A stretch of DNA of 64,000 nucleotides from contig JALHMH010000003.1 of NCBI GenBank assembly GCA_022844165.1, positions 160,001-224,000 on the forward strand, given 5' to 3'. Origin of the DNA: Lysobacterales bacterium (GTDB lineage Bacteria; Pseudomonadota; Gammaproteobacteria; Xanthomonadales; SZUA-5). The notes beneath the pieces were generated by a model that was not told the DNA's origin, did not search any database, and saw only the letters and a program-made list of their open reading frames with translations. Every line of letters begins with the position of its first letter. The first letter of the stretch is position 1. This document shows, one piece after another, positions 1 through 64,000 of this stretch. Made by a program: the position numbers and the translations under genes.

Positions 1-237
1 TTCGGCTCGGACTTCGACGCCGTAGAAGAGCGTACCGTCAGTGCGCTGCGCTGGCTCAAGGCCAATACGGTCCGTACGCCCGATCGCGTGCGCACCTTGT
101 TCGCCGCACTCGGCGCTCGCCCCGGCATTGAGGAAACCGCAGTGCTGAAGCGTCTAGATCTCGACCAGCCGAAAAGCTTCCATGAGCGACTGTACGCTAG
201 GTTGGTGACGTTGGCGCTGCGACGTTCGCATCAATGA
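1..237 (+). CDS. 3' end of a gene entering from the left edge, probably an acetyl-CoA hydrolase/transferase C-terminal region
   Basis: Frame 1 is open from base 1 to TGA at 235-237 (FGSDFDAVEERTVSALRWLK...LKRLDLDQPKSFHERLYARLV). It resembles gammaproteobacterial acetyl-CoA hydrolase C-termini as I recall them. Confidence 0.55.
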   Translation, partial: FGSDFDAVEERTVSALRWLKANTVRTPDRVRTLFAALGARPGIEETAVLKRLDLDQPKSFHERLYARLVTLALRRSHQ

Positions 238-321
238 GCCGACACTGCGCTCATCGGGCTTCTCGCCGGGCCGGTTGAAGATTGCGAGTTGCAGACCAGT
301 ATTGCTCGCCTCTGGAATCCG

Positions 322-523
322 TTTCTTCAAAGCGGCTGTGGCTTTTGCGGCCCCATGAATCAGGGGATAAGACTCGGCGCGGACACGCCGCAGGCGTGTG
401 CCGATCCAAAAGACCGGCGGCTTTGCCGCCAGGCCGGAAATGCGCGAAGCGCGCGGGCTTGTGGCGAGTACGCTGTCGAACGAAGCCAGCAATGCTCGTT
501 GATCTGAGGCGAAGCCTCGCTAG
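322..523 (+). repeat. Dispersed structured repeat, copy A (REP/MITE-like)
   Basis: Starts TTTCTTCAAAGCGGCTGTGGCTTTTG and ends CGAAGCCAGCAATGCTCG..TCTGAGGCGAAGCCTCGCTAG. Aligns with 522-701 and with the reverse complement of 39030-39249. Confidence 0.85.
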
Positions 524-701
524 AGTCCTTGACGGAGCCGGATCTTGTCAATTGAGTCTGTTTCTTCAGAGCGGTTTTGGCTTTGGCAGCCCCCTTAAAT
601 TAAGGGGGCGATTGAGCGCGCAGCGCTCGATGGGGGTTGTGGAAAGTACGGTGTCTGGCGAAGCCAACAATGCTCGGCGGTCTGAGGCGAAGCCTCGCTA
701 G
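522..701 (+). repeat. Dispersed structured repeat, copy B (different internal segment)
   Basis: AGAGTCCTTGAC...TTTCTTCAGAGCGGTTTTGGCTTTGG...CGAAGCCAACAATGCTCGGCGGTCTGAGGCGAAGCCTCGCTAG. The terminal CTA is the TAG stop of the minus-strand gene ending at 698. Confidence 0.85.
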
Positions 702-1411
702 AAGTTGTACACCAGATTGGTCGTGAACAATGAGTCGGTCTTTTCCAGGCCGGGCGCAACATCCGTGTTGTGGCGGAACTGCAGCCCAGCCTTGAGCGCG
801 AGCCGGTCACTCATCTTCACCACCAACCCGGCGTCGTTCTGGGCAAAGGTGTTATCCGAGCCAGCTTCAAGCAACAAGGTGTTTTCGAAGCTGGTGGTCT
901 CGGTCAACACATGCTTGAATCCCATCAAACCGCGCACGATGAACTCGCCGTCGGTCTCGCCGCTGACCACTTCCTTAAAGCGCCGGTAACCGGGTCCGCC
1001 TTCGAACAACCACTCGGTGGCATCGTTCTTGATCGCGTAATAACCGTAGCTCAACGCGGCGATCGCCTGATAGTCGAACGGCGCGAAGTCGTCGTTTTCG
1101 TATCGCAGCGAGCCATTGAGGTAGCTGCGTTCATCGAACTTGTAGGCTGACGAACCGGTCAGTTCATAGCGGTTGGCGGTCAACACCAACTCGTCGGTGC
1201 CGGCCACTTCACCTTTCTGACGCAGTACGGCGAAACCGAGGGCGTGTTTCCACTGCGCATCTTCGAGCGTAAGTCCCAGCCTGGCGTTCAACGATTCGGT
1301 TTCCGAGTTGCCTCGCGACAGCGCAAGGCCCAGTTCACCCGCACCCTTCCAACCTTCGGCAAGCGAAGCGCTCGACAACGCTAAAAGTGCCACAACAGAA
1401 ATGCAACGCAT
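698..1411 (-). CDS. DUF481/YdiY-family outer-membrane beta-barrel protein
   Basis: Signal peptide, WKGAGELG..SRGNSET start, alternating beta-strand pattern, GPGYR motif, C-terminal LVYNF beta-signal. Confidence 0.85.
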   Translation of the reverse strand: MRCISVVALLALSSASLAEGWKGAGELGLALSRGNSETESLNARLGLTLEDAQWKHALGFAVLRQKGEVAGTDELVLTANRYELTGSSAYKFDERSYLNGSLRYENDDFAPFDYQAIAALSYGYYAIKNDATEWLFEGGPGYRRFKEVVSGETDGEFIVRGLMGFKHVLTETTSFENTLLLEAGSDNTFAQNDAGLVVKMSDRLALKAGLQFRHNTDVAPGLEKTDSLFTTNLVYNF

Positions 1412-1483
1412 CTAAATTGTCCTGATCAGAAAAACCGCACGAATGCTGGTTCGCCGGCGCTGAATTGCCGGTGAAGCGGCACG

Positions 1484-2281
1484 CTATCGATTCAGGAAGA
1501 AGCTAAAGACCATGTCGGCAATCAAAATGGCGCAGATGCTGTAAACCACGGCGCGCGTAGTGGCACGGCCTACGCCTTCGGCGCCGCCTGTGACCGAAAA
1601 GCCGGTCGCGACGCCAATCAGCACGATCAAAACGCCGAACACCACGCTCTTGATCAGTCCCTGATTGATGTCCCAGGGCTCAAGTACGATCAAACACTGG
1701 TAGAGGAATCCAGACAGGCTCATATCGACGCTGCCCAGGGCGAACAGTGCGCCGCCGACGATCGCAAAAAAGTCGGCGATCAACGTCAGGCACGGCAGCA
1801 TCACGATCGTCGCGATCATCGGAGGTGCTGCGAGATAGCGTACCGGCTCAACGCCGATGACGCGCAGGGCGTCTATTTCCTGCGAAACCACCATCGAACC
1901 CAGGCGAGCAGCCAAAGCCGATGCCGAACGGCCCGCGACGACGATGCCCGTAATCAGTGGCCCGAACTCGCGCGTCACGCCGATTCCCAGGCCTACAACG
2001 ATGGCACTCTCGGCACCGAATCGCTCCAATTGCGCGATACCGTTGATCGCCAGGCTCAAGCCGATGGTCACCGCCAATAGCGAAACGATTGGGACCGCAT
2101 CGACGCCAATTTGCCGCATCTGCTCAAACACCGCCTTGACGCGCAACGGCTGCCCGACGCGCCAACCGAAGAAAGTGAAGTAGAAGGTCTCGACCAGCAG
2201 CGCCCCGTAGTAGCCGAGTTCCAACAATGCCGCCTGCGTATTGCGGCCCAGATTGACAATGGCGTTGTACGCTGAAGTCAT
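1484..2281 (-). CDS. MlaE-family ABC transporter permease
   Basis: REFGPLITGIVVAGRSASALAARLGSMVVSQEIDALRVIG and GGAEGVGRATTRAVV are typical MlaE/YrbE motifs. Confidence 0.9.
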   Translation of the reverse strand: MTSAYNAIVNLGRNTQAALLELGYYGALLVETFYFTFFGWRVGQPLRVKAVFEQMRQIGVDAVPIVSLLAVTIGLSLAINGIAQLERFGAESAIVVGLGIGVTREFGPLITGIVVAGRSASALAARLGSMVVSQEIDALRVIGVEPVRYLAAPPMIATIVMLPCLTLIADFFAIVGGALFALGSVDMSLSGFLYQCLIVLEPWDINQGLIKSVVFGVLIVLIGVATGFSVTGGAEGVGRATTRAVVYSICAILIADMVFSFFLNR

Positions 2282-2370
2282 GGTGTCTTATCGACCCGCG
2301 AAGTTCGGAGCGAACCCTGACTGTTGCAGGGTCGCCGCGGTTCTCGCCTCTGCTGTTGAGCAAACCAGGA

Positions 2371-2703
2371 TCACTTGTTCGCTTCGTCCAGGTTGGCAAA
2401 AATCGGAAAGACGCGGTCGAGACGGGCCAGTTCGAGCACAGCGTGCACGGGTTTGCTCACCGCAACCAGATTGAACCGTTGCCCTTTGCCGCGGGCATTC
2501 TGAAAACCCTCGACAAGCGCCGCGATCCCGGAGGAATCAATGTACGTGACTTGCGACAGGTCCACGGCTACAGGCCGGCCGGTCGCCAGTGCATCGAGGA
2601 TCGTCTTGCGCAGACGCTGCGACCACGACAAGTCGACCTCGCCGCTGACGCGAACGAGCTTAAAGCCTTGCTGATCTTCGGTGGCGCAATGATTCTGAGT
2701 CAT
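2371..2703 (-). CDS. STAS-domain anti-sigma factor antagonist (RsbV/SpoIIAA-like)
   Basis: GEVDL...VDLSQVTYIDSSGIAALV with the conserved phosphoacceptor Ser; 110 aa. Confidence 0.9.
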   Translation of the reverse strand: MTQNHCATEDQQGFKLVRVSGEVDLSWSQRLRKTILDALATGRPVAVDLSQVTYIDSSGIAALVEGFQNARGKGQRFNLVAVSKPVHAVLELARLDRVFPIFANLDEANK

Positions 2704-2886
2704 GGTTCGCGGCTGGCAAAAAGTAAATGTCGATAGCGATGGAGTTCACCTGGCGAGCGCGTGCCAAAAGGCGCCAGAATGACTTCGCTGACCTCCGGCG
2801 CCTACACTAGGCTATGAAGCGTCAAAGGTAAAAGGTCAAAATGCCAATCCTGCGCTCGGCTTCCTATCGCTTTGCCGCCGCGCACG

Positions 2887-4539
2887 CTACGGCAGACGTT
2901 TGACCATTCTCAACAAGTTGCCACCGCCGTCGGGTCGCAGGAATGTCCACTCGTCCATCACCGAATCGATCAGGTTGATGCCCAGGCCGCCCGGGCGACA
3001 CTCGCTCAGGTCCCTGGGGCGAATGCGAGTGGCGTCGACGGGCGATGCGAAGTCGCGCAGTTCGAAACGTACCGCGCCTGGATCAAGCCAAAACGAGAGC
3101 TCGACGCGCCCATCGATGCTGCCGCCATAGGCGTGGCGAATGACATTGGCGACGGCTTCGTCGACACTCAGGACCAGGCGTTGCCGTTCGGTCTCGTTGA
3201 AACCCAAACCCACGACAATATCGCTGACCGCACGGCGCACCAGACATAGGTTTTGAGGGTCGCTCAGACCGCCCATGCCGCCGAGATAGCGCGTTGGCGC
3301 GTCGTCATCTGCAAGCAACATCAATGTGGTGTCATCCGCCAGAGCGAGCTTTCGCAAGTGCCCGACCATCGCCCGCACTCGCGCCCGCGGCGACACGCCT
3401 GCCACGCGTTTGATCAAATCGCGAACGCCGTCCATGCCGATCGGCCGGCGATCCGGGCCACGTACATCGGTGACGCCATCGGAAAAAGCGTACAACGAAC
3501 CGCCCGCGAGCGCGAGACGTTGTGCGTCGTACCCGGTGTCCTTGAGGATTCCCAACGGCGGGCCGTCGGCCGGTATCTCCCGGAACCGGCCGTCGCGATA
3601 CAGTAACAGTGGTGGGAAGCCCGCAGAGGCCAGCTCAATCTGGCTGGTGTTTCGGTCCAGGTAGCCAACCAGCGCGCAAACGAACATCCCGCGCGTGACG
3701 GTTTCGCATAACTCCTGATTGACCCGCGACAGCCACACGCCGGGCGTGGCGCCGTCCTTGCCAGCCCAGCGTAAACAGCTCGACGCGCGCACCATCAGAA
3801 GCGCGGCGTCCATACCCTTGCCGGCCACATCGCCGACACAGAATGCTATCCGACCATCGTCGACCTCGAAGTAGTCGTAGAAGTCGCCGGAAATCTCGCG
3901 CGCAGGCAGATTCATTGCAACGATCGGAAGATCGCGGCGGCGCGGCGGCAACAGCGTCTTTTGCATTTGCCGCGCAAGCTGGAATTCGCGTTTGATTCGG
4001 TTCTGCTCGACCAGCTCACGCGACAAACGGGCATTGTTCAAGGCCAGGGCGGTCGGGACCGCGAGCAGGCGCAACACGTCGGCATCATGCGTATCGAACA
4101 AGGCGCCGTCGCGTTTGTTCAGTACCTGCAAAGCGCCAATCGGTCCGTTGGCGCTGTCCAGCGGCGCGCTCAAGATCGAGCGCGACAGGAATCCGCGCTG
4201 ATTGCCCAGAAAGTCAGGATCACGGGTGGTATCGCGAACCAATTGAACGCGATTCTCGGCAATCGCTCGACCGACGATGCCCTTGCCGCGTTCGACGCGA
4301 AGGCCCACCACATCAACCGGCCCGGCGCTCGCGCGGCAAACGCTGCTGCCGTCCTCATCGACCAAAAAAACCGCCGCCGCTTCGGCATTCATGTATTCGG
4401 CGATCTGCGCCACGGCGCGTCGCAGGGTCTCGTCAATATCCAACGTCGCCGCGAAGGCGTGCGAAAAATCGGCAAGGATGCCGACCTCCTCGGCACCGAT
4501 ACTGCGATCCCGCGCCGACACGGCCGTTGGCAGTGTCAC
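2887..4539 (-). CDS. GAF + SpoIIE/PP2C phosphatase + RsbW-like HATPase fusion
   Basis: GAF (LSAPL..GPIGALQVLNK), PP2C (ISGDFYD, GDVAGKG, FSDGVTD, DDTT), HATPase (DEAVANVIRHAY, PGGLGINLI). GTG at 4539 overlaps the pssA stop (GTGA). Confidence 0.88.
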   Translation of the reverse strand: MTLPTAVSARDRSIGAEEVGILADFSHAFAATLDIDETLRRAVAQIAEYMNAEAAAVFLVDEDGSSVCRASAGPVDVVGLRVERGKGIVGRAIAENRVQLVRDTTRDPDFLGNQRGFLSRSILSAPLDSANGPIGALQVLNKRDGALFDTHDADVLRLLAVPTALALNNARLSRELVEQNRIKREFQLARQMQKTLLPPRRRDLPIVAMNLPAREISGDFYDYFEVDDGRIAFCVGDVAGKGMDAALLMVRASSCLRWAGKDGATPGVWLSRVNQELCETVTRGMFVCALVGYLDRNTSQIELASAGFPPLLLYRDGRFREIPADGPPLGILKDTGYDAQRLALAGGSLYAFSDGVTDVRGPDRRPIGMDGVRDLIKRVAGVSPRARVRAMVGHLRKLALADDTTLMLLADDDAPTRYLGGMGGLSDPQNLCLVRRAVSDIVVGLGFNETERQRLVLSVDEAVANVIRHAYGGSIDGRVELSFWLDPGAVRFELRDFASPVDATRIRPRDLSECRPGGLGINLIDSVMDEWTFLRPDGGGNLLRMVKRLP

Positions 4540-5294
4540 GCCGCAGCTCCACGTTTGCGCAATCGACGCCATGCCCACATGGCCGGGCCGCTGGCGATGT
4601 AAACAAGACCAATGACCAGCAGCATCGAGGGCGGATGCGCAGCCACCGGGATGATGGCGAGAATGGTCAGCAACACCCAGAAGAAGGGCACACGCTCGGG
4701 CCAGACCTTGAAGCTGTAATACGGAATGCGACTCACCATCAGCAATGCCAGGGTCATCGTCAGAGCCAGCGCGAACCAGCGGGTACCCGTTCCGAATACC
4801 GAGAAGTCCTCCATCGCCCAAACGAAAGCCATCAGCGTGCCGGCGGCCGCAGGACTGGCCAGGCCGGTGAAAAAACGCTTGTCGCCGCTACCAGCCTGAG
4901 TATTGAAGCGCGCCAGACGCAACGCCGCGCAGGCCGCGTACAAAAAAGCGATCAGCCAACCCAGTTTGCCAGCGAAATTGCCATAGCTGCGAAGGTCAGC
5001 GAGCGCCCACATATAAACAATGAGCGCCGGCGCCAGTCCGAAACTGATCAGGTCCGACAGCGAATCGTATTGCACACCGAATTCGCTTTGAGTATTGGTC
5101 ATACGCGCGACGCGGCCATCCAGACCGTCGAACAACCCAGCCACGAAGACCGCAACGACGGCAGCAACGAATTGCTCGTTGATGCCGGCAACGATGGCAT
5201 AGAAGCCGCTGAACATCGCGCCCGTGGTCAGCAGGTTCGGTAGCAAGTAAATGCCGGGCGGCCGCCGCTTTTGGTCGGTATCGGATTCAGTCAT
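4536..5294 (-). CDS. pssA: CDP-diacylglycerol--serine O-phosphatidyltransferase
   Basis: GIYLLPNLLTT, DGLDGRVAR..SEFGVQYDSLSDLISFGLAP, LRLARFN (CDP-alcohol phosphatidyltransferase signature). Confidence 0.92.
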   Translation of the reverse strand: MTESDTDQKRRPPGIYLLPNLLTTGAMFSGFYAIVAGINEQFVAAVVAVFVAGLFDGLDGRVARMTNTQSEFGVQYDSLSDLISFGLAPALIVYMWALADLRSYGNFAGKLGWLIAFLYAACAALRLARFNTQAGSGDKRFFTGLASPAAAGTLMAFVWAMEDFSVFGTGTRWFALALTMTLALLMVSRIPYYSFKVWPERVPFFWVLLTILAIIPVAAHPPSMLLVIGLVYIASGPAMWAWRRLRKRGAAA

Positions 5295-5403
5295 GCGCGG
5301 TCGAACGCCAGTTAAAGAATGTGGTCATTGTATCGCCACGACCAGTCGATGTTGTCGTAAGCTGTAGCAATCGCTTTGTTAGCACAAACAAAAGGAGCTT
5401 GCC

Positions 5404-5814
5404 GTGCGCATCGTTGCCGCCATCGCATTGACGCTGTTCGCTGCCGGTGCTCTCGCGCAAGACGCGAGTCCGACGCAGGATGCCAACAAGGTGTACAAGT
5501 GGACCGACGAAAACGGGACTGTGCATTTTTCGCCGAAACCCCCGGAGAACAACAAGGCCGAAGAAGTGGCGCTGCGCAAGGGTCCAGCTGTGGTCGTGCC
5601 GACGGGTCCGACCGAAGAAGAGATGATTGCCAAACGCTGCAAACAACATGAAGAAAATCTGGCTCTGCTGGCCGACAAAGAAAAAACCTTGACCATCGGC
5701 GATGGCGCCAACAAGCGCGAACTGACGGCCAAAGAGCGTGACGACCAGTTGGCGATCGCCAAGGCCTCTCTTGAACTATGCCGGTTGACGAAGGCTGCCC
5801 CGACCACACCGTGA
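5404..5814 (+). CDS. DUF4124-domain secreted protein
   Basis: Signal peptide, then VYKWTDENGTVHFSPKPP; Cys pair in the C-terminal helix. Confidence 0.85.
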   Translation: MRIVAAIALTLFAAGALAQDASPTQDANKVYKWTDENGTVHFSPKPPENNKAEEVALRKGPAVVVPTGPTEEEMIAKRCKQHEENLALLADKEKTLTIGDGANKRELTAKERDDQLAIAKASLELCRLTKAAPTTP

Positions 5815-5822
5815 CGCTCGTC

Positions 5823-6104
5823 ATGCGTCAACGCGGCGGCGCTGGGCTGTGGGTTCTTTTGGCGCTCGCGCTTGCCGCAGTGGGGTTCGCATGGTGGCGA
5901 TTTTTCCCAGATTCGCTGCCCACGACCGTACGCCAGGTGACGCCACCGTCCCCAACTTCAAGCCCCGTGCTGTACAAATGGCGGGATGCCAAGGGCAACC
6001 TGAATTACACCGACACACCGCCGGCAGATCGGCCGTTCGAAAAGGTGCAGATTGACCCAAATACGAATGTGTTGCCTTCCGGTGTCGCACCTGAGCCGGG
6101 CTGA
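5823..6104 (+). CDS. DUF4124-domain membrane-anchored protein
   Basis: TM segment, then LYKWRDAKGNLNYTDTPP. Start is ATG 5823 or GTG 5811, which overlaps the upstream stop. Confidence 0.8.
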   Translation: MRQRGGAGLWVLLALALAAVGFAWWRFFPDSLPTTVRQVTPPSPTSSPVLYKWRDAKGNLNYTDTPPADRPFEKVQIDPNTNVLPSGVAPEPG

Positions 6105-6159
6105 TCGGGCGCACGCTGGTCGCGGTAAGGCAAGGGCCGTACACGAAGTTCGTGCGTCA

Positions 6160-6186
6160 GGCGCCGCCCGTTGAGGAGCGGCGCCG
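6160..6186. terminator. GC-rich hairpin between convergent genes (possible terminator)
   Basis: GGCGCCGC-loop-GCGGCGCC, with no strong U tract. Confidence 0.3.
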
Positions 6187-6234
6187 TCCCATGAAAACGG
6201 AAACTCCGCTTTAGGCGCCGGCTCCGCCGTCACC

Positions 6235-8820
6235 TCATTCAAAACCGTTCTGGAACAACGCATCGTTGTTCGCGGTCGGCAAAGGCCAAACCCACGCACC
6301 GCGCGAACGTGTCCACACAGCGAGCGTTGTGAAACCGCGATCGATGGTCACATCCCAGATCATGACGTTCGGCAGCCCAAGGTGCTTTTGCCAGACCACG
6401 GGATTCGCTTCGACGTCGTCGGTGTAATAAAGCCCCCAGTCGGAACCGGCGAACACTTGGGTGGGACGGTTTGGATTGACGATGACGCTATTGACCGGGA
6501 TGTTCGGCAAGTTACCGGAGACATCGCGCCAGACGAAGCTCGCGCAGTTGACGGTGCATTTGACCTGAAACACATGACCCGGCGTCGTGGGTGTGTTCTG
6601 GTCGAAACCGGCCATCACCGCGTAACCGATCAACGGATCGACGGGGTCGGTGGCGACATCAAGCACGAAGCGGTTCGGCAGCACGGTGTTGTTACCGGTG
6701 ACGTTCACCCAGGTCGCTGAATTGGCGATGTTCTGGCCCATGTTGAAGCCGAACCAGACGTTGCCATCATTGGTGCCGGCGATGGCGACATCAGGCGTGT
6801 TGACTGCATAGGCGACCTGATTAATGAACGAACGGTCGCCCAGGGTTCCCTTGGTCAGATCAGGACTGTTCGGTACCCAGCTTGACGTTGGAATGCCACC
6901 CGACACCGATTCCCAGACGCGGAAACTACCGGCAATGATCCTCCCGCAGCCGGTGGCAGCCGGGCAGCCGGTGGTTTCGCCACCAAACCGATACAGATCG
7001 AAGTTGGTCAGAAAGCTCTTGCGATCGCCGCCCCAGCCGCTCGGTGCCGCGGCAACGGTGGACGTGCCACCCAGGCCACCGCTCGCGCTGGTCGTCGCCA
7101 CGATGTTGCCGCTCTGGCTGGAGTAGTACCAGCGCTGCTGCAAGATGGGTTCAATCGTGCTCCAAATGCCGTCGCCACCGTTTCTTGAGAACCATCGTGC
7201 CGCTCCAATGCTGCTGCCCGGCCATGTCGCGACCATGCACGAATTGTCCTGCGCGCCACCGACCGCACTGACGTTGGCCGACGTGTTGAAGTTCGGTGTG
7301 ATGCCGCCGGAGTAGAACTCGATTGTGTTGAGCGTTTCGTTCAGCGAGGTCCACGTGGGACTGCTGGCCAATGCATTGGGTGCGTAATAAACGCCACCAT
7401 CGGTGCCAATCAGCAGCCGGTTTGGATCGCCCAGCACAAAAGCGAGCGCATGGTGATCGACGTGCGGCAGTGTGCCAGTGCCGACGAAACTGCTGCCGCC
7501 GTTGGTCGACCGAAAAGTGCGGAATGCGCTCAGGAAAACATTGTTGGAATTGGTGGGGTCGACCAGCATGCCAGCGTTGTACCAACTCTGCGTACCGGCG
7601 CCGGTGATGTTGCCGACTTGCGGCTGGGTCCAGTTAGCGCCGCCGTCGATGCTCTTCCACACCCCCAGAATCGTAGCAGAGTTGTTCGGCACGGCCACCT
7701 GCGCATAGATGATGTTCGGGTCGGTCGGCGAACCGGCGATATCGATGCGACCCAGCGGATTGGGTGTGCTGACGTTGCCCGCGGCCGTGCCGGCCGGCCA
7801 GCCGTTGTCGGCGCGTGAGATGGTGGTAAACGTCGGGCAACCGCTGGCTGGGACGGTGGCGCTGTAAAGACCATTCGCGCCATTGCGTTCCAGCCCCGTT
7901 TGCACCGTTGTCGCGAACGCACGCACGCCGACAGAGGCGACGATGCGCGTCGTTGCACCAAGATCGGTCAAGATCAATCCGGTGATGTCCTGGCGCTGAC
8001 CGGGAAACGCATTCGTGGGGCAGGCACCGGTCCAGGTGTCGCCGCCATTGTAAGAAATGTACAGTCCGGTCTTGGCACCAACGATAACGATATTGGAATT
8101 GTTCGGATCGACCTCGACCTTGCCGATGGCCTGATATTGCGGTGGCGCGTTGACGTTTGGCGCATAAAACGGATTGAACACATCTGCGCCCTTCACCGTC
8201 CAGGTCTCGCCACCATCCACCGATTTCAACACGCCATTCGAGCCAAAGGAGAACGAGCCATAGCGCAGATCGCCAGTACCGGCGTACAGCACGTCGGGGT
8301 TGTTTGGATCGATCGCCATGGCGCCGATGGCGCTGTTTTGGATCGGTTCGGTGGTCGCTGAGATATCGGTTGTGTTACGCCAGGTCGTCGCCGCGCTGCA
8401 GCAGTTGGTCGTTTTCCAAACGCCGCCGCCGTCCGAGCCCATCCAGGCGATGGCCGAATCGGTTGGATGGGTGATGATCACGTTCGTGCGCCCGGCAAAA
8501 CCGCCGCCAGTACCCAATGGCCGTGGCCCGAGCGGCGTGAACACGTTCGGCGGCAAATTGCCGCTCCCGCGGAAGGCCTCAATACCCTGTGGCAAGGCCT
8601 GATTGACCTGTGCAGCCTCTTGCGCGGCGTCTATCAGCCAGCTGGGACTAAAGTGCCCGGTCGGATAGGTGGCGCGGTCGCCCCAGAACGGACCCAGATA
8701 AGCTTCCTTGGCGAGCTTGCCGGTGAGCGGCACCGGATCTGCCACCGTCGCGACCTTGGGTGAAGACGCACACGACGCCAAAACAGCGGCGGCAAGAACA
8801 AAAAATGATGTTCGGAACAT
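6235..8820 (-). CDS. Large secreted lipoprotein with BNR/Asp-box beta-propeller repeats (VPS10/GH74-like) and C-terminal DALFQNGFE
   Basis: MFRTSFFVLAAAVLASC lipobox; repeated SxDGGxTW (KSVDGGETW, SYNGGDTW, KSIDGGANW, RSTNGG); HVDHHAL, GGAQDN and GGDG motifs. Confidence 0.8.
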   Translation of the reverse strand: MFRTSFFVLAAAVLASCASSPKVATVADPVPLTGKLAKEAYLGPFWGDRATYPTGHFSPSWLIDAAQEAAQVNQALPQGIEAFRGSGNLPPNVFTPLGPRPLGTGGGFAGRTNVIITHPTDSAIAWMGSDGGGVWKTTNCCSAATTWRNTTDISATTEPIQNSAIGAMAIDPNNPDVLYAGTGDLRYGSFSFGSNGVLKSVDGGETWTVKGADVFNPFYAPNVNAPPQYQAIGKVEVDPNNSNIVIVGAKTGLYISYNGGDTWTGACPTNAFPGQRQDITGLILTDLGATTRIVASVGVRAFATTVQTGLERNGANGLYSATVPASGCPTFTTISRADNGWPAGTAAGNVSTPNPLGRIDIAGSPTDPNIIYAQVAVPNNSATILGVWKSIDGGANWTQPQVGNITGAGTQSWYNAGMLVDPTNSNNVFLSAFRTFRSTNGGSSFVGTGTLPHVDHHALAFVLGDPNRLLIGTDGGVYYAPNALASSPTWTSLNETLNTIEFYSGGITPNFNTSANVSAVGGAQDNSCMVATWPGSSIGAARWFSRNGGDGIWSTIEPILQQRWYYSSQSGNIVATTSASGGLGGTSTVAAAPSGWGGDRKSFLTNFDLYRFGGETTGCPAATGCGRIIAGSFRVWESVSGGIPTSSWVPNSPDLTKGTLGDRSFINQVAYAVNTPDVAIAGTNDGNVWFGFNMGQNIANSATWVNVTGNNTVLPNRFVLDVATDPVDPLIGYAVMAGFDQNTPTTPGHVFQVKCTVNCASFVWRDVSGNLPNIPVNSVIVNPNRPTQVFAGSDWGLYYTDDVEANPVVWQKHLGLPNVMIWDVTIDRGFTTLAVWTRSRGAWVWPLPTANNDALFQNGFE

Positions 8821-9086
8821 AGACGGCGACCTGGGGGGCGAACGAGTCGCTGAAGTTTGCATGTCGACTCGACATCCAGCAAGTGCTAAGCCCTCGTTGG
8901 CGCCCGCGACCGACCTGACGCCCGGAATGTGCCAGCTCCGAGGTTGAAAACAACTGGGTTCAAGGCGCGTCGCACCCTGTCCCCACGCGGGATCCACTCC
9001 CGTTATCCAACGTGTCATCGCCAGCCATCGCAATGTGGGTTCTACTCGCGGGGTGTTGTGTTGGTCAGGTCAGCCGGGAACGTTTA

Positions 9087-10379
9087 ATGAACACTCTTTT
9101 GCTCTTCGCCGCCGCGACCTTTGCAGGTGGCGACTATCAGGTCACGACGCGAAACATCCAGTCCAGTGGCCAGGCGCGCAGCTTCGTTTTGGCCACGCCA
9201 ACTTCGGGCGCCACCGGCAAACCGCTGGTGTTTGCTCTGCATGGCGACAATGGAACCGGTGCGGGCATGCGCGCGTCTTTGCCCTTGGAGGCGGCAGCCG
9301 CTGGCGCCGCGGTGTTTGTTTATCCGAACGCAGCAAGCAACAATACTTTTGAGTATTTCTCGGCGATCGGGCGCTCTCGCGAAGTGCAGTTTGTGCGCGA
9401 TGTGGTGAACCTGTTGCAGGCCGAGATCAACATCGACCGCAATCGCGTGTTCCTGAGTGGATTTTCGGGCGGTGGCACAATGGCGAACATCCTGGGCTGC
9501 CGCATGGGTTTCCCGGAAATCCGCGGGCTCGCGGTCAACGCCGGTTCCCTCTATCCCATCGATGGCGACTTCACCTACACGGGCAATGGCGGTGTGAGCT
9601 GCGCGATGCCGGCAACCATGTTGCTCTGGGGCGAATCGGACAACACGCCCAACGTCAGTTACGCAACTGGCGTCAGCATACGCAATAACCTCACGGCGAC
9701 GCACACCTGCAGCGCGGCGACCGCCGCTTTCTCGCCAACCCCGTGCGTCACCTATAACGGCTGCCAACGCGATGTCGGCTGGTGTTCTGTCCCAGGTTTG
9801 GGGCACTCGATCTGGAACCAGGCTGCCAGCGCCTCGTGGGCGTTCTTCAATCGGCAAAGCGGCGGACTTGCGCCGGTCAATCAAGAGATCTACGTGGATT
9901 CCCTGACTAACGGCTGGGAGAACTTCTCCTGGGGCGTTGTCGACTTCGCCAACACGAGCGCACCGCATGCGGGCAACACGGCGATTCGATTTTCGGCGCA
10001 TAGTTTCCAGGGATTGTCCTTTGCCAAACCAGGCGCCGCAATCAGCGCCGCGCAGTTCCCGGAGATTCGTTTTTATATTCGTGGCAGCGCGGGCGGCGAG
10101 AACTTCAATGTGTCGCTGCAAACGGGGTCAACATTGCACACCAATGTGCCGTTGGCGCAGTTCGTCGCAGGCGGCAGTGTCGCCGCGGGTAGTTATCGTG
10201 AGGTGCGAATTCGTATCGCGCAAGCGCCCATGAACTACACAGGCAGCTTTGAGCGCATCAACATCCAAGACGCCACAGGCGCCTCGGCGGGCGCTCCGCA
10301 AGTCGTGTTCGTCGACACTGTCGCGCTGATCGCAGCCGCCGATCTCCCCGACGCCTTGTTTGCTTCAGGGTTCGAATAA
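9087..10379 (+). CDS. Secreted alpha/beta hydrolase (PHB depolymerase/CE1 esterase-like) with a putative CBM-like domain and C-terminal DALFASGFE
   Basis: PLVFALHG, IDRNRVFLSGFSGGG (GxSxG), W-G-E-S-D, GLGHSIW. A beta-rich C-terminal domain begins IYVDSLTNGWENFSW. Confidence 0.8.
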   Translation: MNTLLLFAAATFAGGDYQVTTRNIQSSGQARSFVLATPTSGATGKPLVFALHGDNGTGAGMRASLPLEAAAAGAAVFVYPNAASNNTFEYFSAIGRSREVQFVRDVVNLLQAEINIDRNRVFLSGFSGGGTMANILGCRMGFPEIRGLAVNAGSLYPIDGDFTYTGNGGVSCAMPATMLLWGESDNTPNVSYATGVSIRNNLTATHTCSAATAAFSPTPCVTYNGCQRDVGWCSVPGLGHSIWNQAASASWAFFNRQSGGLAPVNQEIYVDSLTNGWENFSWGVVDFANTSAPHAGNTAIRFSAHSFQGLSFAKPGAAISAAQFPEIRFYIRGSAGGENFNVSLQTGSTLHTNVPLAQFVAGGSVAAGSYREVRIRIAQAPMNYTGSFERINIQDATGASAGAPQVVFVDTVALIAAADLPDALFASGFE

Positions 10380-10409
10380 ACCCAAGCGCATTCGTCCCGA
10401 TCACATCCT

Positions 10410-11027
10410 TCAACGAACATCGCCGCACAACTTACGCTGGAGGTCTTCTTCGAAACGCGCGTGTTGCCGCATGCAGGCGTCCAGATCGCTGGCGTGGTGC
10501 GCCCGTTCCCAGCCCTCGCTGAGTAAGTCCAGTGGCGCGTCGTAGTCGTGAGCGGCTGTTGGCAAACCGCGTTGCAGCATGCTCAGAAAACGGCCTGCTG
10601 CCTCAAGCCTGTCGTTCTGCGTTTGCGGTTGAAACCCAGGCAATTTGCTGGGGCCGCCATCGGGCAACATGCCATCAATCGAGCGCCCGGCGAAGGCTGG
10701 TTTTTCCGTTTGCTTCGCAAGCGCTTCGTCGTTTGCAGCCACGCGTGCCTGATCCGCCAGCCGCAGCGGCGATAGCGGCGCTACTTCCGAGAGCGATGCT
10801 TGTGGCCGATCGGGCTCGCGGCGAACGATCGGCGCCAATCGGTCCCGGTTGTCGCCGGCTTGCCCGGCGGAACTGACTTGCGCAACGGGCGGCGGCGCAG
10901 GGGGTGAGGGGTCGGAGAGTTCGACGTCCAACTCCATCCGTGGCTGCGAAGTCAGCTCTGGCTCGACGCGCGTATAGCGGGTCAATACGTAGAGCAGCAG
11001 CGCATGCGCAACCAATACGGCAGACAT
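10410..11027 (-). CDS. Hypothetical single-TM, proline-rich protein (start uncertain; ORF open to 11219)
   Basis: TM segment with HALLLYVL followed by a Pro-rich linker, as in TonB-like N-termini. No recognisable C-terminal domain. Confidence 0.5.
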   Translation of the reverse strand: MSAVLVAHALLLYVLTRYTRVEPELTSQPRMELDVELSDPSPPAPPPVAQVSSAGQAGDNRDRLAPIVRREPDRPQASLSEVAPLSPLRLADQARVAANDEALAKQTEKPAFAGRSIDGMLPDGGPSKLPGFQPQTQNDRLEAAGRFLSMLQRGLPTAAHDYDAPLDLLSEGWERAHHASDLDACMRQHARFEEDLQRKLCGDVR

Positions 11028-11281
11028 CACAACGATTCGAACACCGCTTTGTGCGAAGTGTCTTTGACTCACGGCGGTACCGGAAAAAACGATGGGGCGA
11101 GCATGCAGATCCGGCGCAGCGTTGTGATTCGCCACAACTGAACTGACGAGATTCGCAGCGCGGCATTCAGCACGGGCTAGCAAAGAACGCCAAGACCGCC
11201 TGCTGGCCTGCTGCTGCACGGAGCCACACGAGCGGCGGGCGTCGGCGTATCCTGCGGGTCATCGCCGATCGCATCTCGAAC

Positions 11282-12643
11282 ATGGCCGCTGCGCATATCC
11301 TGGTTGTTGATGACGAGCCCGATATTCGCTCGTTAGTGAAGGAGATCCTGATCGACGAGGGCTATCTTGTCGATACCGCCGAACATGCGGCGGCGGCGCG
11401 GGCGGCGCTGCGCGCACAGCGGCCCGATCTGGTCCTGCTCGACGTCTGGATGCCCGACACCGACGGCATCAGCCTGCTGCGTGAGTGGGCGCAAAGCGGT
11501 CGCGATCCGTTGGCGGTGGTCATGATGAGCGGCCATGGCACGATCGAAACGGCGGTGGAGGCGACGCGCCTTGGCGCTTACGATTTCATCGAGAAGCCGA
11601 TTTCGCTGGCCAAGCTGTTGCTCACGGTCGAACGGGCGCTGGAAACGACGCGTCTCAAACAAGAGAACGAAGGGCTTCGGCGGCGCATTCCCGATGCGAT
11701 CGAACCGATCGGTTCCTCGCGCGCGTTGATCGATTTGAAAGCGCAGTTGGAGCGTGCGGCCAACGTGGATGCCAGCGTGTTGCTCGAGGGTGAGCCTGGC
11801 ACCGGCAAACAACTGCTGGCGCGTTATCTGCACGAACGATCGTCGCGCCGCAGTGGTCCGTTCGTTGTCGTTTCCGGAGCGGCTTTAATGAAGCCTGACG
11901 CGGCCCGCGATCTGTTCGGCAGCGAGGAAAACGGCGAGGCGCGGTACGGGTTGCTGGAGCAGGCGCAGGGCGGCACTTTGTATCTCGATGAAATCGGTGG
12001 CCTGAGTGCAACCTTACAGTCGCGACTGGCGGCGGCACTGCATGCACGACAATTCGCGCGTGTGGATGGTCACACGGCGGTGAAGCTCGAAGCGCGCATT
12101 GTCGCGGGGACTGCAAAGAGCCTGAGCCAGGAGGTTGCGGAAGGACGATTCGACGAAGCATTGATGTACGAGTTGCGTGTTTTGCCCCTGCGCGTCCCAT
12201 CGCTACGCGAACGTCCGGAGGACATACCCGATTTGCTGCGGTGGTTTGCCGAAACCTACGCGGATCGCGATCAGTTGCCGTACCGCCGTTTCACAGTGGC
12301 CGCGCAGAATCGGTTGCGCCAATATGCCTGGCCCGGCAACGTGCGTGAGCTATCGAACCTCGTCCAGCGCCTTTTGATTTTAGGGCAGGGCGACGAGGCC
12401 GATCTGTCCGAAATCGAAGCTGCGCTCGGGCCGCCGCGCAGCATTAAGAACGATGCGCCAGCGCTCGATCTGGGTTTGCCGCTGCGCGAAGCGCGCGAAC
12501 AATTCGAGCGCGAGTATCTGATGCATCAGTTGAAAATGGCCGGCGGCAGCGTTGGCAAACTGGCCAAAGCCGTGGGCCTCGAACGTACGCACTTGTATCG
12601 CAAGCTGCGGTCACTGGGTGTGGAATTGAAAGATGGCGATTGA
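11282..12643 (+). CDS. NtrC-family response regulator, NtrX-like (REC-AAA+-HTH)
   Basis: VVDDE, LLDVWMP, GEPGTGK, LYLDEIG, WPGNVREL, GLERTHLYRKL. The GAFTGA loop is missing, and the gene lies next to trkA as ntrX often does. Confidence 0.85.
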   Translation: MAAAHILVVDDEPDIRSLVKEILIDEGYLVDTAEHAAAARAALRAQRPDLVLLDVWMPDTDGISLLREWAQSGRDPLAVVMMSGHGTIETAVEATRLGAYDFIEKPISLAKLLLTVERALETTRLKQENEGLRRRIPDAIEPIGSSRALIDLKAQLERAANVDASVLLEGEPGTGKQLLARYLHERSSRRSGPFVVVSGAALMKPDAARDLFGSEENGEARYGLLEQAQGGTLYLDEIGGLSATLQSRLAAALHARQFARVDGHTAVKLEARIVAGTAKSLSQEVAEGRFDEALMYELRVLPLRVPSLRERPEDIPDLLRWFAETYADRDQLPYRRFTVAAQNRLRQYAWPGNVRELSNLVQRLLILGQGDEADLSEIEAALGPPRSIKNDAPALDLGLPLREAREQFEREYLMHQLKMAGGSVGKLAKAVGLERTHLYRKLRSLGVELKDGD

Positions 12644-12767
12644 GAAGCGCTTCGCGGGGAACGGCGGCCCGCCGTCCTGGGCACGGGTACGCAGTGCGCT
12701 GTGCACCGCCCGTTTCTTCCACGGTGACGTAATCGATTCAGCACCCTCCGCCAGGTCCGCCAGATGA
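12633..12767 (+). CDS. Putative 44-aa bridge mini-ORF between the regulator and trkA
   Basis: ATG 12633 lies within the last 11 nt of the upstream gene. TGA 12765-12767 overlaps the trkA ATG (ATGA). Contains degenerate GGGCACGG. Confidence 0.35.
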   Translation: MAIEKRFAGNGGPPSWARVRSALCTARFFHGDVIDSAPSARSAR

Positions 12768-14137
12768 ACATCTTGATCCTTGGCGCCGGCCAGGTCGGCA
12801 CATCAGTCGCCGCCGCGTTGGCGCGCGAGTCCAACGACATCACGGTGGTCGATACCGACGCGGAGCGGCTGCGGGATCTGGCCGAAAAACTCGACTTGCG
12901 CGTCGTCCAGGGTTTCGCTGCGCACCCCAGCGTGCTGGCACGCGCTGGTGCGGATGATGCCGATGCGATCATTGCTGTGACCTCGTCGGATGAGGTCAAC
13001 ATGATTGCCTGCGAAGTTGCGGCCACGTTGTACAAGACGCCGATGAAAATCGCCCGGGTGCGTGCGCTCGAATATCTCAAGCATCCTGAGTTGTTCGCGC
13101 GTGGGCATGTGTCGATCGACCATTTGATCAGCCCTAGTCAGCGTGTCTGCGATTACATCGAACGCCTGATTCAATACCCTGGCGCGTTGCAAGTGCTCGA
13201 TTTCGCCGACGGCCGCGCGCAACTGATCGCGCTGCGCGCCGATCAGGCCGGAGCGCTCGTCGGCCATCAAATCCGCGATCTGGCGATGCATTTGCCGGCC
13301 GGCAGCGCGGTGCGCATTGCGGCGATCTTTCGCGACAAACGTTCGGTACCGGTCGACGGCGACACGGTGATCGAACGCGGCGATGAGGTGTTCTTTCTCG
13401 CCGATCGCAAGAACATCCGCGCGATGATGGCGGAACTCACGCGTATCGAACGGCCGGCAAAACGCGTGATGATCGCCGGCGGCGGCAATATTGGCCTGGA
13501 TCTCGCACGGCAACTCGAATCGCGTTACAACGTCAAAATCGTCGAGCGCGGCCGCGACCGGGCGCGGATCATCGCCGAGCAGTTGGAGAGCGCGATTGTG
13601 CTCACCGGCGATTGCGCCGATGAGGACTTGTTGCGCGAAGAGAACATCGATCAAACCGATGTGTTCTGTTCGCTGACCAACGACGATGAAGCGAATATCT
13701 TGTCCGCGATGCTGGCCAAGCGCCTTGGTGCGCGCCGCGTGATTTCCTTGATCAATCGGCCCGCATACGCGGAGCTGGTCGAAAGCGGCATGGTCGACAC
13801 CGCAGTCTCGCCGCAGCAAATCACGCTCGGCGCCTTGCTCTCGTATGTGCGCAAGGGCAATCTGGTGCGCGTGCACAGTCTGCGCGGCGGCGCTGCAGAA
13901 GCCTTCGAGGCAGTGGCTACCGGTTCGAGCGGGACCTCACGTCTGGTGGGAAAGAGCATCGAACAAATTCCGTTGCCGTCAGGTGCGACGATTGCCGGCA
14001 TCGTGCGCGGCGAACGCGTGCTCGCGGCGCATCACGACACCGTCATCGAAACCGATGACCACGTGATTTTGTTCCTCTCGGATAAGCGCGAGCTGCGGCG
14101 CGTCGAATTGCTGTTCCGGGCGGGAGCACTGACGTGA
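12764..14137 (+). CDS. trkA: Trk system K+ uptake NAD-binding subunit
   Basis: Two RCK domains (ILGAGQVG; IAGGGNIG), LIQYPGALQVLDFA; 457 aa. Confidence 0.95.
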   Translation: MNILILGAGQVGTSVAAALARESNDITVVDTDAERLRDLAEKLDLRVVQGFAAHPSVLARAGADDADAIIAVTSSDEVNMIACEVAATLYKTPMKIARVRALEYLKHPELFARGHVSIDHLISPSQRVCDYIERLIQYPGALQVLDFADGRAQLIALRADQAGALVGHQIRDLAMHLPAGSAVRIAAIFRDKRSVPVDGDTVIERGDEVFFLADRKNIRAMMAELTRIERPAKRVMIAGGGNIGLDLARQLESRYNVKIVERGRDRARIIAEQLESAIVLTGDCADEDLLREENIDQTDVFCSLTNDDEANILSAMLAKRLGARRVISLINRPAYAELVESGMVDTAVSPQQITLGALLSYVRKGNLVRVHSLRGGAAEAFEAVATGSSGTSRLVGKSIEQIPLPSGATIAGIVRGERVLAAHHDTVIETDDHVILFLSDKRELRRVELLFRAGALT

Positions 14138-14153
14138 GCGGGGGGATGTGGAG

Positions 14154-14311
14154 CGGGGCACGGGGCGCGGGGCACGGGGCACGGGGAGCGGGAAAGTTGT
14201 TGTCCGTTGCGAGTAGCCCTGGAGTTCAGCCCAAGAATTGCAGCGCCTGGCCCGCACCCCGTGCCCCGTGCCCCGTGCCCCGTGCCCCGTGCCGCGCACC
14301 CCCCCGTGCCC
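14154..14311. repeat. Inverted heptamer tandem arrays (GGGGCAC)n ... (GTGCCCC)n around a ~60-bp core
   Basis: Left arm CGGGGCACGGGGCGCGGGGCACGGGGCACGGGG; right arm CCCCGTGCCCCGTGCCCCGTGCCCCGTGCCCCGTG. Confidence 0.9.
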
Positions 14312-14335
14312 AGTGCCGCGCTCTCGAGGACTCCT

Positions 14336-15811
14336 ATGCCCGCTGAGCACGGCAGCAGCGTCGCGCGCTGGGCCACGGCGCTGCGCGCGATCGGAAATGT
14401 GCAACTGATCGTTGGCCTGACGCTGATTCCCTCGATACTGATTGCATGGTGGGATGGCGATAACTCGGCACTGCCGTTCATCGAGGCGGCGCTGGCGATG
14501 TTTGCTTTGGGCACGGCGCTGATCGTGTTTACCCGCGGCCGACGCGCAGAGCTGCGATTGCGCGATGGGTTCCTGGTGGTGTCGTCCGTTTGGATTATCT
14601 CGGCCTTATTGACACCCTTGCCGTTGATGCTCGGGCCGCCGCATCTGTCCTACACGGACGCGGTATTCGAAGTTGTGTCCGGGTTGACGACCACCGGCGC
14701 TACGGTCATCGTTGGTCTCGATCAATTGCCGCGCAGCGTATTGTTTTATCGCCAGTCGCTGCAGTTCCTGGGCGGCATGGGCATTGTGCTGCTGGCTGTG
14801 GCGATTTTGCCCACGCTGCGCATCGGCGGTTCGCAGTTGACCAAGGGCGAGACCAGTGGTCCCAATAAAGACGCCAAGCTGACGCCGCGCATCCAGAGCA
14901 CAGCCGCGGCGCTGTGGTTGATCTACCTCGGATTGAACGCAACCTGCGCGCTCGCGTATTGGATGGGCGGAATGCAGCCTTTCGATGCGGTGACCTATGC
15001 GTTCTCGACCGTCGCGACAGGAGGATTCGGCAACTACGATGCCAACTTCGGCCAGTTCGACTCGCCTCTCCTGGAGAGCATCGCAATGGTCTTCATCGTG
15101 CTCGGCGGCGCGAATTTCGCGTTGCATTTTATCGCCTGGCAACGGGGTTCGGTCGCCGCCTATTTTCAGGACGTTGAGTTTCGCACGTACGTTCGCTGCC
15201 TGCTGTTTTTTTCGGCCATCGTCGGCACATCGCTATACACCACCGGTACCCACGAGGATTGGGCGACGAGTATCCGGCACGGCGCTTTCCATGTGGTTTC
15301 GGTGATGACAACCACCGGCTTCACGACCACCGGATTCGCCGGTTGGCCGGGCTACCTGGCGGCCTTGATGATATTGATCGCGTTTTTCGGCGCCTGCGCC
15401 GGATCGACCGCTGGCGGGTTGAAAATTGTCCGGATCATGATGACAGCAAAACTGGCTTGGCGAGAAATCCTGCGTGTCATTCACCCGCGTGGCCAGTTTG
15501 TTGTCAAAATCGGACGGCAAGTCGTGGGCGAACCGATTCTGGCGGCGGTGGCCGGTTTCATCACGGTGTACATTGGTAGTTACGTCGTGATCGCGTTGTG
15601 TATAGCGGCCACCGGGGCCGATCTGATCACTGCGTTTTCTGTCGCCGCGGCATCAATCACGAATTTGGGGCCGGCGCTTGGCGCTGCTGCCGCGACGGTG
15701 CGGGACCTGAACGATGTTGCTGTGTGGTTGTGTTCGGCAGCAATGCTGCTCGGGCGCCTTGAGGTGTTTACCCTGTTGGTGCTGCTGACGCCGGCATTTT
15801 GGCGCGAGTGA
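14336..15811 (+). CDS. trkH: Trk system K+ uptake membrane subunit
   Basis: GAGGA RBS before ATG 14336; pore loops SGLTTTGAT, STVATGGF, MTTTGF, TNLGPA; GGMGI, GRLE. Confidence 0.93.
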   Translation: MPAEHGSSVARWATALRAIGNVQLIVGLTLIPSILIAWWDGDNSALPFIEAALAMFALGTALIVFTRGRRAELRLRDGFLVVSSVWIISALLTPLPLMLGPPHLSYTDAVFEVVSGLTTTGATVIVGLDQLPRSVLFYRQSLQFLGGMGIVLLAVAILPTLRIGGSQLTKGETSGPNKDAKLTPRIQSTAAALWLIYLGLNATCALAYWMGGMQPFDAVTYAFSTVATGGFGNYDANFGQFDSPLLESIAMVFIVLGGANFALHFIAWQRGSVAAYFQDVEFRTYVRCLLFFSAIVGTSLYTTGTHEDWATSIRHGAFHVVSVMTTTGFTTTGFAGWPGYLAALMILIAFFGACAGSTAGGLKIVRIMMTAKLAWREILRVIHPRGQFVVKIGRQVVGEPILAAVAGFITVYIGSYVVIALCIAATGADLITAFSVAAASITNLGPALGAAAATVRDLNDVAVWLCSAAMLLGRLEVFTLLVLLTPAFWRE

Positions 15812-15817
15812 GGCGGA

Positions 15818-16945
15818 CTAGCGCAGATCCGCCAGTTCCATCTCAATCAAGCCGCGATCCGGTGCATTGGGTGCCAGTTCCAGGTAACGCCGGAGCGCTT
15901 TCGCGGCGCTCGCAGAATCGCCCAGTTTGACCAGCACCAATCCCAGACCCCGCCACGAACGCGCAGGCGCGTTCGGATCACCCAGCGATGTTTCGTAGTG
16001 TCTTCTTGCCAGCGCCAAATCGCCTTCCCGTGCACGGCGGCGATACATCTCGCCAGTTGCATATTCGATCTCCGCGGGCGCAAACGGCAGTCCTCGCAAG
16101 CGCGCTAATAACACCTGCGTTTGTCCGTAATGGCGACGCCCCACTTCGTCTTCCAGCCAATCCAGGCGATGCGGCGCGATGACCGAATGGAATGCTTCCG
16201 CGCGCGTTTCGCCGCCGCGGGTGGCGGCCTTCTTCAGCCGTTCGGCGCGTTGTGCGCTCGGCGGATGTGTGGCAAAAATACCGGACGAAAGTTTCCGCTC
16301 GCGCGCCTGCTCTTCGCGCCAGATGTCGGCCCATGATTGCCCGGCGCGATGCGTGTCGTAACCTAACTCGGCGAGGCGCTTGAGGCCGTAGTCGTCTGCC
16401 GCGCGCTCCTGATCGCGCGAAAAGGCGAAGGCCGGCGCCAAGGCACCTAACCCGGCGACGGTCGCGAGCGCGGAGCCGCCGACAGCGCCGCCGACAACCT
16501 GCAGGGCAATCGACGCATTTGCCGAAGACTTCATCTGTCGCCATCGCGTCAGTGAATCGCGCGACAACAAATGGCTCATTTCGTGGCCGAGCACGAACAG
16601 CAGTTGCGCTTCGTCCTCCATGCGCAACAGCAAACCCGTGAACACCACCATGGCGCCGTTAGGCGACATCAGCGCGTTGAAGTACGGCTCGCGGATCAGA
16701 TAGATGCGCACGTCTGCGCAGCGCTGTGCGTCGATCTTGCAAAGGAGGTCGCGAAGATAGGCATCCAACACCGGGTCGCGCAGCCGCGCGGCACGTGCAG
16801 CGATGCGTTCTTCGAACGCGTCTGCCTGATGCAGCAGTCCTGCTTCATCGGCGTCAGGCGTGGCGTATAGAGCGGTGGAACTCAGGTACAGCCACAACAC
16901 CAGCAGGCGCGCAGCGCGAGCCGCGCTATTCGCGCTGTTGCTCAC
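15818..16945 (-). CDS. M48-family metalloprotease with C-terminal TPR
   Basis: FNA..PNG.MVVFTGLL, LGHEMSH (HExxH), FSRDQERAAD, ATHP; TPR-like C-terminus. Confidence 0.88.
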   Translation of the reverse strand: MSNSANSAARAARLLVLWLYLSSTALYATPDADEAGLLHQADAFEERIAARAARLRDPVLDAYLRDLLCKIDAQRCADVRIYLIREPYFNALMSPNGAMVVFTGLLLRMEDEAQLLFVLGHEMSHLLSRDSLTRWRQMKSSANASIALQVVGGAVGGSALATVAGLGALAPAFAFSRDQERAADDYGLKRLAELGYDTHRAGQSWADIWREEQARERKLSSGIFATHPPSAQRAERLKKAATRGGETRAEAFHSVIAPHRLDWLEDEVGRRHYGQTQVLLARLRGLPFAPAEIEYATGEMYRRRAREGDLALARRHYETSLGDPNAPARSWRGLGLVLVKLGDSASAAKALRRYLELAPNAPDRGLIEMELADLR

Positions 16946-17631
16946 AGCGGCGCGCCAGCGAGCAGCAACTCAATCGACTCCCGCGCTTTGTCCAACGCGC
17001 GCAGATCGCCGCGCTCGGAGGCGAGAACATTGAACCAGACGATCGCGCCGCTATCGAGATCGACCAGCGACGCAAAACCGACTTGCTGACCGAGCGATAC
17101 GCCAACGCCCACCAGTGCGAGCGCCATCATCGCCTTGCGACCATCGGTTGCATACGAATCGCGCAAGTAAACGAAGAGGCCGTAGCGGGCGCTGGCATCG
17201 AGTGCTCGGGCGCCGCTCCCGAGCGTCCAATCGAAACCGGTCTTGTGCGCTAACTTGCCGGTGCCAAGGCCATGCAGCATCACGCTGTAGCCAACCATTT
17301 CATGCAGTAGCGTGAGCTGCCGCGCACGTTCTGGATCGCCAAGTGCCTGAAAGTTGTCGATCGTCCGCGCTTTGGCGCCGCGCTGCTTCAAGGCTTGCTC
17401 AAGCGCGGTCCGGACGTGAGCTTCCGCTGCCAGCGTCCAATCGGCGCGAACCTCCTGCAGCCCGGAAGCGAGCAAAGACGACAGTTCGACATCCGGCGGC
17501 AGAATCACAATCTCTGCACCGCGGCCCAGCTGGGCGTCTTCCGCCACGCCGCTGGCGCGCTCGTTGCGCGTCACCGCACAGGCGTTCAACAGCAGAGCGA
17601 TCAACAAAAGGCGACAACGGATCCTGGTCAT
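16942..17631 (-). CDS. Hypothetical lipoprotein
   Basis: Lipobox LLNAC; C-terminal ASLVDLDSGAIVWFN; start/stop overlaps with both neighbours. Confidence 0.7.
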   Translation of the reverse strand: MTRIRCRLLLIALLLNACAVTRNERASGVAEDAQLGRGAEIVILPPDVELSSLLASGLQEVRADWTLAAEAHVRTALEQALKQRGAKARTIDNFQALGDPERARQLTLLHEMVGYSVMLHGLGTGKLAHKTGFDWTLGSGARALDASARYGLFVYLRDSYATDGRKAMMALALVGVGVSLGQQVGFASLVDLDSGAIVWFNVLASERGDLRALDKARESIELLLAGAPL

Positions 17632-18230
17632 GCTCGGTGACGCTCACGAAGTACACCGATCACATCATCCAGCGACAGGCCGCGTGCCTGCAACAGCACC
17701 AGTAGATGAAACAGAAGATCGGCGGATTCACCGAGCAGTTCCCGGTCCGACTGGGCGACGCCAGCGAGTGCGGTTTCGACCCCTTCTTCGCCGACCTTTT
17801 GCGCGATTTTATGCAGGCCACGTTCGAACAGTTTGGTGGTGTACGAGCCTTCTGGGCGCTGCTTGTCGCGTTCGGCCACCAGGCGCATCAGCGCGCCGAG
17901 AAACGCCAGTGGCGGACCGGGAAAGTCGCCGAAACACGTCGTCGTCCCGGTATGGCAGGTGGGCCCGTGTGGACGCGCATGGATTAGAATGGTGTCACCG
18001 TCGCAGTCCAGGTAAGCGTCGATCAACTCCAATACATTGCCGCTGGTTTCGCCCTTCGTCCAAAGCCGTTTCTTGCTGCGCGAGTAGAAGGTCACCTGCC
18101 TGGATTCGAGCGTCGCCGCGAGCGCCGCAGCGTTCATGTAGCCGAGCATCAACACTTGCGCGGTGCTGATGTCCTGCACCACCGCTGGCACCAGACCTTT
18201 ACTGAAATCGACTTGCTGAAGCTCAAGCAT
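17628..18230 (-). CDS. hisIE: Bifunctional phosphoribosyl-AMP cyclohydrolase/phosphoribosyl-ATP pyrophosphatase
   Basis: [42 protein letters not shown]. Confidence 0.95.
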
Positions 18231-19065
18231 GCGCGGGCTCCGGTGGCCGAATGGCGTGGCCTCGATCGAGCAAGTACAACTTCAACGCCGGAATCTCCAC
18301 CTCGCCCGAGTGGAACACGCTGGCGGCCAGTGCGCCATCGACATCGGCCAGGGCGAAGGCGTTGGCAAAATGTTCCGGTGCGCCAGCGCCACCGGAGGCG
18401 ATTAACGGCACCTCGCAAATTGCTCGGACCGCCTTGAGTTGCTCCAGATCGTAGCCCCGCCGTTCACCATCGACATTCATGCAGTTGAGGACAATTTCGC
18501 CGGCACCCAGTTCCTGCGCCTGACGCACCCAATCGAGGGTGCGAATTGACAGTTGTTGCGTCTTGTTGGGATCGCCAGTGTACCGGTTGACGCGCCACTC
18601 GCTGTCAATGCGTTTGCTGTCGATGCCGACCACCACGCACTGCGCGCCGAATTCGTCCGACAGTTCCCGGATCAATGCTGGTCGCTCCAGCGCCGGTGTG
18701 TTGACGCTGATTTTGTCGGCGCCGGCGAACAGGACTTCGCGCGCATCCGTGATGCTGCGGATCCCGCCGGCTACGCAAAATGGGATATCGATGGCGCGCG
18801 CCACGCGCTCGACCCAGGTCCGATCGACACTGCGACCTTCCGGGCTGGCAGTGATGTCGTAGAACACCAGCTCATCCGCGCCCGCATCGCGGTAGCGCAT
18901 TGCCAGATCGAGGATGTCGCCCATCACCACGTGGTCGCGAAAACGCACGCCTTTGACAACTTTGCCGTCGCGCACGTCCAGGCACGGGATGAGGCGACGG
19001 GTGAGCTGGGTTGTAGTCATGGTGGATGGTCGTTGGTTGTTGGAGGGCGATATGGACGACGTCAT
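18223..19065 (-). CDS. hisF: Imidazole glycerol phosphate synthase cyclase subunit (alternative start 19020)
   Basis: [40 protein letters not shown]. Confidence 0.95.
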
Positions 19066-19793
19066 TCGGCTTGATGCAGCGCATCGGGCACACCGAATCT
19101 CCCGTCCAACAGCGCCTTGCCGATCACCACCGCCGCTGCGCCCGCCGCACGTAGCGCGCGCAGATCAGCAAGCGCGTGCACACCGCCGGAGGCAACCAAG
19201 TGGGCGTTCGCAAAACGCGCCGCAAGACTGCGATACAGCGCTACATTCGGCCCGCCGAGCATGCCGTCGCGATCGATGTCGGTGACCAGGAAGTGCCTCG
19301 CGCCTTTGGCAAGCCATGCGGCCGTCGTCGATTCGAGATCGGCGGTTTCAAGCTCGGTCCAACCCGCGGTGGCGATCCGGAACACGCCGCCAGCATCGGC
19401 GCGCGCATCGAGCGCCAGCGTAAGGCGCTCGGCGCCGAACTCGTCAAACCATTGCGCGACCAGCTGCGGCTGTTTGACCGCCAGCGAACCGACGACAACG
19501 CGCTCGACACCCGCTTTAAGAAACGCATCGAGTTGCGCGCGTGAGCGCACGCCGCCGCCGGCCTGCACGCGCAGACCGGTGGCCACCATGCGTTCGATCA
19601 CCGCGAGGTTCTCGGTGCTGCCGGTCTTGGCGCCGTCGAGATCGACCACGTGCAACCACTGCGCGCCTTGATCGCGATACGTTCTCGCCAGTTCTACAGG
19701 ATCGTTGGCATAGGTTTGCTGCTGCGCGAAGTCGCCCTGCAGCAAACGCACGACGCGCTGGGCGCGCAAGTCGATGGCCGGGATAATGATCAT
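19062..19793 (-). CDS. hisA: ProFAR isomerase
   Basis: [37 protein letters not shown]. Confidence 0.95.
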
Positions 19794-20389
19794 GACATCG
19801 CCAGAAAGTTGCGGATCAAACGGGCGCCGACGGCTGAAGAGCGCTCGGGGTGAAATTGCGCAGCCATGAAGTTGCCGCGGGCCACAATGGCGCAGAACGG
19901 CTGGCCGTGCTGGCAGGACGCCAGCGTCAACTCGCTGACCGGCGCGGCAAAGCTATGCACGAAATACGCGTACGAACGCTCGTCGAGACCGGCGATCAGC
20001 GGATGCTCGCGCAATATTTGCAGCGCATTCCAACCCATATGCGGCACGCGCGCCGCAGCGCTGGCTTCGAGGCGTCGGATCGTGCCATCGAACAATCCCA
20101 GGCAGCGCGTCTGGCCACCCTCGTCCGACGTTGAGAATAGCAACTGCATGCCCAGACAAACGCCGAGCACCGGCTGCTTGAGCGTTGGCAGACGCGTCGA
20201 CAAACCCAACGCATCCAACTCACGCATCGCCGCGGCAGCGGCGCCGACGCCCGGCAAAATTACCCGCGGCGCACGCGCAATCTCGTTCCAGTCGCGCGTC
20301 ACCGTCACGTGCGCACCCTCGCGCTCGAGCGCGGCGCGCATTGAGCCGATGTTGGCAACGCCGGAGTCGATCAGGGCGACGGGCGTCAT
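19790..20389 (-). CDS. hisH: Imidazole glycerol phosphate synthase glutaminase subunit
   Basis: ILPGVG, LGVCLGMQLL, PHMGWN, YFVHSF, QFHPERS; ATG at 20389. Confidence 0.95.
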   Translation of the reverse strand: MTPVALIDSGVANIGSMRAALEREGAHVTVTRDWNEIARAPRVILPGVGAAAAAMRELDALGLSTRLPTLKQPVLGVCLGMQLLFSTSDEGGQTRCLGLFDGTIRRLEASAAARVPHMGWNALQILREHPLIAGLDERSYAYFVHSFAAPVSELTLASCQHGQPFCAIVARGNFMAAQFHPERSSAVGARLIRNFLAMS

Positions 20390-20574
20390 GGCTGTTGCGC
20401 CGCGTTGTCGAGCAAGAGCGGGACACGGTACACGGGGCACGCAACCGCCCCCCCTGGCATTCGAATCACATCCGTCGCAACCTCGGGCCATGCTCTGTGT
20501 GCCCGGTGCCGCGTGCCGCGTGCCGCGTGCCCCGTGCCCCGTGCCCCGCCTTTCTCGTCCGCCCCGCGCCGCAT
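20386..20574 (-). CDS. Putative 62-aa bridge mini-ORF spanning the heptamer insert between hisB and hisH
   Basis: ATG 20574 overlaps the hisB stop (TGATG). The TGA ending at 20386 overlaps the hisH ATG (ATGA). The 189 nt between are open. Confidence 0.45.
   Translation of the reverse strand: MRRGADEKGGARGTGHAARGTRHRAHRAWPEVATDVIRMPGGAVACPVYRVPLLLDNAAQQP
20419..20548. repeat. Inverted heptamer arrays (GGGGCAC-like / GTGCCSC)n
   Basis: CGGGACACGGTACACGGGGCAC ... GTGCCGCGTGCCGCGTGCCGCGTGCCCCGTGCCCCGTGCCCCG. Confidence 0.88.
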
Positions 20575-21635
20575 CACAACACCCCCTTGGTACTCGGCAC
20601 CGCGTCCCCGCTGCGCCGCGTCGCCACGCGCAGCGTACGCGCGAGCACCTTGAAGCAGGCCTCGACCATGTGATGCGCGTTGTCGCCGCGAACGGTCAGA
20701 TGCAGATTGGCGCCGAGCGTTTCGCACAGCGAGCGGAAAAAGTGCGGCACCAATTCGGTTGGCAGCTCACCAACGCGCTCGCGCGGGAACGTGCCGTCGA
20801 ACACAAAGTATGGACGTCCCGATAAATCGAGCGCTGCGCTGGCCAGGGTTTCGTCCATCGGCAGCGTGAACGCATAACGCTCGATACCACGTTTGTCGCC
20901 GAGCGCAGATTTGAGCGCCTGTCCCAACGCGAGCGCGCTGTCTTCGACCGTGTGGTGCTCGTCGATGTGTAAATCGCCCTTGCAGCTGAGCGCCAGTTTA
21001 AAGCCACCATGGCGCCCGATTTGCTCGAGCATATGGTCGAAAAACCCCAGGCCGGTCTGGACTTCCGGCAGTGCTTCGCGATCCAGATCGATCTCGACGC
21101 GAACGCGCGTTTCCTTGGTGTTGCGCTCAATCACTGCAACCCGCGGCGCATTCAGCAGGCGGTGCGCAATTTCGGGCCAAGGCAATCCCTCCGTGCCGCA
21201 GCGTATGCCGGTCACGCCCATGTTCTTTGCGAATTCCAGATCCGTCAGGCGATCGCCCACCATCGCGCTGCATTTCCGATCCCAGCCAGGATCGGCCAGA
21301 TAGTCGAGCATCATCCCGACCTTGGGTTTGCGCGTATCAGAGGGTTGATGCGCAAAATGCCGATCGATGCGTTCGCTGGCGAAGGTGATCCCTTGCGAGC
21401 GCAGTACATCAAGCATCAGGTTGTGCGCGGGCCAAAAAGTGTCTTCGGGAAAGCTCTCGGTACCAAGACCGTCCTGATTGCTCACGAGCACCAGCTCATA
21501 CCCGGCATCGACGATGCGCTTGAGCGCCGGGATGACCTGTGGCAGAAACTTCAGCTTCTCGATGGCGTCGATCTGCTGATCCGGTGGTTCTTCGATCAGA
21601 CAACCGTCGCGGTCGATGAAAAGGATTTTGCGCAT
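20574..21635 (-). CDS. hisB: Bifunctional histidinol-phosphatase/imidazoleglycerol-phosphate dehydratase
   Basis: FIDRDG, SNQDGLG, RKP; [32 protein letters not shown]. Confidence 0.96.
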
Positions 21636-21719
21636 GGATTTCTCTTGCCTCTTTCTCCGTCGCTATCGCGCGACGCCTTTGTCTGTTCCCGCAAGCCTCC
21701 AGCGCCGGCGGCAACGGCC

Positions 21720-22784
21720 TCACGCCAGCACGCGACCCACTGCTTCCAGAAACTGATCGTTTTCGACAGGCGATCCGATCGTCACCCGCAAGCCGCCAGC
21801 GAGCTTCAAATAGTGCGATACGTCGCGGATCAGTACGCCCTGATCGGCCAGTTGATTCCAGATCGACCTCGCGTCATCCACCTGGAATGCCAGGAAGTTG
21901 GCGCGACTGGGCCATACGCGGCGTATGTCGCGTATGCCCGTCAGTGCTCCGTAGACGCGCTCGCGTTCCTGCACGGTTGCAGCAATGCGCGCCTGATGCT
22001 CGTCGCGAACCGCGAGCGCCTTCAGTGCCGCATCGACGCAGGGCGTCGGCAGTGGATAAGGCGCCATGATCCGGCGCACGAGGCCAATGATCTCCTCGTG
22101 TGCGATCAGCGTACCCAGGCGCGCGCCCGCTAAAGCGTATGCCTTCGACATCGTGCGCAGCACGCAGACGTGCGGATAGCGATCGATCAGGCCCACGGCG
22201 CTCTCGCTTCCGGCGTATTCCAGATAGGCTTCGTCGACCACCACGAGCGCGCGACCGGCCAGCGCGGCTGCCAATCGTTCGATATCCGCAAGCGGCACCC
22301 GCGAACCCGTCGGATTGTTCGGGGTGCACACGTAAACCAGCTTCACCGGCGCTGCGAGCGCTGCGGTGATCAGTCGGTCGACATTGAGGCGAAAGTCGGT
22401 ATCCGCTGTCAGCGGCTCGCTGATGACGCTGGCGCCTTGCACGCCGGCTGCCACTGCGTACATCCCGAAGGTGGGCGGCGAGATCAGCACCGCGTCTTGC
22501 CCGGCGCGACAGAAGGCGCGCGTCAACAAATCGATGGCCTCATCGCTGCCGCGGCCGACGAACACGCATTCGGGGCGGGTGCCGTATAGCGCTGCCAGTG
22601 TATCCATCAAGGAGCGCGGTTGCGGATCGGGATAGCGATTCAAGCCGAGCAGATCGCCGACAAAAGGCAACGTTGGCGACTCGTTGGCGTTCAACATCAC
22701 ACTCGCCCGGCCCGCCTCCAGGCGCGCCGAGCTGTAGGCTTTCAGCGTCAGCAGCTCGGGCCGTGCGAGCGCCAATACGCTCAC
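21720..22784 (-). CDS. hisC: Histidinol-phosphate aminotransferase
   Basis: [49 protein letters not shown] 22784 overlaps the hisD stop. Confidence 0.95.
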
Positions 22785-24094
22785 GGGCGACCTTCCTGTG
22801 CGATCGCCGTCAGGCGTACCTGAACGGCAAGCGCGTGTGCCTCCAGACCTTCCGCTTCGGCCAGCGTGATGGCGGCGGGGCCTACGGCTCTGAGTCCCTC
22901 TGCGCTGGCCTCCTGTACGGTGACGAGCTTTTGAAAACTCTGCACCGATACGCCGCTCAGCGTGCGCGCATGCCCGTTGGTTGGCAGCACGTGATTGGTG
23001 CCGCTGGTGTAGTCGCCAAGCGACTCGGGTGTGTAGCGGCCCAAGAACACTGACCCGGCGTTTTCGACATTCAACAGCAGGCGCCGTGGATCGGCGACAT
23101 TCAAGATCAGATGTTCCGGCGCGTAGTCGTTGGCGATGGCTACCGCCTCTTCCAGCGAATCGACGCAGATCGAGCGGCTGTGGCGCAGCGCCTGACGGGC
23201 AATATCGGCGCGCGGCAGGGTTTCGAGCAAATCGTCGATCGCTTCGACCACGCTGTCGGCCAGTTCGCCACACGGGCTGAGCAACAGCACCTGCGAATCC
23301 GCGCCATGTTCGGCCTGGCTGAGCAGATCGGCAGCGACAAAGCGTGCGTTTGCGGTGTTGTCGGCGATGACCAACACCTCCGAGGGTCCGGCCGGCATAT
23401 CGATCGCGGCACCAAAACTCTGCTGCGAGACCTGCAGTTTGGCCTCCGTGACGTAGCTGTTGCCGGGCCCAAATATCTTCGCCACCCTGGGTACGCTCGC
23501 CGTGCCATAGGCCATCGCCGCAATCGCCTGCACGCCGCCGAGTTTGTAGATCTCGCGGATGCCGCACGACCATGCCGCATACAACACCGCCGGATCGATG
23601 CTGCCGTCCTTACGCGGCGGCGAACACAAGGCGACACGTCTGCACCCAGCCAGGCGCGCGGGTACGCACAACATCAAAGCGGTCGACGGCAATGGCGCTG
23701 TGCCTGCGGGCACATACAGGCCGACGGCGGATATGGGCAGCGGCAGGCGCTCGCACATCAATCCTGGCGCCGTCGACAAGGCAATGGGGTGGGGGCGCGT
23801 TTCGCGGTGGAAGCGCTCGATGCGGATGCGTGATTCGTCGATTGCCTGCTTGAGTGCGCCGGGCAGCGCCGCTTCCGCAGCTGCGAACTCCGCGTCGTCG
23901 ACGCGGAACGCACCGATCTCGACACCATCGAAGCGTCGCGTCAACGCACGCAGCGTGGAATCGCCATCGCTGCGGACCTGCGCCAGCAATCGTGCCACTT
24001 GTTCCTTGAGATCGGCGCTGGACAGGCCTTCTGGGCGGGCAAGGGCTTGCGCACGCTCTGCGGCGTTCAAGGTAGACCAGGTCAGGCGTTTCAT
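22781..24094 (-). CDS. hisD: Histidinol dehydrogenase
   Basis: [59 protein letters not shown]. Confidence 0.96.
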
Positions 24095-24978
24095 GACAGC
24101 AGGCTCTCCACAGGCAATACCATTAACTGGCTGGCGCCGCCCTTTTTCAGTGCTTCCAGGTGTGTCCAGGTCACTGCCTCATGGCACAGCGCCTGCACCG
24201 TAATGCCACCCTGTCGCGCCAGCACATTCGGCGTCGCGCCGCGTGGCAACAGCGGGAGTAGCGCAGCAAGATCGCTCTGCGCTGCGTTCAGTATCAGGAG
24301 CTTCGATTCGCGTACACGAATCACGCCATCGATACGCCGCAGCAGCAGCTCGGCGTATTCGGCGCGTTCATCGAGCGGTGTGGCGCTACCGATCAACACC
24401 GCCTGACTGTCGAGAATCGAAGCGACCTCGCGCAGCTGGTTGGCGATCAGTGTGGCGCCCGACGACACCAGGTCGCAGATCGCATCGGCCGTTCCCAGGC
24501 GTGGCGCGATTTCCACCGAGCCGTTCAGCACAACCACGTCCGCTGCCACCTCATGGCGTTTCAAGTAGTCCCCGAGCAAGTGCGGGTAACTGGTTGCGAT
24601 GCGCAATCCGGCGAGCGACTGCGGGCCGTCGAAAGTATCTTCGTTGGGGACAGCGATCGACAGACGACAGCGCCCAAAGCCCAGCTCGCGAAGTTCCACG
24701 AATCCTGCGGTGCCGGTCGTTTGTGCTTCGATACGGCGCTCCTGTGCGACGTTGCGGCCAACGATGCCCATCTCACAAACGCCCTGCGCGATCAACCCCG
24801 GAATATCGTCGTCGCGCACCAGTAACAGATCAATCGGCAAGGTCTCGCCGAAGCAAAAGAGCTTGTCGCGACTCTGGCGGAACTTGAGTCCGCAGCGTTG
24901 CAGCAAGTCTTGCGACGACTCCGACAGTCGCCCGGATTTTTGCACTGCGATGCGCAGGCGATCGCGTGGTTTGCTCAT
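24091..24978 (-). CDS. hisG: ATP phosphoribosyltransferase (long form)
   Basis: [43 protein letters not shown]; AAGGA RBS before ATG 24978. Confidence 0.95.
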
Positions 24979-25058
24979 GATGTTGTCCTTCGTGGCTACG
25001 CCGCCGTAACGCGCCGCAACCTGGGGTGTGGTGATGGTGGCCGCTACCGCCGCGGAAC

Positions 25059-25379
25059 TCAGGCCGGCTTCCGTTTTCGGCGCAGCCGCTCGCTCGCCAG
25101 TTGGTAACCGCTGTGATCCGCTGTGAGGCAACGCGCCACGCGCCCGATGGTGGTTACGCTCACTGCCGTCAGATCGTGAATGTCGCGGTACGGCACGCCC
25201 TCGACCAGATACGGCACCACCGACCACCGATCGGCCAGCGCTTCGAGTTCGGCGGGGGTCGTCAGATCCTTCAAAAAAGCATGCATCTCATCCACCGAAC
25301 GCAACGTCAACAGCGCTTCGCACAGCGCCGCTTCTGCATGCGACCTGGATGCCACCGGAGCCACGAATCGACGCTTCAT
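25059..25379 (-). CDS. YerC/YecD-family TrpR-related repressor (probable HisR-type regulator)
   Basis: FLKDLTTPAELEALADRW...PYRDIH...VSVTTIGRVARCL; first gene of the his operon. Confidence 0.88.
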   Translation of the reverse strand: MKRRFVAPVASRSHAEAALCEALLTLRSVDEMHAFLKDLTTPAELEALADRWSVVPYLVEGVPYRDIHDLTAVSVTTIGRVARCLTADHSGYQLASERLRRKRKPA

Positions 25380-25381
25380 AG

Positions 25382-25439
25382 TGTAATAGCGCGTTAATAC
25401 ATTGGCGCGGACCATAGACGAGCGCCAGAGAGCCGTCAA
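25382..25439 (-). promoter_or_regulatory. sigma70 promoter plus palindromic operator of the his operon
   Basis: Minus strand reads TTGACG (25439-25434), 17 nt, TATGGT (25416-25411), then TGTATTAACGCGCTATTACA (25401-25382, 16/20 self-complementary), ending 2 nt before the ATG. Confidence 0.7.
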
Positions 25440-25677
25440 GCGAACCGCGCAATCTGACCCGCATACTTCACGAGGTCGCGAGGAAATGGTTGATTTCGTA
25501 GCAACGGCGAGGAATTCTCGACGTTGATCGATACGACGGGCTGTACGCTGCCATTTCTTCGCTCAGGCGGCTGCGCTCCCAGCTTCGCTCCTCCGGCCAA
25601 CGTATCCATGCGTCGCGATTGCGGATGCGCGAGGGCAATTCGCAGCCGTACGCGGCGTGAAGGTCCCGCATTGAATC

Positions 25678-26424
25678 TCAGAGAGTCACGAGCGCCTGGC
25701 GCAGGATGGCGACCGCTCGCGCCATACCGATCTTCAGCGTGCGCTCGATGTCTTCCATCGTGATCTCCGCTTCTGGCCCACGCCCGGCGGCCCAATTGGC
25801 GCTGACCGCAAGACTGGCGTAGTCGATATCCAGCTCGCGAGCGAGCGCCGCCTCCGGCATCGCGGTCATGCCGACAACATCGCAACCGTCGCGATGCAGG
25901 CGCGCGATTTCGGCGCGGGTTTCCAGGCGCGGCCCCTGGGTGACCGCCATGACGCCGCCATCGTGCGCGCTCTCATGGCAGCGGCGCGCAGCGTCGAGCC
26001 AGATCTGGCGCAAACCTGGCGTGTAGGGCTCGGATAGATCAATGTGGCGGACCGCTTCGCCGTATTGATCGCTAAAGCTGCTGACCCGGCTATGTGTGTA
26101 GTCGATGATCTGATCGCAGACCACGAGTGCGCCCGGAGGTGCGATGTTGGAAATGCCGCCGACGGCGTTAATCGACAGCAGCGAATGCACGCCGACCTGC
26201 TTTAGCGCCCACAAGTTGGCGCGATAATTGACACGATGCGGCGCAAGTCGATGCGGATCGCCGTGGCGCGCGACGAACACGACTTCCACACCATCGAGCT
26301 TGCCGCGTTTGAGTGGGCTGGTAGGTTCGCCGAAAGGGGTCGACCAGGGTTCATGGCGAACGTCGGTCAGATCGGGCAGGTGGTAAAGGCCGGTGCCGGC
26401 GATGACGCCAATCGGATTGCTCAT
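25678..26424 (-). CDS. S-methyl-5'-thioinosine/adenosine phosphorylase (MTAP family)
   Basis: IGVIAGTG, TPFG, ARHG, VNYRAN, QGPRLET.AE, VVGMTAMPEA.LARE, ANWAAG. Confidence 0.9.
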   Translation of the reverse strand: MSNPIGVIAGTGLYHLPDLTDVRHEPWSTPFGEPTSPLKRGKLDGVEVVFVARHGDPHRLAPHRVNYRANLWALKQVGVHSLLSINAVGGISNIAPPGALVVCDQIIDYTHSRVSSFSDQYGEAVRHIDLSEPYTPGLRQIWLDAARRCHESAHDGGVMAVTQGPRLETRAEIARLHRDGCDVVGMTAMPEAALARELDIDYASLAVSANWAAGRGPEAEITMEDIERTLKIGMARAVAILRQALVTL

Positions 26425-26960
26425 ACGGCGTAGATTCCTCCCAGGTTGCGACCACGTTCGTGCATGTCCATTCCGCAGCCGAACACGTAGCGGTCGGGCA
26501 CCTCAAGGCCGACAAAATCGGCGCGCAGCCCTGGCACGCAGCGGTCGTGAAGTTTGCGCGCCAATACGGCGATTCGAACACTCCTGGCGCCGCCGCGCGT
26601 AGCCATTTCAACCAAAGCCGCCAGCGTTTTACCTTCGTCGAGAATATCGTCGACGAACAGCACATCGCGCCCGGTGAATGGCTGGCGTGGTTTCGCTTTC
26701 AGTTCCATCCATGCGCCAGTGGTGGCGCCGCGATAACGCGTTGCGTGCAGATAATCGAAATCCAGATCCAGGTCGATGCGCGGCGCCAATTTCCCAGCAA
26801 GAATCAGCCCGCCGGTGAGCACACAGATGTAATGCGGCCGCATGCCACGCATCGCGACCGTGATCTCATCGCCCATGCGCACAATGGCGCGATCGATCGA
26901 TGCTTCGTCGTGGATCAGGTCGGCTCGTTTGAGAGCGGCTTCGAATTCGGCATCGGTCAT
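26421..26960 (-). CDS. hpt: Hypoxanthine-guanine phosphoribosyltransferase
   Basis: PRT loop VLFVDDILDEGKTL; PDRYVFGCGMD; RNL. Confidence 0.9.
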   Translation of the reverse strand: MTDAEFEAALKRADLIHDEASIDRAIVRMGDEITVAMRGMRPHYICVLTGGLILAGKLAPRIDLDLDFDYLHATRYRGATTGAWMELKAKPRQPFTGRDVLFVDDILDEGKTLAALVEMATRGGARSVRIAVLARKLHDRCVPGLRADFVGLEVPDRYVFGCGMDMHERGRNLGGIYAV

Positions 26961-27970
26961 AGGGGCGACGACTCATCAAACAGATTGTGCAGCCTAGCGT
27001 TCCAATGTGACCACGTCGAGCGTGCGAGTTCCTTCCGCAGCCCCGCGCGTAAGTCACCGCGCAAGGCGCCGGCCAGTTTGCGGCTGACAGCAAAGCCACT
27101 CGACACAGACAGCGCGTCTTCGACAATCTCCGGGCTGCAAACCAGAACCAGGTCGCAGCCTGCGGTGCGGTGTGCGTCGAGCCGTAGTTTGATCGCACCG
27201 AGCGCCGCGCCGGCCAACATGCCGATGTCGTCGGAAATCACAATGCCGTTGAACCCGAGTGCGCTCCGGAGCGCCGTCTTGATCCAGAACGGCGAGTACC
27301 CTGCGGCCTCGGGCGCGACCTGCGGGTACTCGACGTGACCCATCATCACCGCGCGCGCTAAAGCCCCGGCCATCGCGAACGGCAGCACGTCCTCTTCGAA
27401 GATCGCCAGCGACGGGCGCTGATCGATGGCGCGATCGAAATGGGTATCGGCCAGCACGCTGCCATGCCCAGGAAAATGCTTGAGCGTGGCTGCCATGCCG
27501 GCGCGCTGCATCGCATCGACGTATACCGTCACCAGTTCAGCACAAATCGCCGGATTGGCATGAAACGCGCGATCGCCGATCGCCAGGTTGCCACGTAACA
27601 GGTCCGCGACCGGTGCGAAGCTCAAGTCGAGGCCGGCATCCAGTACCTCGGCGACCATGATCGTTGCGTGCAAGCGTGCCGCACGCCGTGCGGCCACAGG
27701 ATTGCTGTCATACAGCGCGCCGATTCGCGCCAGCGATGGCAGTAGCGTGAACCCGGTCTTGAAACGCTGCACACGTCCGCCTTCCTGGTCGACCGCGATC
27801 AAGGTGTCGGGGCGCAGCGCACGGATGTCAGCACATAGTGCTCTGAGCTGTTGGCGGTCGGCGAAGTTGCGCGTGAACAGAATCACGCCCGCGACTGCCG
27901 GATGCGCGAGCCAGTGTCGTTCTTGCGGCGCAAGTTCAAGCCCGGCGAGGCCGATCATCAACGCGCTCAT
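26957..27970 (-). CDS. nagZ: Beta-N-acetylhexosaminidase (GH3)
   Basis: GVILFTRN, VDQEGGRVQR, SFAPVAD, KHFPGHG...DTH, ISDDIGM. ATG 27970 overlaps the CYTH stop. Confidence 0.93.
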   Translation of the reverse strand: MSALMIGLAGLELAPQERHWLAHPAVAGVILFTRNFADRQQLRALCADIRALRPDTLIAVDQEGGRVQRFKTGFTLLPSLARIGALYDSNPVAARRAARLHATIMVAEVLDAGLDLSFAPVADLLRGNLAIGDRAFHANPAICAELVTVYVDAMQRAGMAATLKHFPGHGSVLADTHFDRAIDQRPSLAIFEEDVLPFAMAGALARAVMMGHVEYPQVAPEAAGYSPFWIKTALRSALGFNGIVISDDIGMLAGAALGAIKLRLDAHRTAGCDLVLVCSPEIVEDALSVSSGFAVSRKLAGALRGDLRAGLRKELARSTWSHWNARLHNLFDESSPL

Positions 27971-28437
27971 CTGTGCCATCGCGTAAAAGGCAATTTCGCC
28001 AGGCGCACATTGTAGTAGCGCTCGTCGTTCGTCACCTCGATGCCGAGCCAATCCGGGCGAGGAAACTCCGCGTCCTCGTTGGGCAACTCCAACTCAGCGA
28101 CGATCAAACCGGAGTTTTCGCCGTGAAATTCGTCAATCTCGAACACGAAGTTCGCCATGTTGATGTAATGTCGAGTTTTACTCAACACCGGCCCATCGGC
28201 AAATTGCCTGATCATCTCGTGCGCCTCATCAACGGGGATGGCGTATTCGAACTCCAGCCGGGCCGCGCCGCGATCCAGGCTCTTCAGATTGAGCCATGCC
28301 GCCTCGCCCGCGATCCGCACTCGCGTCGAGCACCGTGTTCCGCCGAGATACGCCTGACTCATGTGTGCGCTACGTCCAACCAACGCACGCCAGCTGTCGT
28401 TGGCCAGCAAAAACTTACGTTCAATTTCGATGGGCAT
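27967..28437 (-). CDS. CYTH-domain (triphosphate tunnel) protein
   Basis: IEIERKFL, RVR, EFEYAIP, KTRH, EIDEF, VAELEL. Confidence 0.92.
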   Translation of the reverse strand: MPIEIERKFLLANDSWRALVGRSAHMSQAYLGGTRCSTRVRIAGEAAWLNLKSLDRGAARLEFEYAIPVDEAHEMIRQFADGPVLSKTRHYINMANFVFEIDEFHGENSGLIVAELELPNEDAEFPRPDWLGIEVTNDERYYNVRLAKLPFTRWHR

Positions 28438-28524
28438 AACGCTCCCTGGAAGAGCACATTTTCGCAGCGCCGATTCAAGTATCGGCAGGTCCGGGCGCGG
28501 CGGCAGCCGTGCCCACTCCGGGCA

Positions 28525-29286
28525 TCAGCTGCGCAAGCCCACGCCCTGACGCAGCAGATGCAGGCAGAAGACGAATAACACCGCCGTCATGCCGATCATG
28601 ATGGCAAACGCTACCCACAGATTGACATCAGACTCGCCCAATACGCCATAACGAAAGGCATTGACTGTGTACAAGATCGGATTGGCGAGCGAGACGTTCC
28701 GCCAAAATTCTGGAAGCAGATTGACGGAGTAAAAAACGCCTCCGAGATAGGTCAAAGGGGTGAGGATGAACGTCGGGATGATCGAAATATCGTCGAACTT
28801 CTTCGCGTAGACCGCGTTGACGAATCCGGCCAGTGAAAACAAAACAGCTGCGACGAAAACACTGAGCAGCATGATCCACGGATGTGCAATCGACAAGTCG
28901 GTGAATAGCAGCGATACGATCAGCACGATGCCGCCGACGAGCATGCCGCGCATCACGCCGCCGGCGACATAACCGGCCAGGATGATCCAGTTCGGTGTCG
29001 GCGACACCAACAGCTCTTCGACATAGCGGCCAAATTTGCTGCCAAAGAACGAGCTGACCACGTTGGCATAGGCGTTCTGGATGACACTCATCATGACCAG
29101 GCCCGGCACGATGAAGTCCATATAGCGATGACCGCCCATCTCGCCGATGCGGCTACCCACGAGCTGGCCAAAAATCAAGAAGTACAGCGTCATGGTGATC
29201 GCCGGCGGTACCAGGGTTTGACCCCAGATGCGCAGAATGCGGTTAACTTCTTTGATGACGATGGTCTGGAATGCAATCAGCGACAT
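28525..29286 (-). CDS. ABC-2 permease (YadH-like)
   Basis: KEVNRILRIWGQTLVPP, YMDFIVPGL, LTPLTYLGGVFYS, NPILY. Confidence 0.9.
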   Translation of the reverse strand: MSLIAFQTIVIKEVNRILRIWGQTLVPPAITMTLYFLIFGQLVGSRIGEMGGHRYMDFIVPGLVMMSVIQNAYANVVSSFFGSKFGRYVEELLVSPTPNWIILAGYVAGGVMRGMLVGGIVLIVSLLFTDLSIAHPWIMLLSVFVAAVLFSLAGFVNAVYAKKFDDISIIPTFILTPLTYLGGVFYSVNLLPEFWRNVSLANPILYTVNAFRYGVLGESDVNLWVAFAIMIGMTAVLFVFCLHLLRQGVGLRS

Positions 29287-29356
29287 GGGACAGATGCTCG
29301 GAGCGGAACAACAATCGTCAGCGAAACAACAATCTTGGGGTGCGACGGCGAGTACA

Positions 29357-30283
29357 TCAGGCTGCTCTACCCTTGGCATCATCCAACAGATTCATGAACA
29401 GCTCTTCCAATCGGTTCGTCTTGTTGCGCATCGAGCGCACGCCGATGCCTGCTCCGCTGAGCGCGCCGAACAAAGCGTTGAGCTCAGTGCCGCGCGGCAC
29501 TTCGATTTCAATCGTCAACTCGTCGATACGCGTGACCCGATAGCCGCCAAGTTCAGGCAACGTTTCAATGGGTCGCGCCAGGTCGAAGATGAAGTGTTCC
29601 CGGTCTAGTTTGCCGAGCAGCTGTTTCATCCCGGTGTGCTCGATGATCGTACCGCGGTCGATAATGGCAATGTTCCGGCAGAGGTTTTCGGCCTCTTCAA
29701 GATAATGCGTCGTTAGTATCACGGTAGTGCCGGCACGGTTGATGTCTGTCAGGTAGGTCCACATCGAGCGGCGGATTTCAATATCCACGCCGGCCGTTGG
29801 CTCATCGAGAATCAGCAGGCGCGGCTCGTGCATCATCGCTCGCGCAATCATGAGCCGGCGCTTCATGCCACCCGAGAGCGTGCGCGACGCAACATCCTTC
29901 TTGTCCCAGAGGGTCAGCTGATTCAGGTACTGCTCGGCGCGGCGTTTGGCGAGTTCACGCGGTACGCCGTAATAACCGGCTTGGTTGACCAGGATTTCGA
30001 ACGGCTTCTCGAACTGATTGAAGTTGAATTCCTGCGGGACCAGGCCGATGTGCGCCACGGCTGCCATACGGTCGGTGACGACGCTTTTGCCGAAAATGCG
30101 CACGTCGCCAGAACTCGGGCGCACCAGCGAAGAGGCGATACCGATCAAGGTTGACTTGCCCGCGCCGTTCGGCCCGAGCAGCGCGAAGAAATCGCCTTGC
30201 GCCACGTCCAGCGAAATGCCTTTGAGCGCCTCGACACGATTGCCATAGGTCTTCTTCAGATGAGTTGCCGAAAGCGCGTGCAC
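29357..30283 (-). CDS. ABC ATP-binding protein (YadG-like)
   Basis: GPNGAGKS, LSGGMKRR, ILDEPTAGVD, LTTHYLEEAE, NRLEELF. Confidence 0.93.
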   Translation of the reverse strand: MHALSATHLKKTYGNRVEALKGISLDVAQGDFFALLGPNGAGKSTLIGIASSLVRPSSGDVRIFGKSVVTDRMAAVAHIGLVPQEFNFNQFEKPFEILVNQAGYYGVPRELAKRRAEQYLNQLTLWDKKDVASRTLSGGMKRRLMIARAMMHEPRLLILDEPTAGVDIEIRRSMWTYLTDINRAGTTVILTTHYLEEAENLCRNIAIIDRGTIIEHTGMKQLLGKLDREHFIFDLARPIETLPELGGYRVTRIDELTIEIEVPRGTELNALFGALSGAGIGVRSMRNKTNRLEELFMNLLDDAKGRAA

Positions 30284-30459
30284 TTGGGCTCAGGGTCGAC
30301 TGCGAGGCGGCGCAGTATAGAGGCAGGTCGGCGCCCCGAAACCTTCGGTCCGCCGTTCCTGATTCGCACTTCGGCGCTTTGCGACCGATGGCACCTGACA
30401 GCGAATGCCCTTTGCGCTAATGTCCGCGGTCATTTTTTGCACGTCGAAGGATTGCACCG

Positions 30460-32619
30460 ATGAGATCGCTTGCAGTGGCCGTCGCTCTGAGTTTCGCTGC
30501 ATCGCATGCAGTGGCTGTCGAAGGCATGTGGCAACCGCATCAGTTGCCGGCGATCGAGGCGCAGTTGAAGGCTGCGGGCATCGCCGTCGATCCGAAGGCG
30601 CTCAAAGAACTCACGCAGTATCCGATGAACGCTATCGTGGGCCTGGGTTTTTGCACCGCCTCCTTCGTTTCGCCGATGGGCCTTGTGGTGACCAATCACC
30701 ATTGCGCGTATGGCTCGATTCAATTCAACTCAACGGCGGAAAAGAACTTGCTTCGCGACGGCTTTCTGGCGGCGAATCTGGGCGATGAGTTGCCTGGCGA
30801 ACCGACGCTGCGGGTTTATGTGACCGAGTCAATCACCGAAGTGACCGACAAGGTGCGCGCTGATCTGAGCGATACGATGAGCGGTCGTCAGCGTTTCGAT
30901 GCGATCGACAAAAACCAAAAAGCGCTGGTTGCCGAGTGCGAAGCCACCAAGGGCTTCCGTTGCGATGTTTACGTGTTCCATGGTGGCGCATCGTATTTTT
31001 TGATTCGGCAGATGGAAATCCGCGACGTGCGTCTGGTGTACGCGCCCGCCGAAGCGATCGGCAAGTTTGGTGGCGATATCGATAATTGGATGTGGCCTCG
31101 CCACACCGGCGACTTTGCGTACTATCGCGCCTACGTGGGACCTGACGGTCAGCCGGCAGATTTTAACGAAGCCAACGTGCCATACCGGCCCAGGTCGCAT
31201 CTAAAAGTGCAGCCAGCAGGCGTGAAAGAGGGCGATTTTGCGATGATCGCCGGCTATCCGGGGCGCACCAACCGATATCGGCTCAGCGAAGAGGTTGGCG
31301 ATGTTATTTCCTGGGGTTATCCGACCCAGATTCAGCGCTTCAAGGACTTACTCGCAATCATCGATCGCGAAACCAAAGACCGGCCAGACGCAGCGATCAA
31401 GTACGCAGGCGCGGTCGCCGGTCTCAACAATGGGCTGAAGAACTTCGAGGGCAACCTCGAAGGGTTCGCCAAAATCGATGGCGTCGGCATCAAGCAGGCA
31501 GAAGAGCAGGCGATCATCGAGTGGGCAAAAACCAACGATCCGGCCGGTGTCGCTGGGTTCGATGCATTAAAATCGATGCTCGCCCAAACACGTGCTCGCC
31601 GCGACCGCGATCAACTGCTGGGATTGATGGCACAAAGCGGCGCACTCACCACAGCGCAAACGCTGTATCGGCTTGCCGTCGAGCGGCGTAAGCCGAACGC
31701 CGAGCGTGAAGTGGGTTTTCAGGAGCGCGACGAGATCCGCATCGAAGGGCGGCTCAAGCAGCTCGATCGTCGTTACGACCCACAGACCGATCGTGCGCTA
31801 CTCACCTATGTGCTGGGCGAGTACTTAAAGCTCCCCGCCGAGCAGCGTGTCGCCGAGCTCGATCGCTGGATGGGTGGTGATGAGTCGCCGACGTCAGCGC
31901 TGCTCAACGAGCGTCTGGATGATCTTTATGCAAAGACCAAGGTTGGCGATCTCGAGCAACGCCTGAAGTGGTTCAAGGCAGACCTCGCTGCGCTTGATGC
32001 CGAGTCCGATCCGCTCATCGCTTACGCGAAAGCGCTGTTCCCCGCTTCACTGCGGTTGGAGAATGAGCGTAAGTCCATCGCCGGCGATGAAACCCGTCAC
32101 CGTCCAGCGTGGATGGCAACGCGTATCGCGTATGCCAAGGCGCAAGGTCGCGTGATCTATCCGGACGCCAACAACTCGCTGCGCGTCACGTTCGGCAATG
32201 TGATGGGCTATCGCCCGCGCGACGGCGTGAGCTACGCGCCCTTTACCTATCTGGACGGCATTGTCGAAAAGCACACCGGCAAAGATCCCTTCGATGCCAC
32301 GCAGCGCCAGCTCAAAGCGATCGCCGACAAGCGCTTTGGGCCGTACGCGGTCGACGGCCGCGTGCCGGTGAACTTCCTGGCTGATCTTGATATCACCGGT
32401 GGAAACTCCGGCTCGCCGATGTTGAATGCGCGCGCAGAACTGATCGGCCTGGCCTTTGACGGCAACTACGAAGCGATCAGTTCTGGTTGGATTTTCAACG
32501 AAGAGCTGACACGCACCATCGGTGTCGATGTGCGCTACATGCTCTGGGTGATGGACGCCATCGATGGCGCGCACCGTTTGCTTGAAGAGATGGGCATCAA
32601 GCCGGCGTTTGCTGAATAG
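30460..32619 (+). CDS. S46-family dipeptidyl peptidase
   Basis: Signal peptide, EGMW, CTASFVS..GL..TNHHC, DNWMWPRHTGDF, YPDANNSLR, DITGGNSGSP, GLAFDGN. Confidence 0.95.
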   Translation: MRSLAVAVALSFAASHAVAVEGMWQPHQLPAIEAQLKAAGIAVDPKALKELTQYPMNAIVGLGFCTASFVSPMGLVVTNHHCAYGSIQFNSTAEKNLLRDGFLAANLGDELPGEPTLRVYVTESITEVTDKVRADLSDTMSGRQRFDAIDKNQKALVAECEATKGFRCDVYVFHGGASYFLIRQMEIRDVRLVYAPAEAIGKFGGDIDNWMWPRHTGDFAYYRAYVGPDGQPADFNEANVPYRPRSHLKVQPAGVKEGDFAMIAGYPGRTNRYRLSEEVGDVISWGYPTQIQRFKDLLAIIDRETKDRPDAAIKYAGAVAGLNNGLKNFEGNLEGFAKIDGVGIKQAEEQAIIEWAKTNDPAGVAGFDALKSMLAQTRARRDRDQLLGLMAQSGALTTAQTLYRLAVERRKPNAEREVGFQERDEIRIEGRLKQLDRRYDPQTDRALLTYVLGEYLKLPAEQRVAELDRWMGGDESPTSALLNERLDDLYAKTKVGDLEQRLKWFKADLAALDAESDPLIAYAKALFPASLRLENERKSIAGDETRHRPAWMATRIAYAKAQGRVIYPDANNSLRVTFGNVMGYRPRDGVSYAPFTYLDGIVEKHTGKDPFDATQRQLKAIADKRFGPYAVDGRVPVNFLADLDITGGNSGSPMLNARAELIGLAFDGNYEAISSGWIFNEELTRTIGVDVRYMLWVMDAIDGAHRLLEEMGIKPAFAE

Positions 32620-32657
32620 GAGTGTTCGCAGCGAGCACGGGGCGTGCTCGCTGTGAC

Positions 32658-33239
32658 TCAAATCAGCGCAGCTGCTTCGCGCAAATACATGGCGGTCTGC
32701 GGCAGCCGGTTACGTTCAAGCGCATCGATGAACGATTCTGGCGTAAACGGCGGATTGCGTAGTCGATCGCGCATTTTCTTGAACGCCGTCAGCACCCGCA
32801 GAGGATCCAATTCAATTTGGGCGATCAAGAACTCGTCGGGATGCAGCACTTCGATTCCAAATGAAGATACTGTGGAGTCAGGAAAGTCGCGTAGGTTGAA
32901 GGTGACAATGCAGTCCGCATGTCCGCTGATAGCGGCCGCCAGGACATGTTGATCATCCGGATCTGGCAGGCTCAGGCTTTTCTCTAAGGGCAGCCAGGCG
33001 GATTCTGAGACTTCCCAATCCGGGCAAGCCAAGTGCATTTGCTCGCAGCGATCGCCAAAAAAGCCCTTTGGCTTGCCCTTTTCGGACTCCAGATTTCGCG
33101 TCCACTCTTCGTCAATCTTGCGTGTCCATTTGGCGGCATAGATGCCTGTAGCGGCGACGCTCAACAGAGCGTCGCAAACGCAAATGGGTAACAACACGCA
33201 GGCGTCGAGCAGTACCGTGTAGCGAGCATGTCCGGCCAT
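32658..33239 (-). CDS. PIN-domain protein (VapC-like toxin)
   Basis: VLLDACVL, IDEEW, LPDPDDQHVLAAA, IVTFNLRDFP, HPDEFL. Confidence 0.88.
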   Translation of the reverse strand: MAGHARYTVLLDACVLLPICVCDALLSVAATGIYAAKWTRKIDEEWTRNLESEKGKPKGFFGDRCEQMHLACPDWEVSESAWLPLEKSLSLPDPDDQHVLAAAISGHADCIVTFNLRDFPDSTVSSFGIEVLHPDEFLIAQIELDPLRVLTAFKKMRDRLRNPPFTPESFIDALERNRLPQTAMYLREAAALI

Positions 33240-33247
33240 GAGCCCGA

Positions 33248-33715
33248 TCAGTACGTCAGGCCCAGGTCCTGAGCGTTTCTTGCCATTCGCTCTAAAGCGG
33301 CCTCCTGCCTAGCACGCATACCTGCGGCGTATTCCAACACGTCGTCGTACAGGACCCGGCGATGGGAGCCGACTTTGCGATGTTTCATTCGACCCTCATC
33401 GATTTCCTTGATCACAAAAGGGCGCGAGACATTCAGAAAATTGGCGACTTCGACCGTCGACAACTCTTGTTTTTGCGGTACAAGCACGATTGGCCTGCGC
33501 TGGGACATGAGCCCCAGCACTTTGCCGATGAACTTCAGAACGTTGGGTGGCACGGATACCGCTGGAATCGACTCGCTGTCGCTGACCAAACTGATCCGCG
33601 CAGCGCGGCCATGATCGAGCGACTCGATAATCAGGCGTTGCGCAGCATCCACCATCGCAGCATCGTCGGCGCTCAACTCGGGAGGCACCAAACGATCCTT
33701 GTCGAGCGTAGCCAT
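33248..33715 (-). CDS. Excisionase-like (HTH_17) DNA-binding protein, probable antitoxin
   Basis: ELSTVEVANFLNVSRPFVIKEIDEG...KVGSHRRV; AAGGAGA RBS; lies directly upstream of the PIN gene. Confidence 0.85.
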   Translation of the reverse strand: MATLDKDRLVPPELSADDAAMVDAAQRLIIESLDHGRAARISLVSDSESIPAVSVPPNVLKFIGKVLGLMSQRRPIVLVPQKQELSTVEVANFLNVSRPFVIKEIDEGRMKHRKVGSHRRVLYDDVLEYAAGMRARQEAALERMARNAQDLGLTY

Positions 33716-33789
33716 GCACTTCTCCTTGAGAGAGGATAGTCAACTATAGTGCGCAAGTGCAATAAATGCAGCAAGTGAAACATGTTCGT

Positions 33790-34374
33790 TCACGCCCGAA
33801 ATCGTGGCAGCGCATCCACGATATGCTGCAAGCGCTCGCGTGCATTCGTCATTTCCAGCATCCGCTGACGCTCGGGCAGGGAGAAGGGCAACATCTCGGC
33901 GAGGCGATGGCTGACCCAACTGGCGTCGTCCAGTTGCGCTTTGCTGGGCGCCGCTCCCGGCAGCAGATTTTCGATGAGGTTGCTGGCCAGAGTGCCGAGC
34001 AATGCGTACTCAGGTGGAAGCGGTTCGCCGGGTTCGGCCAACAGCGTCGAGATTTGGCCGAGCAGCAAGCCGTCGTCACGCGAATGCGCGCGATCGACAT
34101 GAAAGCGCACACCGCCCTGAACGCGAATGCCGAGCAGTCCATCGGGCAAGGCATCGAAGTCGACGATATGCGCCAACGTGCCTGTAGCGACGACACTGGA
34201 GGCCTCGCCAGCTTCCTGTCCACGCATCAGCAGCAACACACCAAAAGGCTTACCATCTCGCGTGCAGTCGCGAACCATCGATAAGTAGCGCGGCTCAAAA
34301 ATGCGCAGATTCATTTGGCCGCCAGGAAACAGCACGGTCGATAACGGAAACAGCGGCGTGTCGGGCTGGCTCAT
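33790..34374 (-). CDS. LON peptidase substrate-binding domain protein
   Basis: PLFPLSTVLFPG..LRIFEPRYLSMV; no ATPase or protease domain. Confidence 0.9.
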   Translation of the reverse strand: MSQPDTPLFPLSTVLFPGGQMNLRIFEPRYLSMVRDCTRDGKPFGVLLLMRGQEAGEASSVVATGTLAHIVDFDALPDGLLGIRVQGGVRFHVDRAHSRDDGLLLGQISTLLAEPGEPLPPEYALLGTLASNLIENLLPGAAPSKAQLDDASWVSHRLAEMLPFSLPERQRMLEMTNARERLQHIVDALPRFRA

Positions 34375-35732
34375 GGGTCAATCATCGCTGCAAAGCGCTG
34401 CGCAGCACCCTCGAAACCGCCATTGCTCATGAACACCACGCGATCGCCAGCGCGTGCTTCCGTGCGGACAGCGGTCAGCAGTTGCTCGACGCTCGACGCA
34501 ACCCGCAGACGATCGGCGATCGGTGCCAACGTCGCTTGTGCGTCCCAGTTGAGGGCCGGCTGCGCCAGCACAAAAACTCGATCGGCCGTAGCGAATGCGG
34601 CAGGCAGTGTGGCAGCGTGCGCACCCTGGCGCATGGAGTTACTGCGCGGTTCCATGACTGCCAGCAGCCGTCGGTCCGGATCGCGTTGTCGGATGCCCGC
34701 GAGTGTTGTGGCGATGGCGGTTGGATGATGCGCAAAGTCATCGTACACCTCGATCTGTGAGTCTAGATCAACGCGTTCAAGGCGACGCTTGACGCCGGCA
34801 AAGTGCGGCAGAAGCGCGCACGCTGTGCTTGGATCGACACCGGCCGCGTGAGCCGCGGCGACAGCGGCCAGGGCGTTACGCACATTGTGCGTGCCCAGCA
34901 GTTGCCAGTGCACGTCCGCTACGTGGGCGCCCCGGTGGCTGAGCGAAAAAGCGCTGCCATCCGGGCGCAATAGTTCGCCGCGCCATTCCACGTCGGCGCA
35001 CAATCCGAAGCGCTCGATGGGCGTCCAGGCGCCCATCGCCAGCACTTCGGCCAGCGCCTTGTCTTCGGCATTGACGATCAGCCGCCCACCGCGCGGCACG
35101 ATCCGCACGAGGTGGTGAAATTGACGCTGGATGGCCTGGATGTCGGGAAAGATATCGGCGTGGTCGTACTCGAGGTTGTTGAGAATCGCGATGCTGGGCC
35201 GGTAGTGCACGAATTTGCTGCGTTTGTCGAAGAACGCCGTGTCGTATTCGTCGGCTTCGATGACGAACCACCGGGAGCCTCCGAGCCTGGCCGACACCGC
35301 AAAATCCTGAGCCACGCCGCCGATCAAGAATCCCGGCGCCAACCCGGCGCGATCGAGCAAAAAAGCGAGCAGCGTTGTCGTGGTGGTTTTGCCGTGCGTG
35401 CCAGCCACGGCCAGTACCGTGCGGCCATCCAGCACTCGCTCTGCCAACCACTGCGGGCCGCTGACGTAGCGTCGGCCGGCATCGAGAATCGCTTCGACTT
35501 CCGGGTTGCCGCGACTGAGCGCGTTGCCCACGATCAGTTCCGTGGGCGCTGCTGGCAAATGGTCGCTGCGATAACCCTCGAGCACATCGATGCCGAGCGC
35601 GCGCAGTTGAGTACTCATCGGCGGATACACGGCTTGATCGCTGCCGGACACGCCCAAGCCCAACTCGCGTGCCAAAGCGGCGATGCCGCCCATGAAGGTG
35701 CCGCAGATTCCGAGGATGTGGACTGCGTTCAT
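34371..35732 (-). CDS. mpl: UDP-MurNAc:L-Ala-gamma-D-Glu-mDAP ligase (murein peptide ligase)
   Basis: HILGICGTFMG, AGTHGKTTT, IEADEYDTAFFDKRSKF, DDFAHHPTAI, EPRSN, MSNGGF. Confidence 0.96.
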   Translation of the reverse strand: MNAVHILGICGTFMGGIAALARELGLGVSGSDQAVYPPMSTQLRALGIDVLEGYRSDHLPAAPTELIVGNALSRGNPEVEAILDAGRRYVSGPQWLAERVLDGRTVLAVAGTHGKTTTTTLLAFLLDRAGLAPGFLIGGVAQDFAVSARLGGSRWFVIEADEYDTAFFDKRSKFVHYRPSIAILNNLEYDHADIFPDIQAIQRQFHHLVRIVPRGGRLIVNAEDKALAEVLAMGAWTPIERFGLCADVEWRGELLRPDGSAFSLSHRGAHVADVHWQLLGTHNVRNALAAVAAAHAAGVDPSTACALLPHFAGVKRRLERVDLDSQIEVYDDFAHHPTAIATTLAGIRQRDPDRRLLAVMEPRSNSMRQGAHAATLPAAFATADRVFVLAQPALNWDAQATLAPIADRLRVASSVEQLLTAVRTEARAGDRVVFMSNGGFEGAAQRFAAMIDP

Positions 35733-36241
35733 CCGAGCAACCAGCCAGCAATCGATTCATGGATCACAACCAGCGAAAAAGCCAGCGCAAAGGCCAGCCA
35801 GAAGCCAATCTGCAACGCATGACGCAAAATGTGCGCGTCGATCACGAAGGTCCAGATAAAGAGCCCCAACAATCCCAGTTGCAGGAATTGCACACCCAGG
35901 TCCATGCTGCCCTCGTTGCCCAGCAGTGCCTGGCGAATTGGCAGGGCAATCAGGGTGATGGCAATACTGACCGCGCAGGAGGCGATCACTGTCTGCTGAA
36001 AGCGTTCGGCAAAGCCGAACAGCCAGAGCACCGCGTACAGCAGTCCTAGATTCAGGGCCAGGCGCGCGATCACCACCAGTGGATCGTAGTCTTCGCCAAT
36101 GATCTCCAGATGCAGGAGACTCGCCAGCAGTGTCAAAAAAATGAGTTGTCCGAAGAGAGCGTGCGAGGCCGGGGCATCGGCTGGCGATGCGCGCAGTGTC
36201 ATCACGTCATAAGTCCAAGACAGAAAAGCCGTCAAACTCAT
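35729..36241 (-). CDS. Hypothetical multi-pass membrane protein
   Basis: About 5 hydrophobic segments; RFQQT and HILRHAL motifs; its stop overlaps the mpl start. Confidence 0.75.
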   Translation of the reverse strand: MSLTAFLSWTYDVMTLRASPADAPASHALFGQLIFLTLLASLLHLEIIGEDYDPLVVIARLALNLGLLYAVLWLFGFAERFQQTVIASCAVSIAITLIALPIRQALLGNEGSMDLGVQFLQLGLLGLFIWTFVIDAHILRHALQIGFWLAFALAFSLVVIHESIAGWLLG

Positions 36242-36475
36242 ATGGAAGACATCGAATTGGACGCGCGTGGTCTCATGTGCCCGGAGCCTCTGGTGCAAAC
36301 CAAGTTGCGGCTGAAGAGCATGCCACCGGGAAGCGTACTTGCGGTGCGTACCGACGACCCACTGGCGCCACTGGACTTGCAGGCGCTTTGCCTGCATTCA
36401 GGCCACGAATGGCTTGGCAGCGTAGCCATCGTTGGCGGCGCGTGTTCGCGAATCCGCAAGAATCCGACTACATAA
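36242..36475 (+). CDS. TusA/SirA-family sulfurtransferase
   Basis: LDARGLMCPEPLV (CPxP), LAVRTDDP; 77 aa. Confidence 0.82.
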   Translation: MEDIELDARGLMCPEPLVQTKLRLKSMPPGSVLAVRTDDPLAPLDLQALCLHSGHEWLGSVAIVGGACSRIRKNPTT

Positions 36476-37025
36476 GCGCCAGGACCCGATCGAGGATCTG
36501 GTCAACGCTGCCCTCGCCAACGACACGTTTCAAGCGCCCATCGCGTTCGTAGTATTCCAGTACCGGTGCGGTCTGCTGCTGGTACACGGCAAGTCGATTC
36601 GCCACCGCCGCCGGGCTGTCGTCGGCGCGTCCTTCGGCCTTGGCACGGCCCGCAAGACGGGCGAGCAAAGCGTCTTGGGGTACGTCCAGTTGCACGACGA
36701 GGTCGAGCGGCAACTGCAATCGCTCAAGCAAGCCGTCCAACGCTTGCGCCTGCGCTTCATTGCGCGGATAGCCATCGAGAATGAAGCCGGACGCCACATC
36801 CGACAGTCGAAGGCGTTCTTCGAGCATGCCGAGCACGACTTCGTCGGAAACGAGGTTACCCTTCTCCATCACTACTTTGGCCTGCAAGCCGAGCGGCGTC
36901 CCCGCCGCGACGGCTGCGCGCAGCAGCTCGCCCGTCGAGATGTGCGCGATGTTCAGGCGCGACTTCAAAAGCGCCGCCTGTGTGCCCTTGCCAGATCCGG
37001 GTGCCCCGAGCAGTACGATCCGCAT
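36468..37025 (-). CDS. adk: Adenylate kinase (short-LID type)
   Basis: LGAPGSGKGTQ, HISTGELLR, FILDGYPRN, GRADD. Confidence 0.95.
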   Translation of the reverse strand: MRIVLLGAPGSGKGTQAALLKSRLNIAHISTGELLRAAVAAGTPLGLQAKVVMEKGNLVSDEVVLGMLEERLRLSDVASGFILDGYPRNEAQAQALDGLLERLQLPLDLVVQLDVPQDALLARLAGRAKAEGRADDSPAAVANRLAVYQQQTAPVLEYYERDGRLKRVVGEGSVDQILDRVLALM

Positions 37026-37302
37026 GAAAGCTTGCATCCGATAGAAAACCAAGCTCCTGAACCTAGCGCGCGTGCCGGGGTTGAGTCAAACGGCGGACGC
37101 GTGGCGCCCCCGCCAAGCCACAAAAAAGGACCTCATTGCACCCTCTTTAGCCCGACCGACTGGGACTCGCAGGCGAACGGAATCCCGAACCCACGATTTC
37201 TCACTGGCCCGCTGTGGTCCATGCCGTTCAATTCGCGGCTTTGCTGCGTGCCCCGTGTTGCACAGTTATAGTCGGTCTGGACGTTCTTCCGAGTTTCAAG
37301 CC

Positions 37303-38565
37303 ATGCCACGCGCCAATCTTTTGTACGCCCAATCGGGCGGCGTGACCGCCACAATCAACGCCACAGCGGCAGCTGTGATCGAAACGGCAGCCAAACACCC
37401 ATCAAGGATCGATCGCGTGTATGCCGCCAAGAACGGCATTCTGGGCGCTCTGCGCGAAGAGCTGATCGACGTGCGCCTGGAGCGACCGGATGCGCTGCGG
37501 GCATTGAAACATACACCCGGCGGTGCGTTTGGCTCGTGCCGTTTCAAGCTCAAATCGCTGGAACAGGATCGACCCCACTACGAGCGCGTCGTCGCCGTAT
37601 GTGCGGCGCACAATATCAAGTACTTTCTCTATAACGGCGGCAACGATTCTGCGGATACCACGCACAAACTCGCGCAGATCGCACAACAACTGGGCGTCGA
37701 GCTGCATTGCATCGGTGTGCCAAAGACGATCGACAACGACCTGGCGGTGACCGATGTGTGCCCCGGATTCGGTTCGGTGGCCAAGTACATTGCGATTTCG
37801 ACGCTCGAAGCCAGCCTTGATGTGATGAGCATGGCTGAGTCGTCGACCAAGGTATTCGTTCTGGAAGTGATGGGCCGCCACGCGGGCTGGATCGCGGCAG
37901 CGGCTGGGCTCGCCGGCAAGAGCGAGAACGATCCACCGCACATCATCTTGTTTCCCGAGGTTGTGTTCGACCGCGCCAGATTCGTCGCAGCGGTGAAGGA
38001 TGCGGTCACCAGGGCAGGGTATTGCACCGTGGTGGTTTCGGAGGGATTGAAGGACGCCAGCGGTAAGTTTCTTGCCGAAGCGGGCACCAAAGATGCCTTC
38101 GGCCACGCGCAGCTGGGCGGCGTAGGGCCGGCGATCGCCGAAATCGTGCGCGCCGAACTGGGCTACAAATTCCATTGGGCGGTCGCGGACTACCTGCAAC
38201 GTTCCGCGCGCCATATCGCCTCGCGCACCGATTTGTTGGTCAGCAGCAAAGTCGGCGAAGCCGCCGTGAAGCTTGCGCTGGACGGCCAAAATGACGTCAT
38301 GCCGGTCATCAAGCGCTTATCCGATCGCCCGTATAAATTCAGGATCGAGGTTGCCGCGCTCGCCGATATCGCCAACCATGAACGCAAAATGCCAGCGAAC
38401 TTCATCCGCGAGGATGGTTTCGGCATCACGGCTGCCGCTCGGCGCTATCTGGCGCCATTGATCGAAGGGGAAGCGTACCCTCCCTACAAAGACGGCATGC
38501 CCGGTTACGTGCAGCTCAAGCGCAGGTTGATCGCCAAAAAGCTCCCGGAGTACCTGGTCAAATGA
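37303..38565 (+). CDS. pfkA: 6-phosphofructokinase, probably PPi-dependent
   Basis: AQSGG, GSCR, NGGNDS, PKTIDND, EVMGRHAGW. Asp in GGND together with Lys in PKTIDND is the PPi-type signature. Confidence 0.9.
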   Translation: MPRANLLYAQSGGVTATINATAAAVIETAAKHPSRIDRVYAAKNGILGALREELIDVRLERPDALRALKHTPGGAFGSCRFKLKSLEQDRPHYERVVAVCAAHNIKYFLYNGGNDSADTTHKLAQIAQQLGVELHCIGVPKTIDNDLAVTDVCPGFGSVAKYIAISTLEASLDVMSMAESSTKVFVLEVMGRHAGWIAAAAGLAGKSENDPPHIILFPEVVFDRARFVAAVKDAVTRAGYCTVVVSEGLKDASGKFLAEAGTKDAFGHAQLGGVGPAIAEIVRAELGYKFHWAVADYLQRSARHIASRTDLLVSSKVGEAAVKLALDGQNDVMPVIKRLSDRPYKFRIEVAALADIANHERKMPANFIREDGFGITAAARRYLAPLIEGEAYPPYKDGMPGYVQLKRRLIAKKLPEYLVK

Positions 38566-39032
38566 GTGGTGCGATCTGGTTGATGCTGGCCATCGCCGCA
38601 CAAGGCGGCCTGCTCGCGGCACTCGCCAAGACCCGTTTTTGGCGTGCCATGGGTATTACAGTGGTATTGGCGGCACTGACCACATTGCTGCTTTGGCAGG
38701 CCACACGCGGCGGCACGGTGCGCACCGAAGCCTGGTTGGTTCTGACCTCATTACCGCTATGCGCGATCGGCGCTTTTGCCTGGCACAAGAACTTAGGCAA
38801 AACGGCGATGCTTCTGGGCGTCGTGTTGACGATCGCGATGCTGCTGGCCTGGGCGTGGGCGCAAGATGGCGCTGATCCGATCGCGCCTACGATCGTCTAC
38901 TCGATTCTCGTTCTGATCGCAATGCTCGCGCTGTTTCTGATCGGCGGCTGGTTGCTGATGCAGACATTGATCGAGCGCACTCGACAAGCGGACGCGGAGC
39001 ACGCCGCCGCCGTTGTCGAAAGCAAACATTAG
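38562..39032 (+). CDS. Hypothetical membrane protein
   Basis: About 5 TM segments; ATGA overlap with pfk. Confidence 0.65.
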   Translation: MSGAIWLMLAIAAQGGLLAALAKTRFWRAMGITVVLAALTTLLLWQATRGGTVRTEAWLVLTSLPLCAIGAFAWHKNLGKTAMLLGVVLTIAMLLAWAWAQDGADPIAPTIVYSILVLIAMLALFLIGGWLLMQTLIERTRQADAEHAAAVVESKH

Positions 39033-39249
39033 CCAGGCTTTGCCTCTGACCGCCGAGCATTGTTGGCTTCGCTCGACAGCGGACTTGCCAGATCACCGCA
39101 TTTCCGGCTCGGCGGCAAGCCGCCGGTCGTTCGGCTCGGCACACGCCCTACGGCGTGTCAGCGCCGATCCTCACCCCCCTTTGTACTCACGGGGGCTTCA
39201 ACAGCCAAAGCCGCTTGGAAGAAAAAGATCCCGCCCAGTCAAGGACTCT
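39030..39249 (-). repeat. Dispersed structured repeat, copy C
   Basis: Reverse complement reads AGAGTCCTTGAC..TTTCTTCCAAGCGGCTTTGGC..ACACGCCGTAGGGCGTGT..CCGGCGGCTTGCCGCC..CGAAGCCAACAATGCTCGGCGGTCAGAGGCAAAGCCTGGCTA. Its end is the TAG at 39030-39032. Confidence 0.88.
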
Positions 39250-39257
39250 GGCGTTGA

Positions 39258-39815
39258 TCAGGCGGCCACTGGCAGCAGCAATGATCGTCCTCGTTGGCCC
39301 GAACTGAAGTCGCTCAACATGCGGCGCGCGCGCGTCAAGTCCGAAAAAGTGTACAGCGCCAGATCGCCCTGCGACCAAATGCCCTCCAGGGGCTCAACTT
39401 GTGCGGCGCGCGCGATCGCCAGCGCAGTGCCGCCGGAGGCTTCTACCAGCGCGCGGGTTGGAACATTGCCGATAATCGCCACGACTGCCCGAATCGGGTC
39501 CGCGTCGGCTTGCCGCTCGAAGCCTTCGATGCCCACGCAGGTGAACTCGCCGGTGCCCGTCCGCAGTTGTGCCACCGAGCGATACTCGCCGGAGTGCCAG
39601 AATTCCATCAGTCGGGTAAAGCTGGGCCAGCGCGATACCACGGTCGATTGCGGCATTTCGCTTAAGCCGTACCGTTCCACTGCCAGTGCCGGCGCGACCG
39701 CCAGATAGCGACCGCCGAATTGGGCGTACACTGGCGGCAACGCTTGGATGTAGGCGGCGAATCGATCCCGATCGTGGATACGTGCCAGCACGACCAGGTA
39801 ACCAGGAAAGTCCAC
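39258..39815 (-). CDS. DUF1330-domain protein (tandem, second domain degenerate)
   Basis: GYLVV..IHDRDRFAAY..FGGRYL..FWHSGEY..LR; a second half-repeat LEG.W...F. Confidence 0.75.
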   Translation of the reverse strand: MDFPGYLVVLARIHDRDRFAAYIQALPPVYAQFGGRYLAVAPALAVERYGLSEMPQSTVVSRWPSFTRLMEFWHSGEYRSVAQLRTGTGEFTCVGIEGFERQADADPIRAVVAIIGNVPTRALVEASGGTALAIARAAQVEPLEGIWSQGDLALYTFSDLTRARRMLSDFSSGQRGRSLLLPVAA

Positions 39816-40067
39816 ATCGACACCTCGTCTGAATCGAGCGACGTATCATGCCGGCAAATGCGTCACCTTTGGTTGCGCGGTGTCACGCTTCCGCCTGCAG
39901 GCGGTTGAGAAACCGCCTGCGGGCGCGAACGATGGATGGTTCGCTCATGGATCGAGCACGCAAGTACTTGATCCACGTAGAGCGAGTCCGGGCCTGCGCC
40001 AGACTCGAGACCGCAAAAACCTACTAGAACTGCGATTCTCAACGAGGCGCCAGTGCATTCCCCGGCG

Positions 40068-41438
40068 TCACTCGGCACCCTTTCCTGGGTTGAGAATGCC
40101 GAGTGGGTCGAAGGCATTCTTGATTTGGCGCATCAATCCAAGGCTGGTCGCGTCGATCGCCCGGGGTACGAACGGACGTTTGTCCAGACCGACACCGTGC
40201 TCGCCCGAGAGGGTGCCGCCCAGGTCGAGTACCAGATCGAACAGTTCGGACAGCGCCGTCTGAGCACGTTCGCTGCTACCGCGGTGCGCAGGGTCGAACA
40301 ACAGATTGACGTGCAAATTGCCGTTGCCGGCGTGGCCGAAGCAGACAATCAGAAGCTCGTGCCGTATCGCCAGTTGCGCGACACCGGCCACCAGTGCAGG
40401 CAGCCGCAGCACCGGCACGACCACGTCTTCGTTGATCTTCCGTGGCGCGAGGCTGCGCAGCACCGGCGATAGCGCTTTTCGTGCCGCCCAAAGCGCATCG
40501 GTTTGCGCCGCGCCAGTCGCCATTTGAACGTCAATACAGCCCGTGGCCATCGCGCGTTCGGCCACAGCGGCCGCCGCCGCGTCGATGGCATCGGTCGCGC
40601 CGTCGACTTCGATCATCAGCAGGGCGCGCGCGGCCGCGTCGATGCCAGAAACACCCGGCCGCACCAGTTCGAGTGCTGCGGCATCCATAAATTCGATGGC
40701 GCTGGGCGTAATCGGCCCAGCCAGCATGCGCCCGACGGCTTCGGTGGCCGCTTCGACATCCTGGTACAGCGCCCGCAGAGCGCGCGTGGCGGCGGGCAGT
40801 GGCGTCAGTTTCAAGGTTGCCTGGGTGATGATGCCAAGCGTACCTTCGGCCCCGACAACAAGCCGGGTCAAATCCAGGCCCACTGCGCCTTTGGTCGTGA
40901 AGCTGCCGGTGATAGCGAGATCTCCGGTGCCGGTCACGACCCGCAGGCCGAGCACATTGTCGCGACACGCACCGTATTTCACCGCCCTTGGCCCGCCGGC
41001 ATTGCAGGCGAGGTTGCCGCCAATGGTCGAATAAGCGGCGCTGGTCGGATCTGGCGGCCAGAACACGCCGAACGTCCGGAGCGCGTTTTGCAGGTTGCCA
41101 TTGATCACGCCCGGTTGCACCACGGCCAGCCGGTTGGCGACCTCGATGCGTTCGATGCGCTGCAAGCGCTCGCAGCTCAATACCACGCTGGGAACGGTGG
41201 GCACGGCGGCGCCTGTCGTCGCCGTGCCGCGCCCGCGAGCGACGATCGGTGTGCGGCTCGCAGCACATGCGCGCACCAAAGCCTGAACCTCGGCCTCGCT
41301 CGCCGGAATGGCCACACCCAGCACCGGACCATGGCGCCTACTGTTATCGAAGCCATACACGTGGCGGCTGGCGTCGTCGAGCAACCACGCCTCGTTGGGA
41401 AGCGCGTTGCGCACCGCGATGGGTAACAGCTCAGTCAT
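40068..41438 (-). CDS. FAD-linked oxidase (GlcD/D-lactate dehydrogenase family)
   Basis: RGRGTATTG, PPDPTS, TIGGN, GAEGTLG, EDVVVP, GHAGNGNLH, SGEHGVG, LNPGK. Confidence 0.92.
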   Translation of the reverse strand: MTELLPIAVRNALPNEAWLLDDASRHVYGFDNSRRHGPVLGVAIPASEAEVQALVRACAASRTPIVARGRGTATTGAAVPTVPSVVLSCERLQRIERIEVANRLAVVQPGVINGNLQNALRTFGVFWPPDPTSAAYSTIGGNLACNAGGPRAVKYGACRDNVLGLRVVTGTGDLAITGSFTTKGAVGLDLTRLVVGAEGTLGIITQATLKLTPLPAATRALRALYQDVEAATEAVGRMLAGPITPSAIEFMDAAALELVRPGVSGIDAAARALLMIEVDGATDAIDAAAAAVAERAMATGCIDVQMATGAAQTDALWAARKALSPVLRSLAPRKINEDVVVPVLRLPALVAGVAQLAIRHELLIVCFGHAGNGNLHVNLLFDPAHRGSSERAQTALSELFDLVLDLGGTLSGEHGVGLDKRPFVPRAIDATSLGLMRQIKNAFDPLGILNPGKGAE

Positions 41439-41483
41439 GCGCCGGAGGATAGCCGGGTCATTGGTGCAAGGGCCGATGGGCGA

Positions 41484-42854
41484 TCACAGCATTGGCGCCA
41501 GAATCCGCGCGCATCCTGCGAGCACCTCTTGCCACGCGGGGCGGCTGCGAATGCCTCGTTGCGAGCGGGTTTCGAGACGTGAGTAGTAGTTTTCCAACTC
41601 GCCGATGACCGGACCGTCGTAGCAGAACAGTAAGGACTCATAGTTCAAAAAGAAGCTACGCGAATCGAAGTTTGCGGACCCGACAACGGCCATGTCGTCG
41701 ATCAGCGTGAGCTTGCTGTGCAACATGCCGTTTTTGTAGCGCAACACGTGTGCGCCATGGCGCACCAGCTCGCGCAAGTAGCTCATCGCAACAATATCGA
41801 CAATGATATTGTCGGAGCGTTTCGGCACCAGGATGCGCACATCGACGCCACTACGCGCGGCGATGCTCAACGCATGCAATAGCGCTTCGTCCGGCACAAA
41901 ATACGGTGTTGCGATGTAAATGCGCCGCCGTGCGTCCATCAGCGATTTGAGCAGTGCTGCGTGCCAGACGTCGTCGCGCTGGTCGGGACCTGACGCAAGC
42001 ACCTGCACCTGCGTCAGTGGCTGACCGGCCGGCGGCGCGCTGGCGCAGGCGACTGCCAGATTGTCGCCGGTGGCAAAGAGCCAGTCAGCGCGGGCGATTT
42101 CATCGAGCACCGCAGCGGCAGGCCCTTCGACGGTCACGCTCAAATCCGCCCAGCGGCTTTGTTCGGCGTGGTCGGCGAGATACGCGTCACCGATGTTGCG
42201 CCCACCCGTCCATGCACGGACGCCATCGGCAACAACGATTTTTCGATGGTTGCGCAGGTTTGCCATACGCGCGGTGAGGCTTAGCCAAAGCGGCTTAAAG
42301 CGCCGGAAGCGGCCGCCGCGTCGCTGCAGTCGATGCAGATGCGTGTCGTTGAGCGACCACGAACCCAGGTCGTCCACCAGCATCCGCACCGCCACGCCAC
42401 GCGCGGCCGCGCGCTCAATCGCCGTCAGCACCTCGCGACCGGAGGCATCGCGCAGGAAGTCGTAAATCAGGAAGTGCAATTCATGCTGTGCGCCATCGAT
42501 CACCTCGAGAAGCGCACGTCGCGCCGCGCCGGCCTCGGGGTGGATGCGCACAACGTTGTCGCTGGCCGGCAACATGCCGAGCCGCGAGACGAAGGCTTCG
42601 ACGCCATTTGGGCTGTGCTGGCGCTGCGGTGCGTCTTCAAAACCCTTGGGCACCCGCAGCCGGCGACGCAATGGCCCGCCGCGTTTACGCGTGCCGATCG
42701 TCAGATAGATCAGCGCGCCGAGAAACGGGAAAGCCAGCACCAGCACCAGCCACGCCGTCGTCGAGGCCGGCGACCGTCGCTCGCGCACCAGGGTGTACGC
42801 GAGCAGCAGGGCCAGCGCCCAGCCGATACTCAGCAGGACAACATTGGCGTCCAA
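41484..42854 (-). CDS. cls: Cardiolipin synthase (PLD family)
   Basis: Two HKD motifs (HRKIVVAD, HSKLTLID), N-terminal TMs, TPYFVP, GSANFD.RS. Confidence 0.9.
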   Translation of the reverse strand: MDANVVLLSIGWALALLLAYTLVRERRSPASTTAWLVLVLAFPFLGALIYLTIGTRKRGGPLRRRLRVPKGFEDAPQRQHSPNGVEAFVSRLGMLPASDNVVRIHPEAGAARRALLEVIDGAQHELHFLIYDFLRDASGREVLTAIERAAARGVAVRMLVDDLGSWSLNDTHLHRLQRRGGRFRRFKPLWLSLTARMANLRNHRKIVVADGVRAWTGGRNIGDAYLADHAEQSRWADLSVTVEGPAAAVLDEIARADWLFATGDNLAVACASAPPAGQPLTQVQVLASGPDQRDDVWHAALLKSLMDARRRIYIATPYFVPDEALLHALSIAARSGVDVRILVPKRSDNIIVDIVAMSYLRELVRHGAHVLRYKNGMLHSKLTLIDDMAVVGSANFDSRSFFLNYESLLFCYDGPVIGELENYYSRLETRSQRGIRSRPAWQEVLAGCARILAPML

Positions 42855-42871
42855 ATTCGTTCCTCGCCCGC

Positions 42872-43066
42872 TCAGTAGTGCGGCGGCACTTCGTGCCCGC
42901 CGCTGCTTTGCCGCACCATTCCATCGACGCTGCCGAGCAGTTGTTCGACTTGCGAACGTAGCGCAGCGAGTGCTTCGTGCGCCAGATGCACTTCGCGGCT
43001 CAGCGTTTGGATCGCTTCTTCCTGGTAAGCGATGCGGATTTCCAGCTCTTCAATACGCGCTTGCAT
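42872..43066 (-). CDS. slyX: SlyX family protein
   Basis: RIEELEIRIAYQE ... EVPPHY. Confidence 0.92.
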   Translation of the reverse strand: MQARIEELEIRIAYQEEAIQTLSREVHLAHEALAALRSQVEQLLGSVDGMVRQSSGGHEVPPHY

Positions 43067-43136
43067 AAATCCGGGCTTCCTCTCCTATTCAGGGCCGCAT
43101 GGTAGCCTTCGCCGCCCTTCGATTTCGAGTCCGAAC

Positions 43137-43949
43137 ATGGTCCGTAAGCCGGTAATGAACATCGCCGTGCAAGCTGCGCGCAAGGCCGGCACCGTCATCA
43201 TGCGCAGCATCCATCGCGCCGACGCGATTGCCGTGACCGAAAAAAGTCAGTTCGATTTCGTCACCGAAGCGGACAAGCTGGCCGAGGCTGAGATCATCAA
43301 AGAGATCAAGAAGGCCTATCCGGACCACGCGATCTGGGGCGAGGAGTCCGGGCGCATCGGTCAGGCGCGTTATGTGTGGGTCATCGATCCGATCGATGGC
43401 ACCAGCAACTTCATGCGTGGGCTGCCGCATTGCTCGGTATCGATCGGCCTGATGGAAGACGGTGTGGTTCAGCATGGCGTGGTTTACGACCCGGTGCGCG
43501 ACGAGCTGTTTACCGCCTCGCGTGGCGGTGGTGCGTATTTGAACGAGCGCCGTATCCGCGTCAGCAATCGCGGCGGACTGCCGGGTGCACTGATCGCCAG
43601 TGGCTTTCCATGGCGCCAGCGTAAACGGCTGAAAACGCAGTTGAAAATGCTCACGGCGCTGTTGGAAGAAGCGGAAGACTTGCGCCGCGGCGGTTCGGCT
43701 GCTCTGGATCTGGCTTACGTTGCCTGCGGTCGCCAGGATGGATATTTCGAATACGGCTTGCAGCCCTGGGATATGGCGGCCGGCGCGCTGTTGGTTCGCG
43801 AAGCGGGCGGCGCCTGCATCGACTTCGACGGCAGCGACAATTGGTTCGAATCGGGGAATATCATTGCCGGAAACCTCAAGGTCACGGCAGCGATGGTAGC
43901 GCGCATTAAACCGCTGGCGACACGCAAACTCTCCGATCCGGATTCGTAA
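43137..43949 (+). CDS. suhB: Inositol monophosphatase family protein SuhB
   Basis: DFVTEAD, GEE, WVIDPIDGTSNF, GSAALDLAYVA, WDMAAG. Confidence 0.92.
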   Translation: MVRKPVMNIAVQAARKAGTVIMRSIHRADAIAVTEKSQFDFVTEADKLAEAEIIKEIKKAYPDHAIWGEESGRIGQARYVWVIDPIDGTSNFMRGLPHCSVSIGLMEDGVVQHGVVYDPVRDELFTASRGGGAYLNERRIRVSNRGGLPGALIASGFPWRQRKRLKTQLKMLTALLEEAEDLRRGGSAALDLAYVACGRQDGYFEYGLQPWDMAAGALLVREAGGACIDFDGSDNWFESGNIIAGNLKVTAAMVARIKPLATRKLSDPDS

Positions 43950-43954
43950 CCGAC

Positions 43955-44416
43955 TCAAAGCGGAAGGCGAAAACGCCACGCGTCTTCGCCGTCCTGGTAG
44001 TAGTTGCGGCGTTCCCCAAAGCGCTGAAAGCCGAGCGATTCATACAGCGCGATCGCTGCCGTATTGCTCTTTCGTACTTCCAACCGCAGTTCGCGCGCGC
44101 CGCGTTGGCGTGCACCGTCGCTCACGTGCGCCATCAACCAACGCCCAACGCCACGCCCTCGGGCCGAAGCGGCAACAGCAAGTGAATACAAGCGCGCCAC
44201 CGCGTGCCGACGCGAGTAGAACACCAACGCGTAACCCAACACGTTGGCATCGGCTGCTACCCAAAAATCGCTGGATGTGGCGCGCTGGTGGTGTTTCAAT
44301 TGCCTGGGCGATAGCTGATCGCTATCAAAGCTGCTCTGTTCGAGCGCAAGAACGGGCGCAACGTCGGCTGTTGTCGCTCGGCGAACCGAGACTGAATCCT
44401 GTGCACGGGTGCGCAT
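43955..44416 (-). CDS. GNAT N-acetyltransferase (RimI-like)
   Basis: ARLYSLAV...RGRGVG, LEVRKSN.AAIALYE.LGF, YYQDGEDA. Confidence 0.88.
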   Translation of the reverse strand: MRTRAQDSVSVRRATTADVAPVLALEQSSFDSDQLSPRQLKHHQRATSSDFWVAADANVLGYALVFYSRRHAVARLYSLAVAASARGRGVGRWLMAHVSDGARQRGARELRLEVRKSNTAAIALYESLGFQRFGERRNYYQDGEDAWRFRLPL

Positions 44417-44535
44417 GTCATCGCTTGTAGGCTTGCCTGCATTCGCGAAGACTACGCGCCGCCGCGCGTGATGCGCGGGGTAGACCATCAAGATAACGCC
44501 TTTATCCGTTCAACCGTCCGAGCTGATCACCCTGA

Positions 44536-46020
44536 ATGAGCCGACTTGTCATCGTTGTCGAAAAAGCGTCGGACTGGGGCAGCTATTCCCCGTCCGAAAA
44601 GGTGGTGCTCGCCAGCGACTATCTAAAAGAGACCATTCGGCCCGATGAAGAACGCACACAGGTCATCAATCTGTGCCGGAATTACAAATACCTGGGCGCT
44701 GGTTATTACGTTTCGCTGCTCGCCGAGGCGCGTGGACACAAGGTGATCCCTTCGGTTCGATCGATCAACGATCTGCGCAGACGCTCCCTGTACAGCCTGG
44801 ACATCGAGGATCTAAACCAGCGGCTGACGAAGTTCCTGCCGCAAGAAGGCCGCGATACCACCGACTTCGGCATTCTCGTGTACTTTGGCGAGACCTCCAG
44901 CGAGCCGCTCAAAGACCTGGCGCGGCAGGTGTTCGAGGCGTTCCCGTGCCCGATTTTGCGGATCGAGTTCGAGCGCAATCGCGTCTGGCAGATCGATGCC
45001 ATCAAACCGGCAGGTTTGCATACCCTGACCGAAGGTCAGGAAGACGGCTTCGCCACCGCACTGGATCGCTTCTCGCGAAAAATCTGGCGCGGCAAACGTA
45101 CGCCTAAGAAGTACCGCTACGACATCGCGATGCTGCACGATCCGGCCGAAGCCTGGCCGCCGTCGAACAAGAGAGCACTCAAGGCCTTTGTCAGCGCCGG
45201 CAAAGACCTGGGCATCGACGTGGATCCGATCACGCGAAACGACTACGCGCGGCTCGCCGAATACGACGCGCTGTTCATACGCGAAACCACCGCGCTGGAT
45301 CACCATACCTATCGATTCGCCAACAAGGCGGAGAAAGAAGACATGGTCGTGATCGACGACCCGACGTCCATCCTGCGGTGCACCAACAAGATTTATCTGT
45401 CGGATCTGTTGAAAAGCCGCAAACTGGCGACGCCGCGTACCGAAATTCTGTATCGCGACGAAAGCAAGAAACTCATGGAAATGGCCGATCTGCTTGGCTT
45501 TCCGTTGGTTCTTAAGGTGCCCGACGGTTCTTTTTCGCGGGGCGTTGTGAAGGTCACGGATGCCGAGTCGCTTAAGCGAGCTGCGGACGAGTTGTTCCAA
45601 CATACCGCTCTGGTGCTCGCCCAGGAGTATTTGCCGACCGATTTCGACTGGCGCATCGGTGTCCTCAATCGCGAGCCGCTCTTCGCTTGCCAGTACTACA
45701 TGTCTCGTGGCCACTGGCAGATCTACAACCATGCTGCCAAGGGCGAGGCCAGGAGTGGCGACTTCAAGACGTTTCCGATTCGAGAAGTCCCCAGCGAAAT
45801 CGTCAAGCTCGCGCTACGCGCCACGCAGCAAATCGGCGATGGCCTTTATGGCGTCGACCTGAAACAGGTCGGCGAGCGCAACGTGATTATCGAAGTTAAC
45901 GACAATCCCAACATCGATTGGGGCATAGAGGACGCGTACTTGGGCGAAGATCTTTATCGCCGCGTCATGGCCGAGTTTGTGCGCCGCCTGGAGCGCAAAC
46001 GTCTGGGTGTGGCGGATTGA
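44536..46020 (+). CDS. RimK-family ATP-grasp ligase with N-terminal RLAN-like domain
   Basis: VINLCRNYKYLGAGYYVSLLAEARGH; LKVPDGSFSRGV, QEYLPTDFDWRIG, YGVDLK, IEVNDNPNID. Confidence 0.88.
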   Translation: MSRLVIVVEKASDWGSYSPSEKVVLASDYLKETIRPDEERTQVINLCRNYKYLGAGYYVSLLAEARGHKVIPSVRSINDLRRRSLYSLDIEDLNQRLTKFLPQEGRDTTDFGILVYFGETSSEPLKDLARQVFEAFPCPILRIEFERNRVWQIDAIKPAGLHTLTEGQEDGFATALDRFSRKIWRGKRTPKKYRYDIAMLHDPAEAWPPSNKRALKAFVSAGKDLGIDVDPITRNDYARLAEYDALFIRETTALDHHTYRFANKAEKEDMVVIDDPTSILRCTNKIYLSDLLKSRKLATPRTEILYRDESKKLMEMADLLGFPLVLKVPDGSFSRGVVKVTDAESLKRAADELFQHTALVLAQEYLPTDFDWRIGVLNREPLFACQYYMSRGHWQIYNHAAKGEARSGDFKTFPIREVPSEIVKLALRATQQIGDGLYGVDLKQVGERNVIIEVNDNPNIDWGIEDAYLGEDLYRRVMAEFVRRLERKRLGVAD

Positions 46021-46022
46021 CG

Positions 46023-46634
46023 CTATTCGAAGCGTGCATGAAGCAGGAACTGGCGGACGAGTTCGGCCACTTTCGCGCTAAACAACAGGCTCGTGTGGCT
46101 GGCAGCGACGATGCGATGATCGCTGATGCCGGGCAGTTCGGTTTCGCGGACCGCAACCGTGCCATCGTTGGGGCGTGGCAACGGCCCAAGCAGCAGGCTC
46201 AGGCCGAAACGGATTCGTCCGGCGACCGAGCCCAGCGGCACGCTCGACGCCCAGTGCGTCAAACCCTCGACGAGGGCCTTTTCGGCGCCCCCGAGTGTGG
46301 CTTTGCCAAGTTTCCAGCGCTGCAGGCGTTGCGCCAATTCGCTGCCGACGAGCGGCGAGCCCAGACACACCAGTCGCGCGATCGGGCGCTGGGTTCCGAG
46401 TACATAGTGCGCCGCGATCAGCCCACCCAGGCTATGGCCGACAATCGACACCGGCGCTTGGGCGTCGGCGACGGCGCTGTCCAGGCGTTGCAGCATTTCC
46501 GTCATCGTGCCGCGCACGCTTGGGTAATCGATTTGCGCAACCTCGAAACCGCTGCCGCGCAAGCGCTGCGCCAGCGCATCGGTCACGCGCGCACGCATCC
46601 AAATGCCGTGCAGCAAGATGACGTTGTGAGTCAC
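46023..46634 (-). CDS. Small alpha/beta hydrolase (lipase-like)
   Basis: LLHGIW, VGHSLGG, LGSP..GS, NDGTV, H. Confidence 0.88.
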   Translation of the reverse strand: MTHNVILLHGIWMRARVTDALAQRLRGSGFEVAQIDYPSVRGTMTEMLQRLDSAVADAQAPVSIVGHSLGGLIAAHYVLGTQRPIARLVCLGSPLVGSELAQRLQRWKLGKATLGGAEKALVEGLTHWASSVPLGSVAGRIRFGLSLLLGPLPRPNDGTVAVRETELPGISDHRIVAASHTSLLFSAKVAELVRQFLLHARFE

Positions 46635-46654
46635 CTGGCGCCTGCTCGCATCGC

Positions 46655-47272
46655 TCAGTACCTCAAGAGTCGCTTGGGTTTGACCGGCAGCCGGCCGCGC
46701 CAGTATTGGATCAGCACATACCCTGTGGCCAGTCCACCCAGGTGGGCAAAGTGCGCAACGCCGCCACCGCTGGCGAACACGCCCAGCACAATTTCAATGG
46801 ACGCAAATAGCATGACGGCAAATCGTGCCTTCATTGGGATCGGCGGGAACAGCGGCATGATGATCCTGTTCGGAAACATCAAACCGTAACCGAGCAAGAC
46901 GCCGTAGACGCCGCCGGAAATGCCGATTGTAGGTCGCGGATCGCCGCCGAGCATGCCCACGACCAACTGCGTGATGCCAGCGCCGACGATGCATACCAAG
47001 ACAAACAACAAAAAGGCTTGTGACCGCCAAAACCGCTCGAGTTCGCTGCCAAACATCCATAGCGCCAGACAGTTGAAGACAATATGTGCCGTATCGCCAT
47101 GCAAAAACCCGTAGGTCAACAACTGCCAGGGTTCGAAGGGCGGCATGCCCGGTTGTGCGCCGGTCGGCCACAAGGCGAAATGCACAAATAGCACCTCGCC
47201 ACCGGCGCCGTTCTGCAAGACGAACCCGATGGCGCATAGCGCCAACAGTGCGAAAGTCACCGGTGTGTTCAA
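46655..47272 (-). CDS. Rhomboid family intramembrane serine protease
   Basis: WQLLTYGFLH..HIVFN, GISG (catalytic Ser), AHFAHLGG. TTG 47272 overlaps the upstream stop. Confidence 0.9.
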   Translation of the reverse strand: MNTPVTFALLALCAIGFVLQNGAGGEVLFVHFALWPTGAQPGMPPFEPWQLLTYGFLHGDTAHIVFNCLALWMFGSELERFWRSQAFLLFVLVCIVGAGITQLVVGMLGGDPRPTIGISGGVYGVLLGYGLMFPNRIIMPLFPPIPMKARFAVMLFASIEIVLGVFASGGGVAHFAHLGGLATGYVLIQYWRGRLPVKPKRLLRY

Positions 47273-47637
47273 AAGTAGTTGCCCCACAGTTGTTGATCGA
47301 GATCGGATGCCCGTCGCGCAGCGACGATCTGTCCATTGGCGCTGACCGTATGGCCCTCCGACTGCAAGCGCGCCCTTTGTCGGACGAACCCGTCGGAATT
47401 CCGGGGAAACGCGATGCGATCGCCAGCGCGGACGACGCGATGCCAAGGAACATCGTCGGCGCCCGATTGCGACAAGACTCGGGCAACCAGGCGCGCGTAC
47501 TTCGGCAGGCCAACGCGCGCTGCAATCTCGCCGTATGTGGCGATCGCGCCTCTGGGAATACCGCGAATTGCTTCGCGAATCGCCACTTTTGCTGCGGCGA
47601 TGGTCGGCTGAACAGCTTTTTTACGCGGCGTTGCCAT
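47269..47637 (-). CDS. MGMT-family alkyltransferase-like protein (Atl/YbaZ type)
   Basis: IPRG..TYGEIA, ARLV, PWHRV (Trp replaces the catalytic Cys of PCHR), LQSEG. Confidence 0.88.
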   Translation of the reverse strand: MATPRKKAVQPTIAAAKVAIREAIRGIPRGAIATYGEIAARVGLPKYARLVARVLSQSGADDVPWHRVVRAGDRIAFPRNSDGFVRQRARLQSEGHTVSANGQIVAARRASDLDQQLWGNYF

Positions 47638-47681
47638 AGGCTGTTAGCATCCTCGTTCCAAGAACAGCGACGACCACCCCC

Positions 47682-48086
47682 GTGCAGAATTTCGAGGATA
47701 TCCGATCGCATCTGGCCGCGCGCCATGCGCTACGGCAGAACCAACCCTTTGTGATCAGCGTCGACTTGCAGTTGCCCGAGGGTCGAATCCAAAGCATCTT
47801 CTTTGCCGATCTGGAAACCGAAGATGATCGTCGTGTACTGCGTGTTTCAACACCTGTGGCGCCGCTGAGGCAACTCCCGGCAGAAAAGTGCCTGCGCTTC
47901 AATTGGGCGCAGCGATCGGGATTTCTGGCCGTTGATGACATGGAAGGCGTCGCGTTTGTCCATTTGTGCGAAAACCGGATGTATGGCTCGTTGACATCCC
48001 GCGAGCTGGACCGCTTGATTCACGAGCTGGGTTCGCTCGCCGATGGCCTGGAGTCGATCGTCTCGCATGGAGCCGATCGCGTCTAA
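47682..48086 (+). CDS. Hypothetical protein (possibly YbjN/type III chaperone-like fold)
   Basis: 134 aa with an alpha-beta-beta-beta-alpha pattern ending LGSLADGLE. The fold assignment is a guess. Confidence 0.55.
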   Translation: MQNFEDIRSHLAARHALRQNQPFVISVDLQLPEGRIQSIFFADLETEDDRRVLRVSTPVAPLRQLPAEKCLRFNWAQRSGFLAVDDMEGVAFVHLCENRMYGSLTSRELDRLIHELGSLADGLESIVSHGADRV

Positions 48087-48116
48087 TGTCCCTGGAATTT
48101 CAGTTGCACTCTCATC

Positions 48117-49430
48117 ATGTTCGTTGAAATAGGATTGCTGCTCGCGCTGATTCTGCTGAACGGCTTTTTCGCGTTGTCGGAAATGTCCATTGTCACCGCG
48201 CGCAAGAGCAAACTCAAACAATCGGCCGAAAAACACCGCTCCGCACGCGCAGCCCTGGCCTTGGCCGAACACCCCGAGAACTTCCTCTCGGCGGTACAGA
48301 TCGGTATTACGCTGATCGGTGTACTGACTGGGATGCTCGGCGGCGAAGCCATCGGCAGGCGCATCGAGGCGGTACTCGTCAGATTCGAGTATGTGGCCGA
48401 CTTTGCCGATGAGCTCGGTCTCGCGCTGGCGGTGTTGATCATTACGTTTGTCAGCATCGTGCTCGGCGAGCTCATACCCAAGCGACTTGCGCTGCTGGCA
48501 CCGGAGCGTATCGCTGCTGTCGTAGGCCTGCCTATGACGATCTTCGCCAAGGTGACATTACCCTTTGTCTGGGTCTTGTCGATCGTCACGCGCACGTGCT
48601 TGCGCCTGCTCGGGGCCAAAAAAGCGGACGAGAGCCGGGTGACGGAAGAAGAGATTCGCTTGTTGGTGGCGGAGAGCGCCGAACAGGGCGAAATCGAAGA
48701 TGTCGAGCGCACGCTGATCAATCGCGCGCTGCGGCTGACTGATCGCACCGCCGAGAGCTTGATGACGCCGCGCAATCGTATTGCGTGGCTTGATGCCGAA
48801 GCCAGCCTGGCCGACAATCTGGCGGTCATGCGTACCACGCCGTTTGCCGCCTATCCGGTCATGCGCGGCAGCGACAAAGAAGTGCTCGGCATTCTGGATG
48901 TGAAGGTGCTCATCGACAAGATCGGCACGAGCGGCCAGTTCGATCTCTTCAAGCGCGTCAGCAAATCACTGTTCGTACCGCTGTCGACCAAAGCCATGAC
49001 TCTGCTCGAGACTTTTCGCGACAACGACTCTCGTATCGCGTTGGTCGTCGACGAATATGGCGACATCATGGGTCTGATTACGCGCAATGATGTACTCAGT
49101 GCCGCGATCGGCGCGAGCGTGCATGGACAGGGCAGCGACGAAGAAGCCGACGCGCTGATAGTGCAGCGCGCCGACGGCAGCTATCTGCTGGACGCTGCGC
49201 TGAAGGTCGAAGACCTGCAGGAGTTACTGCATCTGAGCCAGTTGCCGGGCATCGAAGAGCACGAGTATCACTCGTTGGCGGGCATGTTGATCGCGATGCT
49301 CGGCCATATCCCTCAGGTCGCCGAGACCTACGATTGGGAGGGCTACCGTTTCGAGGTGGTCGACCGCGATGGCGCACGCATCGACAAAGTGCTGGTCAGC
49401 GATCTGGGCGAGATTGCCGCGCAGTCATAG
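48117..49430 (+). CDS. Hemolysin/CNNM family protein (DUF21-CBS-CorC)
   Basis: LNGFFALSEMSIV, VQIGIT, GELIPK, MTPR, VVDEYG, RIDKVLV. Confidence 0.92.
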   Translation: MFVEIGLLLALILLNGFFALSEMSIVTARKSKLKQSAEKHRSARAALALAEHPENFLSAVQIGITLIGVLTGMLGGEAIGRRIEAVLVRFEYVADFADELGLALAVLIITFVSIVLGELIPKRLALLAPERIAAVVGLPMTIFAKVTLPFVWVLSIVTRTCLRLLGAKKADESRVTEEEIRLLVAESAEQGEIEDVERTLINRALRLTDRTAESLMTPRNRIAWLDAEASLADNLAVMRTTPFAAYPVMRGSDKEVLGILDVKVLIDKIGTSGQFDLFKRVSKSLFVPLSTKAMTLLETFRDNDSRIALVVDEYGDIMGLITRNDVLSAAIGASVHGQGSDEEADALIVQRADGSYLLDAALKVEDLQELLHLSQLPGIEEHEYHSLAGMLIAMLGHIPQVAETYDWEGYRFEVVDRDGARIDKVLVSDLGEIAAQS

Positions 49431-49546
49431 ACGCAGTGGCACGGTACGTTGGGACTGAGCAGACGACAACACGGACACTTTTGGCCGATGTGTGCTCGCC
49501 AGACTCAAGGTAGACTGCGCGGCCATTCGACCGACGGTTTGGTGCG

Positions 49547-50194
49547 ATGTTCGGCCCGTTAAAAACACTGTTGTTCCTCGCGGTGCTCTGGCTGCCGCTG
49601 TCTTTCTTCGTCTGGTTTTATTTTGCGCAGGTGTTTGTTTTGCCCGTCGCGGCGTTGTCATCCGGCATTCTGGAAGCCTGGCTGCCACAAGTGTTCGTTG
49701 GCATGGAGCAGACTCGACACATCATCGAGTTCATCACCACCTTGCCGGTGAAGCCAGAAATGCTGGTTGGGCTCGATACCAGCCAGGGCACGCCTGCGGT
49801 CGTCGTGCAGGTGAACCCGATGATCTATGGCTATTCGATCCCGGTACTGACGGGTTTAGTGATGGCAACGCCGCTGACCAGCGCTCAACGTGCGCTTCAG
49901 GTAGGCGCAGGCATCGCGATTTTGACACTCGTGCAGACCTATGGTGCGGTGTTCGATGCGTTGAAGAGCGTCACATTGCAATCTGGCGCCGAAGGCGTGC
50001 GGCTGATCGCGGAAACAGGGCTGTCGCCGAACTTCATCGCATTTGGCTATCAATTCGGCTATCTGGTGCTGCCGGCGATCACCCCGGTGATTTTGTGGGT
50101 GATGTTCAATCAGGCTTTTATTCAATTGTTGGTGAGCGCACCGGGCAACGAGTTTCCCGATGGGGGAACTGCGGGGTCGGGCGGCGGGTCTTAG
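49547..50194 (+). CDS. Membrane protein resembling exosortase H-associated membrane proteins
   Basis: LWLPLSFFVW, NPMIYGYSIP..L..ATP and YQFGYLVLP..P..LW match my recollection of that family. No exosortase gene is present in the window. Confidence 0.6.
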   Translation: MFGPLKTLLFLAVLWLPLSFFVWFYFAQVFVLPVAALSSGILEAWLPQVFVGMEQTRHIIEFITTLPVKPEMLVGLDTSQGTPAVVVQVNPMIYGYSIPVLTGLVMATPLTSAQRALQVGAGIAILTLVQTYGAVFDALKSVTLQSGAEGVRLIAETGLSPNFIAFGYQFGYLVLPAITPVILWVMFNQAFIQLLVSAPGNEFPDGGTAGSGGGS

Positions 50195-50374
50195 GCGTGG
50201 CTGGCGGTTCGCGGAGGTGATCGACTGCGCTTCTCCGGTTTCTGCCCGTCGGGTTGGCGCACGTTTTGAGAGACTCGCAGTCTGGCACCTGGATCTTGGA
50301 ATCTTAAGCTGCAACCGTTGCCCACCATCGCTTCTTCCTCCAACGACTAACTGCGCATCACGAATCCTCACCCA

Positions 50375-52102
50375 ATGACCACCGACCTCGAAACCCCCGT
50401 ACTGCCGAGCGGCGCAGAGCTCGATGAGCAGATCTGCCAGTTCCTGCTGCGCAAGGGTCGGCTGAAAGAAACCGATCTGGTTCGTGCGCGGCGCGTATTC
50501 GAGGAGCAGTCGGAAGTACCTCTCGTTGGTTTGCTGACACGTCTGGGGCTGGCTTCAGAGCGTGACGTTGCGGACGCATTGGCTGAGCTGCTGGATATAC
50601 CTCAGGTCACGGCTAAGGACGCGCCGGACGTGCCCCCAGCGGGTGTGCAACTGTCGGTGCGGTTCTTGAAGCAGTTCCACGTGGTGCCGATCGGCGAGTC
50701 GGAATCCTCGATCAGGCTGTTAGTGGCAGATCCACAGGACGACTACGCGCGCGGCGCAGTCCATCTGGCAACCGGCAAGAACATCGAACTGGCGGTCGGT
50801 CTGCGCAGCGAAATAGACGATTTGATCGAGCGATACTACGGCCAGGGCCGCTCGGCGATGGGCACCATCGTGGAGAACCTCGAAGGCGCTGAAGGCGGTG
50901 GCGAGGACGACGTTGAGCACCTGCGCGATCTGGCGTCCGAGGCGCCGGTGATCCGGCTCGTGAATCTGATCATGCAGCGCGCAGTCGAGCAGCGTGCGTC
51001 CGACATCCACATTGAGCCCTTCGAGAATCGGCTTAAAGTTCGTTATCGCATCGATGGCGTGTTGCATGAAGTGGAATCGCCGCCGGCCAGTTCCACAGCC
51101 GCCGTGATCAGCCGCATCAAGATCATGGCCAAGCTCAACATCGCCGAACGCCGGCTGCCGCAGGATGGCCGCATCATGCTGCGTGTGCAGGGCAAGGAGC
51201 TCGATCTACGCGTCTCGACCGTGCCGACGAGCTATGGCGAGAGCGTGGTGATGCGCATCCTGGACCGCGAAAATGTGGTGCTGGACTTCAAGGCGTTGGG
51301 TTTCACCGACGACTTCCTGCCGAAGTTTTTGCACGTACTCGATATGCCCCACGGCATCATGCTGGTCACCGGCCCGACCGGCTCGGGCAAAACCACCACG
51401 TTGTACACTGCGCTGAGCAAGATCAATACGCCGGACGTCAAGATCATCACGGTTGAGGATCCGGTCGAGTACCAGCTTGAAGGCGTCAATCAGATTCAGG
51501 TGAAACCTCAGATTGGCCTCGATTTCGCCGGAGCACTGCGCTCGATTGTGCGTCAGGATCCGGACATCATCATGATCGGCGAAATGCGCGATCTGGAAAC
51601 CGCAAAAATCGCGATCCAGTCTGCGTTGACCGGGCATTTGGTGCTCTCGACCTTGCACACCAACAACGCCGCAGGTGCCGTGACGCGCCTTCTCGATATG
51701 GGCGTCGATGACTATTTGTTGTGCTCCACCGTCAACGGAGTGCTCGCGCAGCGTCTTGTGCGTCGGCTCGATCGCGAGAGCAGCCAACGATATCTGGCGC
51801 TGCCCGAAGTGATTCAGGAGCACAAACTACGCAATTACACACGCCACGATCCGATCTATCTGCACCGTCCGGTGGCCAGCGAACGCAGCGCAACCGGTTA
51901 TTTGGGGCGCACCACGATCATGGAGTTCCTGACCATGACCGATCCCATCCGTCGTCTCGTGATGCAACATGCTGATCACGGCAAAATTGAAGCTTTGGCG
52001 CGGGAAGAAGGCATGCGCACGATGTACGAGGACGGTATGGCCAAAGCGCTCGCCGGCCTGACCACCATCGAAGAAGTGCTTCGCGTGACGCAGGAGTCGT
52101 GA
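50375..52102 (+). CDS. gspE: Type II secretion ATPase
   Basis: ASDIHIEP, RLPQDGR, GPTGSGKTTTLY, TVEDPVEY, RQDPDIIMIGEMRD, TGHLVLSTLH; long XpsE-type N-terminus. Confidence 0.95.
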   Translation: MTTDLETPVLPSGAELDEQICQFLLRKGRLKETDLVRARRVFEEQSEVPLVGLLTRLGLASERDVADALAELLDIPQVTAKDAPDVPPAGVQLSVRFLKQFHVVPIGESESSIRLLVADPQDDYARGAVHLATGKNIELAVGLRSEIDDLIERYYGQGRSAMGTIVENLEGAEGGGEDDVEHLRDLASEAPVIRLVNLIMQRAVEQRASDIHIEPFENRLKVRYRIDGVLHEVESPPASSTAAVISRIKIMAKLNIAERRLPQDGRIMLRVQGKELDLRVSTVPTSYGESVVMRILDRENVVLDFKALGFTDDFLPKFLHVLDMPHGIMLVTGPTGSGKTTTLYTALSKINTPDVKIITVEDPVEYQLEGVNQIQVKPQIGLDFAGALRSIVRQDPDIIMIGEMRDLETAKIAIQSALTGHLVLSTLHTNNAAGAVTRLLDMGVDDYLLCSTVNGVLAQRLVRRLDRESSQRYLALPEVIQEHKLRNYTRHDPIYLHRPVASERSATGYLGRTTIMEFLTMTDPIRRLVMQHADHGKIEALAREEGMRTMYEDGMAKALAGLTTIEEVLRVTQES

Positions 52103-52257
52103 TGGGCGTTCGGTTGACGGCATATCGCAGAGAAACGAGTGCGGGGCACGGGGCACGGGGCACGGGACACGTGTCGTTGCCGGTGAGGCCAATGCCCGTT
52201 CGAGCAAACCCGTGTCCCGCTTTTGCTGCCGAAGAACTCGTCGGAGCGGCCCCCTGA
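52102..52257 (+). CDS. Putative 51-aa bridge mini-ORF spanning the heptamer insert between gspE and gspF
   Basis: TGATG overlaps at both ends (52100-52104 and 52255-52259). The 156-nt frame is open: MGVRLTAYRRETSAGHGARGTGHVS...GAAP. Confidence 0.45.
   Translation: MGVRLTAYRRETSAGHGARGTGHVSLPVRPMPVRANPCPAFAAEELVGAAP
52141..52220. repeat. Heptamer array (GGGGCAC)3 with a short inverted arm
   Basis: GCGGGGCACGGGGCACGGGGCACGGGACACG ... CCCGTGTCCCGC. Confidence 0.85.
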
Positions 52258-53471
52258 TGCCCGCCTTCCGCTTCAAAGCCGTGGCACCGAGCGGCGAGAC
52301 AGTACAAGGTCAGATGGACGCTGCGTCAATCGATGAGGTGATTGCCAAGCTGCACGAGCAGGGCAACCTGCCGCTCGAAGCGGTACCGGCTGATCAGGCG
52401 CAGGGTTTTTCGCTGGCGACGCTGTTTCGTTCCAGCGGCGTCTCACAAAAGGATGTCGCTCAGTTCACGCAACAACTGGCGACTTTGGTCAGCGCGGGCC
52501 TGCCGCTCGATCGTTCGTTGTTGGTACTCGCTGAACTCGCCGAATCACCGCGCCTGAAGCGCTTGGTCGATCGCGTACGCGACGAAGTGCGCGGCGGCAT
52601 TTCGCTTTCGGAAGCGCTTGAGCGCCAGCATGGCGTGTTTTCGCGCCTGTACGTGAACATGGTGCGTGCCGGTGAGTTAGGCGGCACGCTCGATCACACG
52701 TTGACGCGCTTGTCGGAGTACCTGGAACGCAACCAGGAGCTCAAATCCAGTGTGGTATCGGCGCTGATTTATCCTTGCATCCTGTTACTCCTGGCCGGCG
52801 GAGCGTTGATCTTCATGCTGGTGTATGTGATCCCGAATTTCATGCCATTGTTCGAGCAGTTAGGCGGCGATCTGCCGCTGCTGACTCAGATCGTTTTGGC
52901 GATGGCCAGCGTATTGCGCTTCGGTTGGTGGGCGATCATGTTGGTGATTGTCGGCATCGTTGTTTTTTTCCAACGGCAGTTCGCCGATCCGGTCAGTCGC
53001 CTCGTTTGGGACACACGGCTGCTCGATTTGCGCTGGGTTGGCGATTTGCTCACCAAGATCGATACGGCCCGTCTGGCGAGAACCGCTGGCACCCTGCTGA
53101 AGAACGGTGTGCCGCTGCTGTCGGCACTTTCGATCTCAAAGAACGTGCTCGGGAACTCGGCGCTGGCCGAGCAGGTCGAAATCGCCAATAAGGAAGTAAA
53201 GACCGGCGGCGGTCTGGCGCACGCGCTGGCGGCGAGCAAGCGGTTTCCCAGGCTGGCGCTGCAGATGATCTCGGTCGGCGAGGAAACCGGGCATCTCGAC
53301 GACATGTTGCTGCGTGCTGCAGATACCTATGATCGAGAAGTGCGCACCACGATCGACCGGCTGATGGCAGCCTTCGTACCGGTGATGACGATCTTGTTGG
53401 CAGGTTTCATCGCTGTGATCGTCATTTCGATGGTTTCGGCGATTCTGAGTTTGAACGAATTGGTTGGATAA
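52257..53471 (+). CDS. gspF: Type II secretion inner-membrane protein F
   Basis: FTQQLATLVSAGLPL, VRAGELGG, ALIYP, GEETG. Confidence 0.93.
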   Translation: MPAFRFKAVAPSGETVQGQMDAASIDEVIAKLHEQGNLPLEAVPADQAQGFSLATLFRSSGVSQKDVAQFTQQLATLVSAGLPLDRSLLVLAELAESPRLKRLVDRVRDEVRGGISLSEALERQHGVFSRLYVNMVRAGELGGTLDHTLTRLSEYLERNQELKSSVVSALIYPCILLLLAGGALIFMLVYVIPNFMPLFEQLGGDLPLLTQIVLAMASVLRFGWWAIMLVIVGIVVFFQRQFADPVSRLVWDTRLLDLRWVGDLLTKIDTARLARTAGTLLKNGVPLLSALSISKNVLGNSALAEQVEIANKEVKTGGGLAHALAASKRFPRLALQMISVGEETGHLDDMLLRAADTYDREVRTTIDRLMAAFVPVMTILLAGFIAVIVISMVSAILSLNELVG

Positions 53472-53482
53472 CGGAGTGACAC

Positions 53483-53908
53483 ATGAAACGACGCGAATTA
53501 CGCGCGATGGGACAGGGCGGCTTCAGCTTGATCGAAATGCTGCTGGTGCTGGGCATCATCGCGTTCATTGCGACGATGCTCGCCACTAACATCTTCAAGA
53601 ATCAGGAGTCGGCCAATGTGCGCGCCGCGCAAGCGGGCGTTCGAAAGGTCGCCACAGCTGTCGATCAGTTTTATTTGGATTCGGGCACTTTGCCTTCGAA
53701 GATTGAGGATTTGGCCACGCGGCCGGGCAACGCCACTAATTGGAATGGCCCATACATTAACCAGTCGCAAACGCTCGATCCTTGGAAAAACGCTTATGTG
53801 TTGAAGGTGCCCGGTGAAGGCGGACAGCCCTATGCGGTGATTTCGCTCGGAGCCGACAAAGCGCCCGGCGGCAAAGATAACGCTGCGGATATCGACAATA
53901 ACCAGTGA
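53483..53908 (+). CDS. gspG: Major pseudopilin
   Basis: G|FSLIE N-methylation site, WNGPY, DPW..Y, SLGAD..GG...DI. Confidence 0.93.
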   Translation: MKRRELRAMGQGGFSLIEMLLVLGIIAFIATMLATNIFKNQESANVRAAQAGVRKVATAVDQFYLDSGTLPSKIEDLATRPGNATNWNGPYINQSQTLDPWKNAYVLKVPGEGGQPYAVISLGADKAPGGKDNAADIDNNQ

Positions 53909-54543
53909 ACATACCCCCGGATGGGTCGCGCCAAGGCGCGACGCTGTTGTCTGTTCCCCGCAGCGGGCAGTGCGCTGCGGGGAAGCTCACTCGTCCGCAT
54001 TGCGATTTCGCGCCTCATGATTCGGGTGACTCGATCGAAGCGGCGGATCATCGAGGCTTGAGGGAACAGCTGAAAGCGTCGCGCTCTGGCGCGAGCCACG
54101 GACAGTTGGGCTTTACGTTGCTGGAAATGATCGTCGTGCTGCTGATCATCGCCACCGCCGCAACGATGCTGGGCACCTCGATCGTCGGGCGGCTGGACAG
54201 CGTGCGCGTGGCGACCGCTGCGCGCGATGTCAGCTCAGCGCTGCGCCTGACGCGCAGCCAGGCGATTTTGAAGCGCGAAGAGATGTTTCTGGAAATCGAT
54301 CTCGACAAGCGCACGTACACAGCGCCGGGCCGCGAGCCGGTGCAGTTGCCGGATGCGCTGGAATTGAAGCTGCTGACAGCCAGTACCGAAGTCGATAGCG
54401 GTAATGTCGGGCGCATCCGCTTTTTTGCCGACGGCGGCTCAACCGGTGGTCGCGTTACGCTGATGGCCGGCGCGCGCGAGTGGAAGGTCAATGTCTCTTG
54501 GCTGACCGGCGAGATTCAGCTCGACGATGGGCGCAAGGGATGA
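53905..54543 (+). CDS. gspH: Minor pseudopilin H (start uncertain: GTG 53905 or TTG 54058)
   Basis: G|FTLLE at 54109; IRFFADGGSTGG, VSWLTG. Confidence 0.85.
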   Translation: MNIPPDGSRQGATLLSVPRSGQCAAGKLTRPHCDFAPHDSGDSIEAADHRGLREQLKASRSGASHGQLGFTLLEMIVVLLIIATAATMLGTSIVGRLDSVRVATAARDVSSALRLTRSQAILKREEMFLEIDLDKRTYTAPGREPVQLPDALELKLLTASTEVDSGNVGRIRFFADGGSTGGRVTLMAGAREWKVNVSWLTGEIQLDDGRKG

Positions 54544-54953
54544 GCGCCGGGCGCCAACAAGGCGGCTTTACGCTCATCGAAGTGCTGGTGGCGTTTCTGG
54601 TCTTTGTCATGGTCTTTGGCGCAATTCTGGAAGCGCTTGGTATGGCGATGCGCAATACGCGGCGTTCGGCGGAGGTCAGCGAAGCAGCGCTTTGGGCGCA
54701 ATCCAAACTCGATACCGTCGGCAATCTGGAGGAACTCAAAGACGCCAGCGACAGTGGTGAGTTCAACCAACGCTATCGTTGGCAGCTCGATGTTCGCAAA
54801 GTCGAAGTACCGCGCGACGATGGCCTCTCGGCCGATAGTTTTCCAGTCGAGCTGTATCGCGTTGAGCTGATCGTCAATTGGGGTGATGGCCGCCGTCAGA
54901 ACGAGCAGCGTTTTGTAACAATGCGCAGTAAGCTCAAAGAGGGGCAGTTCTGA
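54540..54953 (+). CDS. gspI: Minor pseudopilin I
   Basis: MSAGRQQGG|FTLIEVLVA; ATGA overlap with gspH. Confidence 0.88.
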   Translation: MSAGRQQGGFTLIEVLVAFLVFVMVFGAILEALGMAMRNTRRSAEVSEAALWAQSKLDTVGNLEELKDASDSGEFNQRYRWQLDVRKVEVPRDDGLSADSFPVELYRVELIVNWGDGRRQNEQRFVTMRSKLKEGQF

Positions 54954-55729
54954 TGCATCTCTTACGGGGCACGGGGCGCGGGGCACGGGAAACGGGAGCG
55001 TGCGGGAACGCTGTTCGGGTTTCGGGGGTCGTTGGCACCCAAGCAGGCGACGGCCCGTGCCCCGAACTTCAGGGCAACCAGGCAGGCTTTACCCTCATCG
55101 AACTCCTCGTCGCCATGGCCCTCGTGGCGCTGCTGATGACCATGATCTACGAGGGGCTGCGCAGCGGCCAGCGGGCAGCGGAAACCGGGCAGGCGTTTAT
55201 CGATCGCACCAATCGTGTGCGCATCACGCACGAGTTTTTACGCGGCCAGATCAGTCGCTTGATGCCGCTGCCATATAAGCAGGACAACACCAACGGCAAG
55301 CTTTTTATTTTTGAAGGCGATCAAGAACGGATTCGTTTTGTTGGCCCCATGCCTGGATACCTCGGTTTTGGCGGAGCGTATGTGCAGGAACTGGAGTTGA
55401 TTCGCGATGGCGGCGCCAGGTCTCTGGTTTATCGCTATTGGCTGCTGAACGGGTTCGATGAAAAAGACATCGATACCGCCGAGCCGCCGGTACTTTTGCT
55501 CGAAGGTATCCGGGATGCGAGTTTTCGGTTCAAGGGCATCAACGCGGAAGGCAAAATCAGCGATTGGCGCAGCGATTGGGAAGACTCCCAACTGACTCCG
55601 CTGGTGGTCGAGCTGAAGATGGAAATGACCCGCGAAAGCCGTATGGAATGGCCGATTCTTGAAGTCGTCATGATGGTCGATGGTGGTTCGACGCGTGGTT
55701 TCAACGCTGGGTTTTTCCCGTCTGGTTAA
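54953..55729 (+). CDS. gspJ: Minor pseudopilin J with a long repeat-derived leader
   Basis: G|FTLIE with Gly at codon 45. There is no other in-frame ATG/GTG/TTG between 54953 and the cleavage site. Confidence 0.88.
   Translation: MHLLRGTGRGARETGACGNAVRVSGVVGTQAGDGPCPELQGNQAGFTLIELLVAMALVALLMTMIYEGLRSGQRAAETGQAFIDRTNRVRITHEFLRGQISRLMPLPYKQDNTNGKLFIFEGDQERIRFVGPMPGYLGFGGAYVQELELIRDGGARSLVYRYWLLNGFDEKDIDTAEPPVLLLEGIRDASFRFKGINAEGKISDWRSDWEDSQLTPLVVELKMEMTRESRMEWPILEVVMMVDGGSTRGFNAGFFPSG
54964..55064. repeat. Heptamer array inside the gspJ 5' end
   Basis: ACGGGGCACGGGGCGCGGGGCACGGGAAACGGG ... CCCGTGCCCCG. Confidence 0.8.
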
Positions 55730-56713
55730 ATGGGTCGCGTGTGTTGCAACCGCCTACGTTCAGCCACCAACCCAACCGCCAACCGCCAACCGCCAACCGC
55801 CAACCGCCCTATGCCATCACCCACCCAACAACGCGGAATCGCCCTGGTCATGGTGCTCTGGGTGTGCATTCTGATCGCTGTACTGCTGGCGAGTTTTTCG
55901 ATCAGCGCGCGAATCGAGGCACTGCAGGGCCGCAATTTGCTGGATGCCACCCGCGCCCGTTATGCAGCAGAAGCGGGCCTGCATCGCGCCGCCTATGAGC
56001 TGCGCGGCAATAATCCGGAAACGCGCTGGGTAGCGGATGGGCGCCCGTATGAGATCGAATTTGAAGGCGCCACAGTCACCATCGAGATTTATGATGAAAC
56101 GGGCAAAGTCGACTTGAACGTTGCGGATCCGATCACACTGACTGCGCTGTTCGAGTCTGGGGGCCTCAACCAATTGGATGCCGAAGCGCTGGCTGGTGCG
56201 GTGATGGACTGGCGCGATCCCGATGAGCTGCTCAATCCCAATGGTGCCGAAGCCAACGAGTACGAAGCCGCAGGCCGTTCCTACAAGCCGCGCAATGCGC
56301 CATTCGAAACCGTCTCTGAAGTGCAACAAGTGCTTGGGATGAGTTTCGAATTGTATCGGGAACTTGAACCGCTGATGACCATCTACTCTGGACGCGCGCA
56401 GCCTAATCCGGCATTCGCGTCGCCCCAAGTTCTGGCTCTGTTACCCGGTATGTCGCCTGATCTCGTTGATCTTTTTGTGCAACAGCGCCAAATTCCGGCC
56501 GGACCTAGCGGGCAGGCAGCGCTGCCATTGGTCTTGCCAGACGGCACGCCGGTGGTAGCACAGGGCGGGGGGCTTACGTACACTATCCGGTCCGCTGCAA
56601 CCTTGCCTGGTAGCGCCACCGCCAGCCTCGAAGCAACCATTCGTTTGGGCGCGAGCATGGTGGCGCGGCGACCATTTCGAATTGTTCGTTGGCGCGATGG
56701 CGAGGCTAAATGA
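55730..56713 (+). CDS. gspK: Minor pseudopilin K (alternative start ATG 55811)
   Basis: QRG|IALVMVLW, DETGKVDLN, DWRD.D, N.PF..V.E..QV.GM. Confidence 0.9.
   Translation: MGRVCCNRLRSATNPTANRQPPTANRPMPSPTQQRGIALVMVLWVCILIAVLLASFSISARIEALQGRNLLDATRARYAAEAGLHRAAYELRGNNPETRWVADGRPYEIEFEGATVTIEIYDETGKVDLNVADPITLTALFESGGLNQLDAEALAGAVMDWRDPDELLNPNGAEANEYEAAGRSYKPRNAPFETVSEVQQVLGMSFELYRELEPLMTIYSGRAQPNPAFASPQVLALLPGMSPDLVDLFVQQRQIPAGPSGQAALPLVLPDGTPVVAQGGGLTYTIRSAATLPGSATASLEATIRLGASMVARRPFRIVRWRDGEAK
55767..55808 (+). repeat. (CCAACCG)n heptamer tandem repeat at the gspJ/gspK junction
   Basis: CCAACCCAACCGCCAACCGCCAACCGCCAACCGCCAACCGCC. Confidence 0.85.
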
Positions 56714-56919
56714 GCCGTCGGTGCGCTCACAAAATGGGCGTTAGGGTGTAGAGCGGGCGACTATCGTTGTTCGGAGATAGCTAGGCCCGACTCTCGTGTT
56801 CACGACGATCGGGGGCAGGGAGGAGGCGGGAAGGTGGTCACCGTTTTAGGGTCGTCGGCGAGCGCACCCACGCATCGTCGCTTCGAGGCCTGGCCTCGCC
56901 TGGATTGATTTGGAATTCG

Positions 56920-58056
56920 ATGCTCGACGTAGTTCAAAAGCCTCTGCGCCGCTTTCGGCAGCGCTACGACAAGAGTGGATTGAAGCAGTTCTTGTCATGG
57001 TGGTACGCCGAACTCGTCGGCATGTTGCCGACGGGTTTGCGTGCGTTGCTGAGCAGCGATCGCGCTCACCTGGCCATTACGCCATTGGATACGGGATGGC
57101 GCGTGGATCGTGTTCGCGGCGGCAGGGTTGAAGAATCGCAAGGGGCGGAAACCCAGGAAGGGTTGACTCAGGCGTTGACGGCGCTGACGCCGGAGGGCGA
57201 AACGCCCTTGCAGGTTCTGGTGCTGCCGCAATCGAGTGTGTTACGTCGTCGTGTCAATCTGCCGGCAGCGGCCGAAGAACATCTTGAAAAGGTGCTGGGC
57301 TTCGAAATGGATCGGCAAACGCCGTTTCGCGCGGACCAGCTCTACGTCGATTCGTACATCGCCAAGCGCGATGCAACGGCGCGTACTCTGCTTGTCGATA
57401 TGCTGGCAATACCGCGAGCGGCGCTCGATCAGCGCCTGGCGGCGCTTGGCAACATTGCCCTGGACGGGGTCGATGTCGCTGGGCCTGAAGGTTTGGCAGG
57501 CTTCAATATTTTACCGGGCGAACGTCGCGCACGACGGACCAACCAGCGCCTGCGTATCAACGTCATTCTTGCGATCAGCGCCGTCGCGCTGCTTTGGCTG
57601 GTGATGTGGCAGTCGTTGCAGTTGCGCGAGAGCGCCATATCGAATCTCGCGGAGACCATGGATGAGTCGCGGTTGCAAGCCACGCAAACGACTGAGCTGA
57701 AGCGCCAGCTGCGCGATGCGATTGAAGGTGCGAACTTCCTGGCGAAAAAGAAGTCCGAACAACCCATTTCGGTGGATGTGCTGAACGAGATCACGCAACT
57801 CGTTCCGGACGACACCTGGTTGGAACGCGTCAGCTTCACGCAGACTGACAAGGCGATGCAGGTACAGTTGCAAGGGCAGTCGGCGCGCGCGGACAAATTG
57901 ATCGGCCTTTTGACCAAGAGCAAGTGCCTGACCAATCCACAATTCATCGGCATCATTCAACCCGACGGCGCCACCGGTAAGGAGCGCTTCACTTTGTCCG
58001 CAGACCTGAGAACGGGGGTGTGTCATGGCGCTGACGCTGTTGCCGCCACCCGGTAA
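56920..58056 (+). CDS. gspL: Type II secretion protein L (PilN-like C-terminal domain)
   Basis: FLSWW..EL, LRRRVNLPAAA, FEMDRQTPF, one TM, PDDTWL, ERF. Confidence 0.88.
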   Translation: MLDVVQKPLRRFRQRYDKSGLKQFLSWWYAELVGMLPTGLRALLSSDRAHLAITPLDTGWRVDRVRGGRVEESQGAETQEGLTQALTALTPEGETPLQVLVLPQSSVLRRRVNLPAAAEEHLEKVLGFEMDRQTPFRADQLYVDSYIAKRDATARTLLVDMLAIPRAALDQRLAALGNIALDGVDVAGPEGLAGFNILPGERRARRTNQRLRINVILAISAVALLWLVMWQSLQLRESAISNLAETMDESRLQATQTTELKRQLRDAIEGANFLAKKKSEQPISVDVLNEITQLVPDDTWLERVSFTQTDKAMQVQLQGQSARADKLIGLLTKSKCLTNPQFIGIIQPDGATGKERFTLSADLRTGVCHGADAVAATR

Positions 58057-58633
58057 GGGCAGGCCGGTTGCGATCGGCTTGTTGCTGCTGGTGCTGGCGA
58101 TCATTTATTTCGCGCTGTTTCACGGTTTCATTGTGCAGCATCTGGCATATGCGGAAACGCTGTCCGTAGATAAGACCAACGAGCTCCGATTCCGCCAGAT
58201 CGCCGCTCAGCGTGCCGATGTTCAGGCGCGACTTGGGGAAGTGCGGCAGTTCCAGGCTGGCGCGAACTATTTTTTGCCTGAAGACAGCTTCGATCTCGCG
58301 GCCGCAAACCTCAACAGCCAGCTCAAACAGATCATCACCGACAAGGCGCGCGACGCACAGCGCTGCCAATTGACCAGCAGCCAGAACGAGCGGCCAACCG
58401 CCGCCGAACCCTACCAGCGCGTCGTGGTCAAGGTGCGCATGCGCTGCGATCTGGACGATCTCACCGAGGTTCTTTACGAGCTGGAGAACGCAACGCCGTT
58501 CTTGTTCATTACCGAGTTGAATCTCTACCAGCAGCAGATGTTCCAGGGCGGAATGCCGCAGCCGAACTTGGGTGATCTTGACATCCGCTTCGATTTGTTC
58601 GGTTACATCCGCAAACCTGGAGGTCAGGGATGA
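58025..58633 (+). CDS. gspM: Type II secretion protein M
   Basis: N-terminal TM, coiled coil, LE.ATPFLFITEL, LDIRFDLFGY; expected position in the operon. Confidence 0.85.
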   Translation: MALTLLPPPGKGRPVAIGLLLLVLAIIYFALFHGFIVQHLAYAETLSVDKTNELRFRQIAAQRADVQARLGEVRQFQAGANYFLPEDSFDLAAANLNSQLKQIITDKARDAQRCQLTSSQNERPTAAEPYQRVVVKVRMRCDLDDLTEVLYELENATPFLFITELNLYQQQMFQGGMPQPNLGDLDIRFDLFGYIRKPGGQG

Positions 58634-59382
58634 AGCGCGACCTCGGTGCCTGGATTACGCCGATTCTCGGTGGCATTTGCAGCTGCCTGGGATTGATTGC
58701 AGCACTGCAGGCGCTTGGCGTGGGCGGTGGGTTCTCGGTACTCCCGGCCACCAGTCTGGCGCTGGAAGAAGATCTCAAACAGCCGTTGACGCAGTCGGAG
58801 TTCAAGCTGCCGCCGTTTACTCAATACGCCGAGATTGCGCAGCGCCCGATTTTCAATTCCGATCGCAAGCCGCGACCGATCGAAGCGATCGCAGCTGTGC
58901 CGGGCGGCGAAGAACCGCCGCCAGTCGCACTCAACATCACTTTGCTTGGTGTGTTGCTTGAGAACGAAAAGAAAATCGCCATCTTCCGCGACAACAGCAA
59001 GAGCACCACGGTACGCGCCAAAGTCGGGATGCCATTGCCTGGCGAACTGGCCGGCTGGACATTGCAGGAACTTGAGCCGCGCAAAGCCGTCTTTGACGGT
59101 GGCCCCCAGCAAGGTACGGCCGAGGTCAAGCTGGATGTGACCAAAGCGCCCACGGGGGCGCCACCTCCGGCGCCAATGCAAGCCATAAACCCAGGTGTGC
59201 CGCCGCAGCCACCGCCACAGCCCGGACAAGCCATGCCAACGGCGCAGCCTGGACAACCGGGGCAAGTATCGCCAGAGGAGGCGGCGCGTCAAGCCGAAGT
59301 GCAAAGAATCATCGAGCAGCGTCGTGCGCAGATGCGCGCGGAAGCAGAAAAAATGAGTCAGCAGCAAGGGCAGCAACAATGA
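58630..59382 (+). CDS. XpsN/GspC-like T2SS component
   Basis: TM, YAEIAQRPIF..DRKP, TLLGVL, GWTL, Pro/Gln-rich tail; lies between gspM and gspD. Confidence 0.75.
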   Translation: MKRDLGAWITPILGGICSCLGLIAALQALGVGGGFSVLPATSLALEEDLKQPLTQSEFKLPPFTQYAEIAQRPIFNSDRKPRPIEAIAAVPGGEEPPPVALNITLLGVLLENEKKIAIFRDNSKSTTVRAKVGMPLPGELAGWTLQELEPRKAVFDGGPQQGTAEVKLDVTKAPTGAPPPAPMQAINPGVPPQPPPQPGQAMPTAQPGQPGQVSPEEAARQAEVQRIIEQRRAQMRAEAEKMSQQQGQQQ

Positions 59383-61733
59383 CAGGCGCTGTCCAAAAGG
59401 AGAGTTGGGTGATCGACCGTTGGATCAGAGCCGGCGCCGTGGCGTTGGCAGTTTTTTTGGCCGGCTGCGCCACAGCACCGGAACGACCGGTGGCCGATAT
59501 CGCACCAAAACCACGACCCGTCCTGCAAGACGAAGACGTTGACGCTGCGCCGGTGGCACCGGTTACCGCGGAGGTTGCAAAGGACGAGATCACGCCCGGT
59601 ACGGGCGAGCTGATCAATCTTGCCGCCGCCAAGCGCCCAAATCGCAAGCCACCCGAACAGGGCAAAGCCAGCCTCAACTTTGCCGACATGCCGATCGCCG
59701 ATGTGGTCAAGATGATCTTGGGCGACCTGCTCGGCGAGAACTATGTGATTGCGGCGGGAGTCAGCGGCACCGTGACTTTTTCCACGGTGCGGCCGGTCAC
59801 CTCAGAGCAAGCGCTGTCGATCCTCGAAATGTTGCTCAGCTGGAATAACCTCGCATTGGTTTACATCGACGGGCAGTATTCGATTGTGCCTGCCGCCAAT
59901 GCCGTTCGCGGCAATCTGACGCCGCGCGTGGGCTCGCTCGACGGCGCCCGCGGATTTGAGGTCCGCGCCATCCCGTTGCAGTTCATTGCGCCGACGGAAA
60001 TGGAGAAGTTGCTGCAGCCTTACGCTCGCGAGGGAGCCATCCTCAAGGCCGACAACGCGCGCAGTTTGATTGTTCTGGCAGGTACCCGCCGCGAGCTCGA
60101 AAACTACCTGACGACCGTCGAAGTGTTCGATGTCGACTGGATCAAAGGTATGTCGATCGGGCTGATCACTTTGGAAGAAGCCGAAGCTAAGGCGCTGGTG
60201 CCCGAGCTCGATCAAATCTTCGGCGAAGCCTCTGGCTCGCCGCTCGCCGGGATGTTCCGATTCCTTCCCATCGAGCGCTTGAACGCCATCCTGGTCATCA
60301 CGCCGCAGCGACGTTATCTCAACGAGGCGGAGCGCTGGATCGAGCGTCTCGATAAGGGCGGCAACCAGCCCGGCGTGCGCCTCTACGTCTACGACGTCAA
60401 GAACGTCAAGGCAACCGATCTGTCAGATCGCTTGAACGACATTTTCGGTGGCTCTGGCGGTGAATCGAATCGCGCCAGAACATCGAATGCCGCAGGATCG
60501 CTGGCCCCAGGACTACAGCCGGTTGAGTTGTCGTCTGGCAGTAGCGCACGATTGCGCGGACCCACGGGCGAACGCATCGAGCCGAACAAGGATGCCAGCA
60601 ATCCAGGTGGTGCAGCGGCGACCGACGCGGGCGCGCAGCAACGCGCTTTCGCTGCAGCTTCCGCGCCCGGAGGCGGCGGCGATCAAGGGCTGGCGATCAT
60701 CGAAGGCGAAGAGATTCGCATCACCGCCGTCGAGGAAAACAACCAGTTGATTATCCGCTCGACGCCAGGGCAATACGAAGCGATCCGCGGCGCGATCCGT
60801 AAACTCGACACCGTACCGTTGCAGGTCCACATCGAAGCACGTCTGCTCGATGTGAGCTTGTCGAACTCATTGCAATTTGGCGTGAGCTGGTTTTTTGACG
60901 AGGCAGTTGCCAACTTGCCGGTCGACGATGACGATGACGATGACGATGACGATAACAGCGCCGCATCGGCGCTCAAGGAAGTCTTGGGAACTGCCACTTT
61001 TGGTCAGATCGGTGGCGGCGGTAACCGCTGGATATTCAGCGGCAAAAACGCAGCGGCGCTGATCACCTTCCTGCAAAACGAAACCGACACCAAGGTGCTC
61101 TCTGCTCCGTCGGTGCTGGTGCTCAACAACACCGAAGCCTCGATCAACGTCGGTCAGCAGATTCCCGTCGTCAGCAGTTTTTTCAATCCTATTACGACGC
61201 CAGGGACCGGTGGAAGCTCGGTTGGCCAAAGCCAGTTTCAGTTTCGCGATACCGGTATCACGCTCGAGGTCAAGCCAAGAGTCAATCCAGGTGGGCTCGT
61301 TTTTATGGAGATTTCTGCCGAGCAGAGCACGCCGGGTGCGTCGTCCGCGGCGTCCGACTTTGGCGGCAACGTGCCCGTCGATCAGCAAACCATCTCGACG
61401 GAAATTGCCGTTCAGAGTGGCGACACGGTTCTTCTGGGTGGCCTCATTCAGCAAAACGACAGCCAGTCGAATGCCGGTGTTCCCGGATTGAAGAACATCC
61501 CCATCATCGGTCGCCTCTTCGGCAGCAGCAATACAGACAATTCGCGCAAGGAGCTGCTGGTGTTGATCACGCCGACGGTGGTGCGCGGCGGAGAAGAAGC
61601 CGCTGAAATCACCGATGAATATAAGCAGCGCTTCCGCGGTTTGGAGCCGCTGCTCCGCGACATGGAAGAGGCTGAGCGTGCTCGCCTGCAACGCTTGCAA
61701 AATGAGAAAGGAGACAATGATGAAAATCCATAA
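59379..61733 (+). CDS. gspD: Type II secretion secretin (lipoprotein type)
   Basis: LAGC lipobox, LNF.D..I, N-domains, QVHIEARL, VLSAPS, TGITLEVKPRVN, GVPGLKNIPIIG.LF, ELLVLITP. Confidence 0.95.
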   Translation: MTGAVQKESWVIDRWIRAGAVALAVFLAGCATAPERPVADIAPKPRPVLQDEDVDAAPVAPVTAEVAKDEITPGTGELINLAAAKRPNRKPPEQGKASLNFADMPIADVVKMILGDLLGENYVIAAGVSGTVTFSTVRPVTSEQALSILEMLLSWNNLALVYIDGQYSIVPAANAVRGNLTPRVGSLDGARGFEVRAIPLQFIAPTEMEKLLQPYAREGAILKADNARSLIVLAGTRRELENYLTTVEVFDVDWIKGMSIGLITLEEAEAKALVPELDQIFGEASGSPLAGMFRFLPIERLNAILVITPQRRYLNEAERWIERLDKGGNQPGVRLYVYDVKNVKATDLSDRLNDIFGGSGGESNRARTSNAAGSLAPGLQPVELSSGSSARLRGPTGERIEPNKDASNPGGAAATDAGAQQRAFAAASAPGGGGDQGLAIIEGEEIRITAVEENNQLIIRSTPGQYEAIRGAIRKLDTVPLQVHIEARLLDVSLSNSLQFGVSWFFDEAVANLPVDDDDDDDDDDNSAASALKEVLGTATFGQIGGGGNRWIFSGKNAAALITFLQNETDTKVLSAPSVLVLNNTEASINVGQQIPVVSSFFNPITTPGTGGSSVGQSQFQFRDTGITLEVKPRVNPGGLVFMEISAEQSTPGASSAASDFGGNVPVDQQTISTEIAVQSGDTVLLGGLIQQNDSQSNAGVPGLKNIPIIGRLFGSSNTDNSRKELLVLITPTVVRGGEEAAEITDEYKQRFRGLEPLLRDMEEAERARLQRLQNEKGDNDENP

Positions 61734-62202
61734 GCGGCGGGCCTTTCGTGCCGCTTTCCTGATTCTTCTGGCCGGTGCGTTGGCGGCATGCGCAGGGAAC
61801 GGGAAACGCAATCCTGAGCCGGCAGGTAGCGCCCCCGCCGGCGGAGAATCGGTTGCCGTCAAGCCAGAGGACGCTGTCCGAGTGCGTGCTGTCGCGCGGT
61901 GGGAGACGCTGATCGATCGTCAGTTCGATAAGGCCTACGACTACCTGTCGCCGGGCTACCGCGAAGTACGGCCGAGAGAGGACTACGCCAAAATCATGGG
62001 AGGGCGCCCACTGCAATGGACGAACGCGAGATTTGTCTCTGCCACTTGCGAGACCGAGACCTGCGCTGTCAGTATTGAGGTTCACGCGAACTTCGAAATG
62101 CCGGTGATGCGTGTCGGCACGGTTGAAACGCTGACTGTCGTCCAAGAAAATTGGATCTTGAGCGACGGAGAGTGGTATTTGGTGCCTGCGGCCGACCGGT
62201 AA
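61717..62202 (+). CDS. Conserved hypothetical lipoprotein (candidate pilotin or S-layer-associated)
   Basis: AGGAG RBS, LAAC lipobox, RAVARWETLI...AYDYLSPGYR, CxxxxC, ENW...GEWY; overlaps the gspD end. Confidence 0.75.
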   Translation: MMKIHKRRAFRAAFLILLAGALAACAGNGKRNPEPAGSAPAGGESVAVKPEDAVRVRAVARWETLIDRQFDKAYDYLSPGYREVRPREDYAKIMGGRPLQWTNARFVSATCETETCAVSIEVHANFEMPVMRVGTVETLTVVQENWILSDGEWYLVPAADR

Positions 62203-62355
62203 GGTTGGCAGCGTGCGTAGTGGTTGCACTGCAGTTCAACTTGCATTAGCATCTGTTGCGCTCTTGTCTAGCCTTGCCACAAGAGGGGATGAAATCCCCC
62301 ACTGGGAGCGAGGTTAGCCGTAGGCGAAGCCCTGTAGTTGACTAGGAGTGTTGTA

Positions 62356-64000
62356 ATGAAAAAGAACACCATGGCGACTGCCATCGTTGCCGGCCTCGCC
62401 GGTATCGCTGGTATCGCAAATATTTCCACCGCGGTGAACCTCAATCCGGACGGCGTCGGTCAGGTTCTCCTGTACCCGTACTACACCGTCAATGGCAACA
62501 ACCTGACCATCCTGTCGGTGGTGAACACCACCAGCGCTGGTAAGGCCGTCAAGGTCCGCTTCCTCGACGCACGTAACTCGCGCGAAGTGTTGGACTTCAA
62601 CCTGTACCTGTCCGAGTTCGACGTTTGGACGGCGACCATCTTCTCGCAAGCCGACACCGGCCCGGCGAACATCACGACGACCGACACCAGCTGCACCGTG
62701 CCGGGCATCGAAAGCGGCATCTTCCAGTTGCCGACGCTGCCGAGCGGTCAACGCTTCTTCCCGTTCCGCACGACGTTCTTCACGGATTACGCGCAGCCGG
62801 CACTGACCGATGCGACCCGTACCCGTGACGGTTACGTCGAAATGATCGAGATGGGCTCCATCCCGACCAACAGCTTCTTCGGCGCCAACCTGACGCACAT
62901 CAACAATCGTCCGGCCGACTGCGCAACGTTGGAACGCGCTTGGTTGACCAATGGTATCTGGACGGCAACTGCTGGCACGGAAGATCTCGAAGCTCCGCTG
63001 GGTGGTCTGTTCGGCGCTGCGGCGCTGGTCAACGTTGCTGACGGCACGTTCCTGAATTACAACGCTGACGCAATTGATGGTTTCCGTGCAACGCAGATCC
63101 ACACTGCGCCGGGCTTCGACCTGCCGAACCTGAACAACGCCAACAGCGCTGTCGCCGGTATCGTCACCAGCTTCGTGTTCGATCGCGGTCGTTTGATCAC
63201 ATCCAACTGGCGTACGACCCCAGCCGCCACGCCGGATACCGCTGTCAATGCTCAGCCGGTTGACGCAGTTTCGGCAGTTCTGATGCGCGAAGCCGTGTTC
63301 AATGAATACGCTGTCGATGCCGATTTGCGTGCAGCTACAGAATGGGTGGTCACCTTCCCAACCCGTCGTTTCTACGTCCGCTCCGCGCCGTTGGGTTCGA
63401 CCGGTGGCACGATCGCTCCGTTCACGATGGGTTTTGCCAACGGCCCGATCGGCTCGGCACTGGGCAATGCTGGTTGCGAGCGCGTTTCGCCGCGCATCTA
63501 CAACCGTGAAGAAGACACGTTTAATGTGTTCGACTTCTCGCCATCGACCGGTCAAGCTCAGTTGTGCTGGGAAGCGAACCCGTTGTGGTTCTCGCGCACC
63601 CCGCCAGGCATTGCTTCGCGCACACCGATCTTCGGCGCTCCTGGTCTCCAGGGCACGGGCACCGCGACCGTTGGTCCGTTGTGGACTGGCGTTCCGACCT
63701 TCCTGCAGCTGTTTGGCATTATCCAGAAAACCTTCCAAAACGGTTGGTTCTGGTTGGGCTTCTACGACCTGAACGCGTTCAGCCCGGCCGGTATCCCGAC
63801 CCCGCTGAATCGTCCGCAGTTGGTGGAAACCACACTGCCGACCGGCCAAGCTGACCGTTTCTTTGGTCTGCCGGCCACCGGCTTCTGGGCACTGCGCGTT
63901 GAGAACAACAACGCTCGTCCCGGTGTGCAGGGCTTCTACGGTGGCGCCTACCCGCACCGCGCATCACGCGCTTGCTACAAGGGTGCGTTCGCTGCATCGG
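62356..64000 (+). CDS. Probable S-layer/major cell-surface protein, truncated by the window edge (not in the ORF track)
   Basis: AGGAG RBS, ATG 62356, signal peptide, then AVNLNPDGVGQVLLYPYYTV..SVVNTT..KAVKVRF...NSREVLDFNLYLS..DVW, EWVVTFPT, GLPATGF...YGGAYPHR. Open for about 548 codons with strongly C-ending codons. Confidence 0.75.
   Translation, partial: MKKNTMATAIVAGLAGIAGIANISTAVNLNPDGVGQVLLYPYYTVNGNNLTILSVVNTTSAGKAVKVRFLDARNSREVLDFNLYLSEFDVWTATIFSQADTGPANITTTDTSCTVPGIESGIFQLPTLPSGQRFFPFRTTFFTDYAQPALTDATRTRDGYVEMIEMGSIPTNSFFGANLTHINNRPADCATLERAWLTNGIWTATAGTEDLEAPLGGLFGAAALVNVADGTFLNYNADAIDGFRATQIHTAPGFDLPNLNNANSAVAGIVTSFVFDRGRLITSNWRTTPAATPDTAVNAQPVDAVSAVLMREAVFNEYAVDADLRAATEWVVTFPTRRFYVRSAPLGSTGGTIAPFTMGFANGPIGSALGNAGCERVSPRIYNREEDTFNVFDFSPSTGQAQLCWEANPLWFSRTPPGIASRTPIFGAPGLQGTGTATVGPLWTGVPTFLQLFGIIQKTFQNGWFWLGFYDLNAFSPAGIPTPLNRPQLVETTLPTGQADRFFGLPATGFWALRVENNNARPGVQGFYGGAYPHRASRACYKGAFAAS

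Follow-up and report, generated by a model that had tools for sequence, protein, structure and literature searches.

Open reading frames bridge heptamer-armed hairpin elements at operon junctions of a Lysobacterales bacterium and may carry ribosomes across them

Heptamer-armed hairpin elements have been inserted at stop/start overlaps within operons of a Lysobacterales bacterium, where the frame leading from the upstream stop codon to the downstream start codon is open across the inserts in excess of chance and is conserved across species even though the inserts differ. From these sequence comparisons we consider it probable that junctions once coupled are under selection for continued ribosome passage through the hairpin, and we infer translation of the spanning frames (relay ORFs), reinitiation, and relief of polarity. 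The elements were analyzed in a 64,000-nt stretch of DNA (the window), in the remainder of the same genome, and in related genomes.

Results

Short ORFs span the inserts at operon junctions of the window

The first-pass annotation described four mini-ORFs with coupled ends, and all four were confirmed by their coordinates and lengths; the window contains, in addition, two junctions at which the intervening DNA is read in frame. The neighboring genes of all four mini-ORFs were confirmed by Pfam. On the plus strand, a 44-aa relay ORF (12633-12767) connects a sigma-54 response regulator gene (11282-12643) with trkA (12764-14137). Its ATG lies 10 nt upstream of the regulator stop, it ends in an ATGA, and the spacer that it crosses (12644-12763) carries degenerate heptamers. 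The next junction of that strand, trkA-trkH, is spanned by a 70-aa relay ORF (14134-14346) that starts in a GTGA on the trkA stop and has its final base 11 nt inside trkH (ATG at 14336); the element consists of a G-arm, (GGGGCAC) x 4.7, at 14154-14186 and a C-arm, (GTGCCCC) x 5.3, at 14257-14293. On the minus strand, hisB (20574-21635) and hisH (19790-20389) are joined by a 62-aa relay ORF (20386-20574) whose ATG at 20574 is within a TGATG on the hisB stop, with an in-frame GTG 3 nt upstream, and whose stop (20388-20386) is within an ATGA on the hisH ATG (20389). Read on that strand, the his element has a G-arm of 7 units (20499-20548) and a degenerate C-arm (20419-20441). The 51-aa relay ORF between gspE (50375-52102) and gspF (52257-53471), both on the plus strand, has a TGATG at both ends (52102-52257), and its element retains a TRF-detected G-arm (52142-52171) and a single C-arm unit (52212-52218).

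The two in-frame junctions are likewise on the plus strand. At the first, an element is read as a 41-aa leader extension of a pseudopilin (54953-55075), with its ATG in a TGATG on the stop of the preceding pseudopilin, a G-arm at 54964-54989, and a single C-arm unit at 55057-55063; the N_methyl motif of the extended protein begins only at residue 42 according to Pfam. The second is an in-frame 81-nt stretch (55730-55811), read from the sequence of this genome by itself, that follows a pseudopilin stop (TAA, 55727-55729), contains a (CCAACCG) x 5.3 array (55772-55808), and precedes the likely start of the next gsp gene. The in-frame variant was seen at leaders or signal peptides, which are cleaved off anyway.

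Arms, hairpins, and cores of the inserts

The inserts represent heptamer-armed hairpin elements that lack a gene and consist of a G-rich array, an unrelated core, and a complementary C-rich array. GGGGCAC-type heptamers had been reported in them, in agreement with the 22 occurrences of this motif in the window compared with 10.3 ± 3.0 expected (22 was reached by 1 of 100 shuffles) and with the heptamer arrays detected by TRF; genome-wide, there are 45 arrays in 29 clusters. The heptamer arms contain no stop codon in any frame. Inverted tandem 7-nt arrays around a short core are clear at trkA-trkH and hisB-hisH, and the hairpins fold with −144.8 kcal/mol (z −7.6) and −113.2 kcal/mol (z −4.8), respectively. 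Three long hairpins had been claimed; these two hold, that of gspE-gspF is weak (−67.4 kcal/mol, z −0.8; one C-arm unit left), and the regulator-trkA spacer gave no hairpin on folding (z +1.5). The cores are unrelated to each other, as the annotation had said, and their derivation from a single mobile sequence was rejected because all-vs-all blastn returned only chance matches of 8-17 nt. Exceptions were a set of four tandem copies on C24 and, beside three G-arms, a distinct palindromic family of 76-82 nt.

An intrinsic terminator (a G+C-rich stem with a T run on the sense strand) was also rejected; none of 18 terminator-like sites at 12000-21000 and 51500-56000 fell within the elements, in a scan that detects only loops of 3-8 nt. 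The very stable stems could be functional in themselves, either as an RNA processing or stability site (for RNase III, like rRNA intervening sequences) or by attenuation that fixes the ratio of upstream to downstream products, the ORFs being incidental or modulatory. Such a role would fit the architecture, which is common to intervening-sequence-type PF05635 cassettes, and the report that most Xanthomonas repeats are transcribed (Rehm et al., PMC4692102). We judge it unlikely, given that loss of the hairpin did not entail loss of the frame (regulator-trkA, gspE-gspF, and a 70-nt armless spacer of the sister species) and given the result of the short-loop terminator scan.

The trk and his arms comprise 4 units or more, every one of them with a G-tract of 3 or more, which is the sequence criterion for a quadruplex. 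The arrays might thus act as G-quadruplex regulators, as proposed for the Xanthomonas GGGAATC repeats, which form quadruplexes in vitro (PMC4692102); GGGGCAC units hold G4 tracts, and arrays of at least four units exist. This role is improbable in our estimation: inserts at the same junctions in other species have units devoid of G-runs (CCAGTGG; AGTGAAA at gspE-gspF), and a quadruplex predicts no constraint on the reading frame.

The relay frame is conserved across relatives with different inserts

Comparison with relatives substantiated the view that the spacers are insertions. Their empty sites are ATGA, GTGA, or TGATG stop/start overlaps of 4 nt or 1 nt, and such overlaps were present at hisB-hisH, trkA-trkH, murC-ddl, ftsL-ftsI, mraY-ftsW, regulator-trkA, and the pseudopilin junction; for gspE-gspF, no empty site was found among the relatives compared. 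The ancestral junction is a GTGA overlap for hisB-hisH and, from the relatives, an ATGA/GTGA overlap for trkA-trkH. At the pseudopilin junction, genome G003 has an empty TAGTG site, and the sister species shows the same in-frame arrangement with a different, octamer-armed insert. The ftsA-ftsZ spacers of this genome and the sister species differ in length by 6 nt.

At the seven junctions compared, the relay frame was open in 19 of 21 inserts, although repeat units and lengths often differ. Control frames were open in 46 of 105 cases by hand tally (binomial p ∼3e-5 at 0.46), with p-values overstated to the extent that these related genomes share some inserts by descent, as the two GGGCCCA inserts may. 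The hisB-hisH junction was the most densely sampled: all six inserts, from six genomes, are stop-free in the relay frame and end at +1 to +5 of the hisH ATG, compared with 9 of 30 control frames open, and their units are GGGGCAC, the octamer GAGGGCAC, CCAGTGG, and GGGCCCA (twice), the remaining insert being non-heptameric. The frame was also kept at trkA-trkH (2/2), ftsL-ftsI (2/2), mraY-ftsW (2/2), murC-ddl (1/1), and gspE-gspF (3/4). At regulator-trkA, three of the four inserts, from four genomes, keep an ORF that begins at the same ATG, located 10 nt ahead of the stop, and extends to the trkA ATGA. The inserts of the sister species are richer in stops, and there the relay frame is in many cases alone in being open (6/7 versus 8/35 for the other frames); it is kept in the armless 70-nt spacer as well.

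These comparisons bear on the possibility that the mini-ORFs encode functional small proteins, for which their open frames and a location suited to co-expressed small genes might speak. None of the four peptides matched a Pfam family, however, and all are translated repeats, as had been suggested earlier. Junction by junction, relay ORFs of this genome and of the sister species have unrelated sequences and different lengths (65 versus 104 aa; 43 versus 100 aa), and the 62-aa relay has its counterpart in a different, 241-nt insert. We therefore consider functional small proteins highly improbable. The idea of an element landing at coupled junctions fared well in one respect, in that the relay frame is kept with different inserts, and poorly in another, in that the frame is not brought by the element.

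Double-coupled ORFs exceed chance in the same genome

The comparison with chance that the first-pass annotation had called for was made on 19 simple co-directional array-bearing operon junctions, scoring an ORF as double-coupled when it started −14 to +12 nt from the upstream stop and ended −8 to +12 nt from the downstream start. Such an ORF was present at 14 of the 19, an in-frame fusion at 2 more, and neither at 3. Among 655 array-free same-strand spacers of 60-320 nt in the same genome, 59 qualified when measured to the model start (Fisher p 7e-11) and 78 when measured to any candidate start (p 2e-9). As a control for frame, the coupled frame qualified in 13 of 19 cases and the other two sense frames in 2 of 38 (p 9e-7). 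Downstream starts were placed by alignment to relatives or by the rule of taking the first ATG beyond the element, and this rule misplaced that of hisH. Several downstream genes have a Shine-Dalgarno-like motif of their own, as judged by reading the sequence.

A simpler account is that the ORFs are by-products: stop-free, GC-rich repeats, together with a target-site duplication of the ATGA/TGATG overlap, would yield ORF-like frames under no selection and perhaps without translation. In this genome all six frames are often open, and stops are scarce in every frame of its GC-rich inserts (14 of 21 third sense frames and 45 of 63 antisense frames are open), so openness alone is weak evidence here. 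The overlapping start is cheap; because three of the four bases preceding TGA suffice to create one, we discarded it as evidence. The flanks at murC-ddl, ftsL-ftsI, and gspE-gspF show five-base duplications (GATGA, CATGA, and TGATG), and such duplications can give coupled-looking ends without selection but leave the phase unaccounted for. A duplicated overlap predicts that the phase fits in about one-third of the cases, compared with the 14 of 19 found here and the 19 of 21 across relatives. Slippage by one unit would, moreover, destroy most relays: when 1-2 heptamer units were added to or removed from the arms, the relay was kept in 10 of 56 variants, turned into a fusion in 21, and lost in 25. 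The signal rests on the phase of the ends and on the sister species, where the excess of open relay frames also argues against a by-product. With the absence of enrichment in genus g8 and in a Xanthomonas-like genome (below) added to its favorable side, we doubt that this account is correct.

The relay is not general to the element class

In genus g8 (40 loci), the automated caller scored 3 of 27 co-directional junctions as coupled, compared with 3 of 54 control frames, and 4 as fused; in a Xanthomonas-like genome (14 loci), none of 12 calls was coupled and 1 was fused, the downstream starts in both being set by rule and less certain. These counts rule against the relay as an intrinsic trait of the elements, and it is therefore not general to the class. 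In both groups, many elements are located in ordinary intergenic DNA directly next to a stop codon.

A PF05635 gene elsewhere in the genome is enclosed by the same arms

One full cassette in the same genome (C8:10728-11309) has the arms of the window elements around a PF05635 four-helix-bundle gene (E 3e-33), which is the only PF05635 copy in the genome. The cargo stop lies within a TGATG, from which a 43-aa ORF leads across the C-arm to an ATGA at the start of the following gene. Of the 30 PF05635 loci examined in the genome and its relatives, 24 have flanking inverted arrays. Many cargo ORFs of the relatives' cassettes read through the C-arm; for these cassettes, the analysis covered the position of the cargo ORF stop relative to that arm. 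It had been suggested that the inserts are remnants of a cassette once carried between the arms; the shared arms agree with this, but when the cores were searched with the cargo protein by tblastn, no match fell below E 0.4, and cores as decayed PF05635 genes were rejected on sequence grounds.

Two other types of mobile element were considered and rejected. The palindrome beside the genome's sole Y1_Tnp gene (C48) is a different one, and the gene has no flanking GGGGCAC array, against a REP/REPIN-RAYT system; a lone GTGCCCC is located ∼470 nt downstream of this gene. A MITE is opposed by the unrelated element interiors, and no parent transposon was identified.

Discussion

The reading that we favor, selection for ribosome passage, begins with an element inserting at or directly beside a stop/start overlap within an operon. 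The upstream stop would still overlap a start codon, either the one that formerly served the downstream gene or a second copy produced by the insertion, and a frame could open there because the arms are stop-free in all frames. At formerly coupled junctions, only variants with a frame open across the whole insert would have persisted, the frame ending in an ATGA or TGATG at the downstream start codon or within ∼10 nt of that codon. A ribosome finishing the upstream gene would reinitiate and translate through the hairpin, melting it and shielding a C-rich arm that might otherwise load Rho, and would terminate at the next start, where the same or a fresh ribosome would begin the downstream gene. 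The relay peptide would be a by-product; where the frame happened to match that of the downstream gene, the insert would be read as an N-terminal extension.

Operons with overlapping stops and starts need ribosomes to pass from gene to gene, and a hairpin of −113 to −145 kcal/mol should break this link. The data suggest a simple and recurrent evolutionary repair in which the frame is conserved and the sequence and length are not. If so, frame conservation without sequence conservation would provide a readout of selection on translation itself. The repair would also account for the tolerance, within essential operons, of a repeat class that is widespread and still unexplained, and it would warn annotators that such mini-ORFs are relays, not proteins. 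The junctions would also offer clean test cases for reinitiation versus RNA-unfolding models of translational coupling. More tentatively, heptamer-armed elements in essential operons (dcw, his, trk, and type II secretion) might be tolerated only as translated inserts, with the orphaned start opening a disposable ORF and the downstream gene recruiting a new start at its end; this could conceivably be a general rule, so far undescribed, for operons that absorb palindromic mobile DNA. Such a rule may explain part of the mini-genes that are annotated as "hypothetical" next to heptamer repeats.

Comparison with known systems

REP/REPIN sequences with their RAYTs and MITEs are likewise dispersed palindromic intergenic elements, but the interiors of MITEs are conserved and those described here are not. 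Rickettsia palindromic elements lie in frame within genes and tolerate translation, and the cyanobacterial STRR are heptamer repeats; both resemble the present elements in being palindromic or heptameric and translation-tolerant or operon-resident, and we know of no stop-to-start relay described for either. PF05635 cassettes insert at gene junctions, and the one at the sole PF05635 locus of this genome shares its arms with the window copies. The cassettes carry a gene, whereas the window copies are gene-less and located in mRNA spacers. The 23S rRNA intervening sequences bear an ORF and are located in rRNA.

Similar repeats are the G-rich GGGAATC heptamers of Xanthomonas, for which quadruplexes were proposed and the function was left open (Rehm et al. 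2015, PMC4692102). Like those of the window they have 7-nt units, often in convergent inverted pairs, but the unit here is GGGGCAC, and the main text of that paper contains no word beginning with "coupl-" and no account of a reading frame across the repeats. Integrons appear to offer a published analogue, in function only: ORF-11, ORF-17, and ORF-18 of attI1 and short attC ORFs are described as throw-away ORFs that span hairpin-forming insertion sites, end at or near the start of the next gene, and raise its translation by termination-reinitiation, the peptide sequence being unimportant (PMC8876359). Those ORFs start at their own Shine-Dalgarno site, whereas a relay ORF starts on the stop of the upstream gene. 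Translational coupling is reported to proceed by RNA unfolding or by reinitiation/scanning at spacings of −4 and −1 nt (ATGA and TGATG), and the arriving ribosome must open structure near the downstream start (PMC12548453). The relay has the same spacings, here at both ends of the ORF, and differs from the coupling covered there in that two serial steps would lead through an ORF of 43-104 codons that is inserted and not conserved. In the portions consulted of the literature on heptamer repeats and PF05635 and on coupling across palindromic inserts, no relay ORFs across heptamer elements were found. The heptamer-armed element class is thus known, and the relay ORF predicted across it appears to be what is new.

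Results

The four junction-bridging mini-ORFs claimed in the first-pass annotation are all present in the window: between a regulator gene and trkA (12633-12767, + strand, 44 aa), trkA and trkH (14134-14346, + strand, 70 aa), hisB and hisH (20574-20386, - strand, 62 aa), and gspE and gspF (52102-52257, + strand, 51 aa). Pfam assigned the neighbours as a sigma-54 response regulator, TrkA, TrkH, HisB, HisH, GspE, GspF, and pseudopilins, and the four mini-ORF peptides had zero Pfam matches. The window spans C3:160001-224000 of its genome, which comprises 4.68 Mb at 60.5% G+C in 59 contigs. Within the window GGGGCAC occurs 22 times (10.3 +/- 3.0 expected), arranged as tandem arrays, and the sense strand of every element reads in the order G-rich array (G-arm), core, and C-rich array (C-arm). 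The predicted RNA hairpins had minimum free energies of -144.8 (z -7.6), -113.2 (z -4.8), -67.4 (z -0.8), and -42.8 kcal/mol (z +1.5) for the trkA-trkH, hisB-hisH, gspE-gspF, and regulator-trkA elements, respectively. Two further window junctions are of the same kind, except that the insert shares the reading frame of the gene that follows it. At 54953, an ATG within a TGATG on the upstream stop reads across the element into a pseudopilin, the N-methylation motif of which begins only at residue 42; this in-frame fusion is also present in the sister species, by way of a 221-nt octamer element. At 55730, an ATG immediately 3' of a TAA opens a frame that crosses (CCAACCG)5 and enters the following gsp gene. 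The perfect array at this position (55730-55811, 5.3 copies) has a unit unlike GGGGCAC and lacks an inverted partner, and it is read in frame, with the pseudopilin stop on one side and the probable start codon of that gsp gene on the other.

The search for empty sites proposed in the first-pass annotation identified the spacers as insertions, with empty overlapping sites found in relatives at seven junctions. The relatives show a GTGA overlap in most of 20 loci at hisB-hisH, ATGA or GTGA at trkA-trkH, ATGA at murC-ddl (5/5, the sister species among them), ATGA at ftsL-ftsI (genome G003), TGATG at mraY-ftsW (G002), TAGTG at the pseudopilin junction (G003), and ATGA or a gap of 9-27 nt at regulator-trkA in more distant genomes. 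A 5-base duplication containing the overlap flanks the insert at murC-ddl (GATGA), ftsL-ftsI (CATGA), and gspE-gspF (TGATG). The same junctions carry other inserts in other species: the sister species has octamer (GAGGGCAC) elements at the sites of the heptamer elements of this genome, and units in further species are CCAGTGG, GGGCCCA, GGGGCTG, and AGTGAAA. In two other genomes (G008 and G005), gspE and gspF lie on separate contigs that both end at the gspE-gspF junction, which would fit a repeat insert not crossed by the assembler.

Mini-ORFs running from the upstream stop to the downstream start (relays) were counted at 19 simple co-directional junctions with arrays, using a crude gene model and leaving out the upstream side of a gene-bearing cassette and two junctions (on contigs C24 and C36) where elements occur in tandem multiples. 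For a relay, the start had to lie at -14 to +12 nt (counted from the final base of the upstream stop), in a frame differing from that of the upstream gene, and the end at -8 to +12 nt (counted from the initial base of the downstream start). Relays were present at 14 of the 19 junctions (ftsA-ftsZ, murC-ddl, mraY-ftsW, and ftsL-ftsI among them), in-frame fusions at two, and neither at three; the automated caller alone gave 12/19, having misplaced the hisH start and passed over a GTG located two bases beyond a stop. The relay ended in an exact ATGA in seven cases and in TGATG in one. For the control, 655 array-free same-strand spacers of 60-320 nt from the same genome were used, and 59 (model start) or 78 (any candidate start) qualified (Fisher p 7e-11 and 2e-9), so that the predicted excess of double-coupled ORFs over expectation was borne out. 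Some 9-12% of ordinary spacers thus hold such an ORF without arrays, and among them may be small genes that went unrecognised or further inserts bearing relays. When frames were compared, the coupled frame qualified at 13/19 junctions and the other sense frames in 2/38 cases (p 9e-7), and when an arm was lengthened or shortened by one or two units the relay survived in only 10 of 56 variants. From the upstream stop to the element end, the coupled frame was stop-free in 18/21 rows; openness by itself is weak evidence in this genome because the third sense frame (14/21) and the antisense frames (45/63) are also often stop-free.

The relay frame was then followed through the different inserts found at seven junctions across species. 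It was open in 6/6 inserts at hisB-hisH, starting at the GTG/ATG still present on the hisB stop and reaching +1 or +5 relative to the hisH ATG (9/30 open for other frames), and in both inserts at trkA-trkH (198 and 129 nt), ftsL-ftsI (190 versus 307 nt; 65 versus 104 aa), and mraY-ftsW (124 versus 295 nt; 43 versus 100 aa). It was likewise open in the single murC-ddl insert, in three of four at regulator-trkA, and in three of four at gspE-gspF, where one insert is a 70-nt armless spacer from the sister species. By hand tally, relay frames were open in 19/21 cases versus 46/105 for the control (binomial p ~3e-5 at 0.46), although such cross-species p-values overstate the case, given the relatedness of the genomes and a possible common origin of some inserts. 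The inserts of the sister species are richer in stops, and there the relay or fusion frame was open at 6/7 junctions and other frames in 8/35.

The relay is not inherent to elements of this class. In a second genus (g8), GGGGCAC elements mostly adjoin a stop codon within otherwise unremarkable intergenic DNA, and 27 co-directional junctions yielded three coupled and four fused cases (control frames, 3/54); 12 junctions of a Xanthomonas-like genome with GGGAATC arrays yielded none coupled and one fused. Both counts are from the caller, with downstream starts set by rule. The g8 loci (L075-L114, genomes G016 and G022) show conserved inner junctions beside both GGGGCAC arms, giving an extended inverted repeat, and the G-arm usually starts 0-3 nt 3' of a stop codon.

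Genome-wide, 45 GGGGCAC-type arrays fall in 29 clusters, almost all between co-directional genes, and the element cores are mutually unrelated. Outside the window, (GGGGCAC)n arms 520 nt apart (C8:10728-11309) enclose the only PF05635 gene of the genome, whose product is a four-helix-bundle protein of the kind associated with 23S rRNA intervening sequences. Of 30 PF05635 loci examined here and in related genomes, 24 are bracketed by inverted arrays of 7- or 8-nt units, with a unit particular to each. The G-arm of the C8 cassette is read through by the upstream ORF, and the cargo stop lies in a TGATG from which a 43-aa ORF crosses the C-arm to an ATGA on the next gene; the genome's own cassette is thus the same coupled chain as the gene-less inserts. 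The earlier suggestion that the inserts are cassette remnants gains from the C8 arms enclosing a gene but fails in the cores, which hold no trace of PF05635 cargo, and decayed cargo genes were rejected, at the sequence level, as a source. MITEs were rejected on the lack of conservation in element interiors, and a REP/RAYT system because the only Y1_Tnp gene is flanked by other sequences. This single IS200/RAYT-type gene (C48:21393-21728) has its own short GC-rich flanking palindromes, unrelated to the heptamer arrays.

Other repeats were seen in this genome. Between two minus-strand genes, C24:53211-54078 holds a 237-bp unit (79 codons) repeated four times in tandem; every copy contains a G-arm and a C-arm as well as an 86-bp core that is identical throughout. 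At C36:9729-10060, GGGGCAC units alternate several times with a repeated ~14-nt spacer, followed by a single C-arm. Both tandem blocks are outside the junction counts. A second palindromic family (76-82 bp, 87-91% identity; C50:9059-9140, C24:60336-60411, and C9:97360-97435) adjoins a lone G-arm in every copy, and a palindrome that looks similar by eye occupies the core of the trkA-trkH insert in the sister species.

Discussion

The observation of the first-pass annotation, the set of mini-ORFs, stands, and its interpretation is supported in part. The most probable explanation is a filter that would act locus by locus on hairpin elements landing on coupled junctions, such that surviving versions would retain a ribosome path over the insert. 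This path could be a disposable ORF coupled at each end or, where the leader gets removed anyway, an in-frame extension. The N-termini of HisH and TrkH are unlike the ancestral ones, which suggests that a new downstream start was recruited at the end of the relay.

The novelty does not lie in the elements themselves, as that class is already known. For Xanthomonas, Rehm et al. 2015 (PMC4692102) gave an account of GGGAATC arrays that includes 70-75 convergent pairs, most of which lie between aligned ORFs and <=50 bp from stop and start codons, with the function left open by the authors. Judged from sequence comparison, relay ORFs, whose frame is conserved while their sequence is not, have solid statistical support in this genus. 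They would represent a new form of translational coupling, general models of which are reviewed in PMC12548453. Among the sources cited here, the nearest published mechanism is that of the short ORFs of integron attI1/attC, for which PMC8876359 describes stem-loop barriers relieved by termination-reinitiation.
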